DNA of 64,000 nt, taken from the IMG/VR virus record IMGVR_UViG_3300026522_000028, positions 1 to 64,000 of that record; one strand, 5' to 3'. The notes below the pieces were generated by a model. It had not been told where the DNA came from. It did no database searches and was given only the letters and a program-made list of their open reading frames with translations. The position numbers and the translations under genes are program-made. Positions 1 through 64,000 of this stretch are shown here, piece by piece; positions within the stretch are counted from its first letter, which is position 1; every line of letters starts with the position of its first letter. The DNA comes from a virus. Taxonomy: Duplodnaviria > Caudoviricetes.

Positions 1-1
1 T

Positions 2-328
2 CTTCACATCCTCGCCCGTCGTGCGATCCTTGACGAACGCTGCGGTTTTGAACTTGAACAGCGTCTGGCCATCATCGTTCGTGTGGTACGGCATGTACGG
101 TTCGTTGCGCCACTTCTTGCCGTCGAACTCTGGCATTGCCTTTGCCTTTTCGATGAGGCCGTTGCAATACTTCTTCATCTTCGCTTCCGTGTCTGCATCG
201 AACTCCACCGAAATCTGGAAGTTTAGCTTGCCGTTGTTGTCATCGACAACGGTATTGACCTTCGACCAGTACGCCGTACCCTGCGGGGAAGCAACGAGCT
301 TGTCGGACATCATCTTGTTCACATTCAT
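2..328 (-). CDS. Single-stranded DNA-binding protein, T7 gp2.5-like (partial, runs off the window start)
   Basis: Own translation of the minus strand from ATG 328 (AAGGAG upstream): MNVNKMMSDKLVASPQGTAYWSKVN...YMPYHTNDDGQTLFKFKTAAFVKDRTTGEDVK, resembling gp2.5 MPFFDNGDGTTTFKFKCYASFQDKKTKE. Not in the supplied ORF track. Confidence 0.75.
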   Translation of the reverse strand, partial: MNVNKMMSDKLVASPQGTAYWSKVNTVVDDNNGKLNFQISVEFDADTEAKMKKYCNGLIEKAKAMPEFDGKKWRNEPYMPYHTNDDGQTLFKFKTAAFVKDRTTGEDVK

Positions 329-371
329 TGGCATTTCTCCTTTGCGTTAACATGTATGCATCTAAAAGTTA

Positions 372-400
372 TTGCGTTAAAGTTTCCGTTATGCTATACT
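372..400 (+). promoter_or_regulatory. sigmaA-type promoter for the repressor
   Basis: TTGCGT-17 bp-TATACT. Confidence 0.6.
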
Positions 401-448
401 TAGAGATATAGGGAATAGCACAACGGTTATCTCGTTCACAACAATGTT

Positions 449-477
449 ATTATACAACGGTAGAGTGAATGTGTCAA
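449..477 (-). promoter_or_regulatory. Consensus sigmaA promoter for the leftward SSB/replication operon, face-to-face with the repressor promoter
   Basis: TTGACA-17 bp-TATAAT on the minus strand. Confidence 0.8.
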
Positions 478-514
478 CATGTTTGTGAAAGTTTTTTTAG
501 GGGGGAAAAGAAAT

Positions 515-895
515 ATGTTATATGATCCAAAAAGAAACCGCATTCGTCAGCTACGAGTAGCCAAGGGAATCGACGCACGCACCGATCTTGCCAAGGCAAT
601 CAAGGATGCTTTCGGCGTAGAGATGACATCGATGACGATCGGCCGCATGGAGAACGGCGAAGTGAAGCCGAGGTTCGACCTGATCTACGCGATGGCTAAA
701 TTCTTCGATGTCTCCATCGAATATCTCATGGGCATCTCCGACGATCCGCATGGGGACGGTCGCAGGAGACTCAATGACAACAACAAAGACCAGGACGATA
801 CACCACCAGAAGTCAAGATGGCGATGGAGACGCTGAAGAAGCAGCTCGTGACAGCGATCAAGGCACGCGAAGATCAGCCATCGGAAACGATGTAA
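515..895 (+). CDS. XRE/CI-like HTH repressor
   Basis: RIRQLR...TIGRMENGEVKP...IYAMAKFFDVSIEYLMG is a typical XRE pattern; divergent from the lytic operon. Confidence 0.85.
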   Translation: MLYDPKRNRIRQLRVAKGIDARTDLAKAIKDAFGVEMTSMTIGRMENGEVKPRFDLIYAMAKFFDVSIEYLMGISDDPHGDGRRRLNDNNKDQDDTPPEVKMAMETLKKQLVTAIKAREDQPSETM

Positions 896-939
896 AAAAA
901 AAAGAAAGCGGCGGGTCACAATGACTCGTCGCTTTCTTT
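896..939. terminator. Bidirectional intrinsic terminator
   Basis: AAAGAAAGCGGCGGGTCA-caa-TGACTCGTCGCTTTCTTT between convergent genes. Confidence 0.8.
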
Positions 940-1102
940 ATGCTGCCATAGTTGCGATTGCATCGAGGATTCGACTGATTACATAGTTAGCTTCTGGTGG
1001 AACTTCAATGCCCTGTTCGCCCATCGTCGCAAGCGCAAGAGATAACGCTGAAAGTCCTTTGATCCATTCTTGAAAATCTTCCTTGCTAATCATTACATCC
1101 AT
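938..1102 (-). CDS. Small hypothetical protein (54 aa)
   Basis: GGAGG RBS before ATG 1102 (MDVMISKEDF...); ends at the shared terminator. Confidence 0.55.
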   Translation of the reverse strand: MDVMISKEDFQEWIKGLSALSLALATMGEQGIEVPPEANYVISRILDAIATMAA

Positions 1103-1633
1103 GCAATTATCCTCCGTAAAAACACACCTAAAAGTTGGAATCTTCGTATGAAACATCATCCACGATGTACTGCGAAGCGGCTATATATTCAAGCAGCTCT
1201 GCCTCGCATACACAGAGAGCTTCGAATATCTGTGTCATACTGTTAATCCACATATTTTCGTTATAATTTATATACCAATCCCCCCCCTATGTAATCGTTA
1301 TCAACAACTCAGAGTATAGGACTTAAAACAAGAAAAATCAAGTGGAAATTTTATAAATGAATTGCTTCTATGCCTCTATGGTATCGTGATAGAATTTGTT
1401 TATTGAATCGTATCATAAGAAATACGCCGTATTCGAAATTCTTCCAATTCAATAGACAATGATTTCTATTGCACTAATGTTACAACAATGTGCTTCAGAT
1501 GTCAAGGATTAAACTCTGCAAAGTTCTGTGAATTAAACATCTGTGAAATAATATCGGTACTAAGTACAATGGATTTTATCATATGTATTCTCCAGCAATA
1601 AACGAAAGCACGGATGCTCTTGCTTTTCGATAC

Positions 1634-1668
1634 AAAAAAGGAACCAACGACGCGCCGCCGCTGGCTCC
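1634..1668 (-). terminator. Intrinsic terminator ending a leftward non-coding transcript
   Basis: GGAGCCAGCGGCG-gcg-CGTCGTTGGTTCC-TTTTTT on the minus strand. Confidence 0.8.
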
Positions 1669-1696
1669 TACGTAGTGCTACTATCCTATTGCTATG

Positions 1697-1717
1697 TTAT
1701 CCACATGTTTTTCCACA
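1697..1717 (+). promoter_or_regulatory. Two tandem DnaA boxes
   Basis: TTATCCACA (1697-1705) and TTTTCCACA (1709-1717), next to an AT-rich tract at about 1250-1600. Confidence 0.6.
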
Positions 1718-2505
1718 GGTGAGTTTCGTCACCAGTCGAATTTCTGTTCACGGTGGAGCGTTGAACTCCTCCGATTTGTTCGATGGTCTACGATGTTAAG
1801 CTCTACTTGTCGGGAGGAAACCTCCCAACACTCTACTACGATAACCGTTATACATCCGTGCTGCCCTTCTTGCGGAGTGCCGTCGTTCGGAACCTGCCTG
1901 CGGCAGAACCCTCGCGCCGTCCCTTCCGCTGTCTGCGACAGAATCGAGAAACGTTATGACACTAGGGAGAGGCGGTGGTTGTTGCTATCGTATCCTCATC
2001 GTAGAGCCTGTGGTTATCGGTAGTTCGTATCGGGATGATTCTTTATAAATTTTCTCTGTATCGTTCGGAGGTAGGACTTGACAATCACATCGAATCCATG
2101 AAATGCTTGAAGGCTTTTGAGCTTTTTGAAGACACGTCTCCCCGAGGCACGACAAAGAAAAGAACTTCGTCGTGACTCAAGGAGAGCGTCGATAAACCAT
2201 GATGCCCGTTAGGATCATCGCCCCCATCGACCACCAGCTACGCATATCCATCGTCATCCGTTGCTTATCTCTCCGCAACGTCGAATGGCCTCCCAGAACC
2301 CGAAGGTTCTTCGAGATACATCACCGCAACCCAGACCGTTTATTCTCATGGCCGTCTTCGCCCCAGAGAGAAACGCCGAAAGCTGGTGGTTGAAAAGCGT
2401 TTGTCGATGGTAGCCGCGTCCATCTATCTCTCATGCCTATTTATTCCCTCGGCACATCGGGGCGTTTTTGATACCCGAGTTCTTCCGCTAAACTCGCACG
2501 AAGCC

Positions 2506-2576
2506 TTGACGTAGCGGCGTTCGTATTGTATAATCTAAGTAATCATTTTATATCGATGAACGCTTGGCTACGTCAA
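2506..2576. promoter_or_regulatory. Overlapping opposed promoter pair built from an inverted repeat
   Basis: Plus: TTGACG(2506)-17-TATAAT(2529). Minus: TTGACG(2576)-18-TATAAA(2552). Predicted start sites both near 2540. Confidence 0.65.
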
Positions 2577-2629
2577 GACTTCGATAGAAACCCTTTGAGA
2601 ACTTTGCTCGTCAAGGTTCTCTTTTTTTT
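2541..2629 (+). ncRNA. Candidate ~90-nt small RNA
   Basis: Consensus promoter followed by terminator GAGAACTTTG-ctcgt-CAAGGTTCTC-T8 (2597-2629); no RBS/ORF. Confidence 0.5.
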
Positions 2630-2665
2630 GCCTGTATTCATTCCCCCGGAGCTGCCGAGGTATCT

Positions 2666-2674
2666 TGTGGATAA
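2666..2674 (-). promoter_or_regulatory. DnaA box
   Basis: TGTGGATAA, which is TTATCCACA on the minus strand. Confidence 0.5.
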
Positions 2675-2718
2675 TCATAGCATATGTAGTTCAATCTTGT
2701 CAACAACTTTTTTGTTAC

Positions 2719-2911
2719 CGCTATAACGGTATAGAGGTATAACGGTATAGCGGTATAACGGCATAGAGGTATAACGGTATAACGGTATGAATGGCGAAAA
2801 CATTGATGTTACCGCTTGTATTTCATCGAATAACGGTGTATTATAGGGGCATAGAGGTATACCGTTATAACGGTATAACGGTATAGAGGTATAACGGTAT
2901 GGAGGTATGAC
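2719..2911 (+). repeat. parS-like centromere: two arrays (about 9 and 8 units) of an 8-bp repeat GGTATA(GA/AC) flanking the parA promoter
   Basis: Tandem GGTATAGA/GGTATAAC units at 2719-2790 and 2848-2911; promoter TTGTAT-17-TATTAT at 2816-2844 lies between them. Confidence 0.8.
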
Positions 2912-3755
2912 TATGATTACCATCGCGATCTGCAATAAAAAAGGCGGCGTCGGCAAGACTACCACAGCATATACGCTGGCGGCAATGCTTAAATTCAGAG
3001 ACTTCAAAGTTCTCGCCATCGATCTCGATGGACAATGCAATCTCACAAAGGTTTCAGGGTTCAATAAAAACTGTCCGACCGCATACTCCGTGCTTACACG
3101 CGAGGTTCCCATCAAGAACGCCATCGTTAAAACGGAGTGGTTCGATTTCGTCAAGGGCAGCAGGTCGTTGTTCACCATCGGGCAGGTGTTGTCCGAAGGG
3201 CCGGGGCGCGTCATGCGTCTTATCAATGCTCTAAAGACTATCGATAAGGATTACGACTTCTGCATCCTCGATACGCCGCCAGCCGTGGATGTTGTCACGA
3301 CTAATGCAATGATGGCTGCGGATTACATCGTGATCCCTGCGGAGGCCAACGAGCTTTCGACGGACGGCATCGTGTCTGTCAGTGATAGCGTCAAGGAAGT
3401 GCGGGAATACTTTAATTCCAATCTGGCAATCGCAGGCATCCTCCTGACGCGCTACCGTGGCAGAACGAACATCGCGCAGGACTACAAGGAAATCTTCAAG
3501 AAGTACGCGAAGACCATCGGCACTACTCTGTTCAAAACGGAAATCCGCGAAACTATTGCGTTCTCGGAAGTCCCGTCGATCCACCAGCCGATCTTCATGT
3601 ATCGCAAGGATTCGACGGGGACGGAGGACTACTCGAAGTTCACTACGGAACTCCTTAAGGTCATCAAGAAAAACGAAGAGAAGCTGGCAGAGACAAAGGC
3701 GCTGGAGGAAGAAAGGAAGACAACGGCGATAACGGAGGACAAGCTCAATGTCTAA
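2907..3755 (+). CDS. parA: Walker-type partition ATPase (type Ib, no N-terminal HTH)
   Basis: KGGVGKTT deviant Walker A, IDLDGQCN, ILDTPP motifs. Confidence 0.95.
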   Translation: MTMITIAICNKKGGVGKTTTAYTLAAMLKFRDFKVLAIDLDGQCNLTKVSGFNKNCPTAYSVLTREVPIKNAIVKTEWFDFVKGSRSLFTIGQVLSEGPGRVMRLINALKTIDKDYDFCILDTPPAVDVVTTNAMMAADYIVIPAEANELSTDGIVSVSDSVKEVREYFNSNLAIAGILLTRYRGRTNIAQDYKEIFKKYAKTIGTTLFKTEIRETIAFSEVPSIHQPIFMYRKDSTGTEDYSKFTTELLKVIKKNEEKLAETKALEEERKTTAITEDKLNV

Positions 3756-4077
3756 AAGAAAAAGATTTACGTCGGATGCGATGAGGAATGTCTTCCTACA
3801 TGGCGATGAATACAATAAAGAGCCTCCTGCGATTCCGAAGAGGGACGAAGAGCCAGAGGAGCCAGAGTCTAAGCCTGAGGAATCTCCAGAGGAAAAGCCA
3901 GCGGAGCCGCCGAAGAAGCCAAAGGCGAAATCGTGGGACGTGAAGACTTCTATATATCTTACCAACGAGGAATACGAACTGTTCCGCAGGTATGCATTCG
4001 AGAGCAATACAAAAATCAGCCGCGCCATCATAGACGCAGCGGTCGCACATATTAAAGCAATGGAGGGCGAAGAGTAA
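3748..4077 (+). CDS. Small centromere-binding protein (ParG/RHH-like)
   Basis: Overlaps the parA stop; low-complexity N-terminus followed by KTSIYLTNEEYELFRRYA...ISRAIIDAA (beta-helix-helix pattern). Confidence 0.7.
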   Translation: MSKRKRFTSDAMRNVFLHGDEYNKEPPAIPKRDEEPEEPESKPEESPEEKPAEPPKKPKAKSWDVKTSIYLTNEEYELFRRYAFESNTKISRAIIDAAVAHIKAMEGEE

Positions 4078-4655
4078 TGAAAAAGTTTTTCAAGGTAATC
4101 GTGCTGGTAGCTGTGTTCATCCTGTCATCCTTCGGGATGTCCGAGGCAGCGTCGTACAACTTCGTGAGCATCAGCAACCTCACGCCGCAGGAGTTCATGC
4201 AGCAGATGGAAGAGCTGTCGCAGCAGGAGAAGCACGGGCCGTTGACGTTCTCCGACCTGAACTATGGTGGCCCAGATGCCGATAATGCCTACACAATCTA
4301 TGTTGCCCACATGGGCAAATACACGACGGTAAAATTCCGTTGCGACAATAGAGGCATGGTAAGCAGCGTTATGCTCAAGCATTCCCGTGCATACAGTGCT
4401 CCAGACGAAGTGTTCGACGAGCAAATCAATGAGCAGGTCGATGCCGAGCATTGCATCATGAAAATCATTGGAATGAACGACGAGGAAATTCAGGAGTTCT
4501 ACAATGCCAGCGACGGACACTCGAACGTTACCGAAAAGATGTACCCGCGCATTTCCAAGCGCGTCATCGAATGCAGCAGCATGGATGTTGATCGTAGCAA
4601 TAGCAGCGACCCAATCTACACAAGCTCCTACGCATTCTTCGTATCGATGGAATGA
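4077..4655 (+). CDS. Secreted hypothetical protein (moron)
   Basis: N-terminal signal peptide MKKFFKVIVLVAVFILSSFGMSEAA; coupled to the parB-like gene. Confidence 0.75.
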   Translation: MKKFFKVIVLVAVFILSSFGMSEAASYNFVSISNLTPQEFMQQMEELSQQEKHGPLTFSDLNYGGPDADNAYTIYVAHMGKYTTVKFRCDNRGMVSSVMLKHSRAYSAPDEVFDEQINEQVDAEHCIMKIIGMNDEEIQEFYNASDGHSNVTEKMYPRISKRVIECSSMDVDRSNSSDPIYTSSYAFFVSME

Positions 4656-4656
4656 C

Positions 4657-4696
4657 AAAAAAAGTCCCCGGGGATTTTCCTCGGGGATTTTCTTTG
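4657..4696 (+). terminator. Intrinsic terminator
   Basis: CCCCGGGG-attt-TCCTCGGGG flanked by A and T tracts. Confidence 0.65.
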
Positions 4697-4814
4697 CCTG
4701 CGTAGGTAGCAATGATGCTTCATATTTTAGAAATAGAAGCAGGATATTTTAATCGAATGTCGAACTATATTGTATGAGTCAATTAGGATCAATAGGATTG
4801 GATGGTGAAGTCAA

Positions 4815-4985
4815 ATGAAAGCAATCGGAATTGCCATGATTATTTTTGGAATTGTCGGGCTAGGATTGGGGGCAATGATGTTTGGTGACATCGGGATTTC
4901 TTGCTCCTATGCAGCCATTGTGTCTATTCTTGCTGGCGTGGGATTCGTGAAAGCGAGTGGAGCTATCGAAGCGCATAGCAAGTGA
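4815..4985 (+). CDS. Small two-TM membrane protein (56 aa)
   Basis: Own translation MKAIGIAMIIFGIVGLGLGAMMFGDIGISCSYAAIVSILAGVGFVKASGAIEAHSK. Confidence 0.55.
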   Translation: MKAIGIAMIIFGIVGLGLGAMMFGDIGISCSYAAIVSILAGVGFVKASGAIEAHSK

Positions 4986-5010
4986 CGATTTCATACGAGG
5001 AGGGGTTTCA

Positions 5011-5823
5011 ATGAAAAAATTCCTAGTAGTAGCATTATCGGTACTCCTGTGTTTCGTCCTCGTCGGATGCGGCGGGCCGAAGAAAGTCTCCGATCAGCAG
5101 ATGACGCTGAGTCTTAGCTATGGCGATCGGAGCGGAACGTATACGGGCGAGGTCAACGATAAGAATGTCCCGAATGGCAAAGGTAAGTTCACGACGAAAA
5201 ATAGTAAAGGCATGACTTGGGTTTACGAGGGACAATTCAAAGATGGGCACTTCGATGGATCAGGAAAAACAACATGGCCTGATCTTGGAAGATCGGAAGA
5301 AGGAACGTATTCCAATGATCGTTTGAACGGTCAGGGAAAACTCGTAGATAAATACAGCCCGCAAAACAATTATGAAGGAAATTTCGAGAATGGCGTTCCT
5401 ATGGTTGCAGAGACAGCCAATGTAAACGAAGCTGTAACTTATGCAGATTGGGAATACAAAATTACGCAGGTAAAAGAGCAGACGAGTGCTGGTAACAAGC
5501 AGCCAAACGGGAGATATGTTGTCGTAGTCATTGACGACCAAAACAACGGTACTGAAACCCGTCAGCCAGCGCCGGAAGGGTTCTTCGTTCTGTACAATAA
5601 GCAAACTGGCGCTACGTACAAGATGGATGGCGAAGCAAACTTAGCGCTTAGAATGAGCACAAAGGATTGGAACGGCCCGTGGTATTTGAGCGAGGTCAAT
5701 CCGGGACTTTCAGTTTCTGGGATTTCGTTGTTCTTTGATGTTCCAAAAGATGTCCAGATTAGCGATTTGAAATTCCTGCCGAAAGATGGATTCGGAAAGG
5801 CGAAGCCTATTCAGCTCCAGTGA
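5011..5823 (+). CDS. Lipoprotein with MORN-like repeats and a DUF4352-like C-terminal domain
   Basis: Lipobox LVGC after a hydrophobic signal; repeats YTGEV..PNGKG, YEGQF..FDGSG, YEGNFENG; GGAGG RBS. Confidence 0.75.
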   Translation: MKKFLVVALSVLLCFVLVGCGGPKKVSDQQMTLSLSYGDRSGTYTGEVNDKNVPNGKGKFTTKNSKGMTWVYEGQFKDGHFDGSGKTTWPDLGRSEEGTYSNDRLNGQGKLVDKYSPQNNYEGNFENGVPMVAETANVNEAVTYADWEYKITQVKEQTSAGNKQPNGRYVVVVIDDQNNGTETRQPAPEGFFVLYNKQTGATYKMDGEANLALRMSTKDWNGPWYLSEVNPGLSVSGISLFFDVPKDVQISDLKFLPKDGFGKAKPIQLQ

Positions 5824-5832
5824 TCGAATCGA

Positions 5833-5869
5833 AAAGAACTCCCCGAGGGTAATGTCTCGGGGAGTTTTT
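5833..5869. terminator. Bidirectional terminator
   Basis: GAACTCCCCGAG-ggtaatgt-CTCGGGGAGTTTTT between convergent operons. Confidence 0.75.
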
Positions 5870-5915
5870 GTGTCAACGCTTGCTTGCCTTGATATTCAGC
5901 GCAACATACAGAATG

Positions 5916-8900
5916 TCATTTGCGAGCTTGCTCCTGCTCAATGGCATCCACGATGACGCCGCCCTTGTTCCGCATGAATTCGTAGCGATGTCCCGGCTCA
6001 ACGCTGATTCCGCGCTGCCATCCACGGTATCGGTCATGATACTTCTGCTTCTTCCACGCGCTGGAAAAGACGATGCCGCTGATGTCTCCGTAGTCCGTGG
6101 CGAACGTGATGCGTGCCATCAGCCCACCGTTCTTGTCGGTGAACTCGTGGATGTCCTTCGGCGTGCCGATCAGCACCTTTGGCAGCTCGTGAAACGAGAA
6201 CGAAAGCACCTCCATCTCACCGGCGATAGCATCGTAGCGCTTCTCGGCGTTCTCTACGAACATCACCTCGCCGAGCTTCTGATACCACTTCAGGCGCATG
6301 TCCTTTGCGTGGCGATGCTTCTTTTCATCTGTGGTGCTCCACGCCTGCTCTTCGTAGTATTTGATGCGCTCTTTGCAATGCGCCTTGCGTTCCATGACTT
6401 CCTTCGTAGACTGGAGGTTCGCGATCATCCAGCCACGGGACTTGCCTGTGTAGTCCATCGCACCAGCCTTGATGAGATTTTCGACCACACGCTTGTTGTA
6501 CGATGACACCACAGTATCCCAGTCAAGCGATGGGAGCTGCGGAATCTCGCCGACGCCTTTGATGTACGTCAGTCCAACACGGAGTGCATCGCCCTCCACC
6601 GTCCACGTCAGGTTCCCGACCTTGAGGCTCGGCGGGAGAATCCTGATTTTCATACGGCGGCACTCCTCGATGTACGGCAGGAGCTTCTTCTGGTCGCTCC
6701 TCGAATTGAGCAGCGCACACATGTACTGCACAGGGTAATGAGCTTTGAGATACGCCGTCTTGTACGAGAGCTTCGCGTAGGAAACCGCGTGGCTGCGATT
6801 GAAGCAGTACCTTCCAGCCGCTTCGATCTGCTTTGCTACCTCCGCTGCTACCTCGTGGGAGTACCCGTTCTTCTCGCAGCCAGCAACGAACTCTGCGACG
6901 GCCTCTTTGATTTTCGTAAGCTCCTTGCGACCGATAACCTTGCGGAGTGCATCGGCCTGCCCAAGGTTATATCCAGCCATCTTCATTGCGATTTTCATAA
7001 TCATTTCCTGATAAACCAAGACGCCATAGGTGCTACCAGCGATTTCTTCCATTGCCTCACATGGATACGTGACTTCGATTTTCCCGTTCTTCGCATCGAT
7101 ATACTGCTGGAGCATGCCAGAATCCAGCGGGCCCGGGCGATAGAGCGCAACGAGAACTGCGAGGTCATCGAAGGAATTGACGTGGAGTTCCCGCGCAATC
7201 TTCTGCATGCCCGGCGATTCCATCTGGAATACGCCCGTCGTGTTGCCATCGGCATACATCTGATAAGTCTTTGCGTCATCCATCGGGATACTTTCGAGGG
7301 ACAGCGGCACGTCAATCATCTTCAGGCAATCGTCGATGATGTCCAGCGTGCGGAGGCCGAGGATGTCCAGCTTCAGCAGCCCCATCGCCTCCAGCGTGTG
7401 ATACTCAAAGGCTGCGACGCGGATGTACTCGCGCTTGCCCGTCGATGTATTCGTCGATGTGCAGCCCTCGATGGGACAATACTTTTCGACGGCATCAGGG
7501 GTAACAAGGATCGCCGACGCATGGACACCTTCTTTGTCGAGACGCCCGGCGAAATGCTTGGACACATCGAGGAGGCGTTCACGTTCCTCCTTCGTAAAGT
7601 CCGAGGGGACTGTGAGGATTTCATCGAGAGATTCTTTGAGCTGCCGTGTAACCGCGAGAACTCGCTCATGTGTCCACCGCAATCCCGTGTCCAGCTTATT
7701 ACTCTTGCGACGTTTTACCTCGGCTTGTGCGGCATCTGAGAGGGATAAAAATTCCTCTTTCTCCAGCGCTTGCTCGGCACGGAGAACCGCCTGCTTACCC
7801 ACGTCGGGCTTGTCGGGATTCTTGGTATAGCCGTAGGTCGTGACCTTGTAGACCGTACCGTAGTGCTCTCTGATATAGTCGATGATGCGGCTGCGCTGAT
7901 TCGTCGATACATCGGTGTCGATGTCCGGCATGGTGACGCGATACGGATTGCAGAAGCGGAAGAACTCTGTGCCGAACTTGATGGAGTCTACCTTGTGAAA
8001 TCCCATGAGATACCCGACGAGGCAACCAGCAGCAGACCCGCGCCCCTCGCCGACTGGGATGTTGTTCTTCACGCACCAGTTTACCAAGTCCCAGATGATG
8101 AGCAAGTAGTTCAAGTAATTCGTCGCTTCAAGGTCTTTCATCTCTGCCTCGAAGCGTTCTGCGTATTCGGCGTAATGCCCGTGCGGGACTTTGGCTTTCC
8201 AGTTCTTCCGGCAGATTTCGCGGACAACTTCGCCAGCATCGCGGTCGGTGTAGACAGGGTAATGCATACCGCCGAACTCAATCTCCACATTGCACATCTC
8301 AGCGATCCGTGCCGTGCTCTCGATGCATTCGTCTTTGACATCATCTGGAATCCACGGCGTTTTCCGCAGCTCGTCCTCGCTCCATTGGTAGTTCTCGTTG
8401 TCGTGGTATCCGTTGCCGTGAATCTGCAACCACAGGTAATGATAGGGTTCGTCTTCGGGACGAGCATAGTGGGCATCGGTCGTAACCACGAGGGGAACAT
8501 TGTACTTCCGCGCAAGGCCAATGACCTTCGCATTGTACTCCTGCTGCTTGTCGATGTTGAGCGGCTGGATTTCTGCGAAGAATCTGTCCCCGAAGATGTC
8601 ATGGAATTTCTCGAACCATTCTTCGCCGTCTGGCGTATTCACGATGGACGCCATGCACGCCGACAAACAGATGATGCCAGCGCTATGCATCCGCAGGTCA
8701 TCCACGTCGATGCGCGGTTTGTAAAACATGTGGGCTTCTTTGTAGGCAATCGTGTCGAGCTCTTTGAGATTCCGATAGCCCACATCGTTCATTGCAAGGA
8801 GCACGAGGTGGTGCGTCATCGAACGGTCGCGGACTGTGATGTCTGGGCAGAAGTAGAACTCGCAGCCGATGATCGGCTTAATGCCTTGTGCTTTGCATTC

Positions 8901-9056
8901 CTTGTAGAACTCTACGACGCCACGCATCGTCCCGTGGTCTGTAATGGAAAGCGCGGTGGCTCCCAGTTCTTTCGCCCGCGATACCATCTCTGGGATCGTC
9001 TGGTATCCATCGAGCAAGCTGAAATGACTGTGGTTATGCAGCGATACGTATTTCAT
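5916..9056 (-). CDS. dnaE: DNA polymerase III alpha subunit (family C, PHP domain)
   Basis: HNHSHFSLLDG, TDHG, PDIDTD, KLDILGLRTL, FNRSHAVSYA motifs. Confidence 0.95.
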   Translation of the reverse strand: MKYVSLHNHSHFSLLDGYQTIPEMVSRAKELGATALSITDHGTMRGVVEFYKECKAQGIKPIIGCEFYFCPDITVRDRSMTHHLVLLAMNDVGYRNLKELDTIAYKEAHMFYKPRIDVDDLRMHSAGIICLSACMASIVNTPDGEEWFEKFHDIFGDRFFAEIQPLNIDKQQEYNAKVIGLARKYNVPLVVTTDAHYARPEDEPYHYLWLQIHGNGYHDNENYQWSEDELRKTPWIPDDVKDECIESTARIAEMCNVEIEFGGMHYPVYTDRDAGEVVREICRKNWKAKVPHGHYAEYAERFEAEMKDLEATNYLNYLLIIWDLVNWCVKNNIPVGEGRGSAAGCLVGYLMGFHKVDSIKFGTEFFRFCNPYRVTMPDIDTDVSTNQRSRIIDYIREHYGTVYKVTTYGYTKNPDKPDVGKQAVLRAEQALEKEEFLSLSDAAQAEVKRRKSNKLDTGLRWTHERVLAVTRQLKESLDEILTVPSDFTKEERERLLDVSKHFAGRLDKEGVHASAILVTPDAVEKYCPIEGCTSTNTSTGKREYIRVAAFEYHTLEAMGLLKLDILGLRTLDIIDDCLKMIDVPLSLESIPMDDAKTYQMYADGNTTGVFQMESPGMQKIARELHVNSFDDLAVLVALYRPGPLDSGMLQQYIDAKNGKIEVTYPCEAMEEIAGSTYGVLVYQEMIMKIAMKMAGYNLGQADALRKVIGRKELTKIKEAVAEFVAGCEKNGYSHEVAAEVAKQIEAAGRYCFNRSHAVSYAKLSYKTAYLKAHYPVQYMCALLNSRSDQKKLLPYIEECRRMKIRILPPSLKVGNLTWTVEGDALRVGLTYIKGVGEIPQLPSLDWDTVVSSYNKRVVENLIKAGAMDYTGKSRGWMIANLQSTKEVMERKAHCKERIKYYEEQAWSTTDEKKHRHAKDMRLKWYQKLGEVMFVENAEKRYDAIAGEMEVLSFSFHELPKVLIGTPKDIHEFTDKNGGLMARITFATDYGDISGIVFSSAWKKQKYHDRYRGWQRGISVEPGHRYEFMRNKGGVIVDAIEQEQARK

Positions 9057-9244
9057 TCAATCCCCCGTTTCATTGGCTTTCCGTTTTCGTCTAAGACTCT
9101 CTCGCAGGAATGAATATGCTCTGTTCCCTTGTACTCCTTTTTGATAGCAGCTTTGTTGGTAGCCCAGACATTCCTCACGGATTTCTTCTGCGACTCGTAT
9201 TTGTCCCACGATTCAACGCGGTAAAGATATTCGTACTTGCCCAT
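9053..9244 (-). CDS. Hypothetical protein
   Basis: AAGGAG RBS; stop overlaps the dnaE start. Confidence 0.6.
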   Translation of the reverse strand: MGKYEYLYRVESWDKYESQKKSVRNVWATNKAAIKKEYKGTEHIHSCERVLDENGKPMKRGIE

Positions 9245-9261
9245 TGCTTTCTCCTTTGCTG

Positions 9262-9438
9262 TCACAGTTCGATTCCCTGCGGGTAATGCCCGAGGCTGTT
9301 CCACGCGCAGAGATAACGGAATAATTTGTTGTTGTCCTCATTATACATCGGAGGTACGCAGGAGAAAATGTCAACGACTGACATGTGTTCCCGCTCCTGA
9401 ATCTTCGTAATCTCGCGGCCAATCTCATAAAAATACAT
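9262..9438 (-). CDS. Hypothetical protein
   Basis: AAAGGA RBS before ATG 9438 (MYFYEIGRE...). Confidence 0.5.
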   Translation of the reverse strand: MYFYEIGREITKIQEREHMSVVDIFSCVPPMYNEDNNKLFRYLCAWNSLGHYPQGIEL

Positions 9439-9491
9439 AGACACCAATCCTTTCGTTCCAAAATACATAGGAAACCTTCGTAGACGCACGA

Positions 9492-9570
9492 GAATGCCCC
9501 TCATACCTCTATGACGTTATAACGCTATACCTCTATAACGTCATACCTCTATAGAGGTACGTGGGGCATC
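9492..9570 (-). repeat. Dispersed copy of the parS-like 8-bp array (about 7 units)
   Basis: CATACCTCTATGACGTTATAACGCTATACCTCTATAACGTCATACCTCTATAGAGGTAC; flanked by TGCCCC/GGGGCA inverted ends. Confidence 0.8.
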
Positions 9571-9589
9571 TCAGGCGTCCATTTTTATA

Positions 9590-10393
9590 TCAAAGATACT
9601 TTGCGATGAAATAGCTCTGGCCTTTCGGCGTGATTTCCGTTGTTTTTGTGATTGACCTGAATCCAGTCGCGGGATTCGTCCACGTCGTTTCCTTGATATG
9701 GAACAGTCCTGATTCCATAGCTTTCTGTGTCGGGATGTTCCATTCGTTCTTCGACTTCTGCAAGAGGTTATCATCGCGGAGTTTTTCAAAGAGCCTCGTG
9801 CGCCCAACATGAGCGCCGCTCTGACGGAGAATCTTTGCCATGTCTCCGATGCTGATGTTCTCCTCTGCCGATGTAATGGCTTTGCCGAGCTCCGTCATCG
9901 GCTTCTCGCGCTCGATCCTTGCTTCGAGGTCTTTGGATTTCTCCTGTTCTGCTTTGAGCGCTTGGAGAAGACCGATGGCAAAGTCGGGGTCACTAATGAC
10001 TCTCGCCATCGTCTCCGTTGTCATGTACGCGCCGTGCTTACGAATGCTTGGGAGAACATCGTTCGTTACCCAATGCTTGAACTTCTTCGCCGCTGGCAGT
10101 TTTGAACCGAAGACCAATGCATACACGCCTGATTCGTTGATGAACCAGTTGTCCTGCCGACCGAAGGTTTCCTGCATTTCCTTTAGCGAGCTAAAGAGTT
10201 TTCCCATTTCGTTACCCCTGCTTCCACGCAGGAACTTGTCTTCCTCATCAACGTGGTCGAGGATAGCTTTGTTCGTGTTGCGGTATCCAAGGATTTCTGC
10301 AACGTCTTTGCCAACGAACCACGGGCCATCTTCGAGACGTACCGTGCGAACCGAGCCGAACTCTTCATTGTTGAAAATCTGGACTTCATTCAT
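9590..10393 (-). CDS. Phage antirepressor (Bro-N plus KilAC/ANT C-terminal domain)
   Basis: MNEVQIFNNEEFGSVRTV...PWFVGKDVAEILGY; C-terminal ISIGDMAK...GRTRLF...TPKGQ.YF. Confidence 0.9.
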   Translation of the reverse strand: MNEVQIFNNEEFGSVRTVRLEDGPWFVGKDVAEILGYRNTNKAILDHVDEEDKFLRGSRGNEMGKLFSSLKEMQETFGRQDNWFINESGVYALVFGSKLPAAKKFKHWVTNDVLPSIRKHGAYMTTETMARVISDPDFAIGLLQALKAEQEKSKDLEARIEREKPMTELGKAITSAEENISIGDMAKILRQSGAHVGRTRLFEKLRDDNLLQKSKNEWNIPTQKAMESGLFHIKETTWTNPATGFRSITKTTEITPKGQSYFIAKYL

Positions 10394-10546
10394 AAACTTT
10401 TTCCTCCATAGATAAAAACATTGCGGCGTTGTCCCGACGAGCCCGAAGCTCCTTCAGGAGATTTTTTAACATGCCCTTGCGCTCGATGAATCCCGCCGCT
10501 TCATCGGCGGGCATTTTGATGAGCGCATTGAGAATCACATCAGGAA

Positions 10547-10786
10547 TCAATTCAATGCCTCCATTCTCTCGATGAGATCACGGACGAACCGTTGGTCGCT
10601 GCGACGTGCGATGCGTCTCTTTTCTTTCTGCGTGCAGAACTCTGTAGACAGATGGTCGAACATCGGGTCATCGCGGAAGTTCCAATGGTGCGGACACGGC
10701 GGCATCTTGTCCCCATTCTTGTAAGACTTCGCATACTCATAGAGGTGCGGCTCCTTCGTCTGTACTGTGAAACGAATGTACTTCAT
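10547..10786 (-). CDS. Hypothetical protein
   Basis: GGAGGTG RBS; first gene after the promoter. Confidence 0.6.
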   Translation of the reverse strand: MKYIRFTVQTKEPHLYEYAKSYKNGDKMPPCPHHWNFRDDPMFDHLSTEFCTQKEKRRIARRSDQRFVRDLIERMEALN

Positions 10787-10834
10787 GGTATCACCTCCTC
10801 GTGAATCAAATAACATCTTTGTTAATTCACTTAT

Positions 10835-10863
10835 ATATTACTACGTTAACAAAAATGTGTCAA
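10835..10863 (-). promoter_or_regulatory. sigmaA promoter of the antirepressor-dnaE operon
   Basis: TTGACA-17-TAATAT; imperfect inverted repeat GTGAAT...ATTCAC just downstream. Confidence 0.65.
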
Positions 10864-10870
10864 GCAAAAC

Positions 10871-10906
10871 AAAAAAGAGGCCCGACAGATTTCTCTGCCG
10901 AGCCTC
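10871..10906 (-). terminator. Terminator of the late/lysis operon
   Basis: GAGGCTCGGCAGA-gaaa-TCTGTCGGGCCTC-TTTTTT. Confidence 0.8.
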
Positions 10907-10911
10907 GAATA

Positions 10912-11469
10912 TCACAGGCAACCGTGGAGGATAATGCCCCCGGCGACACCTGCAAGGAACGAACCGATGTTCGTCCGATGACGTTTCTTCGTCTCATCCT
11001 TCTTTACCTCTTTGACCTCTGCGTCCTTCTGCGCTTCGAGCTTCGCGGTGTTCTGTTCGACCGCCGTCTGCACCTCGCGCTGGACAATCGGCGTCACATC
11101 GAGAACCGTCTTGGATTCCTGCTCCACCTTGAGCTTTCCTTTTTCAAACTTCTGCTGCTCATTGTCGAGCGTCGCGAACTTCGTCTGCTGTCCATTGTAG
11201 TCAACGACAATCTCGGGCCTCTTCGTCGCGATCTGGACATCAGCGTCGTGCGCCGATTCCTTCGGGACGTACTGCACCTCCGTCTTCGTCTCCGCAGCGA
11301 CAGGGACTTTGACCTCTTTGACTTCCGTGACGGTCACGGGCTTCTCTACGATGTTCGCACCGAAATGCTGGCACGCTTTCCAGCCTGCGAAAAACGACAG
11401 GCCAGCGATGAGAAGCACGATGAGCACCTTTACAATCGCAGCTTTATGCTGCATGATGAAGTCCATCAC
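10912..11469 (-). CDS. Lysis accessory membrane protein (spanin-like?)
   Basis: N-terminal TM, extended/coiled middle, C-terminal hydrophobic segment; follows the endolysin. Confidence 0.55.
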   Translation of the reverse strand: MMDFIMQHKAAIVKVLIVLLIAGLSFFAGWKACQHFGANIVEKPVTVTEVKEVKVPVAAETKTEVQYVPKESAHDADVQIATKRPEIVVDYNGQQTKFATLDNEQQKFEKGKLKVEQESKTVLDVTPIVQREVQTAVEQNTAKLEAQKDAEVKEVKKDETKKRHRTNIGSFLAGVAGGIILHGCL

Positions 11470-12059
11470 TCTGCCTCGTAGATGTAGTCAGCGTCGAGCT
11501 GCTTCCCTGCAATCGTCGCGGAATCCGTGTACTGCCACATGTAGCCGCAGATACCATCGACACCATCGCCCGGACATGGCTCCTGCGGATTGCTATACCA
11601 GCTTGCATTCCAGACGGCGCAGCCGAGGGACTGCCAATCGATGTAGTTGTTCAGCCAAGACTCGCTTGCATAGACACCGCAGTTCAGACCGATGTTTTCG
11701 ACGAACGTCTGACAGAGTGCCGTCGCATCCGCTGGATCAAAACCGTGACGAGACTTCCAGCCATCCGCGTCCTCCATATCATAGAACACGGGAAGCTCCA
11801 GCATAACCCCAGCTTCGTCGATGGCATTGCGGCAGTTCTGCGTGTTCCGCAGAGCATCATCGGTGTCCGTCGAGTAGTCGTAGTGGTATGCGCCGACGAG
11901 AAGACCTGCGTCATGTGCGCGGTTTACGTTGTCGAGGAACATTGTGTCGCGACCGTTCTGCCCATAGGAACAACGCACGATAACGAAGTCATAGCCCTCG
12001 GCTTTCGCCTCCGCGAAATCGACGTACCCGTTGTTTTCACTTACATCAAAACCTTTCAT
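11466..12059 (-). CDS. Endolysin, GH25 muramidase
   Basis: MKGFDVSENNG, VGAYHY, VFYDMED, WQYTDS motifs. Confidence 0.9.
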   Translation of the reverse strand: MKGFDVSENNGYVDFAEAKAEGYDFVIVRCSYGQNGRDTMFLDNVNRAHDAGLLVGAYHYDYSTDTDDALRNTQNCRNAIDEAGVMLELPVFYDMEDADGWKSRHGFDPADATALCQTFVENIGLNCGVYASESWLNNYIDWQSLGCAVWNASWYSNPQEPCPGDGVDGICGYMWQYTDSATIAGKQLDADYIYEAE

Positions 12060-12367
12060 TTCACATCATCCTTTCCATACGGCCTATCATTTTCCGTCGA
12101 GTTGAATTTGCTATCGGTGAGATACTTTGCCTGCGCTGCGCGTGCGATGCCGTAAATCGTAGCGCCAGCGGTTGCCACCGTTGCGATGCCGGAGACACCG
12201 ATGTTCAACTCGAACTTCGTCCCGAAGATTCCATTGAGCCAGAAACCTGCGAGGATCGATGCCGTCCAGCAGGTCAGCAGTAGAAGCACAATGGCCCCCG
12301 CGCCATACACGAGCGCCATGTGATGCACCTCCGACCACGATGCAAACTTCTGAATCCTTTCCTTCAT
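12056..12367 (-). CDS. Holin-like two-TM protein
   Basis: Two hydrophobic segments; directly upstream of the endolysin. Confidence 0.65.
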   Translation of the reverse strand: MKERIQKFASWSEVHHMALVYGAGAIVLLLLTCWTASILAGFWLNGIFGTKFELNIGVSGIATVATAGATIYGIARAAQAKYLTDSKFNSTENDRPYGKDDVK

Positions 12368-12606
12368 TTCAACACCCCCCAGATTGCGATGCCGACCGCG
12401 ATACTCCACGCGAGAAATTCCTTGATCCCGAAGAACTTTGCCTTGTTCTCTTCAAGGGACACAATGCGCTCCTCATGTTCGTCGAGGATCGACGTGATCC
12501 GCGTGTTCTCCTCTTCTCTCGCTTGCAGCATCGTTTCCATTCGCGCAATCCTCTCGGACATTTCCGAGAGCTTGTCGTAGAATTTGATGACTTGCGATTC
12601 ATCCAT
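12364..12606 (-). CDS. XhlA-like holin/lysis protein
   Basis: Coiled N-terminus plus a single C-terminal TM; GAGGTG RBS. Confidence 0.6.
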   Translation of the reverse strand: MDESQVIKFYDKLSEMSERIARMETMLQAREEENTRITSILDEHEERIVSLEENKAKFFGIKEFLAWSIAVGIAIWGVLK

Positions 12607-12619
12607 AGACCTCACCTCT

Positions 12620-12985
12620 TTACGTCTTAGGTTTCGCCTTTTTATCGTAGACGAACTTGCACGTCGCTGGAGCACCGAACGGCGTCCTCTTCGTCATCGA
12701 TGTACTCGGCTTCGAGCGACAGAGCGTAACGAGCTTCAGCGAAGGACAACCAGCGAAAGCCTTTGCCTCGATGATCGATACGTTCGACGGGATGTACAGT
12801 TCCTCCAATGCCGTGCAGCCATTGAACGTGTTGTTATAGATGGTGTCGAAGTCATCACTATGCGGGATAGCGAGGTACTTTGCGCTACCCTCATAGAACC
12901 CGATGTCAGGTTTGTTCGCCGTCACGTTGCCGCCAGTATCTTCGCTGGCCGTATGGCAATCCTTGAGATAATTTATGAAAACCAT
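12620..12985 (-). CDS. BspA-like leucine-rich-repeat protein
   Basis: NTFNGCTALEELYIPSNVSIIEAKAFAGCPSLK...PFGA. Confidence 0.75.
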   Translation of the reverse strand: MVFINYLKDCHTASEDTGGNVTANKPDIGFYEGSAKYLAIPHSDDFDTIYNNTFNGCTALEELYIPSNVSIIEAKAFAGCPSLKLVTLCRSKPSTSMTKRTPFGAPATCKFVYDKKAKPKT

Positions 12986-12989
12986 ATCG

Positions 12990-13394
12990 TCACCCCCACT
13001 TGACTACGGGCTCATTGTCTGCGCCCCACGGGTATCCACCGATGGAGTTCGCAGGTTTGTGAATGACAATCGTCTCTGGCGAAGTGTCCGTGAAGCAATC
13101 CGCTGGGAGCGACGTGATAGTCGATGGGAACGTCACCGTCCCGATGCTACAGTTGCAAAATGCCTTGGAATCTACCTGCGTCACGCCCTCGGGGACATTG
13201 ATGACAAGCGGCGTGTTCGGCCAGACATCGTTGAAGATGTAGCCGCGTAGCTTCTTCGTTCCCTCGGGGATATTCACTACGGAAAAATCGTCGGCATGAT
13301 AGATGATTTTCGTTGCCATCTCGGAGAGCTCATTGCTCCCCGTCTCAATCTTCGTTACCGTACTGAAATCAAACGGTATTGTGTTGATTAACAT
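12990..13394 (-). CDS. BspA-like leucine-rich-repeat protein
   Basis: VNIPEGTKKL, INVPEGVTQVDSKAFCNC, TFPSTITSL...YPWGA. Confidence 0.75.
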   Translation of the reverse strand: MLINTIPFDFSTVTKIETGSNELSEMATKIIYHADDFSVVNIPEGTKKLRGYIFNDVWPNTPLVINVPEGVTQVDSKAFCNCSIGTVTFPSTITSLPADCFTDTSPETIVIHKPANSIGGYPWGADNEPVVKWG

Positions 13395-16147
13395 TACATC
13401 ACCACCAGTTGCAATTTGATGTCAATGGTCGGAACCGTCTGCATCGCACAGAGCGTCATGTAGCCACCCTCCTGCCAAACACAGGAAATGCACGCTTGCG
13501 ACACAGCTTTGAACATATCAATCTCGGTGTTCGTTGGGAGGCCGAGGAATACAATGGAGTCTGCTTTGATGAGATCATTAGAGAACGAGAACTCCTTGTT
13601 CTTCCACGAGGCTGCTGGGACGGTGAGGTCGATGACATTCTTCGTCACCGTTGCAGTTTTCGGGAATACGAAGTCGAGCACGACGTTATCGTCCGTGCCA
13701 GAGTTCGTGACGCTCGGCGTATCTCCTGTCGTGACTGTGCCAATCTTCACATGGCTGCCACCACCGTCAGAACCCGGATCACCTTTCTCGCCCTTCGCAC
13801 CTTTCAATGATTCAAGCCATGCTTTCTCATCGCCTGTGAATCCGTTCTTCTTTGCAATCTCGTAGGCAGACATACCAGAAGCACCTGTCGAACCGTTGCG
13901 TCCGCGCAGACTTGCCAGCCATTCTTCCTGTGTCCCTCGGAATCCATCGTCTAACGCAACGTCGTATGCGCTCTTACCTTTCTCACCCCTCATGGATTCG
14001 AGCCACGCTTTCTCGTCACCCTTGAATCCATTGTCTACTGCGGTCTGATATGCGGATTTACCAGCAGCACCATCCTTGCCATTCGCGCCGTCCTTGCCTT
14101 TGAGCGATTCGAGCCACGATGCTTCCGAGCCTTTATATCCATGGGCAACCGCGATCTCGAATGCGGACTTGCCGTCAGCACCCGGCGTTCCCGGTGTTCC
14201 CTCTTTGGAAGTCCCGCCGCCAGCAGGGATCGTGAAGTCGAACACAGCATCGCGATCCGTGCCGACGTTGACAACGCTCGGAGTATCGCCCGTCTTCACC
14301 TTGCCAACTCTGATTGTCGCAGCTGTACCGTCTTTGCCCTGCATGGACGCCAGCCACTCTTTCTCTGTCCCTTTGTATCCATTGTCTACTGCGGTCTGAT
14401 ATGCGGACTTACCTTGCATGGACGCCAGCCATTCCTTTTCGGTTCCCTTAAATCCATTGTCCAGCGCAGACTGATATGCCGACTTGCCTTTCATCGACGC
14501 CAGCCATTCATCCTCGGTTCCCTTGAAGCCTTTCTCCACCGCATAGCGATAGGCATCTTTGCCATGCAGGGAGGCCAGCCAATCGTCCAAGGTTCCCTTG
14601 AATCCCTTGTCCTCTACTGCGTGACGATATGCATCCTTGCCGTGCAGGGATTCGAGCCATTCCTCCTCGGTCTTGTCGTAGCCATGGATGGACGCGAGTT
14701 CGTATGCGCTGCGCCCGTCCTCACCATCGACACCATCGAGGCCGTTCTTGCCTTTCAAAGAATCAAGCCACGAGGACTGTGACCCGTGATAGCCATTCGC
14801 TACTGCAACATCGTATGCCGATACGCCATCCTTGCCGTCCTTGCCATCCTTGCCGTCTTTGCCCTGCAACGACTTCAGCCATTCATCCTGCGTGCCTTTG
14901 TATCCGTTGTCTACTGCGACCTCGTAGGCATTGCGGCCATCTTTGCCGGGGACTGGAACATAGGTAGTGTTCGTGACCGTCGTAGTCTTCTCCCCAGTTT
15001 TCTCGTCGGTCTTCGTTTCGGAAGTCGTAGTAGTCTCCGTCTTCCCCTGCACGCTCCAGTCCTGCGGGAACGTGAAGTTGATAACGGCATCGAGCTCCGT
15101 GCCTGTGTTGGTAATCGCGAGCTTATCGCCGACCTTCGCCTCGCCAATCTTGACGTGCGATGTCGTGCCATCGAGTCCGCGCAGAGAGTTCAGCCATGCT
15201 TTCTCGTCGCCTTTGAATCCGTTGTCCAGCGCAGACTGATATGCCGACTTACCTTCTGGGCCAACGAGAGACGCAAGCCACGTCGATTCATCACCCCCGT
15301 ACCCGTGTTGCACCGCAATGTCATACGCAGAATATCCGTTCTCGCCACGGGCAATATTATCGAACGACGGAACCTCGAAGTCCCAGACCGATGCATTCGG
15401 CGAACCACTATTGTGGATATCGAACTTGTCGCCGACCGTGATCGTGCCGATCTTGACCGTTGCGCCGCGACCGTCGAGGCCATTGTGTCCATCCTTGCCG
15501 TCCTTGCCATCCTTGCCATGCAGCGACGCAAGCCAGTTGACTTCCGAGGATGTGTACCCGTTCTTCACGGCAATATCATAGGCGCTCGCACCATCCTTGC
15601 CGTCTTTGCCATCCTTGCCATCGACACCGTTTCTGCCGGGCGCACCATCGGAACCTTTGAGCTGGTCGATCCATTCCTGTTCCGTTCCTTTGAAGCCATT
15701 CTTCACGGCGATCTGGTAGTTCGATTCACCCGGCGCACCCTTCATCGATGCCAGCCATTCATCCTGCGTACCTTTGAATCCTTTTTCAACGGCGTAAGCA
15801 TAGGCATCTTTGCCGTCTTTGCCGTCCTTGCCATCGACACCAGCGCGGCCCGTGTCACCTTTGTCGCCCTTCAGCGTCTTCAGCCATTCGTATTCTGTGC
15901 CGACGAAACCATTCTTCTTCGCGATGTCATAGGCAGACATACCATCTTTACCAGCGGGGCCGACCTGTCCAGAGCCACCTTCCTTAGTTCTGTTATCGTA
16001 GAGCCAGCGCAGGTCTTCCGCGATGACATCATAGACACCATTGTTGTCGCCCGTCGTGAACGGGGACTCCTTCGATACGACGCCGTTCTTTGCGATGAGC
16101 CCGTCCTTGTCGCGCTGCTCTAAATATTGGAATCCAGCGTTAAGCAT
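13394..16147 (-). CDS. Collagen-like repetitive tail fibre
   Basis: G-X-Y runs; 17 copies of a G.SAY..A...G+.G...WL.SL.G module; 4 copies of an (I/V)(K/R)(I/V)G....G...V.N.GT....(V/L).F..P module; start MLNAGF at 16147. Confidence 0.85.
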   Translation of the reverse strand: MLNAGFQYLEQRDKDGLIAKNGVVSKESPFTTGDNNGVYDVIAEDLRWLYDNRTKEGGSGQVGPAGKDGMSAYDIAKKNGFVGTEYEWLKTLKGDKGDTGRAGVDGKDGKDGKDAYAYAVEKGFKGTQDEWLASMKGAPGESNYQIAVKNGFKGTEQEWIDQLKGSDGAPGRNGVDGKDGKDGKDGASAYDIAVKNGYTSSEVNWLASLHGKDGKDGKDGHNGLDGRGATVKIGTITVGDKFDIHNSGSPNASVWDFEVPSFDNIARGENGYSAYDIAVQHGYGGDESTWLASLVGPEGKSAYQSALDNGFKGDEKAWLNSLRGLDGTTSHVKIGEAKVGDKLAITNTGTELDAVINFTFPQDWSVQGKTETTTTSETKTDEKTGEKTTTVTNTTYVPVPGKDGRNAYEVAVDNGYKGTQDEWLKSLQGKDGKDGKDGKDGVSAYDVAVANGYHGSQSSWLDSLKGKNGLDGVDGEDGRSAYELASIHGYDKTEEEWLESLHGKDAYRHAVEDKGFKGTLDDWLASLHGKDAYRYAVEKGFKGTEDEWLASMKGKSAYQSALDNGFKGTEKEWLASMQGKSAYQTAVDNGYKGTEKEWLASMQGKDGTAATIRVGKVKTGDTPSVVNVGTDRDAVFDFTIPAGGGTSKEGTPGTPGADGKSAFEIAVAHGYKGSEASWLESLKGKDGANGKDGAAGKSAYQTAVDNGFKGDEKAWLESMRGEKGKSAYDVALDDGFRGTQEEWLASLRGRNGSTGASGMSAYEIAKKNGFTGDEKAWLESLKGAKGEKGDPGSDGGGSHVKIGTVTTGDTPSVTNSGTDDNVVLDFVFPKTATVTKNVIDLTVPAASWKNKEFSFSNDLIKADSIVFLGLPTNTEIDMFKAVSQACISCVWQEGGYMTLCAMQTVPTIDIKLQLVVM

Positions 16148-17543
16148 TCGCATCTCCTCCTTTTTCTTTCTCTGCCTGCTTCTCCTCGAAATACTCATAG
16201 GCATCAATGACATCGAGGAACACGCCATCGAAGTTTGCACGGAGGATGAGGTCGAGGTACGAGTCATCCGTGCCGAACAAAATTTTCTTCCATTCGTCCG
16301 TCCAATATTTCACCTTGAAATCGCCGCCCCAGTCGAGGTTTGGCTCCGCAATCCAATCGCAGTACGACACCGCTTTCTTCCAATCCATGTGATTCGGGGA
16401 CTGCGGGTCTTCGGAGTCGTGCTTGTAGTTCGACCAGCGGTCATCCCAGTATGGACGGTAGACCTCTGCCTCGCCGAGTGACATGTAGCAGCATAGCATT
16501 CGACGAGAACCATTCGGCTTGTGCCGCATCCGCTCCACGTCATTTCGACTAAGGACTTCGCCGTTGTATTCGAGGTCGATGATGAGGCAGTCATACCATG
16601 TATCTGCCATTTTCTCGATGTAGTCTTCCTTGCTGGAGAAAGGAGGATTCACGTCAGGCTGCGAGTTCAGCAGAACCATGAAGTTTTCTATGTCATCGAT
16701 GTGGTAGCAGTCGTTAACGTTGTGCGGGAAGTCATACGTCGGCAGCGATGACAGTTCGCGATCCGTACATACGCAGTCACCGAATCCATTGGCTTTCGTA
16801 ATCTCGAACGAATGCTTTACCTTGTCAGGGCTCCAGCAGTAGTCGATGACGAGCGACCGCACGCCGACGTTCTCCGCGATATGCATGAGCCGATAGAACT
16901 CATCACGGTACTGCTGCGGAGTCTCGCGGTCATCCGCTGTATTCCAGTAGATGTCAGCGCCATAATTGACATCCTCGACCGTCACGGCATCGACCGTCTC
17001 GCCCATCTTCTTCGTGTCCTCGTATGTCCAATCGTGTGTCGCGTCAGGCTCGAAAATACCGACGCCACCATTGTTGATGATGGTGAAGCCCGGGTAGTTG
17101 CGCTTGGTCGCGTAGCTTCGGATGTCCATGATGAGCTGGAGCATTGCCTTGTGATAGTTCGCTGGGTCTGGCGTGCTCGTCGTATGAGGAACGACAACAT
17201 ACGACGGGACGAACGTGAGGCCACGCGGCTTCGCATTGACATCGAAGATGACTTTGCAATCCGCAGGCGCACCCCACGGAGCACCGGGAATCGTACCGGG
17301 CTTTTTCGCAACGGTGATCTTCTTCAGCTTCGGGCAGTTCAGGAATGTATGCGGGTGGATCGTCTCTGTGGCCGAAGGGAAGAACACTTCTTCGAGATTC
17401 GGGAAATTGACGATGGAATATTCGCCCGTGCCGCTGTACTCCTCCGTGAGAGGAACCTGCAAATACGTTGCTTCTCCAGAAAGAACCTCCGCATCCAGCG
17501 GCGGTACTGGGTGATTGTTCACCCATGCAGTATTCAAAAACAT
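16140..17543 (-). CDS. LRR domain fused to a GH114/PelA-like (TM1410-type) endo-alpha-1,4-polygalactosaminidase
   Basis: N-terminal LRR (FPNLEEVFFP...FLNCPKLK...APWGA); CYMSLGEAEVYRPYW, VKYWTDEWK, FDGVFLDVIDAYEYF. Confidence 0.75.
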   Translation of the reverse strand: MFLNTAWVNNHPVPPLDAEVLSGEATYLQVPLTEEYSGTGEYSIVNFPNLEEVFFPSATETIHPHTFLNCPKLKKITVAKKPGTIPGAPWGAPADCKVIFDVNAKPRGLTFVPSYVVVPHTTSTPDPANYHKAMLQLIMDIRSYATKRNYPGFTIINNGGVGIFEPDATHDWTYEDTKKMGETVDAVTVEDVNYGADIYWNTADDRETPQQYRDEFYRLMHIAENVGVRSLVIDYCWSPDKVKHSFEITKANGFGDCVCTDRELSSLPTYDFPHNVNDCYHIDDIENFMVLLNSQPDVNPPFSSKEDYIEKMADTWYDCLIIDLEYNGEVLSRNDVERMRHKPNGSRRMLCCYMSLGEAEVYRPYWDDRWSNYKHDSEDPQSPNHMDWKKAVSYCDWIAEPNLDWGGDFKVKYWTDEWKKILFGTDDSYLDLILRANFDGVFLDVIDAYEYFEEKQAEKEKGGDANA

Positions 17544-18190
17544 TAGTCAACACCGTCCCATATCGCAGCGGGGTTCTCGATTCGGCCACCGTACCATACG
17601 GCGTCGTGCCAGTCTCCGTTGTCATCAAAGTATCCATACGAACCATCTTGGAATGCACCGAACTTCCGATGGATTACCATCGAACGAACATTGCAGTCGA
17701 ACGCCCGATTCCCGATATGCTGGATGCCCTCACCGATTTCGACGATGGCTCCTTCCGTCGTATCCATGCCAGAGAACGCATCGTCGCCAATGTACTCCAC
17801 AGAATCAGGGAGGATCAGTCGAGTCAGCTGCGGGCCGTTCATGAACGCACGATTGCCAATCTTCTTGATTCCCTCGCCGAATGTGCATTCCTTGATTGCC
17901 GATCCCTCAAAGGCATCGTCAGCGATCTCTTCTACGCTGCCGGGAATCGACACGGATTCCACTCCGCACTCTGCGAATGCATGAGGCGAAATGTTTTTCA
18001 ATGTCTTCGGTAGTACGATTCGCATGGGAACCTCGGGCCAGAAATTGTAGAAGCAGTAAGGTCGAATCGATGTGACGCCATCGGGAATCTTGTAGTCAAA
18101 AAGGTCTTTCGTGAAATACGCCCGCATGTCATCCGAGACTCGCTGCTCGTGACCGCTGGCGTACACACCGAACATATTGAGGAAACTCAT
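17543..18190 (-). CDS. BspA-like leucine-rich-repeat protein
   Basis: Repeats IPDGVTSIRPYCF, LPKTLKNISPHAF, IPGSVEEIADDAF, LPDSVEYIGDDAF. Confidence 0.8.
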   Translation of the reverse strand: MSFLNMFGVYASGHEQRVSDDMRAYFTKDLFDYKIPDGVTSIRPYCFYNFWPEVPMRIVLPKTLKNISPHAFAECGVESVSIPGSVEEIADDAFEGSAIKECTFGEGIKKIGNRAFMNGPQLTRLILPDSVEYIGDDAFSGMDTTEGAIVEIGEGIQHIGNRAFDCNVRSMVIHRKFGAFQDGSYGYFDDNGDWHDAVWYGGRIENPAAIWDGVD

Positions 18191-19116
18191 AGCATCAACA
18201 GGTTCACGTTCACGTCTTGGTCTGGCGGCGTGCCGAGGGCTTTCAGAACGATGTACCCGTCCTCCTGTTCCGCACAGGTAATGCACGCATCGGAAATCAT
18301 GGAGTACACCGTCTGCGATGTGCCGACCTGCGGAATCATCAGAATGTCTGTGGTCTTCTTGATGAGCGGATGGGAAATTTTGTATGTTCTGTCGCCGCCC
18401 CAGTCCTTCGCGATGAGCGTCACGAGGAGATTCTTTTTGTCCATCAGCCCAGCGTCGATGCTGATGTCCGACGTTCCATCGAAGGGAACGCCGTTGATCT
18501 TCGGCGTCAGGTGCAGCTTTCCGGCTTCGTCAGCGTATTTCACGTTGCCAAACATGGAGCCATGAATCAGCCCAGAAATATGAAATTCTCCCTTGTCATC
18601 AATGCGGATCGAGCCATTCGGTGAGCCATCGACCGCACCGTGGAATGTGATTGCGCTCCCGACTTCGCCACGGGAGATAACTTCTTTCTTTCCCATAGCA
18701 ACTTCGAGATTCGTGATTGTCTGGTTCACGGCTTCGATGACCGTCTTCATTTCCTGAATCTTGCCATCGGCAAGTTCATCGACCTTCACAACTTCATCGC
18801 GGTATTTCTTTGCGTCCTCCGCAGCGTCCTGTGCTCGCGCAGAATCAGCGTGAACCGATGATTCCACCTTCACAACATCGAGGTATGCTTTGTCGATCTG
18901 CTGCGAAATCTTTTTGATTGCCGTGACATCATCCTCGGAGATGTCTGGCTTCAAGTTGTCGATCATTTCTTTCAGCGCACGAAGGTCTTCTGCGATGACA
19001 TCATAGATGCCGTCGTTCTTCGCAGTCGTGAGCATCGAGTCTTTCGACACGACGCCTTTGTTCGTCACCTTGTTCTCATCATCGCGCTGCTCTAAGTATT
19101 GAAATCCGTCACTCAT
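18187..19116 (-). CDS. Short tail fibre, paralogous to 13394-16147
   Basis: Shares the N-terminus (GFQYLEQRD...GVVSK.S...YDVIAEDLR.L) and the C-terminal ~70 aa (ACI.C..QE.GY..L.A...P..D) with the long fibre. Confidence 0.75.
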   Translation of the reverse strand: MSDGFQYLEQRDDENKVTNKGVVSKDSMLTTAKNDGIYDVIAEDLRALKEMIDNLKPDISEDDVTAIKKISQQIDKAYLDVVKVESSVHADSARAQDAAEDAKKYRDEVVKVDELADGKIQEMKTVIEAVNQTITNLEVAMGKKEVISRGEVGSAITFHGAVDGSPNGSIRIDDKGEFHISGLIHGSMFGNVKYADEAGKLHLTPKINGVPFDGTSDISIDAGLMDKKNLLVTLIAKDWGGDRTYKISHPLIKKTTDILMIPQVGTSQTVYSMISDACITCAEQEDGYIVLKALGTPPDQDVNVNLLML

Positions 19117-19127
19117 GTTGTCACCCC

Positions 19128-21548
19128 TTAGAATGTATCTACGATAAATACCAGCGACAGATCGCTGGACACACCATCAGTCATGCACGCAGGAACACGC
19201 TTGCGCGTCTTCGTCGGCGGCTTTATCCATTCGCTCGGAGGAGCTTCGACCGCATCGTAGGATTTGCCGCGATGCCATACGCGATGGTATTTGTCGCCTG
19301 TGTAGTAACCGCTGTTCCCCGGGATGGCCTGCCATTCCTCGGCGCGTTTCAGCCAAGCGGTGTACTTCTTTTCGTAGTTCGGGTCTGGAACGCCATCCTT
19401 ATTTACAACGTCGCCATCTCTGGTGTAGCTTAGAACGATGTGGTTCAACTGATCGAGGCTACCGCCGCCAGATAATTTCTTGAATTGCAGCTGCTCAATC
19501 TGCGTCTCCATTTTGATTCTGATGCCATCCTTCGTGCGTTTGAAGGAATAGCCATAGGCATAGCAGATGTTCTTCTCGGAAACATCGGCAATCAGCGCAG
19601 GCATCCAGATTGTCAGCGGACACATAATGGAACACGACGGGCTTACCGTCGTATACCAAGAGTTCGAGCAATCGACCTGCGACTTGTCACCAACGAGAGT
19701 CTTGAGACGGCCCGGTTTACGGTATCGTAAAAGAGGACCCACTTTTATTGTTCGTATTTGTTCTGCCTCCGCGAGACAGTCATCGTCAACCGTGCCATAA
19801 ATGAGGTCTTCAACGTCTTTCTTCGATGCTGTTTCGCGCTTCGGGTACGTAATCCAGCGTAAGATTTTATAGCCGTTGTCCTCTAGATAGGAGAAATATG
19901 CTGCGTCTTTCTGTTCGATATGTCCCTTATCTACCATGGACATGACCTTGCCTTTGTTCCCGTGAAGATCGAGGTCGGGATAGTCCATTTTCCCGAAGTG
20001 ATACCCCGTTTCGCTCGCGTTGACGTAGGTGTGCTTGTGGTGCTTACTATGCGAAATCCGAATGGAATATATCTGATATGCACCGAAGACCGTAGCGGAC
20101 AATGCGAGATAGAGATTTGCAAAACCCGGCAACGTCGTGGTGAACGTGGAGTTACCTTCGGCCTCTACCATTTCATCCACGAGATCCCAGTAGGAGCTGC
20201 CGTCCTCTTCTTGTACTTTTTCCCATCTGGTGACTTCCGTCTCGCCCTTGTAATGCCAATGCGGGGCATCTGGAACGTCGATGGTTCCCTGCGTCGTGAT
20301 GACGTTAGAATAGAAGCTGTCCTTGAAACTTCCTAGGAGTCCCGTGTTGTTGAACACGACGTTTCCTTCGGCATCGCGCAGCTCTAGGCCAGCCCCGTGT
20401 TCCATCGGCGGGTAGTAGTTCTGCGACCAGTAGAAGATGCTGATCTTGCGATCCGTTGTGCATGACACATACTGTACCTGCTTGCCGTTGTATTCTGCGA
20501 TGGGACTGATGTAAAGCGTGCCGTCCGTTGTCGAATACGAAACGCCGACAACGCCATCAGGGAACTCCACGCCGTACACCTGTCCCTCATCGACACAAGC
20601 AACAACGTCCTCCTGCTTTACGATGTGGAGCAGATGCGTGTTATCGCCGAACTGGAACACGCCCTCGTTGTTCACCGATTCAAAATATGTGGAGGGGTTC
20701 TCGTAGTATTTCGTGGATCGTTCAGTTCCTTTGCCTGAACCACCGCCAGTCCAAGGATTGCCACCGGGACTATGCCCAGAACCAGAGCCAGAGTCATGAC
20801 CTGCCCCAGAATCCTTTTTTTCTTTCGCTGCTTTTAGCGCTGCCTCTGCCTTGCGAATCGGAGATGCCATCGCAGACACCCAGAGTTCGCCAGCGCGTTC
20901 GTAGCCAGAGTCCGTAGGGTGTACGTAGTCAGAGTTGAGGTCATCCCATACGTCATCGTCTGGATTCGTGCAAGACCACCACGGCTGCGCGAAGTCGCAG
21001 AAGACTAATCCTCGACGTTCACTGTAGGACTTGATTTTACTGTAGAGCTTCTTCATGTTCGACAGGACACCAGAGACGGCTTTATCGTGACCGCCCCACG
21101 AATCTTCGAGCCAATGGTTTGCCGATACAACCTTCTCGCACCAGAGTTTGCTCAAGCCGAAGTATGCACCGACAACAGGGATGATGCCGAGACGCAAGCA
21201 GCCCTGCACCATGTTCTTAAACGCCGTTATTGCCTCGTTAAAGTTGTCCTTCCGTGGCGTCCAACAGTCATTGCCACCGCCCTCGATGATGCAGATGTCT
21301 GGGTATCTGCCTGCCGTTGATTTACAATAATTCAAAACGTCCTGTTCTGCACGAGCCACTTCGTTCTCCAGCGTATTGCCGCCGATAGCACGATTGAACA
21401 CGCGGACATTATCGTATGCATTGCGAATGCTTTGCGTCCAACTGTGGGTGTCCTCGGCTTCACTCGGCATACTGTTTGTGTACGGTGAGCCCGATGCGAC
21501 CGAATCGCCGATCATTGCAATAAGTACGGTGTTCTCGTCATCGTCCAT
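19128..21548 (-). CDS. SGNH/GDSL esterase fused to a tail-associated domain
   Basis: IGDSV, AIGGNT, GGGND, DYVHP blocks in the first ~225 aa; Gly-rich linker; C-terminal part unassigned. Confidence 0.75.
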   Translation of the reverse strand: MDDDENTVLIAMIGDSVASGSPYTNSMPSEAEDTHSWTQSIRNAYDNVRVFNRAIGGNTLENEVARAEQDVLNYCKSTAGRYPDICIIEGGGNDCWTPRKDNFNEAITAFKNMVQGCLRLGIIPVVGAYFGLSKLWCEKVVSANHWLEDSWGGHDKAVSGVLSNMKKLYSKIKSYSERRGLVFCDFAQPWWSCTNPDDDVWDDLNSDYVHPTDSGYERAGELWVSAMASPIRKAEAALKAAKEKKDSGAGHDSGSGSGHSPGGNPWTGGGSGKGTERSTKYYENPSTYFESVNNEGVFQFGDNTHLLHIVKQEDVVACVDEGQVYGVEFPDGVVGVSYSTTDGTLYISPIAEYNGKQVQYVSCTTDRKISIFYWSQNYYPPMEHGAGLELRDAEGNVVFNNTGLLGSFKDSFYSNVITTQGTIDVPDAPHWHYKGETEVTRWEKVQEEDGSSYWDLVDEMVEAEGNSTFTTTLPGFANLYLALSATVFGAYQIYSIRISHSKHHKHTYVNASETGYHFGKMDYPDLDLHGNKGKVMSMVDKGHIEQKDAAYFSYLEDNGYKILRWITYPKRETASKKDVEDLIYGTVDDDCLAEAEQIRTIKVGPLLRYRKPGRLKTLVGDKSQVDCSNSWYTTVSPSCSIMCPLTIWMPALIADVSEKNICYAYGYSFKRTKDGIRIKMETQIEQLQFKKLSGGGSLDQLNHIVLSYTRDGDVVNKDGVPDPNYEKKYTAWLKRAEEWQAIPGNSGYYTGDKYHRVWHRGKSYDAVEAPPSEWIKPPTKTRKRVPACMTDGVSSDLSLVFIVDTF

Positions 21549-21563
21549 CCATCATCATCCTCC

Positions 21564-21944
21564 TTAGAAATATCCATACACGAACTCTGTTTCATACAGA
21601 GAGTCCGTGCCATCTACGTTATCTATGAATCCATGAAACTCTGCCGTTGATTTCGTCGGCTTCAGCTTCGTATACGTCCATTGAATCTGGTCGCCAGAGA
21701 TCGCCATGCTCGATGGGAATCTGTACATACTATTCGAGCCAGAGGAGACGAGCTTATTGCTCATCGGAATCACGGCGATGTTCTTGCCGACGATGCGGCT
21801 GTCTGAAATGTGACCGCTGCCCCAGTCGGCCCGTGTCTTGAAGCTGCCGAGGAATTTGAATGGCCGCGTGCGGTCGAGCACCGTCTGTACACCGAACTCA
21901 TTTTTTACAACGAGTCCGCAGCGCATCTTTCGCTTCTCTGCCAT
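21564..21944 (-). CDS. Tail tip accessory protein
   Basis: Position after the gpJ-like gene; GLVVKNEFG-type start resembles small tail proteins. Confidence 0.5.
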   Translation of the reverse strand: MAEKRKMRCGLVVKNEFGVQTVLDRTRPFKFLGSFKTRADWGSGHISDSRIVGKNIAVIPMSNKLVSSGSNSMYRFPSSMAISGDQIQWTYTKLKPTKSTAEFHGFIDNVDGTDSLYETEFVYGYF

Positions 21945-21945
21945 A

Positions 21946-24900
21946 TCACCACACCCCCAGCTTCACGCGGCAGATGTTGTTGTCATCGTAGACCTTGATG
22001 AGGTTGTCAGAGATTTCAACGCGAGCGCCGCTATCCTTTGTACGCAGCAGGCCGATCTTTGCCGTCAGCGCACTCAACTCATCTACGCGGATGCGGCTGG
22101 CATCAATGGAACCAGCAGCGAGTTTGTCTGTGGAGATTGCCCCAGCCTGAATCATCTTGTCCGTGATGACATTATCATCGAACTTCGTCTTGCCTGTGAC
22201 GTGCAGGTACTTGCCATCGATGGTCGTACCTGTGGATGTCATGTTAATCTGATTGATGACATCGCCCTTCTGAACACGAGCATTGATGCCATCTGCAAGC
22301 TGCGTGATCGATGAATACTTCGATGTCTTCGGGTCTTTGCCGAGCTCCGCGACAATCGACTGCACCATATCAGCGTTCTGCTTGACTTCCGACGCAAGGC
22401 CCTTGCGCGAATCCGTGACAGCGAAATCAATCTTGTTCGACAACTCCGTAATCTGCGATGCCGTCTGCGTTTTCACGTCGGCTACCTCGGAATGAATGGA
22501 GCTATCCGTCTTCGTGAGGTCGGCGATGTTCTGGTCGATCTTCGTGAATTTTGCCGCCGTATCTTGGACGCTCTTCAACGCATCCTTTGACAACGAATCG
22601 AACTTCGCCATGCTGATTGAGCCGTCCTCAATCCATTCTGGGTTGAACGTCGGCTTGATGACAACGCTGAAGATGTCCGACAGATCGCCCTCGCCGAGCA
22701 GGTCGATGTATGCAGCGCGAACGTCGTAGATGTCTGGCTCCCCGTTGAACTGCAACACAGGATGCCGCAGCTCGAACCGCTGGGAGTACGATGCGCCCGT
22801 AAGATAGAACACGATGCGATGGACGCCAGATGGGAACGGAGGCGCGACAATGTTTACGCCGCGAGGTGTCTGCGAAACCGTGAGCTTATCGGGTGCTGGC
22901 GGCTTCGGATATTTGTATGCGACGATAGCAGGGAAGCTCGCTTTCTTGTGCCGATTGATTGCAAAGACATACACCTTGCCGACACGGGATGTCAGCGATA
23001 CCGAGATGGACGTGTCAGGGGTTCGACCGAGAAGCCCATCGGAATTTCCGACCTGCTCATTGGTGCGAATCTCGTAGTACAGAACGTCCGCGTCGGGAAC
23101 GTCATCCCACTCAAAGTAGAAGCTGTTGCTGAAATCGTAACGGAGATTCTGTGGCTGCGACGGAACCGTGCTTCGTTCTGCGACGAGCACATAAATCGTA
23201 GGCGCGGTTGCGTCATCGGAAAGCATTCCTGAATCCGAGCGCGTCCGAACTTTGATTTCATATTCATCACCGAGGGAAACGTTGCGAATCGTGAGGCGAT
23301 GCGATGTTGTGCCAGCCTCTTTCCAAGGGACATAGAATCCCATCTTGTCCAACGCCACATCCGATGGGACATTGGAAACTTCCGCTGCACGAGCGTTGTT
23401 CTCGCGATAGTAGACGATGGCCTCGTTGATGTCGTAGCGTTCTGGGAGGTCGAAGGAAACAACGATGTCATAGCCTGTCTTGCCGTCTGCGTGGAGGCGG
23501 TACTGCGACCATGCTTCGAGGTTTTTGACCTGCGTCGGTTCGAGCTTCGCGAAGTTATCATCGCTATCCGTCGTGTAGTTGTACCAATGGATACCGCCGC
23601 CGAGGTCATCGTTATAGAGCTCGGGGTTGTACTGCCGACCTTCAATCTCGAAGTGTTCGTCCTCGGTTTCTTTGATTTGCGAGATGCGGATCGGCAGACC
23701 GTCGAACACGCCATGATAAGACACCGTAACCACATCGCCCGGCTCCAGATGCATTGCCTGAAGCCCCGTCTTGAATGAGATGTTCAGCGGGCAGGCGAGG
23801 TTGTAGTCGCGGTAAAACCGTGCGAGGCGCAATGCCTGACTCTGCGACGTGACACCATTGAGCTGCACTTCCTTCGTCACGATTTTCCCGCGCTGCTTCT
23901 GGTCGGCGAAGTCCTCACAGAGACACGAGACGCTTACCCAGTTGTTCAGCGGGTCGATGATTTTGATACTGTAGCGGTTCGGCGTCTCCGACAGTTTCAG
24001 CGGAGCAATCGAAATATCCGAGCAGTTGGAGTCATTGAATTTGTACGACACAGGCGTGCGCTGCTCCACCTTCAGCTTCAGCTTGCCATCGGACATCGTA
24101 AGATAGCCTGCGAAGTTCGCGAGGATTTCCTGAATCCAGTTGATGCCCGATGCCGACTGGTCGATTACCATGTTCAACTCATAGCGCTTTGCTTTCACGA
24201 CAACGTTATCGGAATTGTGGAACTCAATGACTTCATCGCAGTAGTCCGCAGATTCAATCCACGAGTCTTTGTCGATGTCATCCATCGTAATCCACTTGCC
24301 GAGGCCGAAACGTTTGTTCGTGAGGAAATCGAGGAGGCACATCGCCGGGTTCGTCGAATACTCCGTCTTGCCCGTGCGGAGGTCGTAGACCTTTCTGCCT
24401 TTGACAATGGCAGAGACATTCGGATTGCCATTGAGCTCTTGGTTGACCGAGAAATGCATATCGAGCCATGCCAGCCCCGGATAGCCGCCGACCTCCGTGT
24501 AGTTATCGGGAGCTTCGCAGTCGTGGAACTGGTAGGTCGTGCCGCCAGTCACCGTATCAGCCATGACCCTCAGCGGATTGTTATAGCAGTTGCCGCCGTC
24601 CATCCGAAGATCGCCTGGATACTTCGCGCTGGCGGCAGTCGGAAACGCTTCCCATCCATCGTGCATACGGTTGATGTACGAGATGAGTGACGTGGTATTG
24701 ACCTGCCACTCATAGAAGCTCTCGTTCTTCTGCGCGTCATCCTTGTTGCAGAGATACACGTCGTGGTTGTTGCCGTTCGCCGACAGATGCAGATGCTTGT
24801 CCGTGATGTCAACGTGGGCGTTTTTATCGAGGCGGTTCTGAATGGTGAACACCGCACCCTCCGATTGATTACCTGTGGGAACCATGAGATCGTTCGCCGT

Positions 24901-25362
24901 GACCGACGTGACACCTTCGATGCCACCTTCGCAGAGAACGACGTGCTTGTGGAGCTCATTGGCTTCCGCGTTCGTCCAATGATATGTCTGGTTGCCAGAG
25001 ATTTTTCTCATGCCGTACACGACAGGAATCTGCGCCGTCGTTGACATCGTTTCCTGTGCGCGGTCGAATCGCTGGACATCTGGTGAGCCGACGTTGCCCA
25101 TATCCATATTGAAGCTCTTCTGATGCGTTGCCGTCCAGATGCTACCGCCGAGGGATGCACCGAGGATCGCACCAGCCCAGCAACCTACATGGAACAACGG
25201 AGCAGCCCAGATAAATCCGATAGCACCAAACAGGATGCTTGCAAAGATTTTTCCTCGGGACTTGCCACCGCCGCCACCGCCGAATCGTTGCAGGTCGAAG
25301 TCGAACCGCTGTTGCGACAGGACGCTTCTCGCGGCGAGTTCCTTCTGTAATTCTTCGTTCAT
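21946..25362 (-). CDS. Central tail tip / host-specificity protein (lambda gpJ-like)
   Basis: IPVVYG, YPGLAWL, YSTNPAMCLLDFLTN..FGLG, FnIII-like segments, coiled C-terminus. Confidence 0.85.
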   Translation of the reverse strand: MNEELQKELAARSVLSQQRFDFDLQRFGGGGGGKSRGKIFASILFGAIGFIWAAPLFHVGCWAGAILGASLGGSIWTATHQKSFNMDMGNVGSPDVQRFDRAQETMSTTAQIPVVYGMRKISGNQTYHWTNAEANELHKHVVLCEGGIEGVTSVTANDLMVPTGNQSEGAVFTIQNRLDKNAHVDITDKHLHLSANGNNHDVYLCNKDDAQKNESFYEWQVNTTSLISYINRMHDGWEAFPTAASAKYPGDLRMDGGNCYNNPLRVMADTVTGGTTYQFHDCEAPDNYTEVGGYPGLAWLDMHFSVNQELNGNPNVSAIVKGRKVYDLRTGKTEYSTNPAMCLLDFLTNKRFGLGKWITMDDIDKDSWIESADYCDEVIEFHNSDNVVVKAKRYELNMVIDQSASGINWIQEILANFAGYLTMSDGKLKLKVEQRTPVSYKFNDSNCSDISIAPLKLSETPNRYSIKIIDPLNNWVSVSCLCEDFADQKQRGKIVTKEVQLNGVTSQSQALRLARFYRDYNLACPLNISFKTGLQAMHLEPGDVVTVSYHGVFDGLPIRISQIKETEDEHFEIEGRQYNPELYNDDLGGGIHWYNYTTDSDDNFAKLEPTQVKNLEAWSQYRLHADGKTGYDIVVSFDLPERYDINEAIVYYRENNARAAEVSNVPSDVALDKMGFYVPWKEAGTTSHRLTIRNVSLGDEYEIKVRTRSDSGMLSDDATAPTIYVLVAERSTVPSQPQNLRYDFSNSFYFEWDDVPDADVLYYEIRTNEQVGNSDGLLGRTPDTSISVSLTSRVGKVYVFAINRHKKASFPAIVAYKYPKPPAPDKLTVSQTPRGVNIVAPPFPSGVHRIVFYLTGASYSQRFELRHPVLQFNGEPDIYDVRAAYIDLLGEGDLSDIFSVVIKPTFNPEWIEDGSISMAKFDSLSKDALKSVQDTAAKFTKIDQNIADLTKTDSSIHSEVADVKTQTASQITELSNKIDFAVTDSRKGLASEVKQNADMVQSIVAELGKDPKTSKYSSITQLADGINARVQKGDVINQINMTSTGTTIDGKYLHVTGKTKFDDNVITDKMIQAGAISTDKLAAGSIDASRIRVDELSALTAKIGLLRTKDSGARVEISDNLIKVYDDNNICRVKLGVW

Positions 25363-25371
25363 ATCGTCACC

Positions 25372-26169
25372 TCATCTATACACACTTTCAAACGGAATCG
25401 CAGGGAATCCGCCGTAATGCTCCATGTTGTTGTAGCTCTGACACATCTTCGCCGTCTTGTTGCAACCACGCACCAGCGTCGCCGAATGATTCGTGAGATT
25501 TTGCTGCGCGAACCCGACGATGACCGTCACGTACTGGCCGCTGGACTTCGAGATCACACGGGATTCACCGCCAATCGTGATAACGCCGTCCTTCCAGTAA
25601 TCCGTGCCATGCGATGTATTGAGCTTGATGTTTACGCCATCGCCGCCGAGCACCTGCGTGACTTCCTTTGCTAAATCCATGCCACACTCTGCGTCACCGA
25701 ACTCGCTATTGCAGGCGAGGCGGTAGTTGCGGTTCGGACAATCGACTTCCGGCAGACGCGACGTGAGCTTGCAGTTGAACGTGCCATCGGAGAACGACGG
25801 CTCGTCAATGATGCCAGAGAAAATCCATTGTGCGATGTTCGGGTCTTCAAGGGAGTCAGGGTACTGGATGCGAACAATCGTTGCCGCGCACCCTCGGAAG
25901 TCGAAGCCGTTCAGCACGAACTTCAGCAGGTCGAACGAGCAATCGCCGAGGGAGATTTCGCAGGAGTCCACGATGTTGTCCGTGGTCTTCGTGATCTCCC
26001 CGCGCTGAAACGGTACGCCCGTGTATGTCTTGCCATCGTAGACAATGCTTTCATCGCAAGCGGCTAGGCGCATAACGCCCGTCCGCAGCGTAATCGTGTA
26101 GAGCTCGATGAAGAACGGGTTCATCGAATCCTTTGCATTCCGCATCGAGACTGGGAGTACAACACTCAT
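25372..26169 (-). CDS. Tail tip protein (gpL/DUF2163-like)
   Basis: Cys pattern C...C...FGD..C and GCNKT...C...NN..HYGGFP. Confidence 0.8.
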   Translation of the reverse strand: MSVVLPVSMRNAKDSMNPFFIELYTITLRTGVMRLAACDESIVYDGKTYTGVPFQRGEITKTTDNIVDSCEISLGDCSFDLLKFVLNGFDFRGCAATIVRIQYPDSLEDPNIAQWIFSGIIDEPSFSDGTFNCKLTSRLPEVDCPNRNYRLACNSEFGDAECGMDLAKEVTQVLGGDGVNIKLNTSHGTDYWKDGVITIGGESRVISKSSGQYVTVIVGFAQQNLTNHSATLVRGCNKTAKMCQSYNNMEHYGGFPAIPFESVYR

Positions 26170-26588
26170 TTCTCTTTCCTCCTAAACGCATACTTGAAAA
26201 CCTTCGTCCACCACGGGCGCGTGTAGATCGTCGATTCACTCACGCCGTAGACCGTGGGAATCTCCATGCCGAGTACCTTGCCATAACCGACGTAGATGCC
26301 CATGTGCTCATGAAGATTGACCTCCATGATGATAATGTCTCCGAACTGCAAGTCATCGTAGTCAACGCGGTCGAAGTTCTTGAGCATGAATCGATAGAGC
26401 CGACGCCACATGCGCGGCTGCATGTAATTTTCTTCTGTGACAGGCTCGGTTTTGCCGTCGTCCCATACGGGCTTCCAGCCGTGTTCCCGATAGAACAACT
26501 GCACGAGCCCGAAGCAATCACACTTTTCAAAAGACGATTCGCCAAAGTAATGTTTGATTCCAACGTATTTGCTGATGTCTTCCATCAA
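26166..26588 (-). CDS. NlpC/P60 tail protein (gpK-like)
   Basis: DCFGLVQLFY, HEHMGIYVG. Confidence 0.8.
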   Translation of the reverse strand: MMEDISKYVGIKHYFGESSFEKCDCFGLVQLFYREHGWKPVWDDGKTEPVTEENYMQPRMWRRLYRFMLKNFDRVDYDDLQFGDIIIMEVNLHEHMGIYVGYGKVLGMEIPTVYGVSESTIYTRPWWTKVFKYAFRRKEK

Positions 26589-27286
26589 TCGACCACCTCC
26601 AAGTCAAGACTGCACTCGAAGCCGACCACGTTGCCAGCTTCGAGATGGTCTGTGATTTCCAATTTATCTGGCAGGGAGACATGCAGCGTCTCCCCATTGT
26701 TCTTGTATGTCAGCGGCGTCCGACAATGCGCGTTGAACATGCGGATAATTTTATCGCGGTCATCACGCAACCCTGCGAACTTCGCTGCGATCTTCCGTGC
26801 TGGCTTCGCCCGCTTCTGGAAGTATCCCGTGTTCGCGCCGAGTTCCACCTTGCCAGTCTTCCAATCGTATGTTTCCTCCGTTTCCCCGAGGGGAACAGGG
26901 AGCGTGTCTTCGAGCTTCGGTGTGCCGTAGTCGTTCTTTGACTGATCGACCTCCAGCGTAATCTGACAGGTGAACGTCACGATGCGACCGTTCTCTCGGT
27001 AGCACTTCGGGACAATCGCAGAACCGAAGCGAACCTCCTCGGCGTTCCCATCGTAGCGGAACAGGAACTTATTCTCGATGCCGCGATGGGCATTGTAAAA
27101 ATCGAGGAACCGTTTGAAGTTCAAAGAATAATCTGCCATGCCGCCGATGTTGAACGAGTAGGTCTTCTTCGCATGGATACGCTTGCGGACGTACTGCTTG
27201 CTGCCATCGTCGAACTCTGTTTCCTTGCTGCCCCAGTTATAGGAAATCTTTACGTCTCCAACGGGAGCAAAGGGAAATATCTCCAT
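26585..27286 (-). CDS. Distal tail protein (gpM-like, internally duplicated)
   Basis: Two similar halves (S.ETEFDDGSKQY / TGKVELGANTGYF); GGAGGTG RBS before ATG 27286. Confidence 0.7.
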   Translation of the reverse strand: MEIFPFAPVGDVKISYNWGSKETEFDDGSKQYVRKRIHAKKTYSFNIGGMADYSLNFKRFLDFYNAHRGIENKFLFRYDGNAEEVRFGSAIVPKCYRENGRIVTFTCQITLEVDQSKNDYGTPKLEDTLPVPLGETEETYDWKTGKVELGANTGYFQKRAKPARKIAAKFAGLRDDRDKIIRMFNAHCRTPLTYKNNGETLHVSLPDKLEITDHLEAGNVVGFECSLDLEVVD

Positions 27287-27430
27287 AGCCTTGCACCTCC
27301 ATAGATATACAATGATAGTCTTTGGCCCCCTACCCCATAACTTAGCTATGCCAAGGTGTACTAAACCTTCCTCGGAAAAGGAAAAGGAGCATGGCTCCCA
27401 AAAGGAAAAGGACACAGGGAATTGCACCCC

Positions 27431-27497
27431 TCATGCGTAATGTAAAAAATCGGGGGTCTTTGCAACCCTATTGACACTAAGTTTAATCAAAAAATAA
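27431..27497 (-). promoter_or_regulatory. Putative late promoter, copy 1
   Basis: TTGCAA-17-CATTAC with upstream TTGATTAAACTT; similar to 47125-47191. Confidence 0.55.
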
Positions 27498-27607
27498 TCA
27501 GAGCTATGCACCGATGTCCATTTTTGGATACCAAACGCCGTGCAATGCTCCCAGCGTTCTCCCTGAACGCATTCGATGTTCAATGTGGAACATTTATCGC
27601 AGAAACA

Positions 27608-27641
27608 AAAATAGAGGCTCTAGGACGAACCTAGAGCCTCA
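27608..27641 (-). terminator. Terminator after the tape measure gene
   Basis: GAGGCTCTAGG-ttcgt-CCTAGAGCCTC-TATTTTT. Confidence 0.8.
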
Positions 27642-27647
27642 CAATCA

Positions 27648-30600
27648 TCATCTGAATCCATAGTGCCGCTGGCGTCCAAGGATGGCCTGCACCGCCCTCG
27701 GATTTTCGGCGAGCGCTTTCATAACATCGTCGCTCGATGCGTGCGTATTGAGGATAACGACACCGCCGCCATTGCCTCTATCGCCGCCCATCTTCTTGAT
27801 GGTATTCGTCTGGTCTACCATCAGTTCCTCCAAGCGTTTGTTGGAGTTCTCGTGGGTAAGACTCTGCGCTTTCTTCGTAGCAATCGGAGAGAGCTGCGGG
27901 ACATACGGCGTCGGACTGATTGCCCCACCAGCGGCGTACTTGCCGTAGTTCATCTGGTCGAGCTGGTCTTTGCCAATGCGCTTCGTCGCCTCGGCAGTCA
28001 TCACGTACTCACCATTGGAGAGGTACACGAACTTGTCCTTGTTCGCGAGGTATGCAAGGATGCTATCGGACGTACCCGTGCCAGCACCACGGATTGCACC
28101 GCCAGCCTGACCGCCGCCAGCGTATCCGATGATACCACCCGTTGCTTTCTTATCGACGGAGCCACCGTTTGCATGGTGGCCGAACAATCCGCCGATCCAC
28201 GGATCGAGCCAGCGATTCATCAGGATATTCAATGCAAGCTGTCCGATGCTCTTCCACAGATTCTTGAACGAATCAGCGAAGGATTTTCCTTCGAGGAGCA
28301 CATCGGAAAACATCGTATGGAACCCATTCGTAATCGTAGTCTGGAGCTGCCGAGCAGAATCGTTGATGACATCATCGCACTTCTTCGTCTCCGTAGCTAC
28401 ATTGTGAAGCTCCGTGATGGTGTTGCGCATCGTGACATTACCAAGGTTCTTCGTCTGCTCAATGCTTTCGTCGATGTCTTGGAGATGTTCTTTCTCCGTG
28501 TTGAGCTGGTTATTGATTTCATCGCGCTTACGAATAACAGCGTTCAATTCCTCAATCTCAGCTGGATTTCCTTTGGCTTGCAACTCCTTGACCTTTGCGT
28601 CCTGTTTATCATACTCTGCCTGTACTGCATTTACGCTCTTCTGTGCGACAATCCTGTCGTTCCCCATCGTCACTAAGTCTTCGTCGGTCTGTTTCATCGC
28701 GGCCACAAGGTTCTCGTTGAGCTTCTTCTTGTAGTTATCGAGGATTTCCTTCTTCGCTTTCGCAGCCTCCTCATTGGCTTTGTACTGGGGCATACGGTTA
28801 TCCATCGTCTGTTCGTTGTAGTAATTGTCAACCTCGGACATCTGCGTCTTTACGTAGTCGCTCTGCGTCATGTGGCCGACAACATCAGCGTAATTCCCAC
28901 GGGCTTTCAGAGAAGCGGTGAATGCCTCGTCGTATCCAGCTTTCGCCATCTGGTTATTTTTGACGGCCTGCTGCAAGTCCTTCGAGTTCTGCGCTTTCGA
29001 CGCAAGCTCGTTCTGCGATTCGTCCGACAGTTTGCCAAAGTCCGTATTGCCGATAGCCGCAAGGACATCATTGTGCTTGCCATCGTGGAGCGTTGCCCAC
29101 AGATCATTGTTCGTCTTCGTCTTCGCGGCTTTCCAAAAGTCCACGTTCTGCGTAGTCTGCGCGACCTGCACTCTGGCATCTTTGAATGCATCGGCATGCT
29201 GTTGCGGATCGAGGTTGCCACGAATCTTCTGCCCGAACTCAATGACGGCCTGCGTTGTCTCGTGGAGCTTCTTTGCCAACTGGTCGAACTGACGCTTCAA
29301 TTCGATGCCGCTCTTGTTCCACGAATACAATCCCTTCTGCGTTCCTTTCCATGCGTCAACAATCTGAACACCAGCGCCTTTGACAGAGATGCCAGCCGCG
29401 CTGAAATCAGCGGAAGCCGCCTTTGCTGTCTGCGAGAAATCAGCGGCAGCACCGCCAGCATCACTGACATGGTAGTTGTCACCTGTGGTTTTACCCGTCC
29501 AGTTTGCGCGGTCGTATTCGTCGTAAACACGGAGCCCGTGAGCCTCGGCCCATTCTGTCATCTTTCCACGGAAATCTGCATCGTAGAAAAGGTCGGATAC
29601 AAGGTCAGCCGCCTTGCCAGCAGCATGGTTCGGGTCATCGTGACTGCCGCCAGTCGTTGACGTTACCTCGAAGTCCTTGTCGCTTCCAGCGAGAATCTGC
29701 GCGGCGCGAAGGAAGTGTTCATGGAACATCGCAAGCTTCGTAAGGAACTCTGGATCGAGAGCATCGGAGTCATCCCATTTGATGTCATAGTTCGCACCGA
29801 GAACTCCTGTCGGCGTAGCGTCGATGTCACCCGTGGTATTCACAGGAGCAGCAGCTTTCCTGTTTCCCTCATTGGCATACATGTCGATGTTGCGGGCATA
29901 ATCGTCCTGATTGGCATCGTGGTTCCATCCATCGGATGCGATGTTACCATTGTCATCTAAGTCGATAAGGTTTACAAACTCTGTTGCCGTTGGTGCGCGG
30001 AGAGCCCGTGCTCTTTTACCATCGACACCATCGGCATAGTATTCGTAGGCATAGGCTTTTTCAAAGTCTTCATCCGACGCGTACTGATGCCATGGGCCGA
30101 TGCCAGCATAGTTGTGGTACTGCTGCTGCTGTGCACCGTACCCACCTTCGGCCATCATCTGTCCATAGAGGAAGTCAGAGTTGACCTGCGCCCCGCCGAG
30201 ATGTTCGGAGATGATGGCGGCGGTTTCGTCAGCAATCTTACGAAGCTCTGGCGATGTGTAGCCGCCGTTCTCGTAGTCATGAGAGTTCGCAACGTAGCCG
30301 CTGCTTACCTTGTGATTGTTCTCGTCATCGAAGTCATCGCCGTTCTTCGGAGCGCGGGTGCTGAAATCATAGCCAGCAAATGATGTTCCCTTGTCGCCCT
30401 TGGTGAGATGCGTGGTATATGCGTCGAGCTGCCCACGGATGTCTGCGTTCGGGTAGAGTGCCGCAAGGACATCAATCGCAGACATCCCCGGCTGCTTGCG
30501 GTCGTAGTATTTCTGCCCAAGGAGGAACGCAGAACGCATCGGATTCTCGCCGCCTGTCTGGAATGGGTCGGTGAGTCCTTCGAGGCTTCCCTTGTCAATA

Positions 30601-33600
30601 CCACCGAGTCCATTGGCAATCTTCACGAGAGCCAGCATCGTCGCGGTGTCTACGCCTTCCTCGCTCAGATAGTGACCGAGGTTGAACGAAGCCTGCGCCG
30701 TCTCCGTGTCGTACTCGTAGATTTCCTTGTCATCCTTCGGAGTGTGCGGCGTCTTTCCCTTCGGCGTTCTGGAGTTTGTATAGTTGTTCGGGTCTTGGTA
30801 TCCGTTGTCGTGCGACGTTGCGATACCATCGGTTTCATCGTCGCCAGTGATGAGCGCAGCAGCAGCATCGGAGTCACCAGCCATTTTTTCGAGGTTAGCG
30901 GCTTCACCCTCTCTGTCATCGTTGACATCTTCAAGCGTAGCCGTGTAATCGCCAATAGCAGCAGCAGCTCCGTCAATAATAGATTCAGCGTCATGCTGAG
31001 AACCACCGTGTTCACTAATCATGTGGACAGCGTTCTCGTTGTCCTCAAGACCTTCCTCACGAAGTCTCGCCGCTTCAGCCCTTGCTGCGTCTGGGCCACC
31101 AATGCCGTCGATACGACTATCGCGTGCAAATCCAAACCAACCAAGGAAACTCTTGTCGCCAGCCTTGTCTCCATAGGAGTTTGCAAGGTCTTCCAGTTCT
31201 GCGGCTTCTTTGATTTTGAAATTGCCGACGGCAGCTTTGAAGCCTGCGATGAGCGACCAGAGAGCACCATAGGCTGTAGCAACCTGTTTGCACGACTGCG
31301 CTTCTTTCTTCATGTTGTCGATGCGCGTCCTTGCATTCTTCACGGACTCATGGGTTGCCGATACATCAGCACGGATTTTCCGAGCTTCCGATCGCATCTG
31401 CTGCGCGTCCTGCTTCAGCTGCTCCGTAGACTTTCCACGGTTAGCAGCGGCAACAGCTTTGATAGTCTGGATATTCATCTTGCCGTTCTCATCGAACTGC
31501 ACGGCGCTCCTACCAAGGATTTCGCTTACGGTCTGCTCAATCTCTCCCTGATGCTGCTTTGCTTTCGTTGCCTCCTCAGTGGTCAGCGTGCCGCTCTTGA
31601 TTTTATCTTCGAGAGCATTGTACTGCTTCGCAAGTTTTTCAGCGGCCTGCCCCTGTCTATCAGCGAGTTCCGCTTCCTCCTGTGCAGAAGCAATGCGCTG
31701 ATCCATCGCGTCCTTCAGTTCCTTCTCTGCATTCGCGGCTTCACCAGCGGCTTCAGCCGAGGAGAGATAGAGCGGAACGAGAACAGTCGCAGCTGTAATT
31801 ACAAGACCAATCGGGCCACCGAATGCCGCGAGAGCAACATTGGCTACGCGCTGTGCCGTCGCAAGAGCAGAGACACCTGCCGCCGCAACTCTGGAACGCA
31901 CACCGAGCGTTCCAGCGGCAAGACCTGCGGCTCTTTCGGAAGCCGCGTTCGCCGTGTTTGCTCCTGCCGCACTACGAGCCGCCGCAGCTTCAACGGTTTC
32001 TGCCGCCGCAGCACTACGGCTGGCCGCTGCATTCCCAGCTTTAGTCGCCGTGTCCCTTGCAGTAGCCGATGCATTCGCATTCTCGGCAGCGGTTTCACGG
32101 GTCTTCGATGCAGTCTCGTTGTTCGTCGCGCCAGATGCCGCAGTTGTAGCCGCAGTATTCCCGCGCTTCTGATTCGAGTTGTTCGCCGTAGCACCAGAGT
32201 TTGCGTTCTCTGCGGCAGTCTCCCTAGCTTTCGATGCGGACTCGCCGTTCGTAACGTCGATAATCGCCTGATCCGTTGCGGCCTTGCCAGCACCATAGAC
32301 AGACCCACGAGCACGCTGGGCTTTGCGATAGTTGTCCCAGACGGTCATCCCAGAGCCACCTGCGGCTTGCGCGTTCTCCGATGCATGATAAGCACCAACG
32401 GCACGCTCGTAAGCACCAACGGCCCTACGCAGTACAAGGTATGCCGTGCCGAGTCCCATGATAACGTCGATGTATTTCTTGACGTGGTTCTGACCGTCAG
32501 CGAAGGATTCATTGAGTTTGTTGATACCGACGATTACATTGTCAATCGTGTTCAACAGATATTTGATTTCATTGAGTCCGCCACCTTGCCCGATTGCCGC
32601 AACGGATTGCGTCATGTCTTCTTTGATCTTCTGGAACTTACGGCTGATGGTATCCATCTGGACTGCGACCTGCTGATCGGTGAACCCCTTCGTGTTGCCG
32701 TCGTTGAGCAATCCCTGCATACGAAGGAGTTCCTTATAGTTCTTCAGAATTGCGGACACCTTCGAATACTGATAGCGACCACCAGAGAGGACGGAGATCA
32801 ATTTCTGCGTGTCTGTGGTTGTCGTGGATACCAACAAGGAGACATCCATGATGACATCTTCCATCGAGCGCATGTGCTTCTTGCCATCTTCGCCGACCTC
32901 GGTCAACTCAATGCCCCATTGCTTCAATGCTTTCGCCGCTTTATCGGACTGCATAGAAACCATCATCGATTTAATCGACTGACCGATTTCATTACCACTG
33001 CGTGCCGTTGCACGAACGCCAGTTTCAACGAGTGCGTTGAAGAAGTCGAAGGAGACGCCAGCCTGTGCCGCAGCAGTACCAGCGTTCTCGATAGCTTCGC
33101 CGATGTCCTGTGCCGATGCAGCACCGTTATGTGCTGTGCGTGTCCAGATGTCAAGGATGTACTGCGAGTTACGCATAAGTTTCGTCGAATCGTTCGTCTG
33201 CAAGTTCCACTGGGACATCGCTGCCTCCAAACCTTTGACGGCGTTCAGCATCGGGAATGCATCGGCAACAGACATCTTCGCTGCTTGCGCCGTGAAAATC
33301 TCCGTGTTCTTTACGCCGTTCTCGCCCTGACCATACATACGACCAATGCTTCTCGCAGCGTCCATGACTTCGTTGGTAGCGACACCGTACTTCGATGCAA
33401 TACCGATGAAGTCCGTCATGGCTTGGTTCATACGCTTCTGTTCCTCAGCAAACTTCGCCGTTCCAGCTTCGTTCGGGTTGGCTTCCATCTGCGGGATGAC
33501 CTGACGAATCGAAGCCATCTGCTGATCGAGCTCTGCAATCTGCGAAAGGATACCAGCGGGAATCGTGAGCGTTGCACCAACCAACATGCCAGAGCCAATC

Positions 33601-35363
33601 CATGATGCGTGCGATCTGATGCGCTGTCCAAGGCTGTACACTTTACGCTCTGCACCTTCGACACCCTTCTGGAAATTCTCGTACTCCTTGCGCGTCGAAA
33701 TGAGAGCGTTGCGGGTAGCGGCGAAGTTCGCAAGGTTCTTCGGCGATGGGTCTTTGAGGTACGTCGCATACAGATTTTCCGTAGCGTTCTGCAAACGATT
33801 GATTTCCTGACGGTATGACATCAGAGGAGCACTGTAGGATTTTGCATTGAGATCACCCATGCTCTTCGCATAGTTCTCAAACGTGTTGAACCGCTCGTCA
33901 TCCTTCAGCGGGTTCGCCGAAATCTTCGCCTGCAAGCCGTACTTTTCACGGAGCGCTGCGATTTCCTTTTCGAGATCGGCGAGAGCCTGTCTGCGACCAT
34001 CGTATTCATCCTTTACCAGCGTCTTGCCCTTTTCGAGATCGATGTTTATCTTACGAACCAGTGCTTCATACTGCTCCGTCTTCGCAACCAAGTCAGCCTG
34101 TGCTTTTTCGAGGTCGCGGGTAGCTTTGTATTCCTGCGGAGTCTGCTGGTAGGCATTGAACTGGTAGTGGCCGTTGTCGTGAATCTTGTTCTCCAGCTCT
34201 TTTGCCTTTGGATAATTCTTCGCATACTGCAACGGAGACATCGGGGAACCCATCTCTTTTGCCATGCGGAGTTCGTAGTTCATCTTCTGCAACTGAGCGA
34301 TGTAGCCAGCCGTGGCTTTCTCTTTGGCTTCGATGTCTGCCAGCTCTTGCCGACGTGCCTCTGCCTGTTCACGCATAGCTTTCTGCTGCTCCTCGAAAGC
34401 CCGCTTGTCTTCAGCGTGAGCGGTGCGTGCCTTTGCCTCAGCCTCAGCTTTCGCCAATGCCTCCGCTTCCTTCTGTGCGGCTTTCGCGGCACGCTCGGCT
34501 TCATCAGCGGCTTTCTTCTGGTTCTGTGCGATTGCCTTGGAACGAGCCTCGATGCCCTCCTGAATCTCCCTGATATTCCCGCGAACTCTACGGTTCTGCG
34601 AACCATCGTTGTCGATACCTTTGAGATAATCCGTCCAACTCTTCTCGGTCAGCAGAGACTTCTTCGTGAAGTCGGCGTCTTTCCCAAACTCTGCGAGGGC
34701 TTTCCGCGCTGCTTCGATGTCGGCAATCTGCTGCTTCCATGCGGACTGCGAAAGTTTGATGCCCTGCTCCCGCTGGCGGTTCGACGATTCCACGAGCTTG
34801 TCGTAGTTCTTCTGTGCCTCCGCGAGTCTGCCAAAGTATTCTTTCTCCTGCGATTCGAGGGAACCAGCTTTGAGTCCCTTCTTCATATCCTTGTAATAGG
34901 ATTCGAGAGCACGCAGGCGAGACATTGTATATTCGATGCCGTTGACTTCAATCTTCGTAGACAGCCCATTCTTCATCATCTGCGAAAGGTTGTCAATGGC
35001 TTTCTCCGTAATACGGAGTTTTTCAGCGTAGGTCTGCAACGCAGCATTCGCACCCTTCGTTGCCACCTGAATACCCTCGATGCCCTTCGCACCTTCCGAT
35101 GCTTCCTTCGCAAGATTGCCATCGGTAATTTTCAGATTGCCCTTCGAGATTTCGCCGAGACTACTCTTCATGCCATCGAGTTCCTTACGAATCTCTCCGA
35201 CTTCCTGCTTCAGCCCTGTGCTATCAAGGGAAATCTTTTCGTTCCTGATTTCCCCGATGGACTTCCGCAGACCGTCAACGTCTTTCGCGAGGGACTGAAT
35301 GGTTTCCTGTGCATTCCCCTTGTTGACCTCTACGGTGTAAACAAGTTTTCTATTCTCTGCCAA
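27648..35363 (-). CDS. Tape measure protein (2571 aa) with muralytic domains
   Basis: TP901-like core (IGEAIENAG, IGQSIKS), Ala-rich repeats, lysozyme-like GQMMAEGG and M15-like H...KAAD...YHVS segments. Confidence 0.9.
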   Translation of the reverse strand: MAENRKLVYTVEVNKGNAQETIQSLAKDVDGLRKSIGEIRNEKISLDSTGLKQEVGEIRKELDGMKSSLGEISKGNLKITDGNLAKEASEGAKGIEGIQVATKGANAALQTYAEKLRITEKAIDNLSQMMKNGLSTKIEVNGIEYTMSRLRALESYYKDMKKGLKAGSLESQEKEYFGRLAEAQKNYDKLVESSNRQREQGIKLSQSAWKQQIADIEAARKALAEFGKDADFTKKSLLTEKSWTDYLKGIDNDGSQNRRVRGNIREIQEGIEARSKAIAQNQKKAADEAERAAKAAQKEAEALAKAEAEAKARTAHAEDKRAFEEQQKAMREQAEARRQELADIEAKEKATAGYIAQLQKMNYELRMAKEMGSPMSPLQYAKNYPKAKELENKIHDNGHYQFNAYQQTPQEYKATRDLEKAQADLVAKTEQYEALVRKINIDLEKGKTLVKDEYDGRRQALADLEKEIAALREKYGLQAKISANPLKDDERFNTFENYAKSMGDLNAKSYSAPLMSYRQEINRLQNATENLYATYLKDPSPKNLANFAATRNALISTRKEYENFQKGVEGAERKVYSLGQRIRSHASWIGSGMLVGATLTIPAGILSQIAELDQQMASIRQVIPQMEANPNEAGTAKFAEEQKRMNQAMTDFIGIASKYGVATNEVMDAARSIGRMYGQGENGVKNTEIFTAQAAKMSVADAFPMLNAVKGLEAAMSQWNLQTNDSTKLMRNSQYILDIWTRTAHNGAASAQDIGEAIENAGTAAAQAGVSFDFFNALVETGVRATARSGNEIGQSIKSMMVSMQSDKAAKALKQWGIELTEVGEDGKKHMRSMEDVIMDVSLLVSTTTTDTQKLISVLSGGRYQYSKVSAILKNYKELLRMQGLLNDGNTKGFTDQQVAVQMDTISRKFQKIKEDMTQSVAAIGQGGGLNEIKYLLNTIDNVIVGINKLNESFADGQNHVKKYIDVIMGLGTAYLVLRRAVGAYERAVGAYHASENAQAAGGSGMTVWDNYRKAQRARGSVYGAGKAATDQAIIDVTNGESASKARETAAENANSGATANNSNQKRGNTAATTAASGATNNETASKTRETAAENANASATARDTATKAGNAAASRSAAAAETVEAAAARSAAGANTANAASERAAGLAAGTLGVRSRVAAAGVSALATAQRVANVALAAFGGPIGLVITAATVLVPLYLSSAEAAGEAANAEKELKDAMDQRIASAQEEAELADRQGQAAEKLAKQYNALEDKIKSGTLTTEEATKAKQHQGEIEQTVSEILGRSAVQFDENGKMNIQTIKAVAAANRGKSTEQLKQDAQQMRSEARKIRADVSATHESVKNARTRIDNMKKEAQSCKQVATAYGALWSLIAGFKAAVGNFKIKEAAELEDLANSYGDKAGDKSFLGWFGFARDSRIDGIGGPDAARAEAARLREEGLEDNENAVHMISEHGGSQHDAESIIDGAAAAIGDYTATLEDVNDDREGEAANLEKMAGDSDAAAALITGDDETDGIATSHDNGYQDPNNYTNSRTPKGKTPHTPKDDKEIYEYDTETAQASFNLGHYLSEEGVDTATMLALVKIANGLGGIDKGSLEGLTDPFQTGGENPMRSAFLLGQKYYDRKQPGMSAIDVLAALYPNADIRGQLDAYTTHLTKGDKGTSFAGYDFSTRAPKNGDDFDDENNHKVSSGYVANSHDYENGGYTSPELRKIADETAAIISEHLGGAQVNSDFLYGQMMAEGGYGAQQQQYHNYAGIGPWHQYASDEDFEKAYAYEYYADGVDGKRARALRAPTATEFVNLIDLDDNGNIASDGWNHDANQDDYARNIDMYANEGNRKAAAPVNTTGDIDATPTGVLGANYDIKWDDSDALDPEFLTKLAMFHEHFLRAAQILAGSDKDFEVTSTTGGSHDDPNHAAGKAADLVSDLFYDADFRGKMTEWAEAHGLRVYDEYDRANWTGKTTGDNYHVSDAGGAAADFSQTAKAASADFSAAGISVKGAGVQIVDAWKGTQKGLYSWNKSGIELKRQFDQLAKKLHETTQAVIEFGQKIRGNLDPQQHADAFKDARVQVAQTTQNVDFWKAAKTKTNNDLWATLHDGKHNDVLAAIGNTDFGKLSDESQNELASKAQNSKDLQQAVKNNQMAKAGYDEAFTASLKARGNYADVVGHMTQSDYVKTQMSEVDNYYNEQTMDNRMPQYKANEEAAKAKKEILDNYKKKLNENLVAAMKQTDEDLVTMGNDRIVAQKSVNAVQAEYDKQDAKVKELQAKGNPAEIEELNAVIRKRDEINNQLNTEKEHLQDIDESIEQTKNLGNVTMRNTITELHNVATETKKCDDVINDSARQLQTTITNGFHTMFSDVLLEGKSFADSFKNLWKSIGQLALNILMNRWLDPWIGGLFGHHANGGSVDKKATGGIIGYAGGGQAGGAIRGAGTGTSDSILAYLANKDKFVYLSNGEYVMTAEATKRIGKDQLDQMNYGKYAAGGAISPTPYVPQLSPIATKKAQSLTHENSNKRLEELMVDQTNTIKKMGGDRGNGGGVVILNTHASSDDVMKALAENPRAVQAILGRQRHYGFR

Positions 35364-35380
35364 AATTCATCACACTCCCA

Positions 35381-35997
35381 TCATTGATCTCCGAGGAGCG
35401 CATGAATGGCATCGTCGCCCTCCAGCACTTCTCCGCTACCAGATTCACCTTCGATATACTTGCGCTCTTCTTCCGCGTTCTCGCCGAGCCCGATGAGCAG
35501 GTCTTCAAGCTGATTGATCCGCAGCTCCTCGATGTCATGCATCGTCATGCTCGTGTTCTTCACGATGGACGCGAAGAGGTTGCGCCAATGGGTTTCCTCA
35601 CCCTTCTTTACATCTGTTTTTTTTTGAAAGAGGAAAGACCAAGGAACATCAGCACGATTTCCTTTGCAATATCGAGGTCGAGCCATTCCTCAATCTGCTC
35701 CCGCGTTTCACGATGGTCGAGCGCGAGTTCGACGATTTCCATCAGGTCATCGACGAAACCGTTGTTGTAATTGATGTTGCCATCGGCATCGCGCTCCACC
35801 TCGCCATCTTCATCGAGGACAGGGGCCAGCATGTAGAGCCCGAAGGTGTCCGCGTTGTATTTCTCCGTGAAGTCCGTGATGGTCTGCAAGTCTTTGAAGC
35901 ATGCGCTGTAGATGCGATGCTTCTTACCGTTGCGGTCGCGGATAGTCTCGTAGAGTGTCAGCGTATTCTCGTTGTTATCATCAGTTTTCTTTGCCAT
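35381..35997 (-). CDS. Tail assembly chaperones G (35608-35997) and GT (via -1 frameshift)
   Basis: A9 slippery run (plus-strand T9 at 35617-35625) at the end of G; the -1 frame reads on to 35381; located between tail tube and tape measure. Confidence 0.8.
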
Positions 35998-36017
35998 GTT
36001 ATCGTACCTCCAATTCT

Positions 36018-36093
36018 GTACCGTTATACCTCTATACCTCTATAACGTCATACCTCTATGGAGGTATGGAGGTATAACGGTATAAACCGTTAT
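36018..36093. repeat. Dispersed copy of the parS-like 8-bp array (both orientations)
   Basis: GTACCGTTATACCTCTATACCTCTATAACGTCATACCTCTATGGAGGTATGGAGGTATAACGGTATA. Confidence 0.8.
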
Positions 36094-36095
36094 AC

Positions 36096-36124
36096 TAAAA
36101 AAAGAGGGAGCCGCAGCCCCCTCA
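36096..36124 (-). terminator. Terminator after the tail tube gene
   Basis: GAGGGG-ctgcgg-CTCCCTC-T7. Confidence 0.7.
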
Positions 36125-36135
36125 GTTTTCAAATG

Positions 36136-36879
36136 TCAGTCAGCAAGGCGCGTGATCGTGATAACCGCGAAATCGTCCTTGCCATCGCCCGGGTCGAGAA
36201 TGTTGACCGTGAGCTCCGGCGTCGATGCCTTGTCACGAGCCGTGTCGATGGAGAACTTACCATCGCTGCGGACGCGGCGTGCATAGAGGTCAATCTGGTA
36301 CTTGTGACCTTCGCTGTCCTCCGTGATGAAGAACCAGTTGAACGTAGCAACCTCCGGCATAGCGTTCTTCAGCATCGATGCCTGAACCGCGTTCGTATCG
36401 TCAGCCTTGTACCAGACACGATACTCACCATCGGCAGCATCCGTAGCAAACGTGAGCTTGCCCGTAGCATCGACCGTGAGCTTGCCCGTAGCCTGACCAT
36501 CCGGGCCAACGACCGTGATGACTTCGACGCCCGTCATCGTTGCGCCAGCGATGAGCTCCGTGTCCGTCTTCTTGACGATGACGCGACCCGTGCGCTTGTT
36601 ACCCGTGAAGGAGAGGTTCGTACCCTGCGAAACCGCAAGCTGCGAGAGCTTGAACTCTGCATTCGTAATCTTCACAGAGCCCTCCTTCTTGGAGATGTAG
36701 GTGTAGAGCGGGAACAGGGAGTCACCACCGTACTGCTCCTCGGACGTAGCGTTGACCTCCATCTTCATGGACTGGGACGTTTCCATTTCAAGAATCTTGC
36801 CAGACACAGTTTCGAGCACACCCTTGCCGATGCCGTGCAGGAGAAGACCCTTGTTGACAATGTTGTCTGCGATTGCCAT
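36136..36879 (-). CDS. Major tail tube protein
   Basis: Size and position between the tail terminator and the chaperones; beta-rich. Confidence 0.7.
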   Translation of the reverse strand: MAIADNIVNKGLLLHGIGKGVLETVSGKILEMETSQSMKMEVNATSEEQYGGDSLFPLYTYISKKEGSVKITNAEFKLSQLAVSQGTNLSFTGNKRTGRVIVKKTDTELIAGATMTGVEVITVVGPDGQATGKLTVDATGKLTFATDAADGEYRVWYKADDTNAVQASMLKNAMPEVATFNWFFITEDSEGHKYQIDLYARRVRSDGKFSIDTARDKASTPELTVNILDPGDGKDDFAVITITRLAD

Positions 36880-36897
36880 TTCACATCATTCCTTTCT

Positions 36898-37299
36898 TTA
36901 CGATAAAATCAGCGGAGTGAACTCCAGCCGATATTTGTAAACATCTTTGATACCGCTGATCCGCTGACCCTCGGCGCGAATGCGTTCATCGAAGGTGTCA
37001 TGAATCAGCTCTACGATTCTTCGACGGATAGCCGTCGTATTATCACGGGAGTCCGCGTAGATGTCAATCCGCAGAATCCCGAGGTTCATAAAATCATTCT
37101 TCGTTGTGTTAGCGTCCGCGAAGTAGAACGCGATGCACGGGAGGTTGTCTGCATCGAACTCGTCGGCATCACGGTCACGTTCGCGGAACTTGTCAGCGTA
37201 TGACGCATCGTCCGTCGTGTCTACGCCGAGCAACGTCGTAAGTTCCGAGTCATTCGTGAAGATGTCCCAGAGCTTATCGATGAACTCATAAGAAGTCAT
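36898..37299 (-). CDS. Tail terminator-like protein
   Basis: Position; ELTTLLG...P.IAF...RIDIYA pattern. Confidence 0.65.
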   Translation of the reverse strand: MTSYEFIDKLWDIFTNDSELTTLLGVDTTDDASYADKFRERDRDADEFDADNLPCIAFYFADANTTKNDFMNLGILRIDIYADSRDNTTAIRRRIVELIHDTFDERIRAEGQRISGIKDVYKYRLEFTPLILS

Positions 37300-37856
37300 A
37301 GCATCGCCCCCGTCATTGCGCGGTCAATCTCTGCGTCAACAGAATCGAGAATCGCGTCTTCCATCATCTTGTTTATCGCCGTGTCTCCCATGATAATCTG
37401 TTTCATCACATGCAGCGGCTCGATAGCTTTGTAGTCCTTATGGAAGTGCCATTGTGATTCCTCGATGTTGATACCATGCGGCATCCCGACACCAGAACCG
37501 TGATGCGGAACGTTGTCGAGGTCTTTGTACATCGGCAACTTCGGGCGCGTTCGAATCTCTGTTCCTTCGCGTTCGTTGTTCCAATACTCGCTATGCTTAT
37601 ACGCAGGGAGGTCTGGGTTCTCGTTTGCGTCATCCATCTTGGAGCCAGAACCATGCTCCAGCAGCCATGCTTTCTGCCCAGATGCCTCATAGGTAGCAAC
37701 GCTCTTGTCATTGTCATACGACAGGTGCGTCTCCAACTTTGCTTTGCCATCTACGTCATTGGCATTCCATTCATTTCGAATGTCTTTACTATTGAGCTGC
37801 ATCGCTTTCCGAAGGACACCGTTGATGTCTCCATTGAAATTCCGAAGGAAACTCAT
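37296..37856 (-). CDS. Neck/tail completion protein (HK97 gp10-like)
   Basis: AWLLEHGSG motif; position. Confidence 0.6.
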   Translation of the reverse strand: MSFLRNFNGDINGVLRKAMQLNSKDIRNEWNANDVDGKAKLETHLSYDNDKSVATYEASGQKAWLLEHGSGSKMDDANENPDLPAYKHSEYWNNEREGTEIRTRPKLPMYKDLDNVPHHGSGVGMPHGINIEESQWHFHKDYKAIEPLHVMKQIIMGDTAINKMMEDAILDSVDAEIDRAMTGAML

Positions 37857-38413
37857 TTCCGATTGTCCTCCGATACCTGCACGTCGAGGAGATCGACGTA
37901 CTTCGCCGTGTCAATGTTGGTGACTTTGTAGTTCCTGCCATTGAGCACGATGCGGTCGAGCAGGTCGATGGGGATGCTCGGCTGGACGATGAACTTCTTC
38001 ACAGTGGTCTGGAGCAGGCCAGCGTCGTACTGGCGCATCGCTGCATTGATGTCCTCGAAATACGTAGGGACACCAGAGGCAACTGTCTGCGTGGTGACGC
38101 CGACCTTCTTGTGATTCACATAGTTATCGACGAACTTCACCACATCGATGCTGCCATTGATGCGCTTGCCCTGCATCTGCGTGCAATCCGCAGAATGCTG
38201 CTTCGCGATGATGACGAACTTCTCGCCAGTCGCAGAGCGCTCAATGATTTCACCGTTCTGGATGTCCGTGTCGTTCTCCGTCACAATGACCTTGCCATCG
38301 GCAATCGTCTTCGGGGACATCGACTTGCCGCGACGGAGCAGCAGGCACTTCTCTGTCTTATCGCGGAACTTGATGTCTTCCATGCGATCCGCGTAGAATC
38401 CGAGGACATTCAT
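37853..38413 (-). CDS. Head closure protein
   Basis: LDRIVLNGRNYKVTNID C-terminal pattern; position. Confidence 0.6.
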   Translation of the reverse strand: MNVLGFYADRMEDIKFRDKTEKCLLLRRGKSMSPKTIADGKVIVTENDTDIQNGEIIERSATGEKFVIIAKQHSADCTQMQGKRINGSIDVVKFVDNYVNHKKVGVTTQTVASGVPTYFEDINAAMRQYDAGLLQTTVKKFIVQPSIPIDLLDRIVLNGRNYKVTNIDTAKYVDLLDVQVSEDNRK

Positions 38414-47894: not shown

Positions 47895-48134
47895 GTGGCC
47901 GTCCGCAGCCGACAACGCTGTCAAGGTAAAATACTTGACAGGCCGTTGGTACATCTGCGAACGATAACTTTTGGCTATACAATCCATAGCCTCATCCTAT
48001 GGCATCCCTATTAATCCCTAGATAGAAGGAAAAACTTTTTTTCAGCTCCGGAAAACCGCCGCGAAGCCAATAACGACGCGGGCTGACAGCGTTTCAGATC
48101 GATCCGTTCGGCATCTGCTGCGCGAAATTCCCTG

Positions 48135-48474
48135 TTGACAACGAACCGATAAAGCGCTATACTGTGAAGCGTCCAAAGGGAACAGGGACAACGCAAGACA
48201 GCGACCCTGCGCCCGTCGCGAATCGTCGAAATTCGACAGGACGAAAAAAGTCCTTGACAACGAACCGATAAAGCGATATAATGGGGGCACCGAAAGGCAA
48301 AGAGGTCCATCCTACGAGACGACTCGGCTACGTGCATTGATTTGACACGCGAGTACGTCGTGGGGGGCGACGCTAAAACTCTATGCTTTTCATAGCTGCC
48401 ATTGTACGCTCGTAGTCTGTCCATTGTCGCCGACGAAAAAAGTCCTTGACAACGAACCGATAAAGCGATATAAT
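48135..48474 (+). promoter_or_regulatory. Three tandem near-identical strong early promoters
   Basis: TTGACA-acgaaccgataaagcg(a/c)-TATA(A/C)T at 48135, 48254 and 48446; A-tract UP element before the second and third. Confidence 0.9.
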
Positions 48475-48680
48475 GGGGACACAAGGTTGAAGGCCGCGAG
48501 GCCAATGACCTAACATTACACCGACGTTGGTAGCATCCCGAACAAGATTGCTACATGCCGTATTACTCTCTATGTAGAGGTCAGACTCTACCATCCAAAC
48601 ACGCGAGAAGCAACGCGTTATAACTCCCTGTCGCTATGTAACAGATGGCGCTCGTCATTGATGGCATAGGCAGACACGTA

Positions 48681-48697
48681 GTCCTTTGAAAACTGAA
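48681..48697 (+). promoter_or_regulatory. rrn-type boxA antitermination element
   Basis: GTCCTTTGAAAACTGAA resembles the Firmicutes rRNA-leader boxA (TCTTTGAAAACT). Confidence 0.6.
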
Positions 48698-49017
48698 GAA
48701 GTGTGTCCCAAAGCCTCCCCATAGCAGGCCCGCAAGAATCCTCTGTTTTGAACGGATACCACTATGGAAGACATGAAACAATGCAAGCGCCGTGGGAAGG
48801 TGCGTAGCAGACGAAGGTCTGTGAGGTATACCGCACGATGTAGATGCTTTGGGTAGTGAGCACAAAATTCCTCTCCTGTAAAAAATTCCGTGACGAGCGC
48901 GGGCAACACCGTGCTCATCATGGGAGGAACTAGGTAGCACCTAGGGACTTCCAATTTTTTTGCAAGTGTGATAACATATTTGTTATTGCAGTAACGGAAT
49001 TACTAGGAGGAATAACT

Positions 49018-49248
49018 ATGAACGCCAGTATTGAAAGACTGCACCGCATCGAACGCGAAGTAACATTGGCAGGTAAAGAAATCCTGTCGATTCGCTGCGA
49101 CGCCCTCGGGTATCGTGTGCTGGAGTACGACGAGAAGAACGTCTGCACCCCCTACGTGGTTCACGCGTGGCTCCCGGGGACTGGGCTCTTCGCAGGTCGA
49201 TACTTCGAACGCAAAGAAGGCGCGGTGGCCGAGTTCGACCGTCATTGA
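49018..49248 (+). CDS. Early hypothetical protein
   Basis: AGGAGG RBS. Confidence 0.7.
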   Translation: MNASIERLHRIEREVTLAGKEILSIRCDALGYRVLEYDEKNVCTPYVVHAWLPGTGLFAGRYFERKEGAVAEFDRH

Positions 49249-49308
49249 CAGTAACGGCGGCATGATGATTCCCATCGTGTCGCTGGTAGTGGCAATGACG
49301 CCACAGGA
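49249..49308 (+). repeat. Early two-hairpin element, copy 1
   Basis: 13-bp stem, GTA, GTGGC-aatgac-GCCAC, AGGA. Confidence 0.75.
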
Positions 49309-49327
49309 ACAACAGGAGGAATAAGCT

Positions 49328-49618
49328 ATGATGACATCTGTAATCGTCGATTATCGCGGAATGAACCATGAAACGGCTATCGAATACAAATGGGTGTTGC
49401 GCGATATCGAAGCGGAGCAAGTGGAAATCCCGCATCTAATCCGCGAGGACAAAGAGCAGGGCATGACCTACGACGAGACGCTGGAAGACCTGCGGACCGC
49501 TCTCGTGCTTGACATGAATGACTGTGTTGAGAGCGACTACATCCGCGAGCTTCTGGGATGCCTTGACATCGACTTCCATGCCATCGCCGAAAGACTGATG
49601 GAAAACTATTGGAATTGA
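49328..49618 (+). CDS. Early acidic hypothetical protein
   Basis: AGGAGG RBS. Confidence 0.7.
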   Translation: MMTSVIVDYRGMNHETAIEYKWVLRDIEAEQVEIPHLIREDKEQGMTYDETLEDLRTALVLDMNDCVESDYIRELLGCLDIDFHAIAERLMENYWN

Positions 49619-49674
49619 TAGTGGCAGCGGCAAGGCAACGTCTTGCCGTTGGTAGTGTCAATCCCGACACAGGA
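49619..49674 (+). repeat. Early two-hairpin element, copy 2
   Basis: CAGCGGCAAG/CTTGCCGTTG stem, GTA, GTGTC-aatccc-GACAC, AGGA. Confidence 0.75.
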
Positions 49675-49692
49675 TTAACAGGAGGAATTACC

Positions 49693-49911
49693 ATGACAGT
49701 ACAGGGAATCGTTGCAACGTCCGCATTCGGCGGGCTCGAAGTTCTTGACATCGAGTACGGCCCGGAGGATCGCGTCGTGTACCGCTGGTGCATCGACGGC
49801 AAAGAGGGGCGCATCTGCCGCGCAAAAATCCGTGATGATGTCGGTGGCCTTCCGTATTTCAAAACGCGGGGGCAGACGGTTTTCATGGATGACGTTCTCG
49901 CAGCACTCTGA
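49693..49911 (+). CDS. Early hypothetical protein
   Basis: AGGAGG RBS before ATG 49693. Confidence 0.7.
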   Translation: MTVQGIVATSAFGGLEVLDIEYGPEDRVVYRWCIDGKEGRICRAKIRDDVGGLPYFKTRGQTVFMDDVLAAL

Positions 49912-49977
49912 AAATCCGCAGTAATCTAGGCACGACAAGGAAGTCGTGTCTAGGGTAGTGGGGATTTTCCCACAGGA
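49912..49977 (+). repeat. Early two-hairpin element, copy 3
   Basis: TCCGCAGTAAT, CTAGGCACGAC/GTCGTGTCTAG stem, GTA, GTGGG-gatttt-CCCAC, AGGA. Confidence 0.8.
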
Positions 49978-49997
49978 AAAGACAGGAGGAATTTACT

Positions 49998-50039
49998 ATG
50001 AGGCATCTAGAACGTCCCCCGCCGCCGCCTACATATTAA
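49998..50039 (+). CDS. 13-aa poly-proline mini-ORF MRHLERPPPPPTY
   Basis: Same strong AGGAGG RBS as its neighbours; translation untested. Confidence 0.35.
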   Translation: MRHLERPPPPPTY

Positions 50040-50119
50040 TTTACGTATTATTGTAGGTGTACATGGAGGAAATGGAAATGCATTGGCGATAGTAGAGAAT
50101 ACGTAGTCGAATAGCCGAA

Positions 50120-50169
50120 ACGACCGTTGGATGCATACAACGGTTGTCTGTCGGGAATGACCCCCCGGC
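50120..50169 (+). repeat. Early two-hairpin element, divergent copy
   Basis: ACGACCGTTG/CAACGGTTGT stem followed by GTCGGG-aatgac..-CCCGGC; loop matches copy 1. Confidence 0.45.
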
Positions 50170-50214
50170 ACCGATGAGGCAGGTCAGCCTAGGGAAAAGA
50201 CAGGAGGAATTACC

Positions 50215-50526
50215 ATGAGACTGAAAACCGTTGAAAAGCTCATCAAGTACGCCGACATTCGCAAGGGTAGCGGCACGACACTCGGGAACCATTGGGTATC
50301 GGTCGGTTCCCTGAAGTTGAGCGTAACCTTCGGATACCATTCGACGGCAATCGCCCGGGTCTTGTTCAATCACAAGACCATCGAGTTCGACAATGGAGGC
50401 TGGGACACTTCGAGCACCAACACGGCTCTTCGCGACTACTTCGGCGAATACGTCGTAAAGCGCGGCTACAAAGACGTGACGGACTACACGAAGCATGCAG
50501 ACATTCGTCGTCGGCTCTATCGGTGA
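50215..50526 (+). CDS. Early hypothetical protein
   Basis: AGGAGG RBS. Confidence 0.7.
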   Translation: MRLKTVEKLIKYADIRKGSGTTLGNHWVSVGSLKLSVTFGYHSTAIARVLFNHKTIEFDNGGWDTSSTNTALRDYFGEYVVKRGYKDVTDYTKHADIRRRLYR

Positions 50527-50563
50527 GGGACATTTTCCCACAGGAACAACAGGAGGAATAACC

Positions 50564-50974
50564 ATGAAAAACGCAACGGTCACATTCAAGAACGGCAAGA
50601 CGCTGGGTATCTACGACGGCAAATTCTTCGGCGTCGAGGTATCGACGGAGCCGTGCATGAAAGGGCAGCTGGACTACTACGCCATGATTCACGGATTCTG
50701 CGACGCAATGATTTTGAACAATGAAATCATTCGCCATGCCGATGACTGGGAGGTGGTAAACGGCAGCGACTACGATGAGGAAACGGGGGAGTATTTCGAG
50801 GTATTCCAGTATTTCATCATCGACGGCAATGGCGCGGAGTATCTGGAGGAATACACGGATCAACTCGTGTACTATAGCGAATCGCTGGACATGTATCTGC
50901 TCGGGGTGACGCACTGCGGAACCGCGTGGGACTGCGTAAACTCTGGGTACGAGGTAACGGCAGAAGCCGAATGA
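50564..50974 (+). CDS. Early acidic protein with an EVFQYFII...YLLGVTHCGTAWD motif
   Basis: AGGAGG RBS; motif type recalled from phage early regions. Confidence 0.7.
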   Translation: MKNATVTFKNGKTLGIYDGKFFGVEVSTEPCMKGQLDYYAMIHGFCDAMILNNEIIRHADDWEVVNGSDYDEETGEYFEVFQYFIIDGNGAEYLEEYTDQLVYYSESLDMYLLGVTHCGTAWDCVNSGYEVTAEAE

Positions 50975-50999
50975 CACTAGGGACACAGGAGGAATTACA

Positions 51000-51317
51000 A
51001 TGAGATTCTATGGACATTGCATGGAGGAAAACGGCTTCGATGTAATCCGTGATTTCCGCATGGGCAAATGGGAGATTGCCGTGTCGGAGCCGTACAAGAA
51101 TTACAAGGGTGAACCGAAAATCACGGTGCTTGTCGGTGACGATTTCGGCGGTGACTACGTGCATTGGTGGCTCTTCAAGGATTCCGATGGTATCCAGAAA
51201 CAGCACATCAACTACACGCAGGCGTCCGACGCATACATGCCGCCGCCGTACATCTGCAGGAAAATCGCAGAAGTCTTCCAGCGCACCGCTGAGGAGTATG
51301 GGATTTTGGAGGGATAA
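51000..51317 (+). CDS. Early hypothetical protein
   Basis: AGGAGG RBS. Confidence 0.7.
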   Translation: MRFYGHCMEENGFDVIRDFRMGKWEIAVSEPYKNYKGEPKITVLVGDDFGGDYVHWWLFKDSDGIQKQHINYTQASDAYMPPPYICRKIAEVFQRTAEEYGILEG

Positions 51318-51319
51318 CA

Positions 51320-51577
51320 ATGGAGGCACGCATTTATGGACTGCTGGAAAATCGTATCTACGATTCGGCCATGAGTTACTTTGGCAAACTGATGGAGGCA
51401 CGAGAACACCACACGGAGGTGAATGTGTATTGCTCTGGGAGAGCACAAGGAAAAGTGTTTGCACTCATTGATTTTGCGGTAGCCGCTGGGATGACCGAGG
51501 ATTACGCCGCATTGCTTTACAGAAAAGCACGGAAATCATTCGCGGTTCAGCACAATATGAGCGAGGAGGATTTGTAA
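51320..51577 (+). CDS. Early hypothetical protein
   Basis: GGAGG RBS, operon packing. Confidence 0.65.
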   Translation: MEARIYGLLENRIYDSAMSYFGKLMEAREHHTEVNVYCSGRAQGKVFALIDFAVAAGMTEDYAALLYRKARKSFAVQHNMSEEDL

Positions 51578-51768
51578 TGGAAAATCTGAAAACAATCGCC
51601 GCATTCATCGTAGCCACCGCAGCGCGTCCATTCGTGTCGCGACGGTTCCCCGTGTACGACGAGGGAGGCGTGATGGTATCGACGTATTCGATAACGCCCC
51701 GATTCGTCTGGGTGAATCGGGGGATTGCGCTGGTGATGCTCGGCGTATTCGTCGGGATGCACATCTGA
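51577..51768 (+). CDS. Small membrane-anchored early protein
   Basis: GAGGAGG RBS; C-terminal hydrophobic segment. Confidence 0.6.
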   Translation: MENLKTIAAFIVATAARPFVSRRFPVYDEGGVMVSTYSITPRFVWVNRGIALVMLGVFVGMHI

Positions 51769-51832
51769 AAATCCGCAGTAATCTGGGCGCGTCAAGGGAC
51801 GTGCCTAGGCTAGTGGGGATTTTCCCACAGAA
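51769..51832 (+). repeat. Early two-hairpin element, copy 4
   Basis: TCCGCAGTAA, TCTGGGCGCGTC/GACGTGCCTAGG stem, CTA, GTGGG-gatttt-CCCAC, AGAA. Confidence 0.8.
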
Positions 51833-51848
51833 ATAGGGAGGTATATCC

Positions 51849-52025
51849 ATGAAATACAAAATGAATGTCAAAGAAATCCTGTCTCGCACCGTGGAAATCG
51901 AGGCCGATTCGTTGGAGGACGCGAATCGAAAGGTCCACCAGCTCTATGATGCAGAGGAAATCGTGCTGGACTCTTCGGACTGGCAGGAGACAATCATCGA
52001 TGAGGCAGAAGAAGCGGAGGAATAA
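51849..52025 (+). CDS. DpnD/PcfM-like small protein
   Basis: Own translation MKYKMNVKEILSRTVEIEADSLEDANRKVHQLYDAEEIVLDSSDW...; GGAGGT RBS. Confidence 0.65.
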   Translation: MKYKMNVKEILSRTVEIEADSLEDANRKVHQLYDAEEIVLDSSDWQETIIDEAEEAEE

Positions 52026-52028
52026 ACC

Positions 52029-52289
52029 ATGAAGCGCTATGATAACTGGTATGGTATCAAGGAGTTCGATTTCATCTACTACAACGAATGGGAGGACCCG
52101 ACGCTTGTATTCGATGGGACGTCAATTAACGTCCATGACATCGAAGACTATTTCTGGGAGGAATACCTAGAGGACGGCGGTGAAGACCAGAATTTCGATG
52201 CATTCGGCGAATACCTGCGGGATAATGCCGATGAAGTTCTGGAGGAAGCGCGGAGAATTGCCGCAATCACAAGGGAAGAGGAGGCATAA
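52029..52289 (+). CDS. Highly acidic early protein (DNA-mimic candidate)
   Basis: 26 D+E versus 7 K+R in 86 aa. Confidence 0.7.
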   Translation: MKRYDNWYGIKEFDFIYYNEWEDPTLVFDGTSINVHDIEDYFWEEYLEDGGEDQNFDAFGEYLRDNADEVLEEARRIAAITREEEA

Positions 52290-52291
52290 CG

Positions 52292-52486
52292 ATGGAGATC
52301 ATCGGAACTAGGGAAACGTCAGAGGGATTCTACACACTTGTGCGAGGCGCGTATGGAATCGTCGTGTTGTTCAAGCGCACATCCAATCTGCTTCACCGAT
52401 ATGTTTTGAAATACGGTCAGAATCCATGCAAGGTGAAGACCATTGATGATGCATTGAAATGTGCATGGGATGAAACGGGGTGCTGA
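52292..52486 (+). CDS. Early hypothetical protein
   Basis: GGAGG RBS. Confidence 0.6.
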   Translation: MEIIGTRETSEGFYTLVRGAYGIVVLFKRTSNLLHRYVLKYGQNPCKVKTIDDALKCAWDETGC

Positions 52487-52488
52487 CA

Positions 52489-52767
52489 ATGGAACCATTG
52501 AGAACTACTGTGGTGTTCCGCAAGTTTAGGGACGGCGATGTCATCGCATTGTTCCCAGAGGACGGGGAGTTTTCCAGCGGTCGCATCATGACCTACATGC
52601 ACGACGGGCAGCACTGTTCTGCGCCGTATCCAGAAATCGTGCAAGGGACAATCCCAGCGATGCCGGAGGAATACGCCGACCTGTTGGAGGAACTGAAATA
52701 CGTTGGTTACATTCCGGTTGTGCGGAAGAAATGCCATGTAAAGTGGAGCTGCCAGTATCGGTATTGA
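52489..52767 (+). CDS. Early hypothetical protein (VVFRKF...IALFP...HDGQH family)
   Basis: Operon packing; motif type recalled from mobile elements. Confidence 0.7.
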   Translation: MEPLRTTVVFRKFRDGDVIALFPEDGEFSSGRIMTYMHDGQHCSAPYPEIVQGTIPAMPEEYADLLEELKYVGYIPVVRKKCHVKWSCQYRY

Positions 52768-52783
52768 ATGGAGGACTGAAATC

Positions 52784-53131
52784 ATGAAGAACGAACAGAA
52801 TTACAAGGGATTCGCGGCCATCCGTGACAAGGCGGTGGAGATTGGAATGCCGAAGTATTGGGCAACAGACCTAGGGATCGACGCGATGTCCCTGTGGGAA
52901 CACAAGGACACACCGTTCATCTGGATTCCTCGTGAGTGCGGCACGGCTCTCGTGCTGCTCGACGAAACGAACAAGACAATACAGGATTGCGGGCTGGGTA
53001 TCGTAGACTACTATCGGACGCAGGAGGAGACAGCACGGTTCTTCTATTGGGACGGCGATAGGCTAACCGAGAAAACTGGAGATGAAGCCTACGATATAAC
53101 CGCAACCGCATTCTCTGCAATCGCAGGATAA
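52784..53131 (+). CDS. Early hypothetical protein
   Basis: GGAGG RBS; FIWIPRECGT motif. Confidence 0.7.
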   Translation: MKNEQNYKGFAAIRDKAVEIGMPKYWATDLGIDAMSLWEHKDTPFIWIPRECGTALVLLDETNKTIQDCGLGIVDYYRTQEETARFFYWDGDRLTEKTGDEAYDITATAFSAIAG

Positions 53132-53148
53132 CATTTTGCAAAAACTAC

Positions 53149-53177
53149 TTGACAATGACACGATAATCGTCTATAAT
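53149..53177 (+). promoter_or_regulatory. Internal consensus sigmaA promoter
   Basis: TTGACA-17-TATAAT. Confidence 0.85.
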
Positions 53178-53253
53178 GAAACCATCGAGAGGCGATAGGG
53201 ACAACAAAGATATACGCAGACGATAACATCTATGTGAACGGAGGAACGGAACA

Positions 53254-53601
53254 ATGAAATCCTATGACGAAATCGTTGAAGAAATCTACAACATGAACGA
53301 TGAGGAAATCGTGAACATCTGGAATGAGTATTGCGACTACGCAAACAACGATGACCGCATCTATCCGATGGACGAGTTTGAGTCCATCGCAGAGCCGCCG
53401 TCGAAATGCTGGGACGAGTTCTGGGAAATGTTCGATGACCTGAAGGACTTCGACCGTAATGCCGCGTGGTTCTACAAAGATGACCGCTGGGATTGCTGGA
53501 CTTCCCTTGACAATCCTTGGGATGTAGTCAGTCCAGAGGATATGGCTAGGGCCATCGCCGATGGAGACTTCGATCCGAGCTGGGATTTTGAGGAGGAATG
53601 A
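53254..53601 (+). CDS. Highly acidic early protein (DNA-mimic candidate)
   Basis: About 31% D+E over 115 aa; first gene after the promoter. Confidence 0.7.
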   Translation: MKSYDEIVEEIYNMNDEEIVNIWNEYCDYANNDDRIYPMDEFESIAEPPSKCWDEFWEMFDDLKDFDRNAAWFYKDDRWDCWTSLDNPWDVVSPEDMARAIADGDFDPSWDFEEE

Positions 53602-53605
53602 ACCA

Positions 53606-53914
53606 ATGGAAGTCACAGAACTTTCCCGTGACCAGCTCACGGAGCTCAAAGGGAATTACCTTGACGAACGAATGGACGGCAGCGCAAGCTGGGGAGAAAT
53701 TGCCGACGCCGACGAAATCATCAGCGACGCCGAAATCTTTGAGGCATACGCGGGATACGAGTTCGGCAACGATGACTTCTTCTGCACCGCTGGAATTTCA
53801 GAGGACTTATTCGACGCCGACGAGCGGACTGTCCTAAGAAGCGTCCGCCAATGCGCCGACAGGATTACTTTGGAAGACATCGAGCGCAACGCAAGCATAG
53901 TTTGCGCCGTGTGA
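53606..53914 (+). CDS. Acidic early protein
   Basis: GAGGAGG RBS before ATG 53606. Confidence 0.65.
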   Translation: MEVTELSRDQLTELKGNYLDERMDGSASWGEIADADEIISDAEIFEAYAGYEFGNDDFFCTAGISEDLFDADERTVLRSVRQCADRITLEDIERNASIVCAV

Positions 53915-53930
53915 TTGGAGGAATTGAACG

Positions 53931-54572
53931 ATGAAAGAGCAGAAAATCAGAGTGTATGTTCCGTCGATTCAGATGGTGAAGACCTACAGATACGACGAGC
54001 TGCCGGAGGAATCCAAGGGAAGCATTCGGGATGAATGGAGAGATGGCGATGATTACGATTGGTCGGAGGAGATTGCTTCGATGAAAGCTATCGCGAAAGC
54101 ATTGAACTGTGACCTGCGATACGAGCAGGACCCGTGGGGTTGGACTGTGAGACTGTCTCCGAACTTCGAGTACATAGACGAGGAGAAAATCAGCGGTGTG
54201 CGTGCTCTGGCGTACATCGAAAACAAATTCATCACGCCGAACGAGAAAGGGAAGTTCTATGGATACTTCTACAACTACGGAAAGCGCGAATACAGGGGAA
54301 TCACGAAGAGTTTGGATTGTCCGTTCACAGGGTTCTGGCTGGACGATGACCTGCGGGTTGCCTATGAAATCTGGAAGGATCACCTGCGTGGAAATCCGCA
54401 GATAACCGTCGAAGATTTCCTGATGTTTGTCGAGGACACGCTGAAGAAAGACTTGGATTCCATCGTCGAAGACCATCAGACCGACGAGTATGTTGACGAA
54501 GAAATCGAAGCGAACTGGGATGACCGCTGGTATACCATCGACGGTAGGGATGTGACCGATGATATTGCATGA
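53931..54572 (+). CDS. Early protein (Y.YDEL...EEIEANWDD.WYT.DG type)
   Basis: GGAGG RBS; terminal motifs typical of a widespread phage early family. Confidence 0.7.
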   Translation: MKEQKIRVYVPSIQMVKTYRYDELPEESKGSIRDEWRDGDDYDWSEEIASMKAIAKALNCDLRYEQDPWGWTVRLSPNFEYIDEEKISGVRALAYIENKFITPNEKGKFYGYFYNYGKREYRGITKSLDCPFTGFWLDDDLRVAYEIWKDHLRGNPQITVEDFLMFVEDTLKKDLDSIVEDHQTDEYVDEEIEANWDDRWYTIDGRDVTDDIA

Positions 54573-54635
54573 GTGTCCGCAGTAATCTGGGCGCATCCGA
54601 TGATGTGCCTAGGCTAGTGGGGATTCTCCCATAGA
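54573..54635 (+). repeat. Early two-hairpin element, copy 5
   Basis: TCCGCAGTAA, TCTGGGCGCATC/GATGTGCCTAGG stem, CTA, GTGGG-gattct-CCCAT. Confidence 0.8.
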
Positions 54636-54681
54636 GGTATAGAGGTATAACGCTATAGAGGTATGGAGGTATAGAGGTATG
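54631..54681 (+). repeat. Dispersed copy of the parS-like array; supplies the RBS and ATG of the next gene
   Basis: ATAGAGGTATAGAGGTATAACGCTATAGAGGTATGGAGGTATAGAGGT-ATG. Confidence 0.8.
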
Positions 54682-54939
54682 AAAATGTATCTGATTCTCG
54701 TAGATGATTCGTCGAATTGCACGACAATGCAGGCCGCGTTTTCCACTAGGGAAAAGGCGCAGGAGTTCTTCGCGAAAGAGATGGAAGACTACTGGCCGAA
54801 AGCAGAGTGGAACAACGGCAGCTATGACATCGACGGAAAGACCGCCGAGGAATGCATTGAGAAGCTGGAGTTCTATGACGCTGGGGACAATCATCTGTAC
54901 GGCATGGAACTCGAAGTTGACTCTGGTAAATGGATGTAA
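54679..54939 (+). CDS. Early acidic hypothetical protein
   Basis: ORF track; RBS inside the repeat. Confidence 0.7.
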   Translation: MKMYLILVDDSSNCTTMQAAFSTREKAQEFFAKEMEDYWPKAEWNNGSYDIDGKTAEECIEKLEFYDAGDNHLYGMELEVDSGKWM

Positions 54940-54952
54940 GGAGGAACTAGCG

Positions 54953-55390
54953 ATGATTGACTATGAAAACAAAAAGATTGCCGTGGAGTGGAACGTCGAT
55001 GACGTGCAGGATGTTATCAATGGGATGCGGTCGAACAATAAACGGTTCGTCCCTGCGCTGACCGAGGAAGAAAAGTTCCGGGTGCTGGTGTACTGCGAGG
55101 AAAACCACAATGCAGCCTATGGCATCAGTTGGGATTCCATCACGGATGCCTTGCACCGTCTCTATGGGGACAGAGAGAAACGCTGTGCCTACGTCTATGA
55201 CATCAATGAAACCATCGAAGACTGGGAGCGCAATCTCAAAACACGGTTCGTCCCTGCGCTGACCGAGGAGGAAAAGCAGCGTGCCGTTGACTACTTCGAC
55301 GAGCACGATGACGGGAAGAAGTTCTTCTGGGATGGCATCGAGGAAGCATTGGACACACTCTATGGAGACAGGGAGGTCGAGGGAAAATGA
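54953..55390 (+). CDS. Internally duplicated early protein
   Basis: Two copies of RFVPALTEEEK...W..I..AL..LYGDRE; AAGGAGG RBS. Confidence 0.7.
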   Translation: MIDYENKKIAVEWNVDDVQDVINGMRSNNKRFVPALTEEEKFRVLVYCEENHNAAYGISWDSITDALHRLYGDREKRCAYVYDINETIEDWERNLKTRFVPALTEEEKQRAVDYFDEHDDGKKFFWDGIEEALDTLYGDREVEGK

Positions 55391-55650
55391 GAGTCATACT
55401 GACCTATTGTGAAACAGAACATCCCGTGTCTTGTAACTGGATGCTGGAGCCGAACAAATACCCTGTATGCACGGAGGAGTTCGACATCCCGCAAGTCGAT
55501 GGGCGCATCGTATTGAAGGATGGATGCAGATGCTTCGACGATGTACTCGTCGAATCCCCCTACGGCAGATACATAGATACTGAAACAGGGAAACGCTACC
55601 ACGTTTGCACCGGACACCCTGAAACTATGAAACTCGTGAAGGAGAACTGA
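55387..55650 (+). CDS. Early hypothetical protein
   Basis: Overlapping stop/start. Confidence 0.65.
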   Translation: MRVILTYCETEHPVSCNWMLEPNKYPVCTEEFDIPQVDGRIVLKDGCRCFDDVLVESPYGRYIDTETGKRYHVCTGHPETMKLVKEN

Positions 55651-55656
55651 TTAACC

Positions 55657-56028
55657 ATGTTGAATATCAACGCATATACAGAGCCGCTTCGTAGCTTCCT
55701 TGCGGCAGCCATGAAGGACGCCGATTACAACTGGAGGGACAGTGAACACGAATCGTGGGAGAGCGATGAAGCGCCAGAATCGTCGTGCATCGACGAGAAC
55801 ACCTTGGAAAATGCCTACGAAATCTTCGATAGATTCCATGAACAGCATCGCTGGGTTCCCTTTGATTTCCTTGACGGCGGTCAGGTCTACATGGAGATTG
55901 TCTATGGAGACAGCGACCTGAACGAAGATGACAAGGCATGGATTCACAAGGAATATCCGAACGGAATGCCGTCGGCAGAGATTGCCAGAACAATTTATGG
56001 TGACTATCGTCTTTTCATGGAGGGATAA
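55657..56028 (+). CDS. Early acidic hypothetical protein
   Basis: AAGGAG RBS. Confidence 0.65.
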   Translation: MLNINAYTEPLRSFLAAAMKDADYNWRDSEHESWESDEAPESSCIDENTLENAYEIFDRFHEQHRWVPFDFLDGGQVYMEIVYGDSDLNEDDKAWIHKEYPNGMPSAEIARTIYGDYRLFMEG

Positions 56029-56031
56029 ACA

Positions 56032-56241
56032 ATGCTGATTGATATTACGTCGAAGCCATGGAATTGGCCGACCGATTATCCTACGATGGACGCCATCATT
56101 GATGGACATAGGGATCGGCTGGTTCAGCGGCATCCAGACGGCAGCCTGTGGATGGATCACATGTATTACGATGGAGAGCGCGGGACGGTTCTGGAGTACG
56201 TGCCTGTTCCCGATGACGCAACCGCGAAGGAGGTCGAATGA
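56032..56241 (+). CDS. Early hypothetical protein
   Basis: GGAGG RBS. Confidence 0.6.
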   Translation: MLIDITSKPWNWPTDYPTMDAIIDGHRDRLVQRHPDGSLWMDHMYYDGERGTVLEYVPVPDDATAKEVE

Positions 56242-57036
56242 CAATGGACTACAGCGAATTTCTGGCAGAGGTGAAGGTTCTGCGCTCCAAGGCAACCTAC
56301 GAGGGATACAAGGCAGCGCTGAAGCACTTCCCGAATCCGACGAAGGAAAACATCATGAAGTACATCGAGAATCCGAAGTTCTCATCGAGCACAAAAAAAA
56401 GAACGCCTCCGTATTCTCGGAACTGCCCTCAGATGGTACAATAAGATGGACAGAGGAATCGAGCGAATCATCAAGGGATACCGTGAGAACAAGACGGTCG
56501 AGCCCTGCCCTACCAATGAGCAGGTGGAGCTGGCATGGAACCAGCTCGGGAACAACAGAGACAGAGCGATGTTCGCGCTGATGGCCTACAATGGTTTGCG
56601 TATCGGCGAAGTTCATGCATTGGATAGAGCCGACGTAGACATTGAGCATAACATTTTGACCGTTCGCGGAACCAAAGGTAAGCACGATGCAATCATCCCG
56701 CTCATCCATCCGAGAGTCCAGAAATACCTGTATGCATGGATGACCGAGCGCCACGATAACTACAAGGCATTGTTCATCGGGCCGAACGGTCGGCTGTCCT
56801 ATGGATTTCTCAAGGTGAAATTCCATGAGTTGTTCCGCGATCTCGGCATGGAGTTCCATGCACATTCCCTCCGGCGCTACTATGCCAATTCCATGTACAA
56901 CGCAGGAGTTCCGTTGCAGGACATGTCAGTTGCCATGCGTCACGCCAATGTTTCCACGACGATGCGCTACCTGAACATTGGGCAGCAGAACGTTGTGGCT
57001 GCGCTCCAGCGCACATTCGCTGGAGCTACGGCGTAA
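56238..57036 (+). pseudogene. XerC-like tyrosine recombinase interrupted by a frameshift at an A8 tract
   Basis: Removing one A at 56393-56400 joins ORFs 56238-56444 and 56446-57036 (STKK-ERLRILGTALRWYNKMDRG); GLRIGE, HSLRR, MRH and TMRY catalytic motifs intact. Confidence 0.85.
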
Positions 57037-57120
57037 GGGAGGGATGCGCATGGTACATTTCATCGCATTCCTGTTCTTCATTTTCTTCTTGCTTTTCGAT
57101 GACTGACGGAGGTAATTACA

Positions 57121-57333
57121 ATGGAAAAGAAATATCCAACTGTTGAAAACGAGTACGGCGTTGCCATTGATTTCGAGGAGGCCGTGAATCTCATGGATGA
57201 TGGCATCCGCGAATCGTTGAATGCCGAGCTTGCGCCGTGCAGCCCGCAGGAGTTCTTCGATGCATACTGCAAGTCGCATGAGCGGAAGTTCGGCGAACCG
57301 TTTGAATTTGCAAAGGAAAATCCTGTGGCATAA
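57121..57333 (+). CDS. acrIC5: AcrIC5-like anti-CRISPR protein
   Basis: IDFEEAVNLMDDGIRESL...QEFFDAYCKSHERKFGEPF matches my recollection of AcrIC5 (IDFDAAVNLMDAELREEL...QEFLDAYVQAHAAKF); GGAGGT RBS. Confidence 0.75.
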   Translation: MEKKYPTVENEYGVAIDFEEAVNLMDDGIRESLNAELAPCSPQEFFDAYCKSHERKFGEPFEFAKENPVA

Positions 57334-57348
57334 GAGGAGGGATGAGCG

Positions 57349-57630
57349 ATGACGTTCGATGAATACTATGAGGCAACAGATAAAAAGCTCATGGAACTAA
57401 GTTACACAGAACCCGACGATTTCAAGAGGAGGCATTGGATAGAGCAGCGCAGCTTCCTTGGCCGCATCAAAGTCGGCAAGGATAAAATTTATGATGAAGC
57501 GAGGGAACGCATCATACGCTACCTTGAGGAGCATCACGGAGAGAACGCGAATGTCTATGCGCTCGAAGATGTAGATCAATGGATGTGCGGTTTAGCCATG
57601 AAGAAAATCTATGGGAACAAGGGGGAATGA
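57349..57630 (+). CDS. Hypothetical protein
   Basis: GAGGAGG RBS. Confidence 0.65.
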   Translation: MTFDEYYEATDKKLMELSYTEPDDFKRRHWIEQRSFLGRIKVGKDKIYDEARERIIRYLEEHHGENANVYALEDVDQWMCGLAMKKIYGNKGE

Positions 57631-57633
57631 ATC

Positions 57634-57789
57634 ATGATAAAAATCAGAACACCTTTCGCAATCGCAGCGGCAGTAATTACTGTCATAGCTATCATTGCAA
57701 ACCCAGAGAAAATGGCAGCGTTGCCGTGGTTTGCAGGGGTATCGACTGGGATTCTTGTAACGTATGTGGCATCGAAAGTCGAGGGATAA
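57634..57789 (+). CDS. Small two-TM membrane protein (51 aa)
   Basis: Own translation MIKIRTPFAIAAAVITVIAIIANPEKMAALPWFAGVSTGILVTYVASKVEG. Confidence 0.5.
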   Translation: MIKIRTPFAIAAAVITVIAIIANPEKMAALPWFAGVSTGILVTYVASKVEG

Positions 57790-57790
57790 C

Positions 57791-58972
57791 ATGGAAAGTT
57801 CATTGAAATTCATCGATCTATTTTCTGGAGCAGGTGGTCTGTCCGAAGGACTTACGAACGCAGGCTTCCACAGTCTATTTGCATCAGAGATTGTACCTGT
57901 GTATGCTCAGACCTATCAGAAAAACCACGCAGATACAGAGGTATGCGTGGATGATATTCGAGGAGTTGACGCAGAGAAAATCAGGGACGGCCTCGGACTA
58001 GCACGAGGAGAACTAGACCTGATTGCAGGTGGGCCACCGTGTCAGGGATTCTCCATCAATGCCCCGATCCGCAGTACCTCCGACAAACGAAACCATTTAT
58101 TCAAAGAGTTCCTTCGCTTCGTCGATGCCTTTGCTCCGAGAGCAATCCTCATCGAGAATGTGCCGGGGCTGGTATCGTTCGAGCATGGTGCTACGCTGCA
58201 TGCAATCCTAGATTCATTGGGAGCGCTGGGCTACGGAGCTGGGGTGCAGATTCTCGGCGCTGCATACTACGGAGTTCCGCAGATGCGCTGGAGAACCATC
58301 GTACTCGGCGTAAGGGAACGAGAGCTGCCAGTTGAGGCATATCCAGTTCCAATTTGCCACGCTCCGATAAGACCGAACTTCGCATCGACATTCGATGGAA
58401 AGACCATCGTCCGCACGCCGTCATCGGAATCGAGCGCAAACTTCACAACGGTAAAAGATGCTATCGGCGATCTCCCACCGTTGAAGAGTGGTGAACGCGG
58501 AGAGGAGTTCAAGGCATATCCAGTCGAGCCGCAATGCGATTATCAAAGACGCATGCGCCGTGGATGCGCTGGGGTTTACAATCATGAAGCTCCGATGCTT
58601 TCAAAGATTAACATGGAACGTCTGAAATACATCAAGCCCGGCGGCAACTGGACAGACATTCCGTTCGACCTGCTTCCGAAGGGAATGCAAAAAGCCAGAC
58701 GTTCCGACCATACGAAACGCTATGGCCGCGTTACTCCCGATGGTTTGGCTTCGACAATAATGACGAAGTGCGACCCGCATTGGGGAGCTTTCTTCCACTA
58801 CGAACAGGATAGGTCATTCACCGTGAGAGAGGCTGCGAGAATCCAGTCTTTCCCAGACCACTTCGTATTCACGGGAAATCAGGCAGAGCAATTCGCGCAG
58901 GTTGGCAATGCCGTACCACCGCTACTCGCTGAGTCAGTTGGTCTTTCCTTGCGTTCCGTGCTGGAGGCATGA
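57791..58972 (+). CDS. DNA (cytosine-5) methyltransferase
   Basis: DLFSGAGG, GGPPCQGFS, ENVPG, Q.R.R, TVREAARIQSFP, QVGNAVPP. Confidence 0.95.
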   Translation: MESSLKFIDLFSGAGGLSEGLTNAGFHSLFASEIVPVYAQTYQKNHADTEVCVDDIRGVDAEKIRDGLGLARGELDLIAGGPPCQGFSINAPIRSTSDKRNHLFKEFLRFVDAFAPRAILIENVPGLVSFEHGATLHAILDSLGALGYGAGVQILGAAYYGVPQMRWRTIVLGVRERELPVEAYPVPICHAPIRPNFASTFDGKTIVRTPSSESSANFTTVKDAIGDLPPLKSGERGEEFKAYPVEPQCDYQRRMRRGCAGVYNHEAPMLSKINMERLKYIKPGGNWTDIPFDLLPKGMQKARRSDHTKRYGRVTPDGLASTIMTKCDPHWGAFFHYEQDRSFTVREAARIQSFPDHFVFTGNQAEQFAQVGNAVPPLLAESVGLSLRSVLEA

Positions 58973-58973
58973 C

Positions 58974-59879
58974 ATGTCAGGATATATCTATGAAATATTT
59001 GGCTACCGTGTCAACGACGAATCCGATGTAGCTCGGTCGTATGCGGCGAAAAAAGTATGCCCATTCCTAGGAACACAATGCACCAAGGTTTTGTCGAGAG
59101 ATCGCACAATAGCCGGCGTTTGTTCTGTGCATCAAAAAAAGGACAAGACTCCTGTCATCTGCTGTCCTATTCGGATGTACGCAGATGACTATGCTATGCT
59201 TCGTCGCATTGCAAACATCGCTTTTCGCCGTGATCTTCCGCTATTCTCTGGCCGTCTCGCAGTTTCAGAAGCGCGGAAGAACAACGGAGCTATCGCCGTG
59301 TTCGGTCACGGATGGGGAGGAGAACTTCGGCTGCCGAACAGAAACGGTGCTGGGTCATATTTCGTTGATTGGATTCTGGCACGCCTTGACGAACGAGGTC
59401 GGCTCGAAGACTTCACAGCAATCGAGGTGCAGACCGTAGATACAACGGGGAGTTATCGAAGAGCACGCGAGGAAGCTATCGAGCATCGACAATCCATCCC
59501 TGACACCCTCGGACTGAACTGGGAGAACGTGTCGAAACGAATCCTCCCGCAGCTCATCTATAAAGGACAGGTTCTACAGCGGGAGGAACTATGTCGCACG
59601 GGGCTTTTCTTTGTATGCCCATCGCCTGTCTTTGCTCGTGTCCTGAATCGACTGGGAGGCAAAGACAACCTTCCTATTTTCCCGATGCAGCCAGCTTCGA
59701 TCAACTTCGTTAACTATGATTATCTTAGAGAGCCGACGAAGGATGGCTGTGTTCTTCCTCTTGGAATCATCGAGCAGCATTCGACCACCGTTTATAAAAT
59801 ACAAGAGGCATTTTCTTCGGTTAGTCTACCAAATGGCAATGTATATCGCGACGCCATCATGAAAGCCCTCTATGAATAA
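58974..59879 (+). CDS. Type II restriction endonuclease, NotI/EagI family
   Basis: Cys cluster CPFLG..C...GVCSV...CCPIR; IEVQTVDTTGSY; LNWENVSKRILPQLIYKG. Confidence 0.85.
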   Translation: MSGYIYEIFGYRVNDESDVARSYAAKKVCPFLGTQCTKVLSRDRTIAGVCSVHQKKDKTPVICCPIRMYADDYAMLRRIANIAFRRDLPLFSGRLAVSEARKNNGAIAVFGHGWGGELRLPNRNGAGSYFVDWILARLDERGRLEDFTAIEVQTVDTTGSYRRAREEAIEHRQSIPDTLGLNWENVSKRILPQLIYKGQVLQREELCRTGLFFVCPSPVFARVLNRLGGKDNLPIFPMQPASINFVNYDYLREPTKDGCVLPLGIIEQHSTTVYKIQEAFSSVSLPNGNVYRDAIMKALYE

Positions 59880-59915
59880 AAAACGACCCTCTCAGATTCG
59901 CTCTGAGGGGGTTCA
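59880..59915. terminator. Terminator between convergent operons
   Basis: CCCTCTCAGA-ttcgc-TCTGAGGGGG. Confidence 0.6.
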
Positions 59916-59933
59916 TTGTTGTTGCGCGATAAC

Positions 59934-60260
59934 TTATACCTGTGGCTTTTTGATGGGAGAACACAGCCAGCTCTTTCCACCCTTGGTAGCAATGATCTGG
60001 TCGTTGCTCCACATGATTTCATAGCCTGCTGCGCTGAGAAGTTCATCGAGGGAATCATTGGAAGTTACAATGAGGTTCACACCGAGCACATCGGCCAGCT
60101 TGTCAATCACAGTATTGTCTTTTGGTAGTACCCCGTTTTCGTATCCGCTGATAGCACGCTGTCGGGTATCCAGCTTCTTCGCCAAGTCTCTTTGCGACAG
60201 TCCAAGCTCGGTTCGTTTTACTCGGATTGCATTTGCAAATTCAGTAAGAAAGTCTGACAT
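59934..60260 (-). CDS. XRE-family HTH protein
   Basis: IRVKRTELGLSQRDLAKKL...ISGYENG..P...LADVLGV. Confidence 0.85.
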   Translation of the reverse strand: MSDFLTEFANAIRVKRTELGLSQRDLAKKLDTRQRAISGYENGVLPKDNTVIDKLADVLGVNLIVTSNDSLDELLSAAGYEIMWSNDQIIATKGGKSWLCSPIKKPQV

Positions 60261-60474
60261 GGTTATCCTTTGCCTCCACTATTAGATTGAATCCCAGAAT
60301 ATCACAGATGGCGATGAACTCATCGAGCTTCAATGTACCGTGCTTTATCTTGTAGGAAAACGCCTGACGTGTATAGCTCGTCCCAGCTCTTTCGTTGTAG
60401 TCATTGACTAGTTTGACGATGGTATATTTACGGGTCGAAAGCATTACCTTTATCGTCTTCTCGATGTCCTTCAT
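60241..60474 (-). CDS. Small HTH-like DNA-binding protein
   Basis: YTRQAFSYKIKHGTLKLDEFIAICDILGF; GGAGG RBS. Confidence 0.65.
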   Translation of the reverse strand: MKDIEKTIKVMLSTRKYTIVKLVNDYNERAGTSYTRQAFSYKIKHGTLKLDEFIAICDILGFNLIVEAKDNHVRLSY

Positions 60475-60537
60475 GATATTCCCTCCTGATACCATTATAC
60501 ACTAAAAAAGCCACGGCGTAAACCGTAGCTTTTCTTT

Positions 60538-61083
60538 TTAGTTGTTCATCGACTTCCTCTGACATTTATTACAGAGGCAGCAGACTACATGGCAGTCTGG
60601 GAAACGCTCGTCGAGGTATTCAGGGATGCGGCAATGCTTTCCGTTCTTCTTCATCGCGTCCATCGGGTATTCCACTTTGACCGCTGGCGTCCCAGCATCG
60701 TACTGCGGAGGCGTCTGGTGGAGGGCATCGTAGATTCCCTCGGCATATCGACGGATAGTCCCGATTCTTTTTCCGATAGCCTGATGGGAGATGCCGAATC
60801 GTTCGCCGATTTCCTCCTGCGTTCTTCCATCGGCAATCATCACGAGGATTTCCCAGTTGTCCGACGAGAGATGCATGCGGAGTTCCTTGAGCGCAGCCGT
60901 GAGTTCGTCGTGGCGCTCGGCTTCTACGATGATGTCCAGCGGATCGCGAGGGAGCTTCGCATAATCCTCGGGCATCGGCTTCGAGTTCTCTTTCCAATCC
61001 AAGAAGTCCAGTCGATTCAACGTGTTCGTGAGGTCTACGAGGCCGTCATTGTAATCATCAATGAGCTGCTTCAAGTAATCCAT
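60538..61083 (-). CDS. Sigma70 region-4-like HTH regulator (candidate late activator)
   Basis: WEILVMIADGRTQEEIGERFGISHQAIGKRI; Cys-rich C-terminus. Confidence 0.7.
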   Translation of the reverse strand: MDYLKQLIDDYNDGLVDLTNTLNRLDFLDWKENSKPMPEDYAKLPRDPLDIIVEAERHDELTAALKELRMHLSSDNWEILVMIADGRTQEEIGERFGISHQAIGKRIGTIRRYAEGIYDALHQTPPQYDAGTPAVKVEYPMDAMKKNGKHCRIPEYLDERFPDCHVVCCLCNKCQRKSMNN

Positions 61084-61373
61084 CAGACCATCACCGCTTT
61101 CTGGATGGTTTCGAGCTTGTACCTCGATGTCTCGAAGCGCATGATGTAGCCAATCTTGCTGCCGAAGAACTTACAGTTCAAAATCGTAGAGCCATCGGGA
61201 AGCCGACGTTTCCCCACGTCTTTTCTCCCCGGCTCATCCTTGTCCTCGATGTAGCGCACGTCGCGTGAATACTGGGAGAGCGTTCGGAATAACCGTGCCT
61301 TGTCCTCTGTCTCGATGGTGAGGCGATAGAAATCGCCATCGTCATTGAGATCGACGAGCATGGTTACGATCAA
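61083..61373 (-). CDS. Hypothetical protein
   Basis: Operon packing. Confidence 0.6.
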   Translation of the reverse strand: MIVTMLVDLNDDGDFYRLTIETEDKARLFRTLSQYSRDVRYIEDKDEPGRKDVGKRRLPDGSTILNCKFFGSKIGYIMRFETSRYKLETIQKAVMV

Positions 61374-61792
61374 TCGCCTGTGCTCCCGAAGCCGCCACGG
61401 GATAACTCATGGAGCTTTTCGACGGTATGCGTGATAACATCATCGTCCATCGTCGGGACAATACGGAACTGTGCAATGCGTGCCCCACGACGAATCATCA
61501 CATCGCGGGTAGCGTAGACGGGCATTGCCCATTCGTCGTCATCGCCGGAGTAGCCGTTGTCGATGATTCCGACACCGTTCGTCTGGATGATTCCGTACTT
61601 GCGGAACGTACTGCTGCGGGGAACGAGGTGCGCTTCGTAATCTGCTGGCAGTTTCATCGCAACACCGAGAGGAATCTGCGTGTAGTCCCCAGCACGCAGC
61701 GACACATCCTCGGCTGCTTTGAGATCGATCCAGTCGCCGTGGCGCTCCACCTTGCAATTGTCATTGAAATATTTTACCTTGATAACTTTCAT
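61370..61792 (-). CDS. dut: Trimeric dUTPase
   Basis: DLKAAED, VPRSS, GIIDNGYSG, AQFRI, RGGFGSTG. Confidence 0.93.
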   Translation of the reverse strand: MKVIKVKYFNDNCKVERHGDWIDLKAAEDVSLRAGDYTQIPLGVAMKLPADYEAHLVPRSSTFRKYGIIQTNGVGIIDNGYSGDDDEWAMPVYATRDVMIRRGARIAQFRIVPTMDDDVITHTVEKLHELSRGGFGSTGD

Positions 61793-61795
61793 TTA

Positions 61796-62383
61796 TTACT
61801 CCTCCGTGATTCCGAGGGCATCAGCATACGGGAGCTGCTTGATGAACTCGCCGCAGAACTGACGCCACTCGATGAGTCGATGGCTGTGCCGCTGATAATA
61901 CATCGTCTTGAGCTGCGCGTAGTTCGTCGCAATACCAGCAGCGATGCACATGCCCTCTGGCAGATTCGCTTTGGCACGCTGGAGATTTTCGAGCGACGGG
62001 TCTGCCCTGTACTTATCGACGTACTCCGAGAAGACTTCGACAATGCGCGGGTCAACGTACTCATTCATGAGGTCTTTGTACGGCAGCGACTTCGCCTTGT
62101 GCATCGTGGACTGGCTGTCTTTGACAGTGAATCCGTAGGTATCGAACTCCGTCCACCAGTAGCGCGGGGCCAGTACATCGAACGACACGAAAATCTGACG
62201 GAGGAACTTGTCATCCCCGTGTCCGTGCGGCGTATGGCCGAGGGTATTCCCCAGCTTCAGCAGGTCATCGACGCTGCGCGTGTCCAAGTCCATCCGCTGA
62301 TTCACCACATCCATCATCGGATAGCGTGCGCGGATCAGCGCCTCTTTGATACCGTAGACATTCACATTGAAAACCTTAATCAT
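61796..62383 (-). CDS. thyX: Divergent flavin-dependent thymidylate synthase-like protein
   Basis: H.KFLRQI, APRYWW.EFDTY, SQSTMH, NYAQLKTMYYQR..HRL.EW. Confidence 0.7.
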   Translation of the reverse strand: MIKVFNVNVYGIKEALIRARYPMMDVVNQRMDLDTRSVDDLLKLGNTLGHTPHGHGDDKFLRQIFVSFDVLAPRYWWTEFDTYGFTVKDSQSTMHKAKSLPYKDLMNEYVDPRIVEVFSEYVDKYRADPSLENLQRAKANLPEGMCIAAGIATNYAQLKTMYYQRHSHRLIEWRQFCGEFIKQLPYADALGITEE

Positions 62384-62673
62384 TTACTTCGTCCTTTCCT
62401 CCGTGTTGCGAGGAGGTACTTCGCTTTCCCCCACGCTGCCGCATCCGCACCCTTCGCCAGATCGAATCCCGTGTCCCCTTTGAATCCACGGTACAGATCG
62501 GCGAACACCACCGTCTCTGCGATGTCAGGATGCTGCTCCTGTAACTCCACAAGTTCCTTCGCCCGCTTCGACCACTCGGCGTCGCTGATGATGTTGTCAT
62601 TGAGCTCGTAGTAGATGATGCTATGAACCATCAGCGAGAGCCGCAGCTGCTTGATTCTATCAGCGATTACCAT
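62380..62673 (-). CDS. Stand-alone NAD-ligase domain Ia-like protein
   Basis: RIKQLR...VHS.IYY...D..ISDAEW....EL.ELQ..HPD resembles the LigA N-terminal subdomain; no catalytic domain follows. Confidence 0.7.
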   Translation of the reverse strand: MVIADRIKQLRLSLMVHSIIYYELNDNIISDAEWSKRAKELVELQEQHPDIAETVVFADLYRGFKGDTGFDLAKGADAAAWGKAKYLLATRRKGRSK

Positions 62674-62893
62674 TGACTTTCACGACGCGGTTTGCCTCGT
62701 ACCAATGGTTGTCCTCATCGTACACGCCGAAGTCAACGCACACGCGAGAGCGAACCCGGCCATCGTCATCGTAGAACTGACGGAGCGCGACGATGGTTCC
62801 TCTAGCATGCGCCTCGTATTTGTCGAGGTAACGGCTAAGAGCAATCACCGTATCGCAAATGTCCAATGTATTCCCTGCAAGGTCGGTAATCAT
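62660..62893 (-). CDS. Hypothetical protein
   Basis: Operon packing. Confidence 0.55.
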   Translation of the reverse strand: MITDLAGNTLDICDTVIALSRYLDKYEAHARGTIVALRQFYDDDGRVRSRVCVDFGVYDEDNHWYEANRVVKVNGNR

Positions 62894-63018
62894 TCCTCGT
62901 CCTCCTTCATCCAGTCCATGAAATACTTGAACGTCTTGTACTCACCATCGGAGCGGCCCCAGCTATACATTGTGATGCCAATGATAGCCGCTGCAAAAAC
63001 CATCAAAAAATCATTCAT
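62890..63018 (-). CDS. Small membrane peptide
   Basis: MNDFLMVFAAAIIGITMYSWG... Confidence 0.45.
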   Translation of the reverse strand: MNDFLMVFAAAIIGITMYSWGRSDGEYKTFKYFMDWMKEDEE

Positions 63019-63071
63019 ATCGATAATACCCACCCTGACCCACGGCTGACCGCCGTACACACGTTGTTCAC

Positions 63072-63239
63072 TTAGATTCTCGGATCGTTCGGATCGTACT
63101 CTTGGCACTCGGCCTCATCGTAGTCGATCTCTGCCCATCCATTGTCGATTTCTTCTTCGGCTTTCTCGAATGCGTCCCACTCGTCGCATGCAGAAACAAC
63201 GACGGTTCCGTGGAAACTTACGACGTATGGCTTCGTCAC
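63072..63239 (-). CDS. Small acidic protein (55 aa)
   Basis: Own translation MTKPYVVSFHGTVVVSACDEWDAFEKAEEEI...; overlaps the upstream stop. Confidence 0.5.
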   Translation of the reverse strand: MTKPYVVSFHGTVVVSACDEWDAFEKAEEEIDNGWAEIDYDEAECQEYDPNDPRI

Positions 63240-63427
63240 AGGAACAACGCCCCCACCATGACGCCGATGAGCGCAACGAGAACGAGGATGTATGCACCGA
63301 AGAACATCTTCGTCACGCGGATTCCTTCTTTGTCATTGGGGTCATCCGTGATCTTGCCCCCGACGTGACTCGCGATGAATCCCCAGACGGCCATCGCAAA
63401 CAGAATACCAGCTAAGAAATTCACCAC
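63236..63427 (-). CDS. Small two-TM membrane protein
   Basis: Two hydrophobic segments. Confidence 0.55.
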   Translation of the reverse strand: MVNFLAGILFAMAVWGFIASHVGGKITDDPNDKEGIRVTKMFFGAYILVLVALIGVMVGALFL

Positions 63428-63559
63428 TTACTCTTCCTCCACTTTATCTACGGTGATCGTTGCCAGACCTTTTTCGATAGCGTCGGCGAGGAGACTGACT
63501 GCCTCCTCTTTGCTATCGGCGTCGATCAGCGTGTCACCATGAAATTCGATGTAAAACAT
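63428..63559 (-). CDS. Small acidic protein (43 aa)
   Basis: Own translation MFYIEFHGDTLIDADSKEEAVSLL...; ATG overlaps the nrdG stop. Confidence 0.5.
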   Translation of the reverse strand: MFYIEFHGDTLIDADSKEEAVSLLADAIEKGLATITVDKVEEE

Positions 63560-64000
63560 CAGTCGATTGCCTCCCATAAACCATCGTCCATCCTCTTGAA
63601 CATTCCCTGATTCAACGAACCACGGAAGGGAAGCTCCGTCGTATGCTGTCCATCAACATAAACATCATCAATGATATAATCGAAGTTCGATAAATCGTAG
63701 GAGTCGAGCAATTCGTCGATGATGTACCCCGTATACATCGTAGTTGTAAGCCCGTGATTCTTTGCCCACGCTGCAATCTCATCGACTGCATTGAATTGCA
63801 TCGCCGGATCGCCGCCAGAGAACGTGACGCCATTGATGAATCCGAGGTACGGCTCAATCATCTTTTCAACGTCTTCGACGGAAACCTCTTTGCCACCATC
63901 AGGATTCCACGTCGAGGGATTCTGGCAGTTCACGCAATGATGCGGACACCCTTGCGTGAAAACCACAGCATTTATGCCGACACCATCGAAGAGAGACGTT
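63559..64000 (-). CDS. nrdG: Anaerobic ribonucleotide reductase activase (partial, 5' end beyond the window)
   Basis: DGVGINAVVFTQGCPHHCVNCQN radical-SAM motif, GVTFSGGDP, FRGSLNQ. Confidence 0.9.
   Translation of the reverse strand, partial: TSLFDGVGINAVVFTQGCPHHCVNCQNPSTWNPDGGKEVSVEDVEKMIEPYLGFINGVTFSGGDPAMQFNAVDEIAAWAKNHGLTTTMYTGYIIDELLDSYDLSNFDYIIDDVYVDGQHTTELPFRGSLNQGMFKRMDDGLWEAID

Follow-up and report, generated by a model that had tools for sequence, protein, structure and literature searches.

A gene-free kilobase beside the partition genes of a rumen-type phage encodes a conserved folded RNA, as judged by comparison of homologous loci, and a small antisense RNA is predicted to pair with its 5′ part. 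We think it somewhat probable that this RNA pair constitutes an initiator-protein-free replication origin and the copy-control unit of the phage plasmid state. All positions refer to the window, a 64,000-nt stretch of record IMGVR_UViG_3300026522_000028, whose full length is 76 kb. Related loci (L003–L005, L007–L010, L014, L015 and L025) come from uncultured phages, and L007 is the closest relative of the window phage. The homologue set for the RNA comprised nine sequences from seven lineages, and the RNA alignment used for pair counts held 8 sequences.

Genomic context of the locus

The gene order SSB, HTH repressor, small ORF, gap and parA is constant in the window and its relatives, and in every one of them the ORF-free RNA lies directly upstream of parA and is transcribed away from it, a direction read from G·U pairs and promoters (Table 1). 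The phage codes for its own DnaE, primase–helicase and SSB, and a 196-aa tyrosine recombinase leaves integration possible. The last 60 nt of the 76-kb record repeat positions 83–142 near its start. Neither a Rep_3 protein nor a resolvase was found in the phage, many of whose proteins carry no annotation; an initiator may be hidden among these. A RepA_N search gave no match in the phage, but none in 14 control genomes either. The only indication of a host is a source's name for a related ParA, which suggests Selenomonas.

Relatives proved scarce in wider collections. Blastn at a distant setting found no match among phage and plasmid collections, tblastn with ParA against phages gave matches of ≤37% identity throughout and no cultured relative, and a ParA-based search for related loci in IMG/VR returned nothing. 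A first sequence pattern had 0 matches in IMG/VR and in 185k species genomes and matched 2 metagenome contigs. A second, which fits all eight homologues, had 0 matches in genomes and found 1 IMG/VR contig, identical to L009 over the RNA region.

Table 1 Features of the RNA locus and its surroundings (window positions).
Feature	Position	Strand	Description
HTH repressor-like gene	479–895		Near RNA locus
Small downstream gene	938–1099, also 938–1159	−	~53 to 73 codons; conserved helix–loop–helix protein of ~53 aa
AT-rich stretch	1200–1633		30–32% G+C versus 50% around; one-mismatch DnaA boxes at 1244 and 1298
Conserved promoter of small downstream gene	1505–1477	−	Within AT-rich stretch
Long non-coding RNA transcription unit (predicted)	1634–2667	−	~1,030 nt; P1 start to terminator
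Intrinsic terminator of long RNA	1634–1669	−	Stem 1669–1639, 14 bp, 8 G-C pairs; T6 tail to 1634
DnaA box pair	1697–1717	+	Perfect TTATCCACA plus TTTTCCACA; just before long-RNA terminator
Variable 3′ region	1720–1996	−	70–88% in closer lineages; unalignable to L008, L009, L010
Conserved structured core	2125–2499	−	Multi-branch domain; highly conserved unpaired stretches; covariation
Domain closed by long-range helix	2229–2391	−	2381–2391 with 2229–2239; 11 pairs, covarying
Promoter of antisense small RNA	2506–2534	+	TTGACG, 17-nt spacer, TATAAT; score 11/12
Antisense target region	2507–2584	−	Imperfect inverted repeat (~2499–2583) forming long hairpin, helices 3–4; plus 5′ strand of helix 2
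Antisense small RNA (predicted)	2541–2629	+	~90 nt; 5′ tail, hairpin, terminator hairpin 2597–2621, U-run
5′ hairpin (helix 1)	2645–2659	−	3 of 4 pairs changed on both sides
DnaA box at P1	2666–2674	−	Perfect TTATCCACA; abuts P1 −10 hexamer
Promoter P1 of long RNA	2674–2703	−	TTGACA, 18-nt spacer, TG-extended TATGAT (TGcTATGAT)
Iteron or parS-like repeats	2719–2911		Beside parA
parA	2907–3755	+	Divergent from long RNA
Anti-repressor gene	9590–10393		~7 kb from RNA locus

Boundaries and non-coding status of the long RNA

P1 scores 11/12 in addition to its TG extension and predicts a start near 2667; its −35 and TGnTAT elements are retained in 8/8 aligned homologues and in L025. An earlier, sequence-only reading of the window had placed the promoter at TTGACG-18-TATAAA (2576–2547) and proposed a transcript of ~900 nt. 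That sequence is present, but it is not the conserved promoter of the RNA: it fails the promoter-scan rule, with A instead of T at −10 position 6, its spacing is not kept (11-nt insert in L003–L005, other spacings in L009 and L010), and it makes up one arm of an inverted repeat, the conserved plus-strand promoter being the other arm. Because the conserved promoter is the one at 2703–2674, the predicted length becomes about 1,030 nt, so that the large minus-strand RNA stands and its earlier length does not. The terminator that the same reading had located at 1634–1668 is indeed strong; it shows compensatory changes and is retained in L007, L003 and L014, and in L009/L015 it is swapped for a different terminator. 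From the conserved promoters and terminators we infer that both RNAs are produced.

The stretch beside the partition locus is gene-free, as had been claimed: 1634–2673 holds no conserved minus-strand ORF, and the longest minus-strand ORF between the promoter first proposed and the terminator has 56 codons, within the stated limit of fewer than 60. All six frames of the RNA region contain 9–18 stops of all three kinds. The homologues share no ORF, their ORFs varying in place and strand, and their alignments reveal no codon periodicity or codon-like conservation, with substitutions flat across codon positions and indels mostly of non-multiples of three. These observations, together with conservation above that of the neighbouring genes, argue against a decayed or recoded protein gene, which the gene-like G+C content (50%) would favour and to which we give almost no credence.

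In seven related lineages, the RNA region is better conserved than any other DNA around it. Its core shares 93% identity with that of L003, compared with 78% for parA and 76% for the SSB gene, and no neighbouring DNA aligns as well with L009 and L010. Rfam gave no match in the RNA region at the gathering score or E ≤ 10, nothing in the RNA region of five homologous loci at E ≤ 1, and no covariance-model match there to ARRPOF, ROOL, GOLLD, OLE, HEARO or raiA, a result that fits an undescribed RNA. The word "undescribed" thus suits the RNA family, but not the kind of system.

Covariation and fold of the long RNA

Covariation across the homologous intergenic regions is strong and lies on the minus strand. 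In the 8-sequence alignment, 91.3% of cells are paired versus 36–45% with slid partners, and across tests 91–94% are paired versus 29–51% in slid controls. Pairs changed on both sides number 39 of 114 in this alignment (slid, 4–10), counted, like everything except the held-out test and L025, on the same alignments from which the structure was derived; shuffled controls gave 19.4 ± 3 such pairs, and 0/500 shuffles reached the observed 39. A second count found both-side changes in 19 of 48 pairs, with slid controls at 2–10 over both counts. In the held-out test, a structure taken from three close sequences was retained to 62–78% in four held-out lineages versus 34–51% when slid. A covariance model, R1, of 280 positions and built on 2195–2473 only, recovers nine homologues; L025, left out of its building, matches at E = 1e-15 and has a fully compensated long-range helix. 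Single-sequence folding energy is unremarkable (z = −1.7 for the minus strand, −1.0 for the plus strand), and the value of −1.7 is no evidence by itself.

Among cells of the predicted pairs, 108 are G·U versus 20 A·C, which places the RNA on the minus strand. This excess also bears on the reading that the locus is a DNA-level element, an origin or protein-binding region in which the pairings are single-stranded DNA folds or palindromic protein sites and transcription is incidental. DnaA boxes, AT-rich DNA and iterons do lie close by, the inverted repeat at 2499–2583 is a possible protein site, and for plasmid-associated motifs such as ARRPOF, action as single-stranded DNA has been named as a possibility (PMC5737381). 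However, G·T pairs are much weaker in DNA folds, both RNAs are exactly delimited by promoters and terminators whose conservation includes compensatory changes, and DNA that is only transiently unwound would hardly form long-range helices with spans of about 150 to 580 nt. We accordingly hold a pure DNA element to be quite improbable.

The individual helices bear out most of what had been noticed in the single sequence. The perfect 10-bp helix (2381–2390 with 2230–2239) is present, and in its extended form 6 of the 11 pairs are changed on both sides and 5 are invariant, with 94.9% of cells paired. The further extension by CCAUCG/CGAUGG is unsupported: CCAUC (2410–2406) pairs locally with GAUGG (2424–2420), and this pairing covaries. 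AGAACC-UUCG-GGUUCU is found at 2295–2310, as are the hairpins near 1811–1825, 1884–1896 and 2477–2497, the last of which covaries, with both-side changes at 2 of 8 pairs. Since the block is conserved in relatives and its helices covary, these features are more than chance. Towards the 5′ end, the sequence of helix 1 is fully replaced in L009, L015 and L010 and the hairpin still forms. The 5′ strand of helix 2 lies in the antisense target region and pairs with 1999–2003 (2 of 5 pairs changed on both sides), and helix 4 has both-side changes in 5 of 6 pairs. For the 3′ third (1997–1634), consensus folding over all lineages found no common structure.

Such a fold would also suit an ornate RNA that stands alone and acts in trans outside replication, in the way of ROOL, GOLLD and OLE, perhaps as a scaffold, a ribozyme or an anti-defence RNA; the antisense RNA would then only tune its level. 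The size, the multi-branch fold, the highly conserved unpaired stretches and the discrete promoter and terminator are typical of these RNAs, which are known in phages. Against this stand the lack of any Rfam match to ROOL, GOLLD, OLE, HEARO or raiA and a position away from tRNA genes; moreover, the fixed site beside parA, the DnaA boxes and the replacement in the same slot by a non-homologous module speak for a maintenance function linked in cis. We therefore regard this reading as unlikely.

A predicted antisense RNA and its exchangeable target

The small RNA is complementary to about nt 38–126 of the long RNA, that is, to the 5′ strands of helices 2–4. Its promoter and terminator are conserved in all lineages: the promoter hexamers and their 17-nt spacing are kept in 8/8 homologues, with an equivalent site in L025, and the stem of the terminator (2597–2629) survives full sequence replacement in L007, L008 and L009. 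Single-sequence folds of every lineage show the two hairpins; z ranges from −1.0 (L003) to −3.8 and is ≤ −2.2 in 5/6. Consensus folding on a MAFFT alignment recovered the terminator only in part.

The body of the small RNA and the core of the long RNA do not share one history of change. Between the window and L007 the core is 98% identical and the small-RNA body 66%, between the window and L014 the values are 64% and 98%, and between L009 and L015 they are 99% and 80%. As these comparisons indicate, the antisense/target segment has its own course of change and exchange, separate from that of the core, as a specificity determinant would have.

Fast evolution of this segment is, however, also expected for an immunity system. 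The pair might be an immunity or lysis–lysogeny switch like the P1/P7 c4 RNA and P4 CI RNA, in which the small RNA silences or prematurely terminates the long RNA, the long RNA acts in trans or controls downstream read-through, and the pair sets heteroimmunity rather than copy number. An HTH repressor-like gene adjoins the locus, small minus-strand genes are always found downstream of the RNA, and the segment concerned is its fastest-evolving and most exchanged part. Yet a ~500-nt structured core conserved above the neighbouring genes is unnecessary for such a switch, the anti-repressor gene is ~7 kb off, and the strong terminator and the separate promoter at 1505–1477 part the RNA from the downstream gene. 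The DnaA boxes and AT-rich DNA would also be left unexplained, and we consider a switch of this type a doubtful explanation.

DnaA boxes, AT-rich DNA and the downstream gene

Both perfect DnaA boxes of the 64-kb window sit in the RNA locus, and 5 of the window's 10 matches with ≤1 mismatch fall in 1244–2674. The box at P1 is retained in L007, L014, L008 and L025, occurs also in the non-homologous module of L012, and is absent in three lineages (L003–L005, L009/L015 and L010). Equivalents of the 3′ boxes are found in L003/L004, L014, L008 and L009/L015, and a deletion has removed them from L007, the closest relative; the scan covered the six lineages collected at the outset, without L025, and found the boxes in five. 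A 100-nt stretch of 25–32% G+C lies downstream of the RNA in 6 of 7 homologues tested (L010, 38%).

The gene beyond the AT-rich DNA allows one further interpretation, in which the RNA serves the small downstream gene (938–1159) as a structured leader of exceptional length and controls it by attenuation at the 1669–1639 terminator. The RNA and the gene share a strand, the terminator lies between them, and a small conserved helix–loop–helix protein is always encoded downstream. But a conserved promoter of its own serves the gene, the two are ~470 nt of AT-rich, unconserved DNA apart, and a 1-kb leader for a gene of ~53 to 73 codons would be without known precedent; this interpretation seems to us very unlikely. 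The model of the small protein is a confident helical hairpin of two helices (pLDDT 89). The idea that it is a Rop-like helper is unsupported: Foldseek against the PDB gave nothing at E ≤ 0.001, and Rop was not among the listed matches.

In two further loci, L012 and L022, a different conserved gap occupies the same place beside parA. In L012, the minus-strand promoter of this gap carries a DnaA box at the start, and on the plus strand a promoter and a terminator predict an antisense RNA. Searched with R1, the gaps of L012, L022, L023 and L024 gave only noise, and we accordingly take the L012/L022 module to be non-homologous. That a module without homology but built alike fills the same slot suggests a general design.

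Proposed role in replication and copy control

Based on these findings, we propose a plausible mechanism for an RNA-based origin with copy control in a plasmid-type prophage. A host sigma-70-type promoter (2703–2674) would drive the ~1,030-nt untranslated RNA away from parA. This RNA would fold into a multi-helix core (about 2500–2125), followed by the variable 3′ part, the DnaA-box pair and the terminator beside AT-rich DNA. It would start plasmid-state replication without a phage Rep protein, acting as a primer or forming an R-loop, or else through activation of the DnaA-box/AT-rich region; the strong terminator is easier to reconcile with a released RNA than with a primer hybrid that persists. 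A constitutive-looking plus-strand promoter would yield the ~90-nt antisense RNA, which would pair with nt 38–126 of the long RNA and set copy number and incompatibility by refolding or silencing it, as RNA I does with RNA II in ColE1.

The sequence-only reading had also offered "a replication primer or control RNA" as the most plausible function, and this is what we infer. It is made likelier by the predicted antisense RNA, by the 3′ DnaA boxes and AT-rich DNA, and by a position and orientation relative to parA like those of the experimentally defined mycobacteriophage origins (PMC7157519).

A bolder extension is tentative and, in our estimation, possible but rather unlikely. The RNA would be the founding member of a class of large folded "origin RNAs" that replace Rep in phage-plasmids of anaerobic Firmicutes. 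Host DnaA or replisome, or the primase–helicase of the phage, would be drawn to or placed at the DnaA-box/AT-rich DNA by its core, the swappable antisense cassette would define incompatibility groups, and RNAs of the L012/L022 type would fill the same slot. If such a class exists, plasmid prophages of different phyla would share a general, modular way of starting replication with RNA, which would then be no peculiarity of ColE1.

Few large bacterial RNAs are known to have a conserved complex fold, and the majority of these have proved to be ribozymes or the cores of important ribonucleoproteins. To our knowledge, the replication of plasmid prophages beyond the P1 and N15 models is largely unknown. 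Here, two predicted RNAs have well-defined bounds, covariation is clear, the antisense RNA is a candidate for copy control, and the specificity segment has been swapped in nature; Rep-less, RNA-initiated phage-plasmid replication is therefore directly testable. The locus could also supply replicons for poorly tractable rumen anaerobes.

Comparison with known systems

In layout, the locus resembles ColE1. There, RNA II is a long, untranslated preprimer, and RNA I (Rfam RNAI, RF00106) is an antisense RNA with its own promoter and terminator that sets copy number via RNA II; a DnaA box lies near the origin end. Both systems have a long untranslated RNA transcribed towards the origin (presumed here), over whose 5′ part runs an antisense RNA of ~90–110 nt with its own promoter and terminator (predicted here). 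In both, the antisense segment behaves as a determinant of specificity that evolves on its own, and a DnaA box is placed near the origin end; a plasmid initiator protein has been recognised in neither. There is no sequence or structure match to RNA I or RNA II, with Rfam searched at E ≤ 10 in the window and E ≤ 1 in homologues, and the RNA here is about twice as long; unlike RNA II, it stops at a strong intrinsic terminator, and its host is presumably not an enterobacterium. The likeness is one of layout as predicted from sequence. An R-loop with a persistent hybrid at the origin, RNase H cutting and Pol I extension characterise ColE1; the terminator at 1669–1639 argues for a released RNA here.

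With ROOL and GOLLD, the RNA shares the character of a large, multi-helix, phage-carried RNA from a discrete gene. It differs in having no Rfam match to them, in lying away from tRNA genes, and in its tie to the par locus, where a non-homologous module of the same architecture can replace it. A further parallel is the gene-free 1-kb region of the Fusobacterium plasmid pKH9, described with the ARRPOF motif by Weinberg et al. in 2017 as sufficient for replication without rep (PMC5737381). The pKH9 region is, like this locus, gene-free, about 1 kb long and furnished with a structured RNA or single-stranded DNA motif; ARRPOF-type motifs average 223–349 nt, and the text available describes no antisense partner for ARRPOF, whereas one is predicted here (PMC5737381). 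The present RNA has no Rfam match to ARRPOF at E ≤ 10.

The nearest phage counterparts are the RNA-based "non-RepA" origins of the parABS cluster-A mycobacteriophage plasmid prophages RedRock, Alma, LadyBird, Gladiator and Et2Brutus (Wetzel et al., mBio 2020; PMC7157519). They are the only experimental case of an RNA-based prophage origin known to us, and the text available defines no RNA structure or control element for them (PMC7157519). They belong to a different phylum and show no homology, R1 with filters off scoring ≤8.4 bits (noise) in RedRock (L018) and Alma (L019). Their origin regions span ~400–600 bp with no structure reported in the text available, compared with ~1,030 nt and a covarying core here; a discrete antisense RNA and DnaA boxes, neither of which that text describes, are evident in our locus, and origin function, experimental in mycobacteriophages, is proposed here (PMC7157519). 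What the two share is a temperate phage with partition genes and no recognised repA gene, an origin region (presumed here) that diverges fast between related phages, and the same position and orientation relative to parA (PMC7157519).

Comparative evidence for a folded RNA

The sequence-only reading placed an ORF-free, structured minus-strand transcript of about 900 nt beside parA, and all the elements that it named (promoter-like site, terminator, helices and hairpins) are present in the window sequence. No reading frame is hidden there, even with recoding: all three stop codons occur in each of the six frames, with 9–18 stops per frame. Because Rfam 15 gave no match in the region at the gathering score or E ≤ 10, and the single-sequence folding energy is unremarkable (z = −1.7, minus strand; −1.0, plus strand), the case depends on comparative data.

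Homologues were located via ParA relatives, leading to metagenomic contigs with identical synteny and a gene-free gap (ParA identity to the window: L007, 98%; L003, L004 and L005, 78%; L008, 64%; L009, 56%; L015 and L010, 54%). Loci L013 and L014 were added by a pattern scan, and a seventh, most divergent lineage, L025, was found later by R1, a covariance model of the long-RNA core. Among the first six lineages, non-identical copies of the gap are 51%–93% identical pairwise. The core is better conserved than the neighboring genes (in L003, 93% versus 78% for parA and 76% for the SSB gene), and in L009 and L010 no other DNA of the neighborhood aligns as well. The RNA family was not found in 185,579 species-representative genomes or in phage and plasmid collections; it is rare, and all members to date come from uncultured phages.

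RNAalifold analysis of eight sequences over the 5′ 680 nt of the long RNA yielded 114 predicted pairs. Standard pairs fill 91.3% of the paired-column cells, versus 36%–45% with partners slid by 1–3 columns, and 39 pairs show changes on both sides, versus 4–10 when slid and 19.4 ± 3.0 when shuffled (0 of 500 shuffles attained the observed value). Moreover, a structure derived from the three closest sequences only is 62%–78% paired in four held-out lineages (34%–51% slid). L025, which was not in the set used to build R1, matches the model with 48.9 bits (E = 1e-15), and both strands of its long-range helix have changed, with CCUCUAUC / GAUAGAGG replacing CCACCAGC / GCUGGUGG. With L025 added, pairing in the core reaches 94.3% (29%–51% slid), and 19 of 48 pairs show both-side changes (2–7 slid). 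The predicted pairs include 108 G·U cells and only 20 A·C cells, indicating that the folded strand is the window minus strand.

The perfect helix noted earlier (2381-2390 with 2230-2239) is borne out, with 11 pairs and double changes in 6; the CCAUCG/CGAUGG extension proposed for it gives way to a local covarying hairpin. Substitutions are evenly spread over codon positions, indels are mostly non-multiples of three, and no ORF is common to the homologues by place or strand, which argues against a decayed gene. Inside the RNA-core homologue of L025, a 70-aa gene call on the opposite strand is probably spurious. The last third of the long RNA (1997-1634) is conserved among closer lineages only, and no shared fold was found in it.

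Coordinates of features in the window, the remaining genome and compared loci
Feature	Position	Strand	Remark
T7-type SSB gene	2-334	minus	
HTH repressor-like gene	479-895		
Small ORF	938-1159	minus	
Helix-loop-helix protein	938-1099	minus	Other copies: L003:4014-4178; L009:3383-3577, 2837-3013; L010:941-1075, 419-565
Gene-free gap	1160-2906		~50% G+C (gene-like) at 1650-2500; 30%–32% at 1200-1630
AT-rich flank	1160-1630		Not conserved
Conserved part of gap	1694-2781		
Long-RNA core	1997-2500		
P1	2703-2674	minus	TTGACA-18-TGcTATGAT
5′ hairpin	2659-2645	minus	Covarying
Helices 2–4, 5′ strands	2584-2558	minus	
Helix 2	2584-2580 with 2003-1999	minus	Closes whole 5′ domain
Local hairpin	2424-2406	minus	Covarying
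Plus-strand promoter	2506-2534	plus	TTGACG-17-TATAAT, near-consensus
Plus-strand intrinsic terminator	2597-2621 plus T8	plus	
Perfect DnaA boxes (TTATCCACA)	1697-1705; 2666-2674 (minus)		Only two in 64-kb window
parA	2907-3755		Preceded by iteron-like repeats
Small ParB-like candidate gene			In the neighborhood
dnaE	5916-9056	minus	
Type II hammerhead ribozyme	50113-50188	plus	
Tyrosine recombinase	56446-57036	plus	196 aa
NrdD	genome 64020-66071 (L020:521-2572)	minus	With ATP-cone domain
PF00145, N- and C-terminal parts	genome 69209-69613, 69606-70520 (L020:5710-6114, 6107-7021)	minus	Two overlapping ORFs
End repeat (60 nt)	genome 76121-76180		Repeats 83-142 with one 1-nt difference
70-aa gene call	L025:1820-2032	plus	
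Second non-coding block	L012:3995-4830; L022:3948-4629		~700 nt
Possible third gap type	L023:254-522; L024:496-784		In extracted gap pieces; L024 +1260 = locus

Promoters and a predicted antisense RNA

P1 is kept in every lineage, and the spacing of the promoter suggested earlier (2576-2547) is not conserved in homologues. Between the two lie the covarying 5′ hairpin and the 5′ strands of helices 2–4, which form only with the upstream start; the long RNA is thus probably ~1,030 nt, from ~2667 to 1634. On the plus strand, every lineage retains both the promoter and the terminator, with compensatory rewriting of the terminator stem. They bound a predicted small RNA of ~90 nt whose fold in every lineage is a 5′ tail followed by two hairpins, the second being the terminator; it is fully complementary to approximately nt 38–126 of the long RNA. 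Its pairing would open helices 3–4 and helix 2 of the long RNA. The data support well the view that the locus is a true gene for a structured RNA, partnered by an antisense RNA, and we hold this with high confidence.

Modular exchange beside parA

The antisense/target segment and the core differ in history. The window and L007 are 98% identical in the core and 66% in the small-RNA body; with L014 the values are 64% and 98%, and L009 and L015 share 99% and 80%. A specificity determinant, whether for incompatibility or for immunity, behaves in this way when it is swapped among elements that are otherwise related. An RNA-based immunity switch is one of the two main rivals to the reading as a replication module discussed below.

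Other loci carry different candidate RNAs in this slot. L012 (62 kb) and L022 (79 kb), phage-plasmid-like contigs with ParA 56%–57% identical to the window's, have a different conserved non-coding block beside parA (69% mutual identity), and R1 found no match in their gaps. In the L012 layout, a DnaA box lies at the start of a minus-strand TG-extended promoter, and a 12/12 plus-strand promoter and plus-strand terminator bound a predicted ~75-nt antisense RNA. We regard this block as a probable second family of such modules. Since the layout is the same and the RNA different, it seems that long-RNA/antisense-RNA modules can replace one another in the slot. The gaps upstream of parA in L023 and L024, 63% identical over 295 nt, resemble no other gap and may be a third type.

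Genomic setting and origin-like DNA

The IMG/VR record is 76,180 bp long and rated 100% complete, the window being its first 64 kb. The end repeat suggests that the genome is circular or terminally redundant; the IMG/VR class is linear. Elsewhere the genome encodes NrdD, RusA, a fused primase-helicase, an anti-repressor and a short tyrosine recombinase. The latter has a catalytic domain only (PF00589, 88 bits) and could resolve plasmid dimers or drive inversion rather than phage integration. NrdD, an anaerobic ribonucleotide reductase, is in keeping with a host that is a strict anaerobe, for example a bacterium of the rumen or gut; the source name of one related ParA suggests Selenomonas. The C5 cytosine methyltransferase appears split, which may reflect a frameshift or a programmed split, and the hammerhead ribozyme scores 40.0 bits against an Rfam gathering threshold of 37. 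A conserved helix-loop-helix protein of ~50 aa, sometimes in two copies, is always encoded downstream of the long RNA. Its structure model has a pLDDT of 89; Pfam, PHROG and PDB gave no match, and a Rop-like role was unsupported.

Neither Rep_3 nor a resolvase was found in the phage genome; a RepA_N search gave 0 matches there and also 0 in control genomes, and is uninformative on absence. One perfect DnaA box abuts the P1 −10 hexamer, and 5 of the 10 window matches with at most one mismatch fall in 1244-2674. At the RNA 3′ end, DnaA boxes are present in five of the six initially collected lineages; L009 has at least five of them around the terminator, and in L007 they are deleted. A box at or just after P1 is present in four of seven lineages, plus L012. 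In most lineages a stretch of 25%–32% G+C follows the long RNA. From the position and architecture of the locus, its DnaA boxes and the known precedent, our best reading, which we rate slightly above even, is that the RNA pair would form the origin and copy-control module of a plasmid prophage. The other main rival is an ornate RNA that acts in trans and serves a different function.

Comparison with known systems

The layout beside parA is the same as that of the RNA-based origins of mycobacteriophages. According to Wetzel et al. (PMC7157519), repA is missing from 95% of parABS mycobacteriophages; directly upstream of parA, an RNA lacking ORFs and running in the reverse direction is expressed in their lysogens. 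Its deletion destabilizes the lysogens, and ~600 bp is enough for autonomous replication. R1 found nothing in the RedRock and Alma origins. The logic of a long RNA with a 5′ antisense RNA is shared with ColE1 RNA II/RNA I, although the RNA region has no Rfam match; nor does the RNA match ARRPOF, which belongs to pKH9 (PMC5737381), where it sits in a 1-kb replication region devoid of genes. The kind of system is already known; the novelty lies in the RNA family, the size and fold of this RNA, the explicit antisense cassette and the host group.

Follow-up and report, generated by a model that had tools for sequence, protein, structure and literature searches.

The window analysed here, a stretch of 64,000 nucleotides, belongs to the 76-kb record of a tailed phage that is most likely maintained as a plasmid by Selenomonas-type bacteria of the rumen. 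Virion genes (TerL, portal, and tail) are accompanied by maintenance genes (ParA and DnaE), a combination that marks phage-plasmids, and the phage is syntenic with pSRC3, a circular plasmid in the complete genome of Selenomonas ruminantium TAM6421. Given that one member of this phage-plasmid family, pSRC3, exists as a circular replicon within a complete genome, functional partition is to be expected of the family. Genes, promoters, and repeat arrays considered below are collected in Table 1.

Table 1. Genes, promoters, and 8-bp repeat arrays of the phage (positions in the window; for the seventh array, in the record)
Feature	Position	Strand	Remarks
Cro/CI-type HTH gene	479-895		Conventional
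Leftward sigma-70-like promoter	2674-2703	-	TTGACA-18-TATGAT, TG-extended; 17 bp from A1
Array A1	2720-2791	+	Nine contiguous units; flanked by the leftward and par promoters
Probable par promoter	2816-2844	+	TTGTAT-17-TATTAT, read from the sequence; under the promoter-scan threshold
Array A2	2848-2911	+	Eight units; from about +1 of the par promoter through the SD
parA	2913-3755	+	Small Walker ATPase, 280 aa; AAA_31 1.7e-44, CbiA 8.3e-22
Candidate centromere-binding protein	3748-4077	+	109 aa
dnaE	5916-9056		
Array B	9500-9563	-	Seven units plus one inverted; palindrome 9544-9559
Bro/ANT antirepressor gene	9590-10393		
Array C	36023-36086	-	About five direct and three to four inverted units; palindrome 36051-36066
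Array D	45978-46037	-	Seven units plus one inverted
Array E	54628-54683	+	Seven units
Small tyrosine recombinase	56446-57036		
Sigma-70 region-4-like HTH protein	60538-61083		
Seventh array	74545-74584 (record)		Five units; before gene 74340-74549(-); helicase operon

The repeat unit, GGTAT[A/G][A/G][A/C], is itself pseudo-palindromic (NN-TATA-NN) and is repeated in tandem in a strict 8-bp register. Such repeats had been claimed for five dispersed loci, and tandem 8-bp units in perfect register were indeed found at all five; however, these loci hold six arrays, and a seventh array of five units lies outside the window in the same record. The two-unit pattern GGTATRRMGKTATRRM occurs 21 times, every time within an array, and was detected neither in 100 dinucleotide shuffles nor in a backward-read control of the whole 76-kb record, while single units outside the arrays stay at background level (106 vs 106 in the reversed control). 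The palindrome attributed to three of the arrays, TACCTCYATRGAGGTA, is present exactly three times (at 9544, 36051, and 46022), with an expectation of 0. All arrays are restricted to intergenic gene-start positions, and the orientation of their units is that of the downstream gene (7/7 arrays).

Two of these arrays, A1 and A2, bracket the par promoter, and iterated repeats at this position are a mark of type Ib partition systems, as is the architecture of ParA, which has no N-terminal HTH or other DNA-binding domain and carries a deviant Walker A motif near its N terminus (KGGVGKT at residues 10-16, with the AAA_31 and CbiA matches beginning at residues 3-4). The hexamers of the par promoter are kept in the close relative L006 with a different spacer, and in distant relatives both the -35 and the -10 lie in register within the array. 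A2 is probably the autoregulatory operator of par. As the original prediction had it, the repeat supplies the GGAGG of parA (2901-2905, within A2); from the sequence, the start codon is likely to be ATG 2913, 7 nt past GGAGG, which is preferred because it is aligned with the starts of the relatives, and the ATG at 2907, within the repeat, is probably not used for parA. On the other side of A1, the -10 of the leftward promoter abuts a DnaA box (2666-2674).

Directly 3' of parA lies a small partner gene whose ATG (3748) overlaps the parA stop (3755), and the same arrangement is found in all relatives. Its product is composed of an N-terminal SDAMR motif, an acidic/proline linker, and a C-terminal RHH-like domain (residues ~64-107), for which a strand-like segment followed by helices 73-83 and 88-107 was predicted; the conservation of the SDAMR motif is only suggestive of a ParA-activating tail. 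Neither Pfam nor the sequences of solved structures in the PDB gave a match above threshold for this protein. Structures of omega and ParG are present in the PDB, and a profile search of all PDB sequences returned no RHH partition protein and no ParG or omega match. Sub-threshold Pfam matches among 12 family members were to RHH_7 (7/12), to NikA-like families (6/12), and also to ParD/TacA, and the closest ESM Atlas clusters carry RHH Pfam families with scores of 0.85-0.90, which serve as leads only. The monomer model is poor (pLDDT 59). The homodimer model scored 0.54 versus 0.00 for the best control, a mark attained by 20 of 30 proteins whose solved structures are same-chain pairs and by 1 of 23 whose solved structures are single chains, and this score may simply mirror a likeness to the many solved RHH dimers. 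Runs of the dimer model agree in at least 98% of contacts with pLDDT of at least 78, and the modelled interface consists of an antiparallel ribbon (residues 65-71, centred on S68) and helix 93-102.

Examination of array positions in related genomes had been proposed as a check, and it came out in favour of the 3748-4077 protein as the reader of the arrays. Arrays of at least four units were counted in the full-length syntenic relatives G001 (pSRC3), G003, and G004, whose ParA proteins are 55-57% identical (four, five, and nine arrays, respectively; 0 in reversed controls), and all three genomes keep arrays at corresponding gene boundaries, namely 5' of parA, 5' of the homologue of gene 9262-9504 before dnaE, at the tail-tube/chaperone junction, and 5' of the terS-like homologue. 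The copies in the relatives are short and dissimilar, with no clear counterpart of array E, and every relative has a cluster of arrays around its par operon. Each genome uses one repeat dialect, common to all its arrays, and the dialect changes together with those ribbon residues of the candidate centromere-binding protein that are predicted to face the DNA (three dialects, three residue sets), a relationship that comprises two or three independent contrasts only, between genomes in which every other protein diverges too. Ribbon residues K/S/Y go with GGTATAGA/GGTATAAC units (G000 and L006), R/T/Y with GGTGTAAT/TGTATAAT units (G001, G003, G004, G005, L007, and also L008, whose dialect was read by eye from the sequence upstream of its parA), and R/M/Y with AGTRTAAT-type units (G002, where the dialect was found with a loose pattern that gave one cluster in the control too). 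In L006, the parA-proximal operator together with its SD and ATG is identical to array D over 50 nt and nearly identical to array E, which is a near-identical inverted copy of D. Since the par operator of L006 equals array D, the par autoregulator of L006 should act on the D/E genes of the phage studied here. The idea that one protein reads all arrays thus stands insofar as a single array family is tied to a type Ib-like operon, and it gains comparative support from the conserved positions, the dialects, and the shared L006 operator; on these sequence grounds, the product of gene 3748-4077 quite probably binds the arrays.

Another trans-acting factor might read the arrays instead, with the par-linked protein binding only the par-proximal ones or none, and candidates for such a factor are the sigma-70 region-4-like HTH protein, the Cro/CI-type HTH protein, the terS-like HTH protein, or a host protein. 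DNA-binding proteins other than the par-linked one are indeed encoded and conserved across the phage-plasmid family, and since all proteins diverge alongside the dialect, the co-variation does not single out the candidate RHH protein. In the relatives, moreover, TATAAT is present in many units and array units make up the par promoter, so that attraction of polymerase or a sigma-like factor is conceivable. However, none of the G000 units (TATAGA, TATAAC, and TATGGA) ends in the T that closes a -10 box, and the clustering of arrays around the par operon in every relative also argues against such a factor. Distal units are the same as par-proximal units, array D being identical to the L006 par operator, and one binder should therefore bind both; moreover, runs of 5-9 contiguous 8-bp units are atypical for HTH repressors and sigma factors but typical of RHH proteins (PMC3130281, PMC9499535). 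We regard a different reader as distinctly unlikely.

The distal arrays head very different genes. Array B separates the Bro/ANT antirepressor gene from the small genes ahead of dnaE, and its flanks lengthen it to a dyad of ~75 nt. The direct units of array C face gene 35608-35997(-), and the array comes directly after the terminator (36104-36123(-)) of a tail-tube-like gene (36136-36879). Array D follows two tRNA genes and precedes the gene of the terS-like protein (212 aa, HTH-containing), and array E lies in the rightward early gene array, 5' of an 86-aa gene. For both of these genes, the repeat had been predicted to supply the ATG, and homologue N-terminal alignments agree with starts at ATG 45982, in the last unit of D, and at ATG 54679, in the last unit of E. 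Arrays B and E belong to apparently longer transcription units that have consensus promoters further upstream, and D, too, appears to lie within a longer unit. Consensus scans found no sigma-70-like promoter beside arrays B-E, and a recognisable promoter is flanked by the parA arrays only; any effect of B-E would thus be that of a roadblock or of 5'-proximal occlusion and might have either sign. An operator role of these four arrays is a conjecture. By eye, one possible TG-extended -10 was noted upstream of array B.

RNA folding bears on whether the arrays act mainly in cis on the transcript. As portable leader cassettes, they would provide SD-like repeats and a start codon, and at module boundaries the hairpins formed by inverted units would cause processing, stabilisation, or attenuation of polycistronic mRNAs. 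Very stable hairpins were predicted for B (-47.2 kcal/mol, z -8.7), C (-42.8, z -7.4), and D (-23.3, z -4.3), B, D, and E lie within apparently longer transcription units, and D, E, and the L006 par leader are one cassette ending in SD and ATG. The orientation of units along the downstream genes would be superfluous for a pure centromere, which leaves room for a role of this kind. Yet A1, A2, and E show no significant structure, and hairpins arise automatically from the inverted units that are usual in RHH operators. Arrays of the relatives hold their positions although they carry no SD-like sequence and lie 60-90 nt or more from the start codons, and a purely transcript-level function would leave the tracking of the par protein by the dialect unexplained. 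Such a function is very unlikely to be the main one. The near identity and inverted orientation of D and E also raise the idea that the arrays are recombination substrates or selfish repeats; homologous or site-specific exchange between D and E would, for example, flip an 8.7-kb segment with early promoters and tRNAs, a small tyrosine recombinase is encoded (Table 1), and the occurrence of the D/E cassette at parA in L006 suggests transfer between sites. This idea appears highly improbable, because the relatives hold the same positions with short and dissimilar copies and without a clear counterpart of E, and because it does not explain the tandem 8-bp structure, the linkage to par, or the genome-wide dialect.

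The reading we favour, with a probability of roughly 60%, is that a ParG/omega-like partition protein occupies every array and that the arrays are centromeres as well as operators or roadblocks. The 8-bp units would be binding sites for the dimeric RHH protein that partners ParA, presumably with one dimer per pseudo-palindromic unit and with neighbours bound cooperatively, so that 5-9 units would be coated over ~40-70 bp. Occupancy of A2, from the transcription start to the SD, would autorepress par, and A1 and A2 would double as the centromere, as in TP228 ParG and pSM19035 omega; A1 also abuts the leftward promoter, which points into a neighbouring origin-like region. The same protein would sit on arrays just ahead of the leading genes in five modules (the dnaE operon, tail assembly, terS-like/packaging, the early block, and, outside the window, the helicase operon), where the distal arrays would provide extra centromere sites together with operators or roadblocks, making these modules responsive to the amount of partition protein per genome copy. 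Whether the distal arrays regulate their adjacent genes is evenly balanced in our judgement, and that the effect would be the silencing of lytic genes in the plasmid state is rather doubtful. A conventional Cro/CI-type HTH gene and a Bro/ANT antirepressor gene are also encoded, and pSRC3 has an ImmA/IrrE gene in addition. A still bolder and decidedly speculative extension is that the partition protein acts as a copy-number-sensing master regulator of the phage-plasmid family, with partition, replication control, and lytic timing resting on one autoregulated RHH protein. The ~50 units per genome would then be occupied in the low-copy plasmid state and titrated free on genome amplification, portable operator-SD-ATG cassettes would head the replication, packaging, tail, and early modules, and specificity would be re-tuned by two ribbon residues.

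Partition proteins are usually regarded as housekeeping parts of plasmids. Should a single small RHH protein bind at each module boundary of a tailed phage, in a layout that relatives have preserved while altering their repeat sequence, partition would be coupled to the phage gene programme, and such coupling would extend beyond N15 and the Proteobacteria. The dialects, together with the two or three ribbon residues that change with them, may constitute a compact specificity code, and the operator-SD-ATG cassette may be a natural portable control element. The family is tractable, as pSRC3 resides in a cultured and fully sequenced rumen strain.

Among known systems, the geometry of E. coli MetJ, whose RHH dimers bind contiguous 8-bp palindromic metboxes, one per unit and with cooperative contacts, fits the units described here, but MetJ, a chromosomal repressor of metabolism dependent on a co-repressor, has neither a ParA partner nor a centromere role. 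Phage N15 had been invoked as a precedent, and this holds for its dispersed centromere sites (IR1-IR4; PMC7205306) but not for the class of protein. Both phages are tailed-phage plasmid prophages with centromere sites dispersed in the genome, whereas the N15 system is of type Ia: its ParB, SopB, is a large HTH protein that spreads after binding to single inverted repeats, and no RHH protein acts on tandem 8-bp arrays there. In 2008, Ravin and colleagues reportedly found that the Sop system of N15 facilitates late gene expression, rather than silencing it.

In TP228, ParG dimers coat boxes at 8-bp spacing in the operator OF and the centromere parH alike, the promoter-proximal array being the operator and both arrays being able to act as centromere (PMC3130281). 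In ParF-ParG and in the system here, the gene of a small Walker ParA precedes that of a small partner with a C-terminal RHH dimer behind a flexible N-terminal tail (predicted for the phage protein), and boxes recur every 8 bp, direct and inverted, in two adjacent upstream arrays (12 + 8 boxes in TP228, 9 + 8 units here). The TP228 box is ACTC plus an AT spacer, whereas the unit here is an 8-bp pseudo-palindrome, and membership of the ParG family was rejected given this difference and the lack of a sequence match in the PDB profile search. Unlike TP228, the phage has five more arrays across its 76-kb genome, ahead of replication, tail, packaging, and early genes. In this respect it resembles pSM19035, whose omega protein has six binding arrays, each with 7-10 heptads, which overlap three promoters and function as parS, and where at least four contiguous repeats are required for ParA activation (PMC9499535); there, one small RHH protein reads mixed-orientation arrays at several control regions, as is proposed here. 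Membership of the omega family was likewise rejected (no homology in the PDB profile search, and a period of 8 bp vs the 7-bp WATCACW). The omega arrays overlap promoters of copy-control and partition genes and target plasmid genes, whereas here overlap was seen at the par promoter only and the arrays neighbour phage modules, most distal ones without a recognisable promoter. Type Ib regulator-centromere networks are already known, and the system described here is a variant of them, for which delta/omega of pSM19035 would, by analogy, be the closest functional model of a joint centromere and regulon.

The original prediction placed parS-like repeats at five dispersed loci, and all five were found, on reading the sequence, to be made of 8-bp units in unbroken register. 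Every unit is a pseudo-palindrome of the form NN-TATA-NN whose outer dinucleotides are drawn from one small set, the most frequent units in the present genome being GGTATAGA, GGTATAAC, GGTATGGA and GGTATGAC. Arrays were detected by chaining units in 8-bp register, with reversed-sequence controls. A two-unit pattern gave 21 matches, all within arrays, compared with 0 matches in 100 shuffles and 0 across the whole record when the pattern was read backward as a control, thus confirming the predicted arrays; single units outside them occur at background frequency. A 16-bp palindrome occurs exactly three times, at junctions between a direct and an inverted unit. Using a symmetric unit pattern, we also extended the prediction by one array beyond the window, which brings the genome total to seven arrays at six loci. 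The last unit of this seventh array (GGTATGAG) contains the ATG of a small gene, and the array heads the block leading to a DnaB-like helicase gene. In every array, the units are oriented in the direction of the following gene. Replication iterons are unlikely, since 8 bp is too short, there is no Rep gene, and the arrays are dispersed over six loci.

Repeat arrays and associated features (record positions)
Feature	Position	Strand	Composition or remark
Array A1	2720-2791		9 units
Array A2	2848-2911		8 units
Array B	9500-9563		7 units + one inverted
Array C	36023-36086		about 5 direct + 3-4 inverted units
Array D	45978-46037		7 units + one inverted
Array E	54628-54683		7 units
Seventh array	74545-74584 (L029:10545-10584)	-	five units
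DnaA box	1697-1705	+	TTATCCACA, perfect
DnaA box	2666-2674	-	TTATCCACA, perfect
Leftward promoter-like site	2703-2674		strong
Probable par promoter	2816-2844		TTGTAT-17-TATTAT
SD before parA	2901-2905		GGAGG
Likely parA start	2913		ATG
Partner protein gene	3748-4077		109 aa
B with non-repeat flanks	9490-9570	-	ATGCCCC ... GGGGCAT
Promoter-like site of operon containing B	10863-10835		right after terminator
Presumed tape-measure gene	27648-35363		2571-aa ORF
Tail-tube-like gene	36136-36879		intrinsic terminator
Bro-N/HNH gene	44242-45252	-	fused domains
tRNA-Met (CAT) and tRNA-Tyr (GTA) genes	46233-46398	-	
Early promoters	48135-48474	+	three, within 340 bp
Sigma-like protein gene	60538-61083	-	181 aa
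DnaB-like helicase gene	70576-72579		
Gene started by seventh array	74340-74549	-	

The window covers the first 64 kb of an IMG/VR record of 76,180 bp, rated complete by CheckV. The element encodes TerL, portal and tail genes, as well as ParA, DnaE, a Cro/CI-type HTH protein, a small tyrosine recombinase and a C5 methylase. Plasmid pSRC3 (NC_017073.1) encodes a TerL with 81% identity to the one here. This plasmid is circular, 73,380 bp long, and belongs to the completely sequenced Selenomonas ruminantium subsp. lactilytica TAM6421; most of its genes are syntenic with the present record. Its annotation lists ParA, a hypothetical protein at the position of the partner protein (the product of the gene following parA), DnaE, a DnaB-like helicase, a sigma-like HTH protein, and an HTH regulator with ImmA/IrrE. 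Considering that virion genes are combined with ParA and DnaE and that a syntenic relative is a circular plasmid, these elements make up one family of phage-plasmids belonging to Selenomonas-type Negativicutes; for the present record, the host is assigned to this group through the relative pSRC3 only. What is new here is a Negativicutes family of tailed phage-plasmids with six or more arrays at conserved module boundaries, in which the arrays, as judged from sequence comparison, change dialect (the unit variant used by one genome) together and in which a portable operator-SD-ATG cassette occurs among them. Neither this family nor networks of ribbon-helix-helix (RHH) arrays in phage-plasmids turned up in the literature, within an incomplete coverage that leaves such absence unproven.

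The probable par promoter is bracketed by A1 and A2, and A2 spans from about its +1 to the SD of parA. ParA, a small ATPase of the Walker type, lacks a DNA-binding domain, and its stop codon is overlapped by the partner gene. Left of A1, the -10 of the leftward promoter-like site is abutted by one of the two DnaA boxes, between which lies a gene-poor stretch; a DnaA box of the same sequence is present upstream of the par arrays in relatives. B occupies the space that separates a Bro/ANT antirepressor gene from two small genes leading to the phage dnaE, in an operon apparently starting at a promoter-like site. C lies directly 3' of the terminator of the tail-tube-like gene and precedes the gene pair that stands before the 2571-aa ORF. 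D is located between the tRNA pair, itself just upstream of D and the packaging genes, and a 212-aa HTH-containing (terS-like) gene, which lies two genes upstream of TerL with the Bro-N/HNH gene, whose product joins a Bro-N domain to an HNH endonuclease domain, in between. E is inside the rightward early gene array; three sigma-70 consensus promoters, all with 17-bp spacers and two matching at 12/12 positions, lie about 6 kb upstream of it and face the early genes.

Consensus promoter scans detected no sigma-70-like site adjoining B, C, D or E, and the arrays of this genome were rejected as host-sigma promoters because the units lack the final T of the -10 and a conserved -35 is absent, although in relatives array units do make up the par promoter. 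A role at the transcript level is suggested by the strict co-orientation of units with genes and by very stable predicted hairpins at B (-47.2 kcal/mol, z -8.7), C (-42.8, z -7.4) and D (-23.3, z -4.3), but A2 and E show no significant folding, and in relatives the arrays do not resemble an SD and lie away from start codons. CsrA-type GGA sites were likewise rejected because units of relatives contain no GGA. B together with its non-repeat flanks forms a dyad of about 75 nt, which accounts for the -47.2 kcal/mol fold and has no U-tract after it; it could serve mRNA processing or stability in the interval from the antirepressor gene to the dnaE genes.

Relatives came only from profile-seeded scans and PLSDB. 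The profile-seeded scans detected ParA-plus-partner loci in five IMG/VR records and three further metagenome contigs (L009 is the same contig as L005 and was counted once), whereas an exact repeat search of IMG/VR gave no match and protein-seeded scans of IMG/VR and GTDB genomes gave no relatives; in a phage collection, all ParA relatives were at most 36% identical and all TerL relatives below 60%. By examining related viral records at whole length, we found four arrays of at least four units in pSRC3 (G001), five in G003 and nine in G004, with none in the reversed-sequence controls of these three. When mapped against orthologues, all three carry arrays at the same four boundaries, namely in front of parA, in front of the gene corresponding to 9262-9504 that precedes dnaE, between the homologues of the tail-tube and chaperone genes, and in front of the terS-like homologue. 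Additional arrays in relatives lie before TerL (in G003 and G004, between the Bro-N/HNH gene and TerL), in the leader of the helicase operon, and just 3' of the partner gene; the helicase block contains an array in G005, G001, G003 and G002.

Within each genome, all arrays use one dialect. The dialect of G001, G003 and G004 (GGTGTAAT/TGTATAAT/GGTATAAC) differs from that of the present genome mainly at unit positions 7-8, and partner proteins of this group have R/T/Y as predicted DNA-facing residues. The present genome and its close relative, contig L006, share K/S/Y and a common dialect, and G002 has R/M/Y with AGTRTAAT-type units. Such tracking of dialect with ribbon residues would be expected if the partner protein reads the arrays, although the independent contrasts number only two or three and divergence of other proteins runs parallel to the dialect change.

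The partner protein has no Pfam match, and comparison of its family profile with PDB sequences returned only noise, with no match among solved structures. Alignment with its few relatives (seven close and nine more distant) divides the protein into three parts: an SDAMR motif at the N terminus and a strand-helix-helix block at the C terminus are conserved, and the acidic/proline linker between them varies. The AlphaFold monomer model (pLDDT 59) is too weak for a fold search. In the ESM Atlas, the nearest clusters are annotated with RHH families (scores 0.85-0.90, to be taken as leads only), and sub-threshold matches were obtained to RHH_7 in seven of 12 family members, to NikA-like proteins in six of 12, and to ParD/TacA. 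A homodimer model of residues 58-109 scored 0.54 (best control, 0.00), a score reached by 20 of 30 proteins solved as one-chain pairs and by one of 23 solved as single chains; contact agreement between runs was at least 98% and pLDDT at least 78. The modelled interface, an antiparallel two-stranded ribbon (65-71) centred on S68 plus a helix (93-102), has the RHH signature, and by the usual ribbon alternation K66, S68 and Y70 would face the DNA. Several weak lines thus concur on an RHH fold, as a likeness rather than proof, because many RHH dimers have already been solved.

L006 provides a further link between the par locus and the distal arrays. Its ParA is 90% identical to that of the present record and the RHH domain is identical. 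Its array between the par promoter and parA (L006:1757-1812) includes 50 nt identical to array D and differs from E at few positions only, and the ATG in the last array unit is the parA start. The same operator-SD-ATG cassette therefore heads parA in L006 and the terS-like gene (ATG 45982) and an early gene in the present genome, where both starts, within D and E, are backed by N-terminal alignments. Because the cassette is common to these sites, a par controller working through it should also act on the terS-like and early genes here. Its distribution suggests gene conversion or movement from one site to another. D and E, which lie 8.7 kb apart on either side of the tRNAs and the three early promoters, are inverted and nearly identical copies that could recombine with each other, but no such pair is conserved in relatives. 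L006 is also mosaic: proteins of the 4077-5823 region are 99-100% identical to those of the present record versus 90% for ParA, and the N-terminal half of its partner protein is much more diverged than ParA, which implies that the par operon ends at a recombination boundary.

Another protein, such as the CI-type HTH protein or the sigma-like HTH protein, is a less probable reader of the arrays; either fits poorly with the tandem 8-bp architecture and the par linkage. The sigma-like protein has weak matches to sigma-70 region 4 and HTH_23 and is kept in the phage-plasmid family (58-64% identical); it may be a late-gene regulator and may also be an alternative candidate reader. Conventional regulators are also encoded here (the Cro/CI-type HTH gene and the antirepressor), and pSRC3 adds ImmA/IrrE. 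The proposal that the 3748-4077 protein is the reader is plausible, given that dialect tracks its ribbon residues and that D matches the par operator of L006, and the best-supported reading is that the arrays are read by a type Ib-like system working like ParG and omega. The partner protein would coat about 50 units per genome, providing autorepression and a centromere at the par arrays, where A1 may also influence the leftward promoter pointing into the origin-like region. Since the distal arrays lie in 5' leaders or inside operons, they would likely act as additional centromere sites and as a roadblock or occlusion near the start codon. Titration, with rising copy number derepressing array-linked genes, is conceivable as pure inference.

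Facilitation of late expression has reportedly been observed in N15. An RHH dimer on each contiguous 8-bp palindromic unit poses no steric problem, as MetJ on tandem 8-bp metboxes shows. ParG dimers coat boxes that recur at 8-bp intervals and in mixed orientation, the operator having 8 of them and the centromere 12, and both box arrays show centromere activity (PMC3130281). Omega recognises heptads, 7-10 to an array, in six arrays that lie across three promoters and double as parS; ParA activation requires a run of four or more contiguous repeats (PMC9499535). Although the present system is not a member of the sequence family of omega or ParG, its mode of working is most likely similar to theirs.

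Follow-up and report, generated by a model that had tools for sequence, protein, structure and literature searches.

A Covarying Long-Hairpin RNA Repeat and a Type II Hammerhead Ribozyme in the Early Operon of a Rumen Phage

Two kinds of RNA element hold interchangeable slots in one early operon of a rumen phage: a type II hammerhead ribozyme and a long, covarying hairpin that is non-catalytic. These elements, together with ribosome binding sites (RBSs), sit in the gaps between early genes in the window analysed here, a stretch of 64,000 nucleotides (IMG/VR virus record IMGVR_UViG_3300026522_000028). The original prediction that a cis-acting RNA module, working on the sense strand, recurs through a polycistronic early array is upheld by covariation, by the early promoters and by the lack of an Rfam match, although its count of six copies and its two-hairpin architecture have had to be revised. 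We infer, as an evenly balanced judgement, that the five long hairpins are processing and stability modules of the RNase III-site type within a long early mRNA. Additionally, the breakpoints at which related phages differ in gene content fall at these elements.

The early array and its five long hairpins

Judging from sequence, a polycistronic early transcript should be driven by tandem promoters at 48135..48474, which score 11/12, 12/12 and 12/12 matches and have 17-nt spacers. No terminator-like site is present on the + strand within the early array. The features of the array are as follows.

48135-48163, 48254-48282 and 48446-48474, + strand: three tandem sigma-70/sigma-A-type promoters (family D1)
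49240..49304, + strand: copy c1 (long hairpin 49240-49300; stem 2 49289-49304; stop codon 49246-49248 within the 5' arm)
49609..49670, + strand: copy c2 (long hairpin 49609-49667; stem 2 49655-49670; stop codon 49616-49618 within the 5' arm)
49910..49973, + strand: copy c3 (long hairpin 49910-49969; stem 2 49958-49973; stop codon 49909-49911 at the base)
49998..50039, + strand: mini-ORF of 13 codons, MRHLERPPPPPTY, preceded by a strong RBS of its own and lying between c3 and the hammerhead
50113..50188, + strand: type II hammerhead ribozyme (Rfam Hammerhead_II, RF02276), ahead of an RBS
50527..50545, + strand: remnant, stem 2 and tail only (family D2)
50972..50990, + strand: remnant, 3' half of stem 2 and tail (GACAC UAGGGA)
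51767..51828, + strand: copy c5 (long hairpin 51767-51824; stem 2 51813-51828; stop codon 51766-51768 at the base)
53149..53177, + strand: sigma-70-type promoter internal to the array (12/12 match)
54571..54632, + strand: copy c6 (long hairpin 54571-54628; stem 2 54617-54632; stop codon 54570-54572 at the base)

The five copies lie, as predicted, directly 3' of stop codons and about 10 nt ahead of the next Shine-Dalgarno sequence; in all variants the stop codon is 0-4 nt ahead of the 5' arm or within it. None of the five matched any Rfam family at E<=10, and for these copies the description of the repeat as new stands. No member of the long-hairpin family was found outside this phage lineage. 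The mini-ORF is kept by relatives, with PPPSP, and whether it is part of the module is uncertain.

When the 5' flank is included, each of the five copies folds not as two hairpins but predominantly as a single interrupted hairpin of about 24 bp, or roughly two helical turns. It consists of a lower stem of 7-8 bp, a CAGUA/UAGUG core and an upper stem of 10-13 bp, and in all variants the helix has 22-25 bp over 25-27 rungs. The core contains three 1x1 mismatches, a G.G flanked by A.G or A.C; in c2 it reads UAGUG on both arms, with wobble-compatible changes. The predicted (CA)GTAA-like flank and GTA linker are present, but they pair together rather than serving as single-stranded junctions, and the sequence 5' of the CAGUA flank, stop codon included, is paired to stem 2, both to its 5' half and to its loop. 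In 12/12 variants from related rumen contigs the long hairpin has the lowest energy of any fold, and it is more stable than the two-hairpin state by 3.3-11.1 kcal/mol (for c1, -34.3 versus -29.8 kcal/mol).

Base pairing within the long hairpin is maintained by covariation. The 21 pairs of alignment A3 are 96.5% paired in register, versus 34-49% when the arms are slid, and 11 of the 21 have changed on both sides. The observed paired fraction, number of double-changed cells and covariation score were each reached by 0/500 shuffles, and the number of double-changed pairs by 20/500. The alignment holds about 28 G-U cells versus 8 unpaired ones, and variant m1 carries compensating insertions in both arms. 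The helices on either side covary around a nearly invariant core. Sense-strand folds have energies of -33.5 to -37.2 kcal/mol (z -5.1 to -8.1) and are far more stable than antisense folds (-19.5 to -25.7 kcal/mol), which bears out the earlier argument that the G-U pairs are useful only in the sense RNA.

The 3' arm of the long hairpin, together with the following 5 nt, can instead form stem 2, about 10 nt before the Shine-Dalgarno sequence. This alternative helix also covaries (at 2 of its 5 pairs) and is mutually exclusive with the lower stem, column 57 having column 11 as its partner in the long hairpin and column 64 in stem 2. Stem 2 has one mismatch in variant m3 and is closed by a G-U pair in c6. 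The 10-13 bp stem 1 and the GUGNN/NNCAC stem 2 of the original prediction, with pairing preserved by covariation, are therefore both upheld.

Two other identities of the repeat were rejected. An integron attC site is defined by an R''/R' core, RYYYAAC ... GTTRRRY, and an integron-type integrase; 0/47 GTTRRRY matches fall in an element, the recombinase close by reaches 31 bits, the TIGR02249 cut-off being 265, and the pairing bias lies on the RNA sense strand. An RNA anti-CRISPR, a solitary mimic of a CRISPR repeat, was sought in 201 genomes of the Selenomonadaceae, the family of the inferred host, and the stem 2 region had no multi-copy match among them; its single matches occur in stretches with conserved flanks, which we read as protein-coding gene. 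Model R2 had no match among 151 genomes.

A relative of the phage was found in a Selenomonas ruminantium MAG, and the host, assigned by inference, is probably a Negativicute. RNase III and RNase J are encoded in genomes of the likely host family, with scores above curated cut-offs. The original prediction described the flanking transcripts as anti-defence mRNAs, a description that is unproven: at E<=0.01, 18 of the 20 early proteins searched had no Pfam match, and the remaining two matched DpnD/PcfM and DUF7336, the latter below cut-off. About 2.5 kb downstream there is an AcrIC5-like gene.

A hammerhead ribozyme in the sixth slot

The element taken to be a divergent copy at 50120, and hence the sixth of its kind, is a hammerhead. 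Positions 50113-50188 score 40.0 bits against the RF02276 gathering score of 37, and variants in relatives, which conserve the hammerhead in the equivalent slot, reach 42.3 bits. We tested for the core C3 U4 G5 A6 N7 G8 A9 / G12 A13 A14 / A15.1-U16.1 H17; every position agrees but for U4, which reads C (CCGAUGA), a C kept in every relative. The U4C change is reported to lower activity in vitro, yet to be functional in vivo in a viroid (PMC3088659). Cleavage is predicted after C50148 (GUC). Loop I (UGACC) forms a pseudoknot with the 3' tail (GGUCA), and stem III covaries, a U-A pair being replaced by C-G in the related contig L146.

A hammerhead comprises block C (CUGANGA), block G (GAAA), block S (UH) and three stems (PMC10085705). 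The five long-hairpin copies are not hammerheads of any permutation; blocks C and G are absent and no Rfam hammerhead was matched at E<=10. Self-cleavage by these copies is unlikely because their conserved bases are almost all paired and the hammerhead core blocks are lacking.

Remnants and breakpoints

The array also contains the two partial elements listed above, neither of which was in the original list. At 50527-50545, the upstream gene stands where contigs L140 and L146 retain the full long hairpin; at the junction corresponding to 50972-50990, contig L138 has a complete element (1827-1897). Homology blocks shared with L138, L140 and L146 have their starts as well as their ends inside an element or its RBS, so that the gene-content breakpoints of relatives do coincide with these sequences, as the idea of a crossover point had proposed. 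L138 carries a 93-nt island with 97% identity to c3, flanked by genes that have no counterpart in the window. Since the otherwise unrelated cassettes share nothing else, the elements and RBSs probably double as joints for homologous recombination. Two more distant relatives, G002 and G003 (terminase 75-81% identical), have just 8-9 bp GC-rich hairpins in their early gaps.

Processing of the early mRNA and competing explanations

According to the processing model, host RNA polymerase would make a long early mRNA whose long hairpins would be bound by host RNase III, or another double-strand-specific endonuclease, and cut in or near the mismatched core, as in the early sites of T7. The upper hairpin (10-13 bp) would stay with the upstream mRNA and shut out exonucleases at its 3' end. 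The liberated 3' arm would refold into stem 2, a 5'-terminal hairpin of the downstream mRNA that would guard its 5'-monophosphate end from RNase J. The hammerhead would yield products of the same shape without a protein: an upstream RNA ending in the stem III hairpin and a downstream RNA beginning with the stem I hairpin. The cleavage itself, its enzyme and its site are all terms of this model.

RNase III acts on helices of about two turns (about 20 bp or more, with coaxial stacking allowed), a length reached in all variants (22-25 bp), and internal loops restrict the enzyme to one strand, leaving a protective 3' hairpin (PMC1540722). Hairpins at 5' ends protect against RNase J1, for which 5'-P fragments are substrates (PMC3997798). 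Counting against processing is the mismatched core at the putative RNase III site, given that pairing around the scissile bonds exceeds 90% at the in vivo sites of Bacillus subtilis and Escherichia coli (PMC11780869) and that a bulge-helix-bulge motif allows RNase III binding but can block cleavage (PMC1540722). Symmetric cuts with 2-nt overhangs are also at odds with the pseudo-symmetric core, whose centre is a base pair.

It is rather unlikely that the elements are instead passive intercistronic stabilisers, left uncut like REP or BIME-type hairpins, which would stall 3'-to-5' exonucleases while stem 2 and the RBS stall 5'-to-3' decay begun elsewhere. The hairpins are indeed very stable and immediately follow stop codons, Firmicute mRNAs gain stability from hairpins and RBSs at or close to their 5' ends (PMC3997798), and the simple hairpins in the like gaps of G002 and G003 fit stabilisers better than processing sites. 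A passive barrier, however, has no need of a conserved core with mismatches, of a lower stem covarying with the stop codon and the codons just before it, or of a mutually exclusive alternative helix, and the presence of a self-cleaving ribozyme in an equivalent slot speaks for cutting as the desired event.

We consider it unlikely that ribosomes read the element as a bistable RNA switch, or that, in a less likely version, it is a new protein-independent cleaving RNA in the hammerhead niche. As a switch, a ribosome terminating on the 5'-arm stop codon would open the lower stem and convert the nuclease-sensitive long hairpin to the two-hairpin form; if so, processing and survival of the downstream cistron would be coupled to upstream translation.

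The near-invariant core between covarying helices could also suggest an operator for a dimeric RNA-binding protein of phage or host, for example a translational or stability regulator, that recognises CAGUA/UAGUG with its G.G while the protein or a terminating ribosome sets the stem 2 switch. The UAGUG on both strands of c2 is in keeping with this, as is the stop codon at or in the 5' arm of all variants, which means that a terminating ribosome must open the lower stem. We regard such an operator as decidedly unlikely: the search for a candidate binding protein found none, Pfam at E<=0.01 having given only DpnD/PcfM and DUF7336 among the 20 early proteins; the core motifs of m1 do not face each other; and the sampled lineage is narrow, so that core invariance may reflect shared ancestry.

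The breakpoints within elements or RBSs and the c3-like island of L138, with the precedent of the PeSL cassettes of T4-type phages (PMC2839356), might be taken to mean that the element is mainly a DNA-level linker, a patch of homology for cassette shuffling whose RNA fold is a by-product. This is very unlikely, for recombination homology needs no base pairing, and the compensatory changes, the excess of G-U over unpaired cells and the sense/antisense gap of 10-15 kcal/mol point to selection on RNA.

That the hairpin is a new class of self-cleaving ribozyme is highly improbable, even though it matches no known family, shares its type of slot with a hammerhead, and clustering of bacterial ribozymes has exposed new classes (PMC6765202), as with twister-sister, pistol and hatchet. 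The favoured fold pairs nearly all conserved bases and leaves three single mismatches; in the two-hairpin state the linker is 3 nt long and no tertiary contact covaries; stem 2 could not form alongside a full loop-to-flank pseudoknot because both use column 57; and the absence of CUGANGA and GAAA means that it is not a permuted hammerhead. Finally, antitermination by a put-like or nut-like RNA acting on RNA polymerase, for which nothing speaks beyond two adjacent stems in one conformer and a long transcript, is scarcely credible: HK022 put consists of two stem-loops right after the promoter that act on later terminators, whereas the five copies span 5.4 kb, lie about 0.8-6 kb from the promoters with none promoter-proximal, have no + strand terminator-like site in the array to read through and adopt the two-stem conformer as a minor form.

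Little is yet known of what hammerheads and other small ribozymes do for phages and bacteria (PMC6765202). Returning to the processing model, the hammerhead and the long hairpin form a natural pair of modules, both of which appear built to put a hairpin on each new RNA end. We propose that phage hammerheads are nuclease-independent counterparts of RNase III sites, an idea that is testable. The long-hairpin element is, besides, a clear instance of a regulatory repeat that doubles as a joint for shuffling early cassettes, which are probably anti-defence genes, though this is unproven.

Several known systems share parts of this arrangement. The PeSL cassettes of T4-type phages (PMC2839356, PMC4122927) likewise place regulatory repeats among variable small early genes, with breakpoints there; PeSL, however, comprises an early promoter and a terminator-like stem-loop, whereas the elements described here have no promoter or U-tract but a long hairpin and an RBS. 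Processing of polycistronic RNA has been suggested as the role of hammerheads that flank prophage genes (PMC3088659). Those clustered in prophages (Perreault et al. 2011, PMC3088659) resemble ours in being type II, in the pseudoknot between loop I and the tail, and in lying between small phage genes, but the hammerhead here is single, stands amid five non-ribozyme hairpins and has a U4C core. In the Firmicute phage SP82, repeated related hairpins in early transcripts are cut by host RNase III, a likeness drawn from published descriptions.

Among the analogues originally named, the early RNase III sites of T7 fit best. T7 also has three tandem host-type promoters (A1-A3) and a long polycistronic early mRNA; its sites (R0.3, R0.5, R1, R1.1 and R1.3) are sequence-related hairpins in intergenic gaps, with an upper stem of about 10 bp, a lower stem and unpaired bases between them, and the UGA codons of genes 0.4 and 0.7 lie in the base of the 5' arm, as do the upstream stops here. 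Cleavage is proven for the T7 sites and putative for ours, which have no sequence similarity to them and occur in a phage of a different host, probably a Negativicute. The elements here have longer and more stable helices (-33 to -37 versus -18 to -26 kcal/mol), with three 1x1 mismatches in the middle in place of one asymmetric loop. Unlike the T7 sites, they possess a covarying alternative hairpin of the 3' arm, and this 5' hairpin suggests a possible adaptation of T7-style processing to hosts with the 5' exonuclease RNase J.

The early gene array and its repeat

The phage record is complete at 76,180 bp (IMG/VR), of which the window covers bases 1-64000. Its minus strand bears the structural and replication genes (terminase, portal, tail proteins and DNA polymerase), and a plus-strand block of small genes begins near 49018. 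The host is probably a rumen member of the Selenomonadaceae, because a Selenomonas ruminantium rumen MAG holds a relative with 71% terminase identity and because near-identical contigs originate from rumen metagenomes. The main features are as follows.

42632-44368, minus strand: terminase gene
48135, 48254 and 48446: three tandem promoter-like sites upstream of the array, near-perfect matches to TTGACA-17-TATAAT
53149: fourth promoter-like site, a near-perfect match to TTGACA-17-TATAAT
49240-49304, 49609-49670, 49910-49973, 51767-51828 and 54571-54632, plus strand: repeat copies c1, c2, c3, c5 and c6
50113-50188, plus strand: hammerhead, composed of GAAAC, a stem III hairpin, GUC, a stem I hairpin and CCGAUGA

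Since promoters lie upstream and no plus-strand terminator-like site was found in the early array, the small early genes should be transcribed as long polycistronic RNAs. A leader of about 540 nt (48480-49017), without a plus-strand ORF, separates the triple promoter from the first early gene. It contains a hairpin with a T-run after it near 48940-48965 and, at 48988, a solitary GCAGTAAC motif that makes a 5-bp hairpin immediately 5' of the first RBS. An IS605-type insertion with a Y1 transposase and a TnpB/Cas12f-like gene lies upstream of the early promoter region of a 72-kb relative (L150, 438-1963).

The predicted repeat is present in five gaps between early genes. A covariance model built from these copies recovered exactly those five from the whole genome, at 68-80 bits, and scored below 20 bits on the reverse strand; none of 4227 Rfam families fits them at E<=10. 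The sole Rfam match at E<=10 across 48800-54800 was the hammerhead. It occupies the place of what the original prediction called a divergent copy at 50120, which is instead a type II hammerhead (Rfam, 40 bits; gathering score 37).

A strict IUPAC pattern had no match in viral_contigs and retrieved one true relative, JGI contig L138, and one chance match, L137, from metagenome_contigs; the 114 matches to a loose pattern in viral_contigs were discarded as single, chance ones. Two covariance models of the repeat (R1 and R2) detected nothing in phages with terminases 71-88% identical (L118-L125, L134-L136, L149) or in 151 Selenomonadaceae genomes, and the region matched no GenBank phage by megablast. 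Among the sequences searched, the repeat family was thus found only in this phage lineage and, because it also has no Rfam match, it is a new RNA family. Two more distant relatives with terminases 80-81% identical, G002 (L135, 5902-6680) and G003 (L136, 7002-7054), are without this repeat. Their early gaps carry a different repeat, short GC-rich hairpins (GGGNCCGG...CCGGNCCC, 8-9 bp, no U-tract), in the same place as the window repeat, between stop codon and RBS.

A long hairpin and its alternative

The repeat had been described as two hairpins, stem 1 and stem 2, with a 5' flank and a linker. The stems and their pairing hold, whereas the flank and linker pair as a conserved core. With 12-24 nt of 5' flank included, the minimum-energy fold is one long hairpin in every copy and every relative variant, with these parts.

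Lower stem, 7-8 bp: 5' side from the flank, starting at the stop codon or just after it; 3' side from the 5' half and loop of stem 2
Above the lower stem, in order: a single mismatch; CA paired with UG; a G.G mismatch; UA paired with UA; another mismatch
Top: stem 1, 10-13 bp

In this anatomy the "CAGTAA flank" and "GTA linker" are therefore opposite strands of the core, CAGUA facing UAGUG. Folding energies are -33.5 to -37.2 kcal/mol for the sense strand (z -5.1 to -8.1) and -19.5 to -25.7 for the antisense. The two-hairpin state is favoured only if the 5' arm is blocked. In every variant the 5' arm contains the upstream stop codon or starts 0-4 nt after it, and about 10 nt separate the end of stem 2 from the Shine-Dalgarno sequence. 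RBS occlusion was rejected, as neither conformer showed conserved pairing with that sequence. The remaining junctions of the array are tight (-8 to +25 nt).

Twelve distinct variants were assembled from L138 (strict pattern) and the further contigs L139-L151 (exact-protein look-up), and covariation was counted in an alignment of 11 sequences, A3. The long hairpin has 21 pairs in A3, 96.5% paired, with changes on both sides in 11 pairs, although these counts overstate the number of independent covariation events because the sequences are close relatives. None of 500 shuffles of A3 matched the paired fraction, the double-changed cells or the covariation score, and 20 of 500 matched the count of double-changed pairs. 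When partners were slid by 1-3 columns, pairing fell to 34-49%. In variant m1 (L138:385-457), extra bases are present on both arms and again pair; this compensating insertion and the contrast between in-register and slid partners are free of the kinship problem.

Double changes occur in 5 of the 7 lower-stem pairs (for example GUCAUU/AAUGAC, AAAAUC/GAUUUU and GGAAUU/AAUCCC), and the core of c2 has changes that wobble pairing tolerates (C to U opposite G; A to G opposite U). Stem 2 covaries at 2 of its 5 pairs (GC/UA and GC/CG). Column 57 partners either column 11 or column 64, depending on the fold, and the lower stem and stem 2 are therefore mutually exclusive alternatives. A full pseudoknot, in which the stem 2 loop would pair with the 5' flank while stem 2 is formed, was rejected, since both helices claim the loop ends and column 57.

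In L143 (1731-1791, against window 49618-49678) the 9-nt tip of the c2 hairpin is exactly inverted, GGCAACGUC becoming GACGUUGCC. The change replaces a G-U pair by an A.C mismatch and indicates that the tip was inverted in the DNA. Directly 3' of c6, and overlapping the start region of the next gene, are tandem 8-nt units like GGTATAGA (54630-54681); a related array stands in inverted orientation at 46004-46037. Target-site duplication or a MITE was dismissed: the 5' arm and the 3' half of stem 2 match at only 3-4 of 5 positions, hence no duplication.

The hammerhead, proposed RNA processing and rival readings

The hammerhead is predicted to cut after 50148, in GUC. Its loop I (UGACC) is complementary to GGUCA of the 3' tail, a pseudoknot typical of type II hammerheads (PMC3088659). 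Its core has C for U4, as in all relatives, among which stem III shows a compensatory change; the U4C substitution is reported to lower activity in vitro, yet to leave enough in vivo in a viroid (PMC3088659). The stem I loop (AAUGACC, 50150-50172) shares sequence with the stem 2 loop of c1 (AAUGAC, 49289-49304), and both hairpins are preceded by GU(C/A), a possible relic of recombination between these two module types. Between c3 and the hammerhead is a 13-codon mini-ORF (MRHLERPPPPPTY, 49998-50039) with a strong RBS, retained in relatives with an altered proline run (PPPSP in L150). It may encode a polyproline leader peptide that couples ribosome stalling to folding of the ribozyme, or may be a gene remnant.

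RNase III substrates are about two helical turns long, and internal loops can limit cutting to one strand, so that the upstream product keeps a protective 3' hairpin (PMC1540722). In Firmicutes, RNase J degrades fragments with a 5'-monophosphate, against which a 5'-terminal hairpin gives protection (PMC3997798). Genes for RNase III and RNase J, above curated cut-offs, are present in genomes of the likely host family. We propose that the long hairpin is a processing site, cut near the mismatched core, after which the upper hairpin would cap the upstream 3' end and the freed 3' arm would refold into stem 2, capping the downstream 5' end. Because the hammerhead alone would give the same product geometry (stem III hairpin, cut, stem I hairpin), it could occupy such a slot. 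We hold this processing model with as much doubt as confidence, because cutting is deduced rather than seen, base pairing around the scissile bonds is usually good at RNase III sites in vivo (PMC11780869), and the enzyme binds some bulge-helix-bulge motifs but leaves them uncut (PMC1540722). No nuclease or RNA-binding domain was found by Pfam among 20 early proteins.

The strongest rival, a passive stabiliser, is unlikely. Somewhat less likely again is a switch read by ribosomes or, slightly behind it, an operator for a dimeric protein. 

That the repeat is a linker for recombination only is quite improbable. The suggestion that it also serves as a crossover point is supported, because edges of homology blocks fall in the repeat or its RBS (blastn of L138, L140, L146 and L147 against the window). 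L138 carries a 93-nt island, 97% identical to c3, between two genes absent from the window; the block from window 50971 opens in L138 within a full element, in the 3' half of its stem 2; and that from 50532 opens in stem 2, where the window has only a remnant and L140 and L146 have the whole element. This breakpoint pattern has a parallel in T4-type phages, in their PeSL cassettes (PMC2839356). A Xer-like tyrosine recombinase, a single 263-aa gene in L141 (7373-8164), is read in the window (56238-57036) as two ORFs, at 56238-56444 and 56446-57036. Over 8.4 kb the window is one base longer than L141, and a frameshift or a sequencing error may account for the split. Integron attC-like sites were rejected (no GTTRRRY core; the recombinase is Xer-like), as was a CRISPR-repeat mimic (multi-copy match absent from 201 genomes searched).

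A new ribozyme is very improbable. The five copies are without the core blocks of a permuted hammerhead, and a hairpin ribozyme was rejected for want of a loop B domain and of any Rfam match; c1 alone reads UGACAGU, resembling the sTRSV substrate. Put-like antitermination is weakest of all, the two-hairpin state being less stable by 3.3-11.1 kcal/mol in 12 of 12 variants.

Comparison with the T7 early region

The kind of element is well known, namely phage intercistronic processing or stability hairpins. New here are the covarying alternative 5' hairpin and the use of a hammerhead alongside, in an equivalent slot. Of the systems that have been worked out, the T7 early region comes closest; we obtained its sequence and folded its gene gaps for comparison. 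There, three tandem host promoters are followed by sequence-related hairpins in which an internal loop separates a lower stem from an upper one of about 10 bp, and genes 0.4 and 0.7 have their UGA in the base of the hairpin 5' arm.
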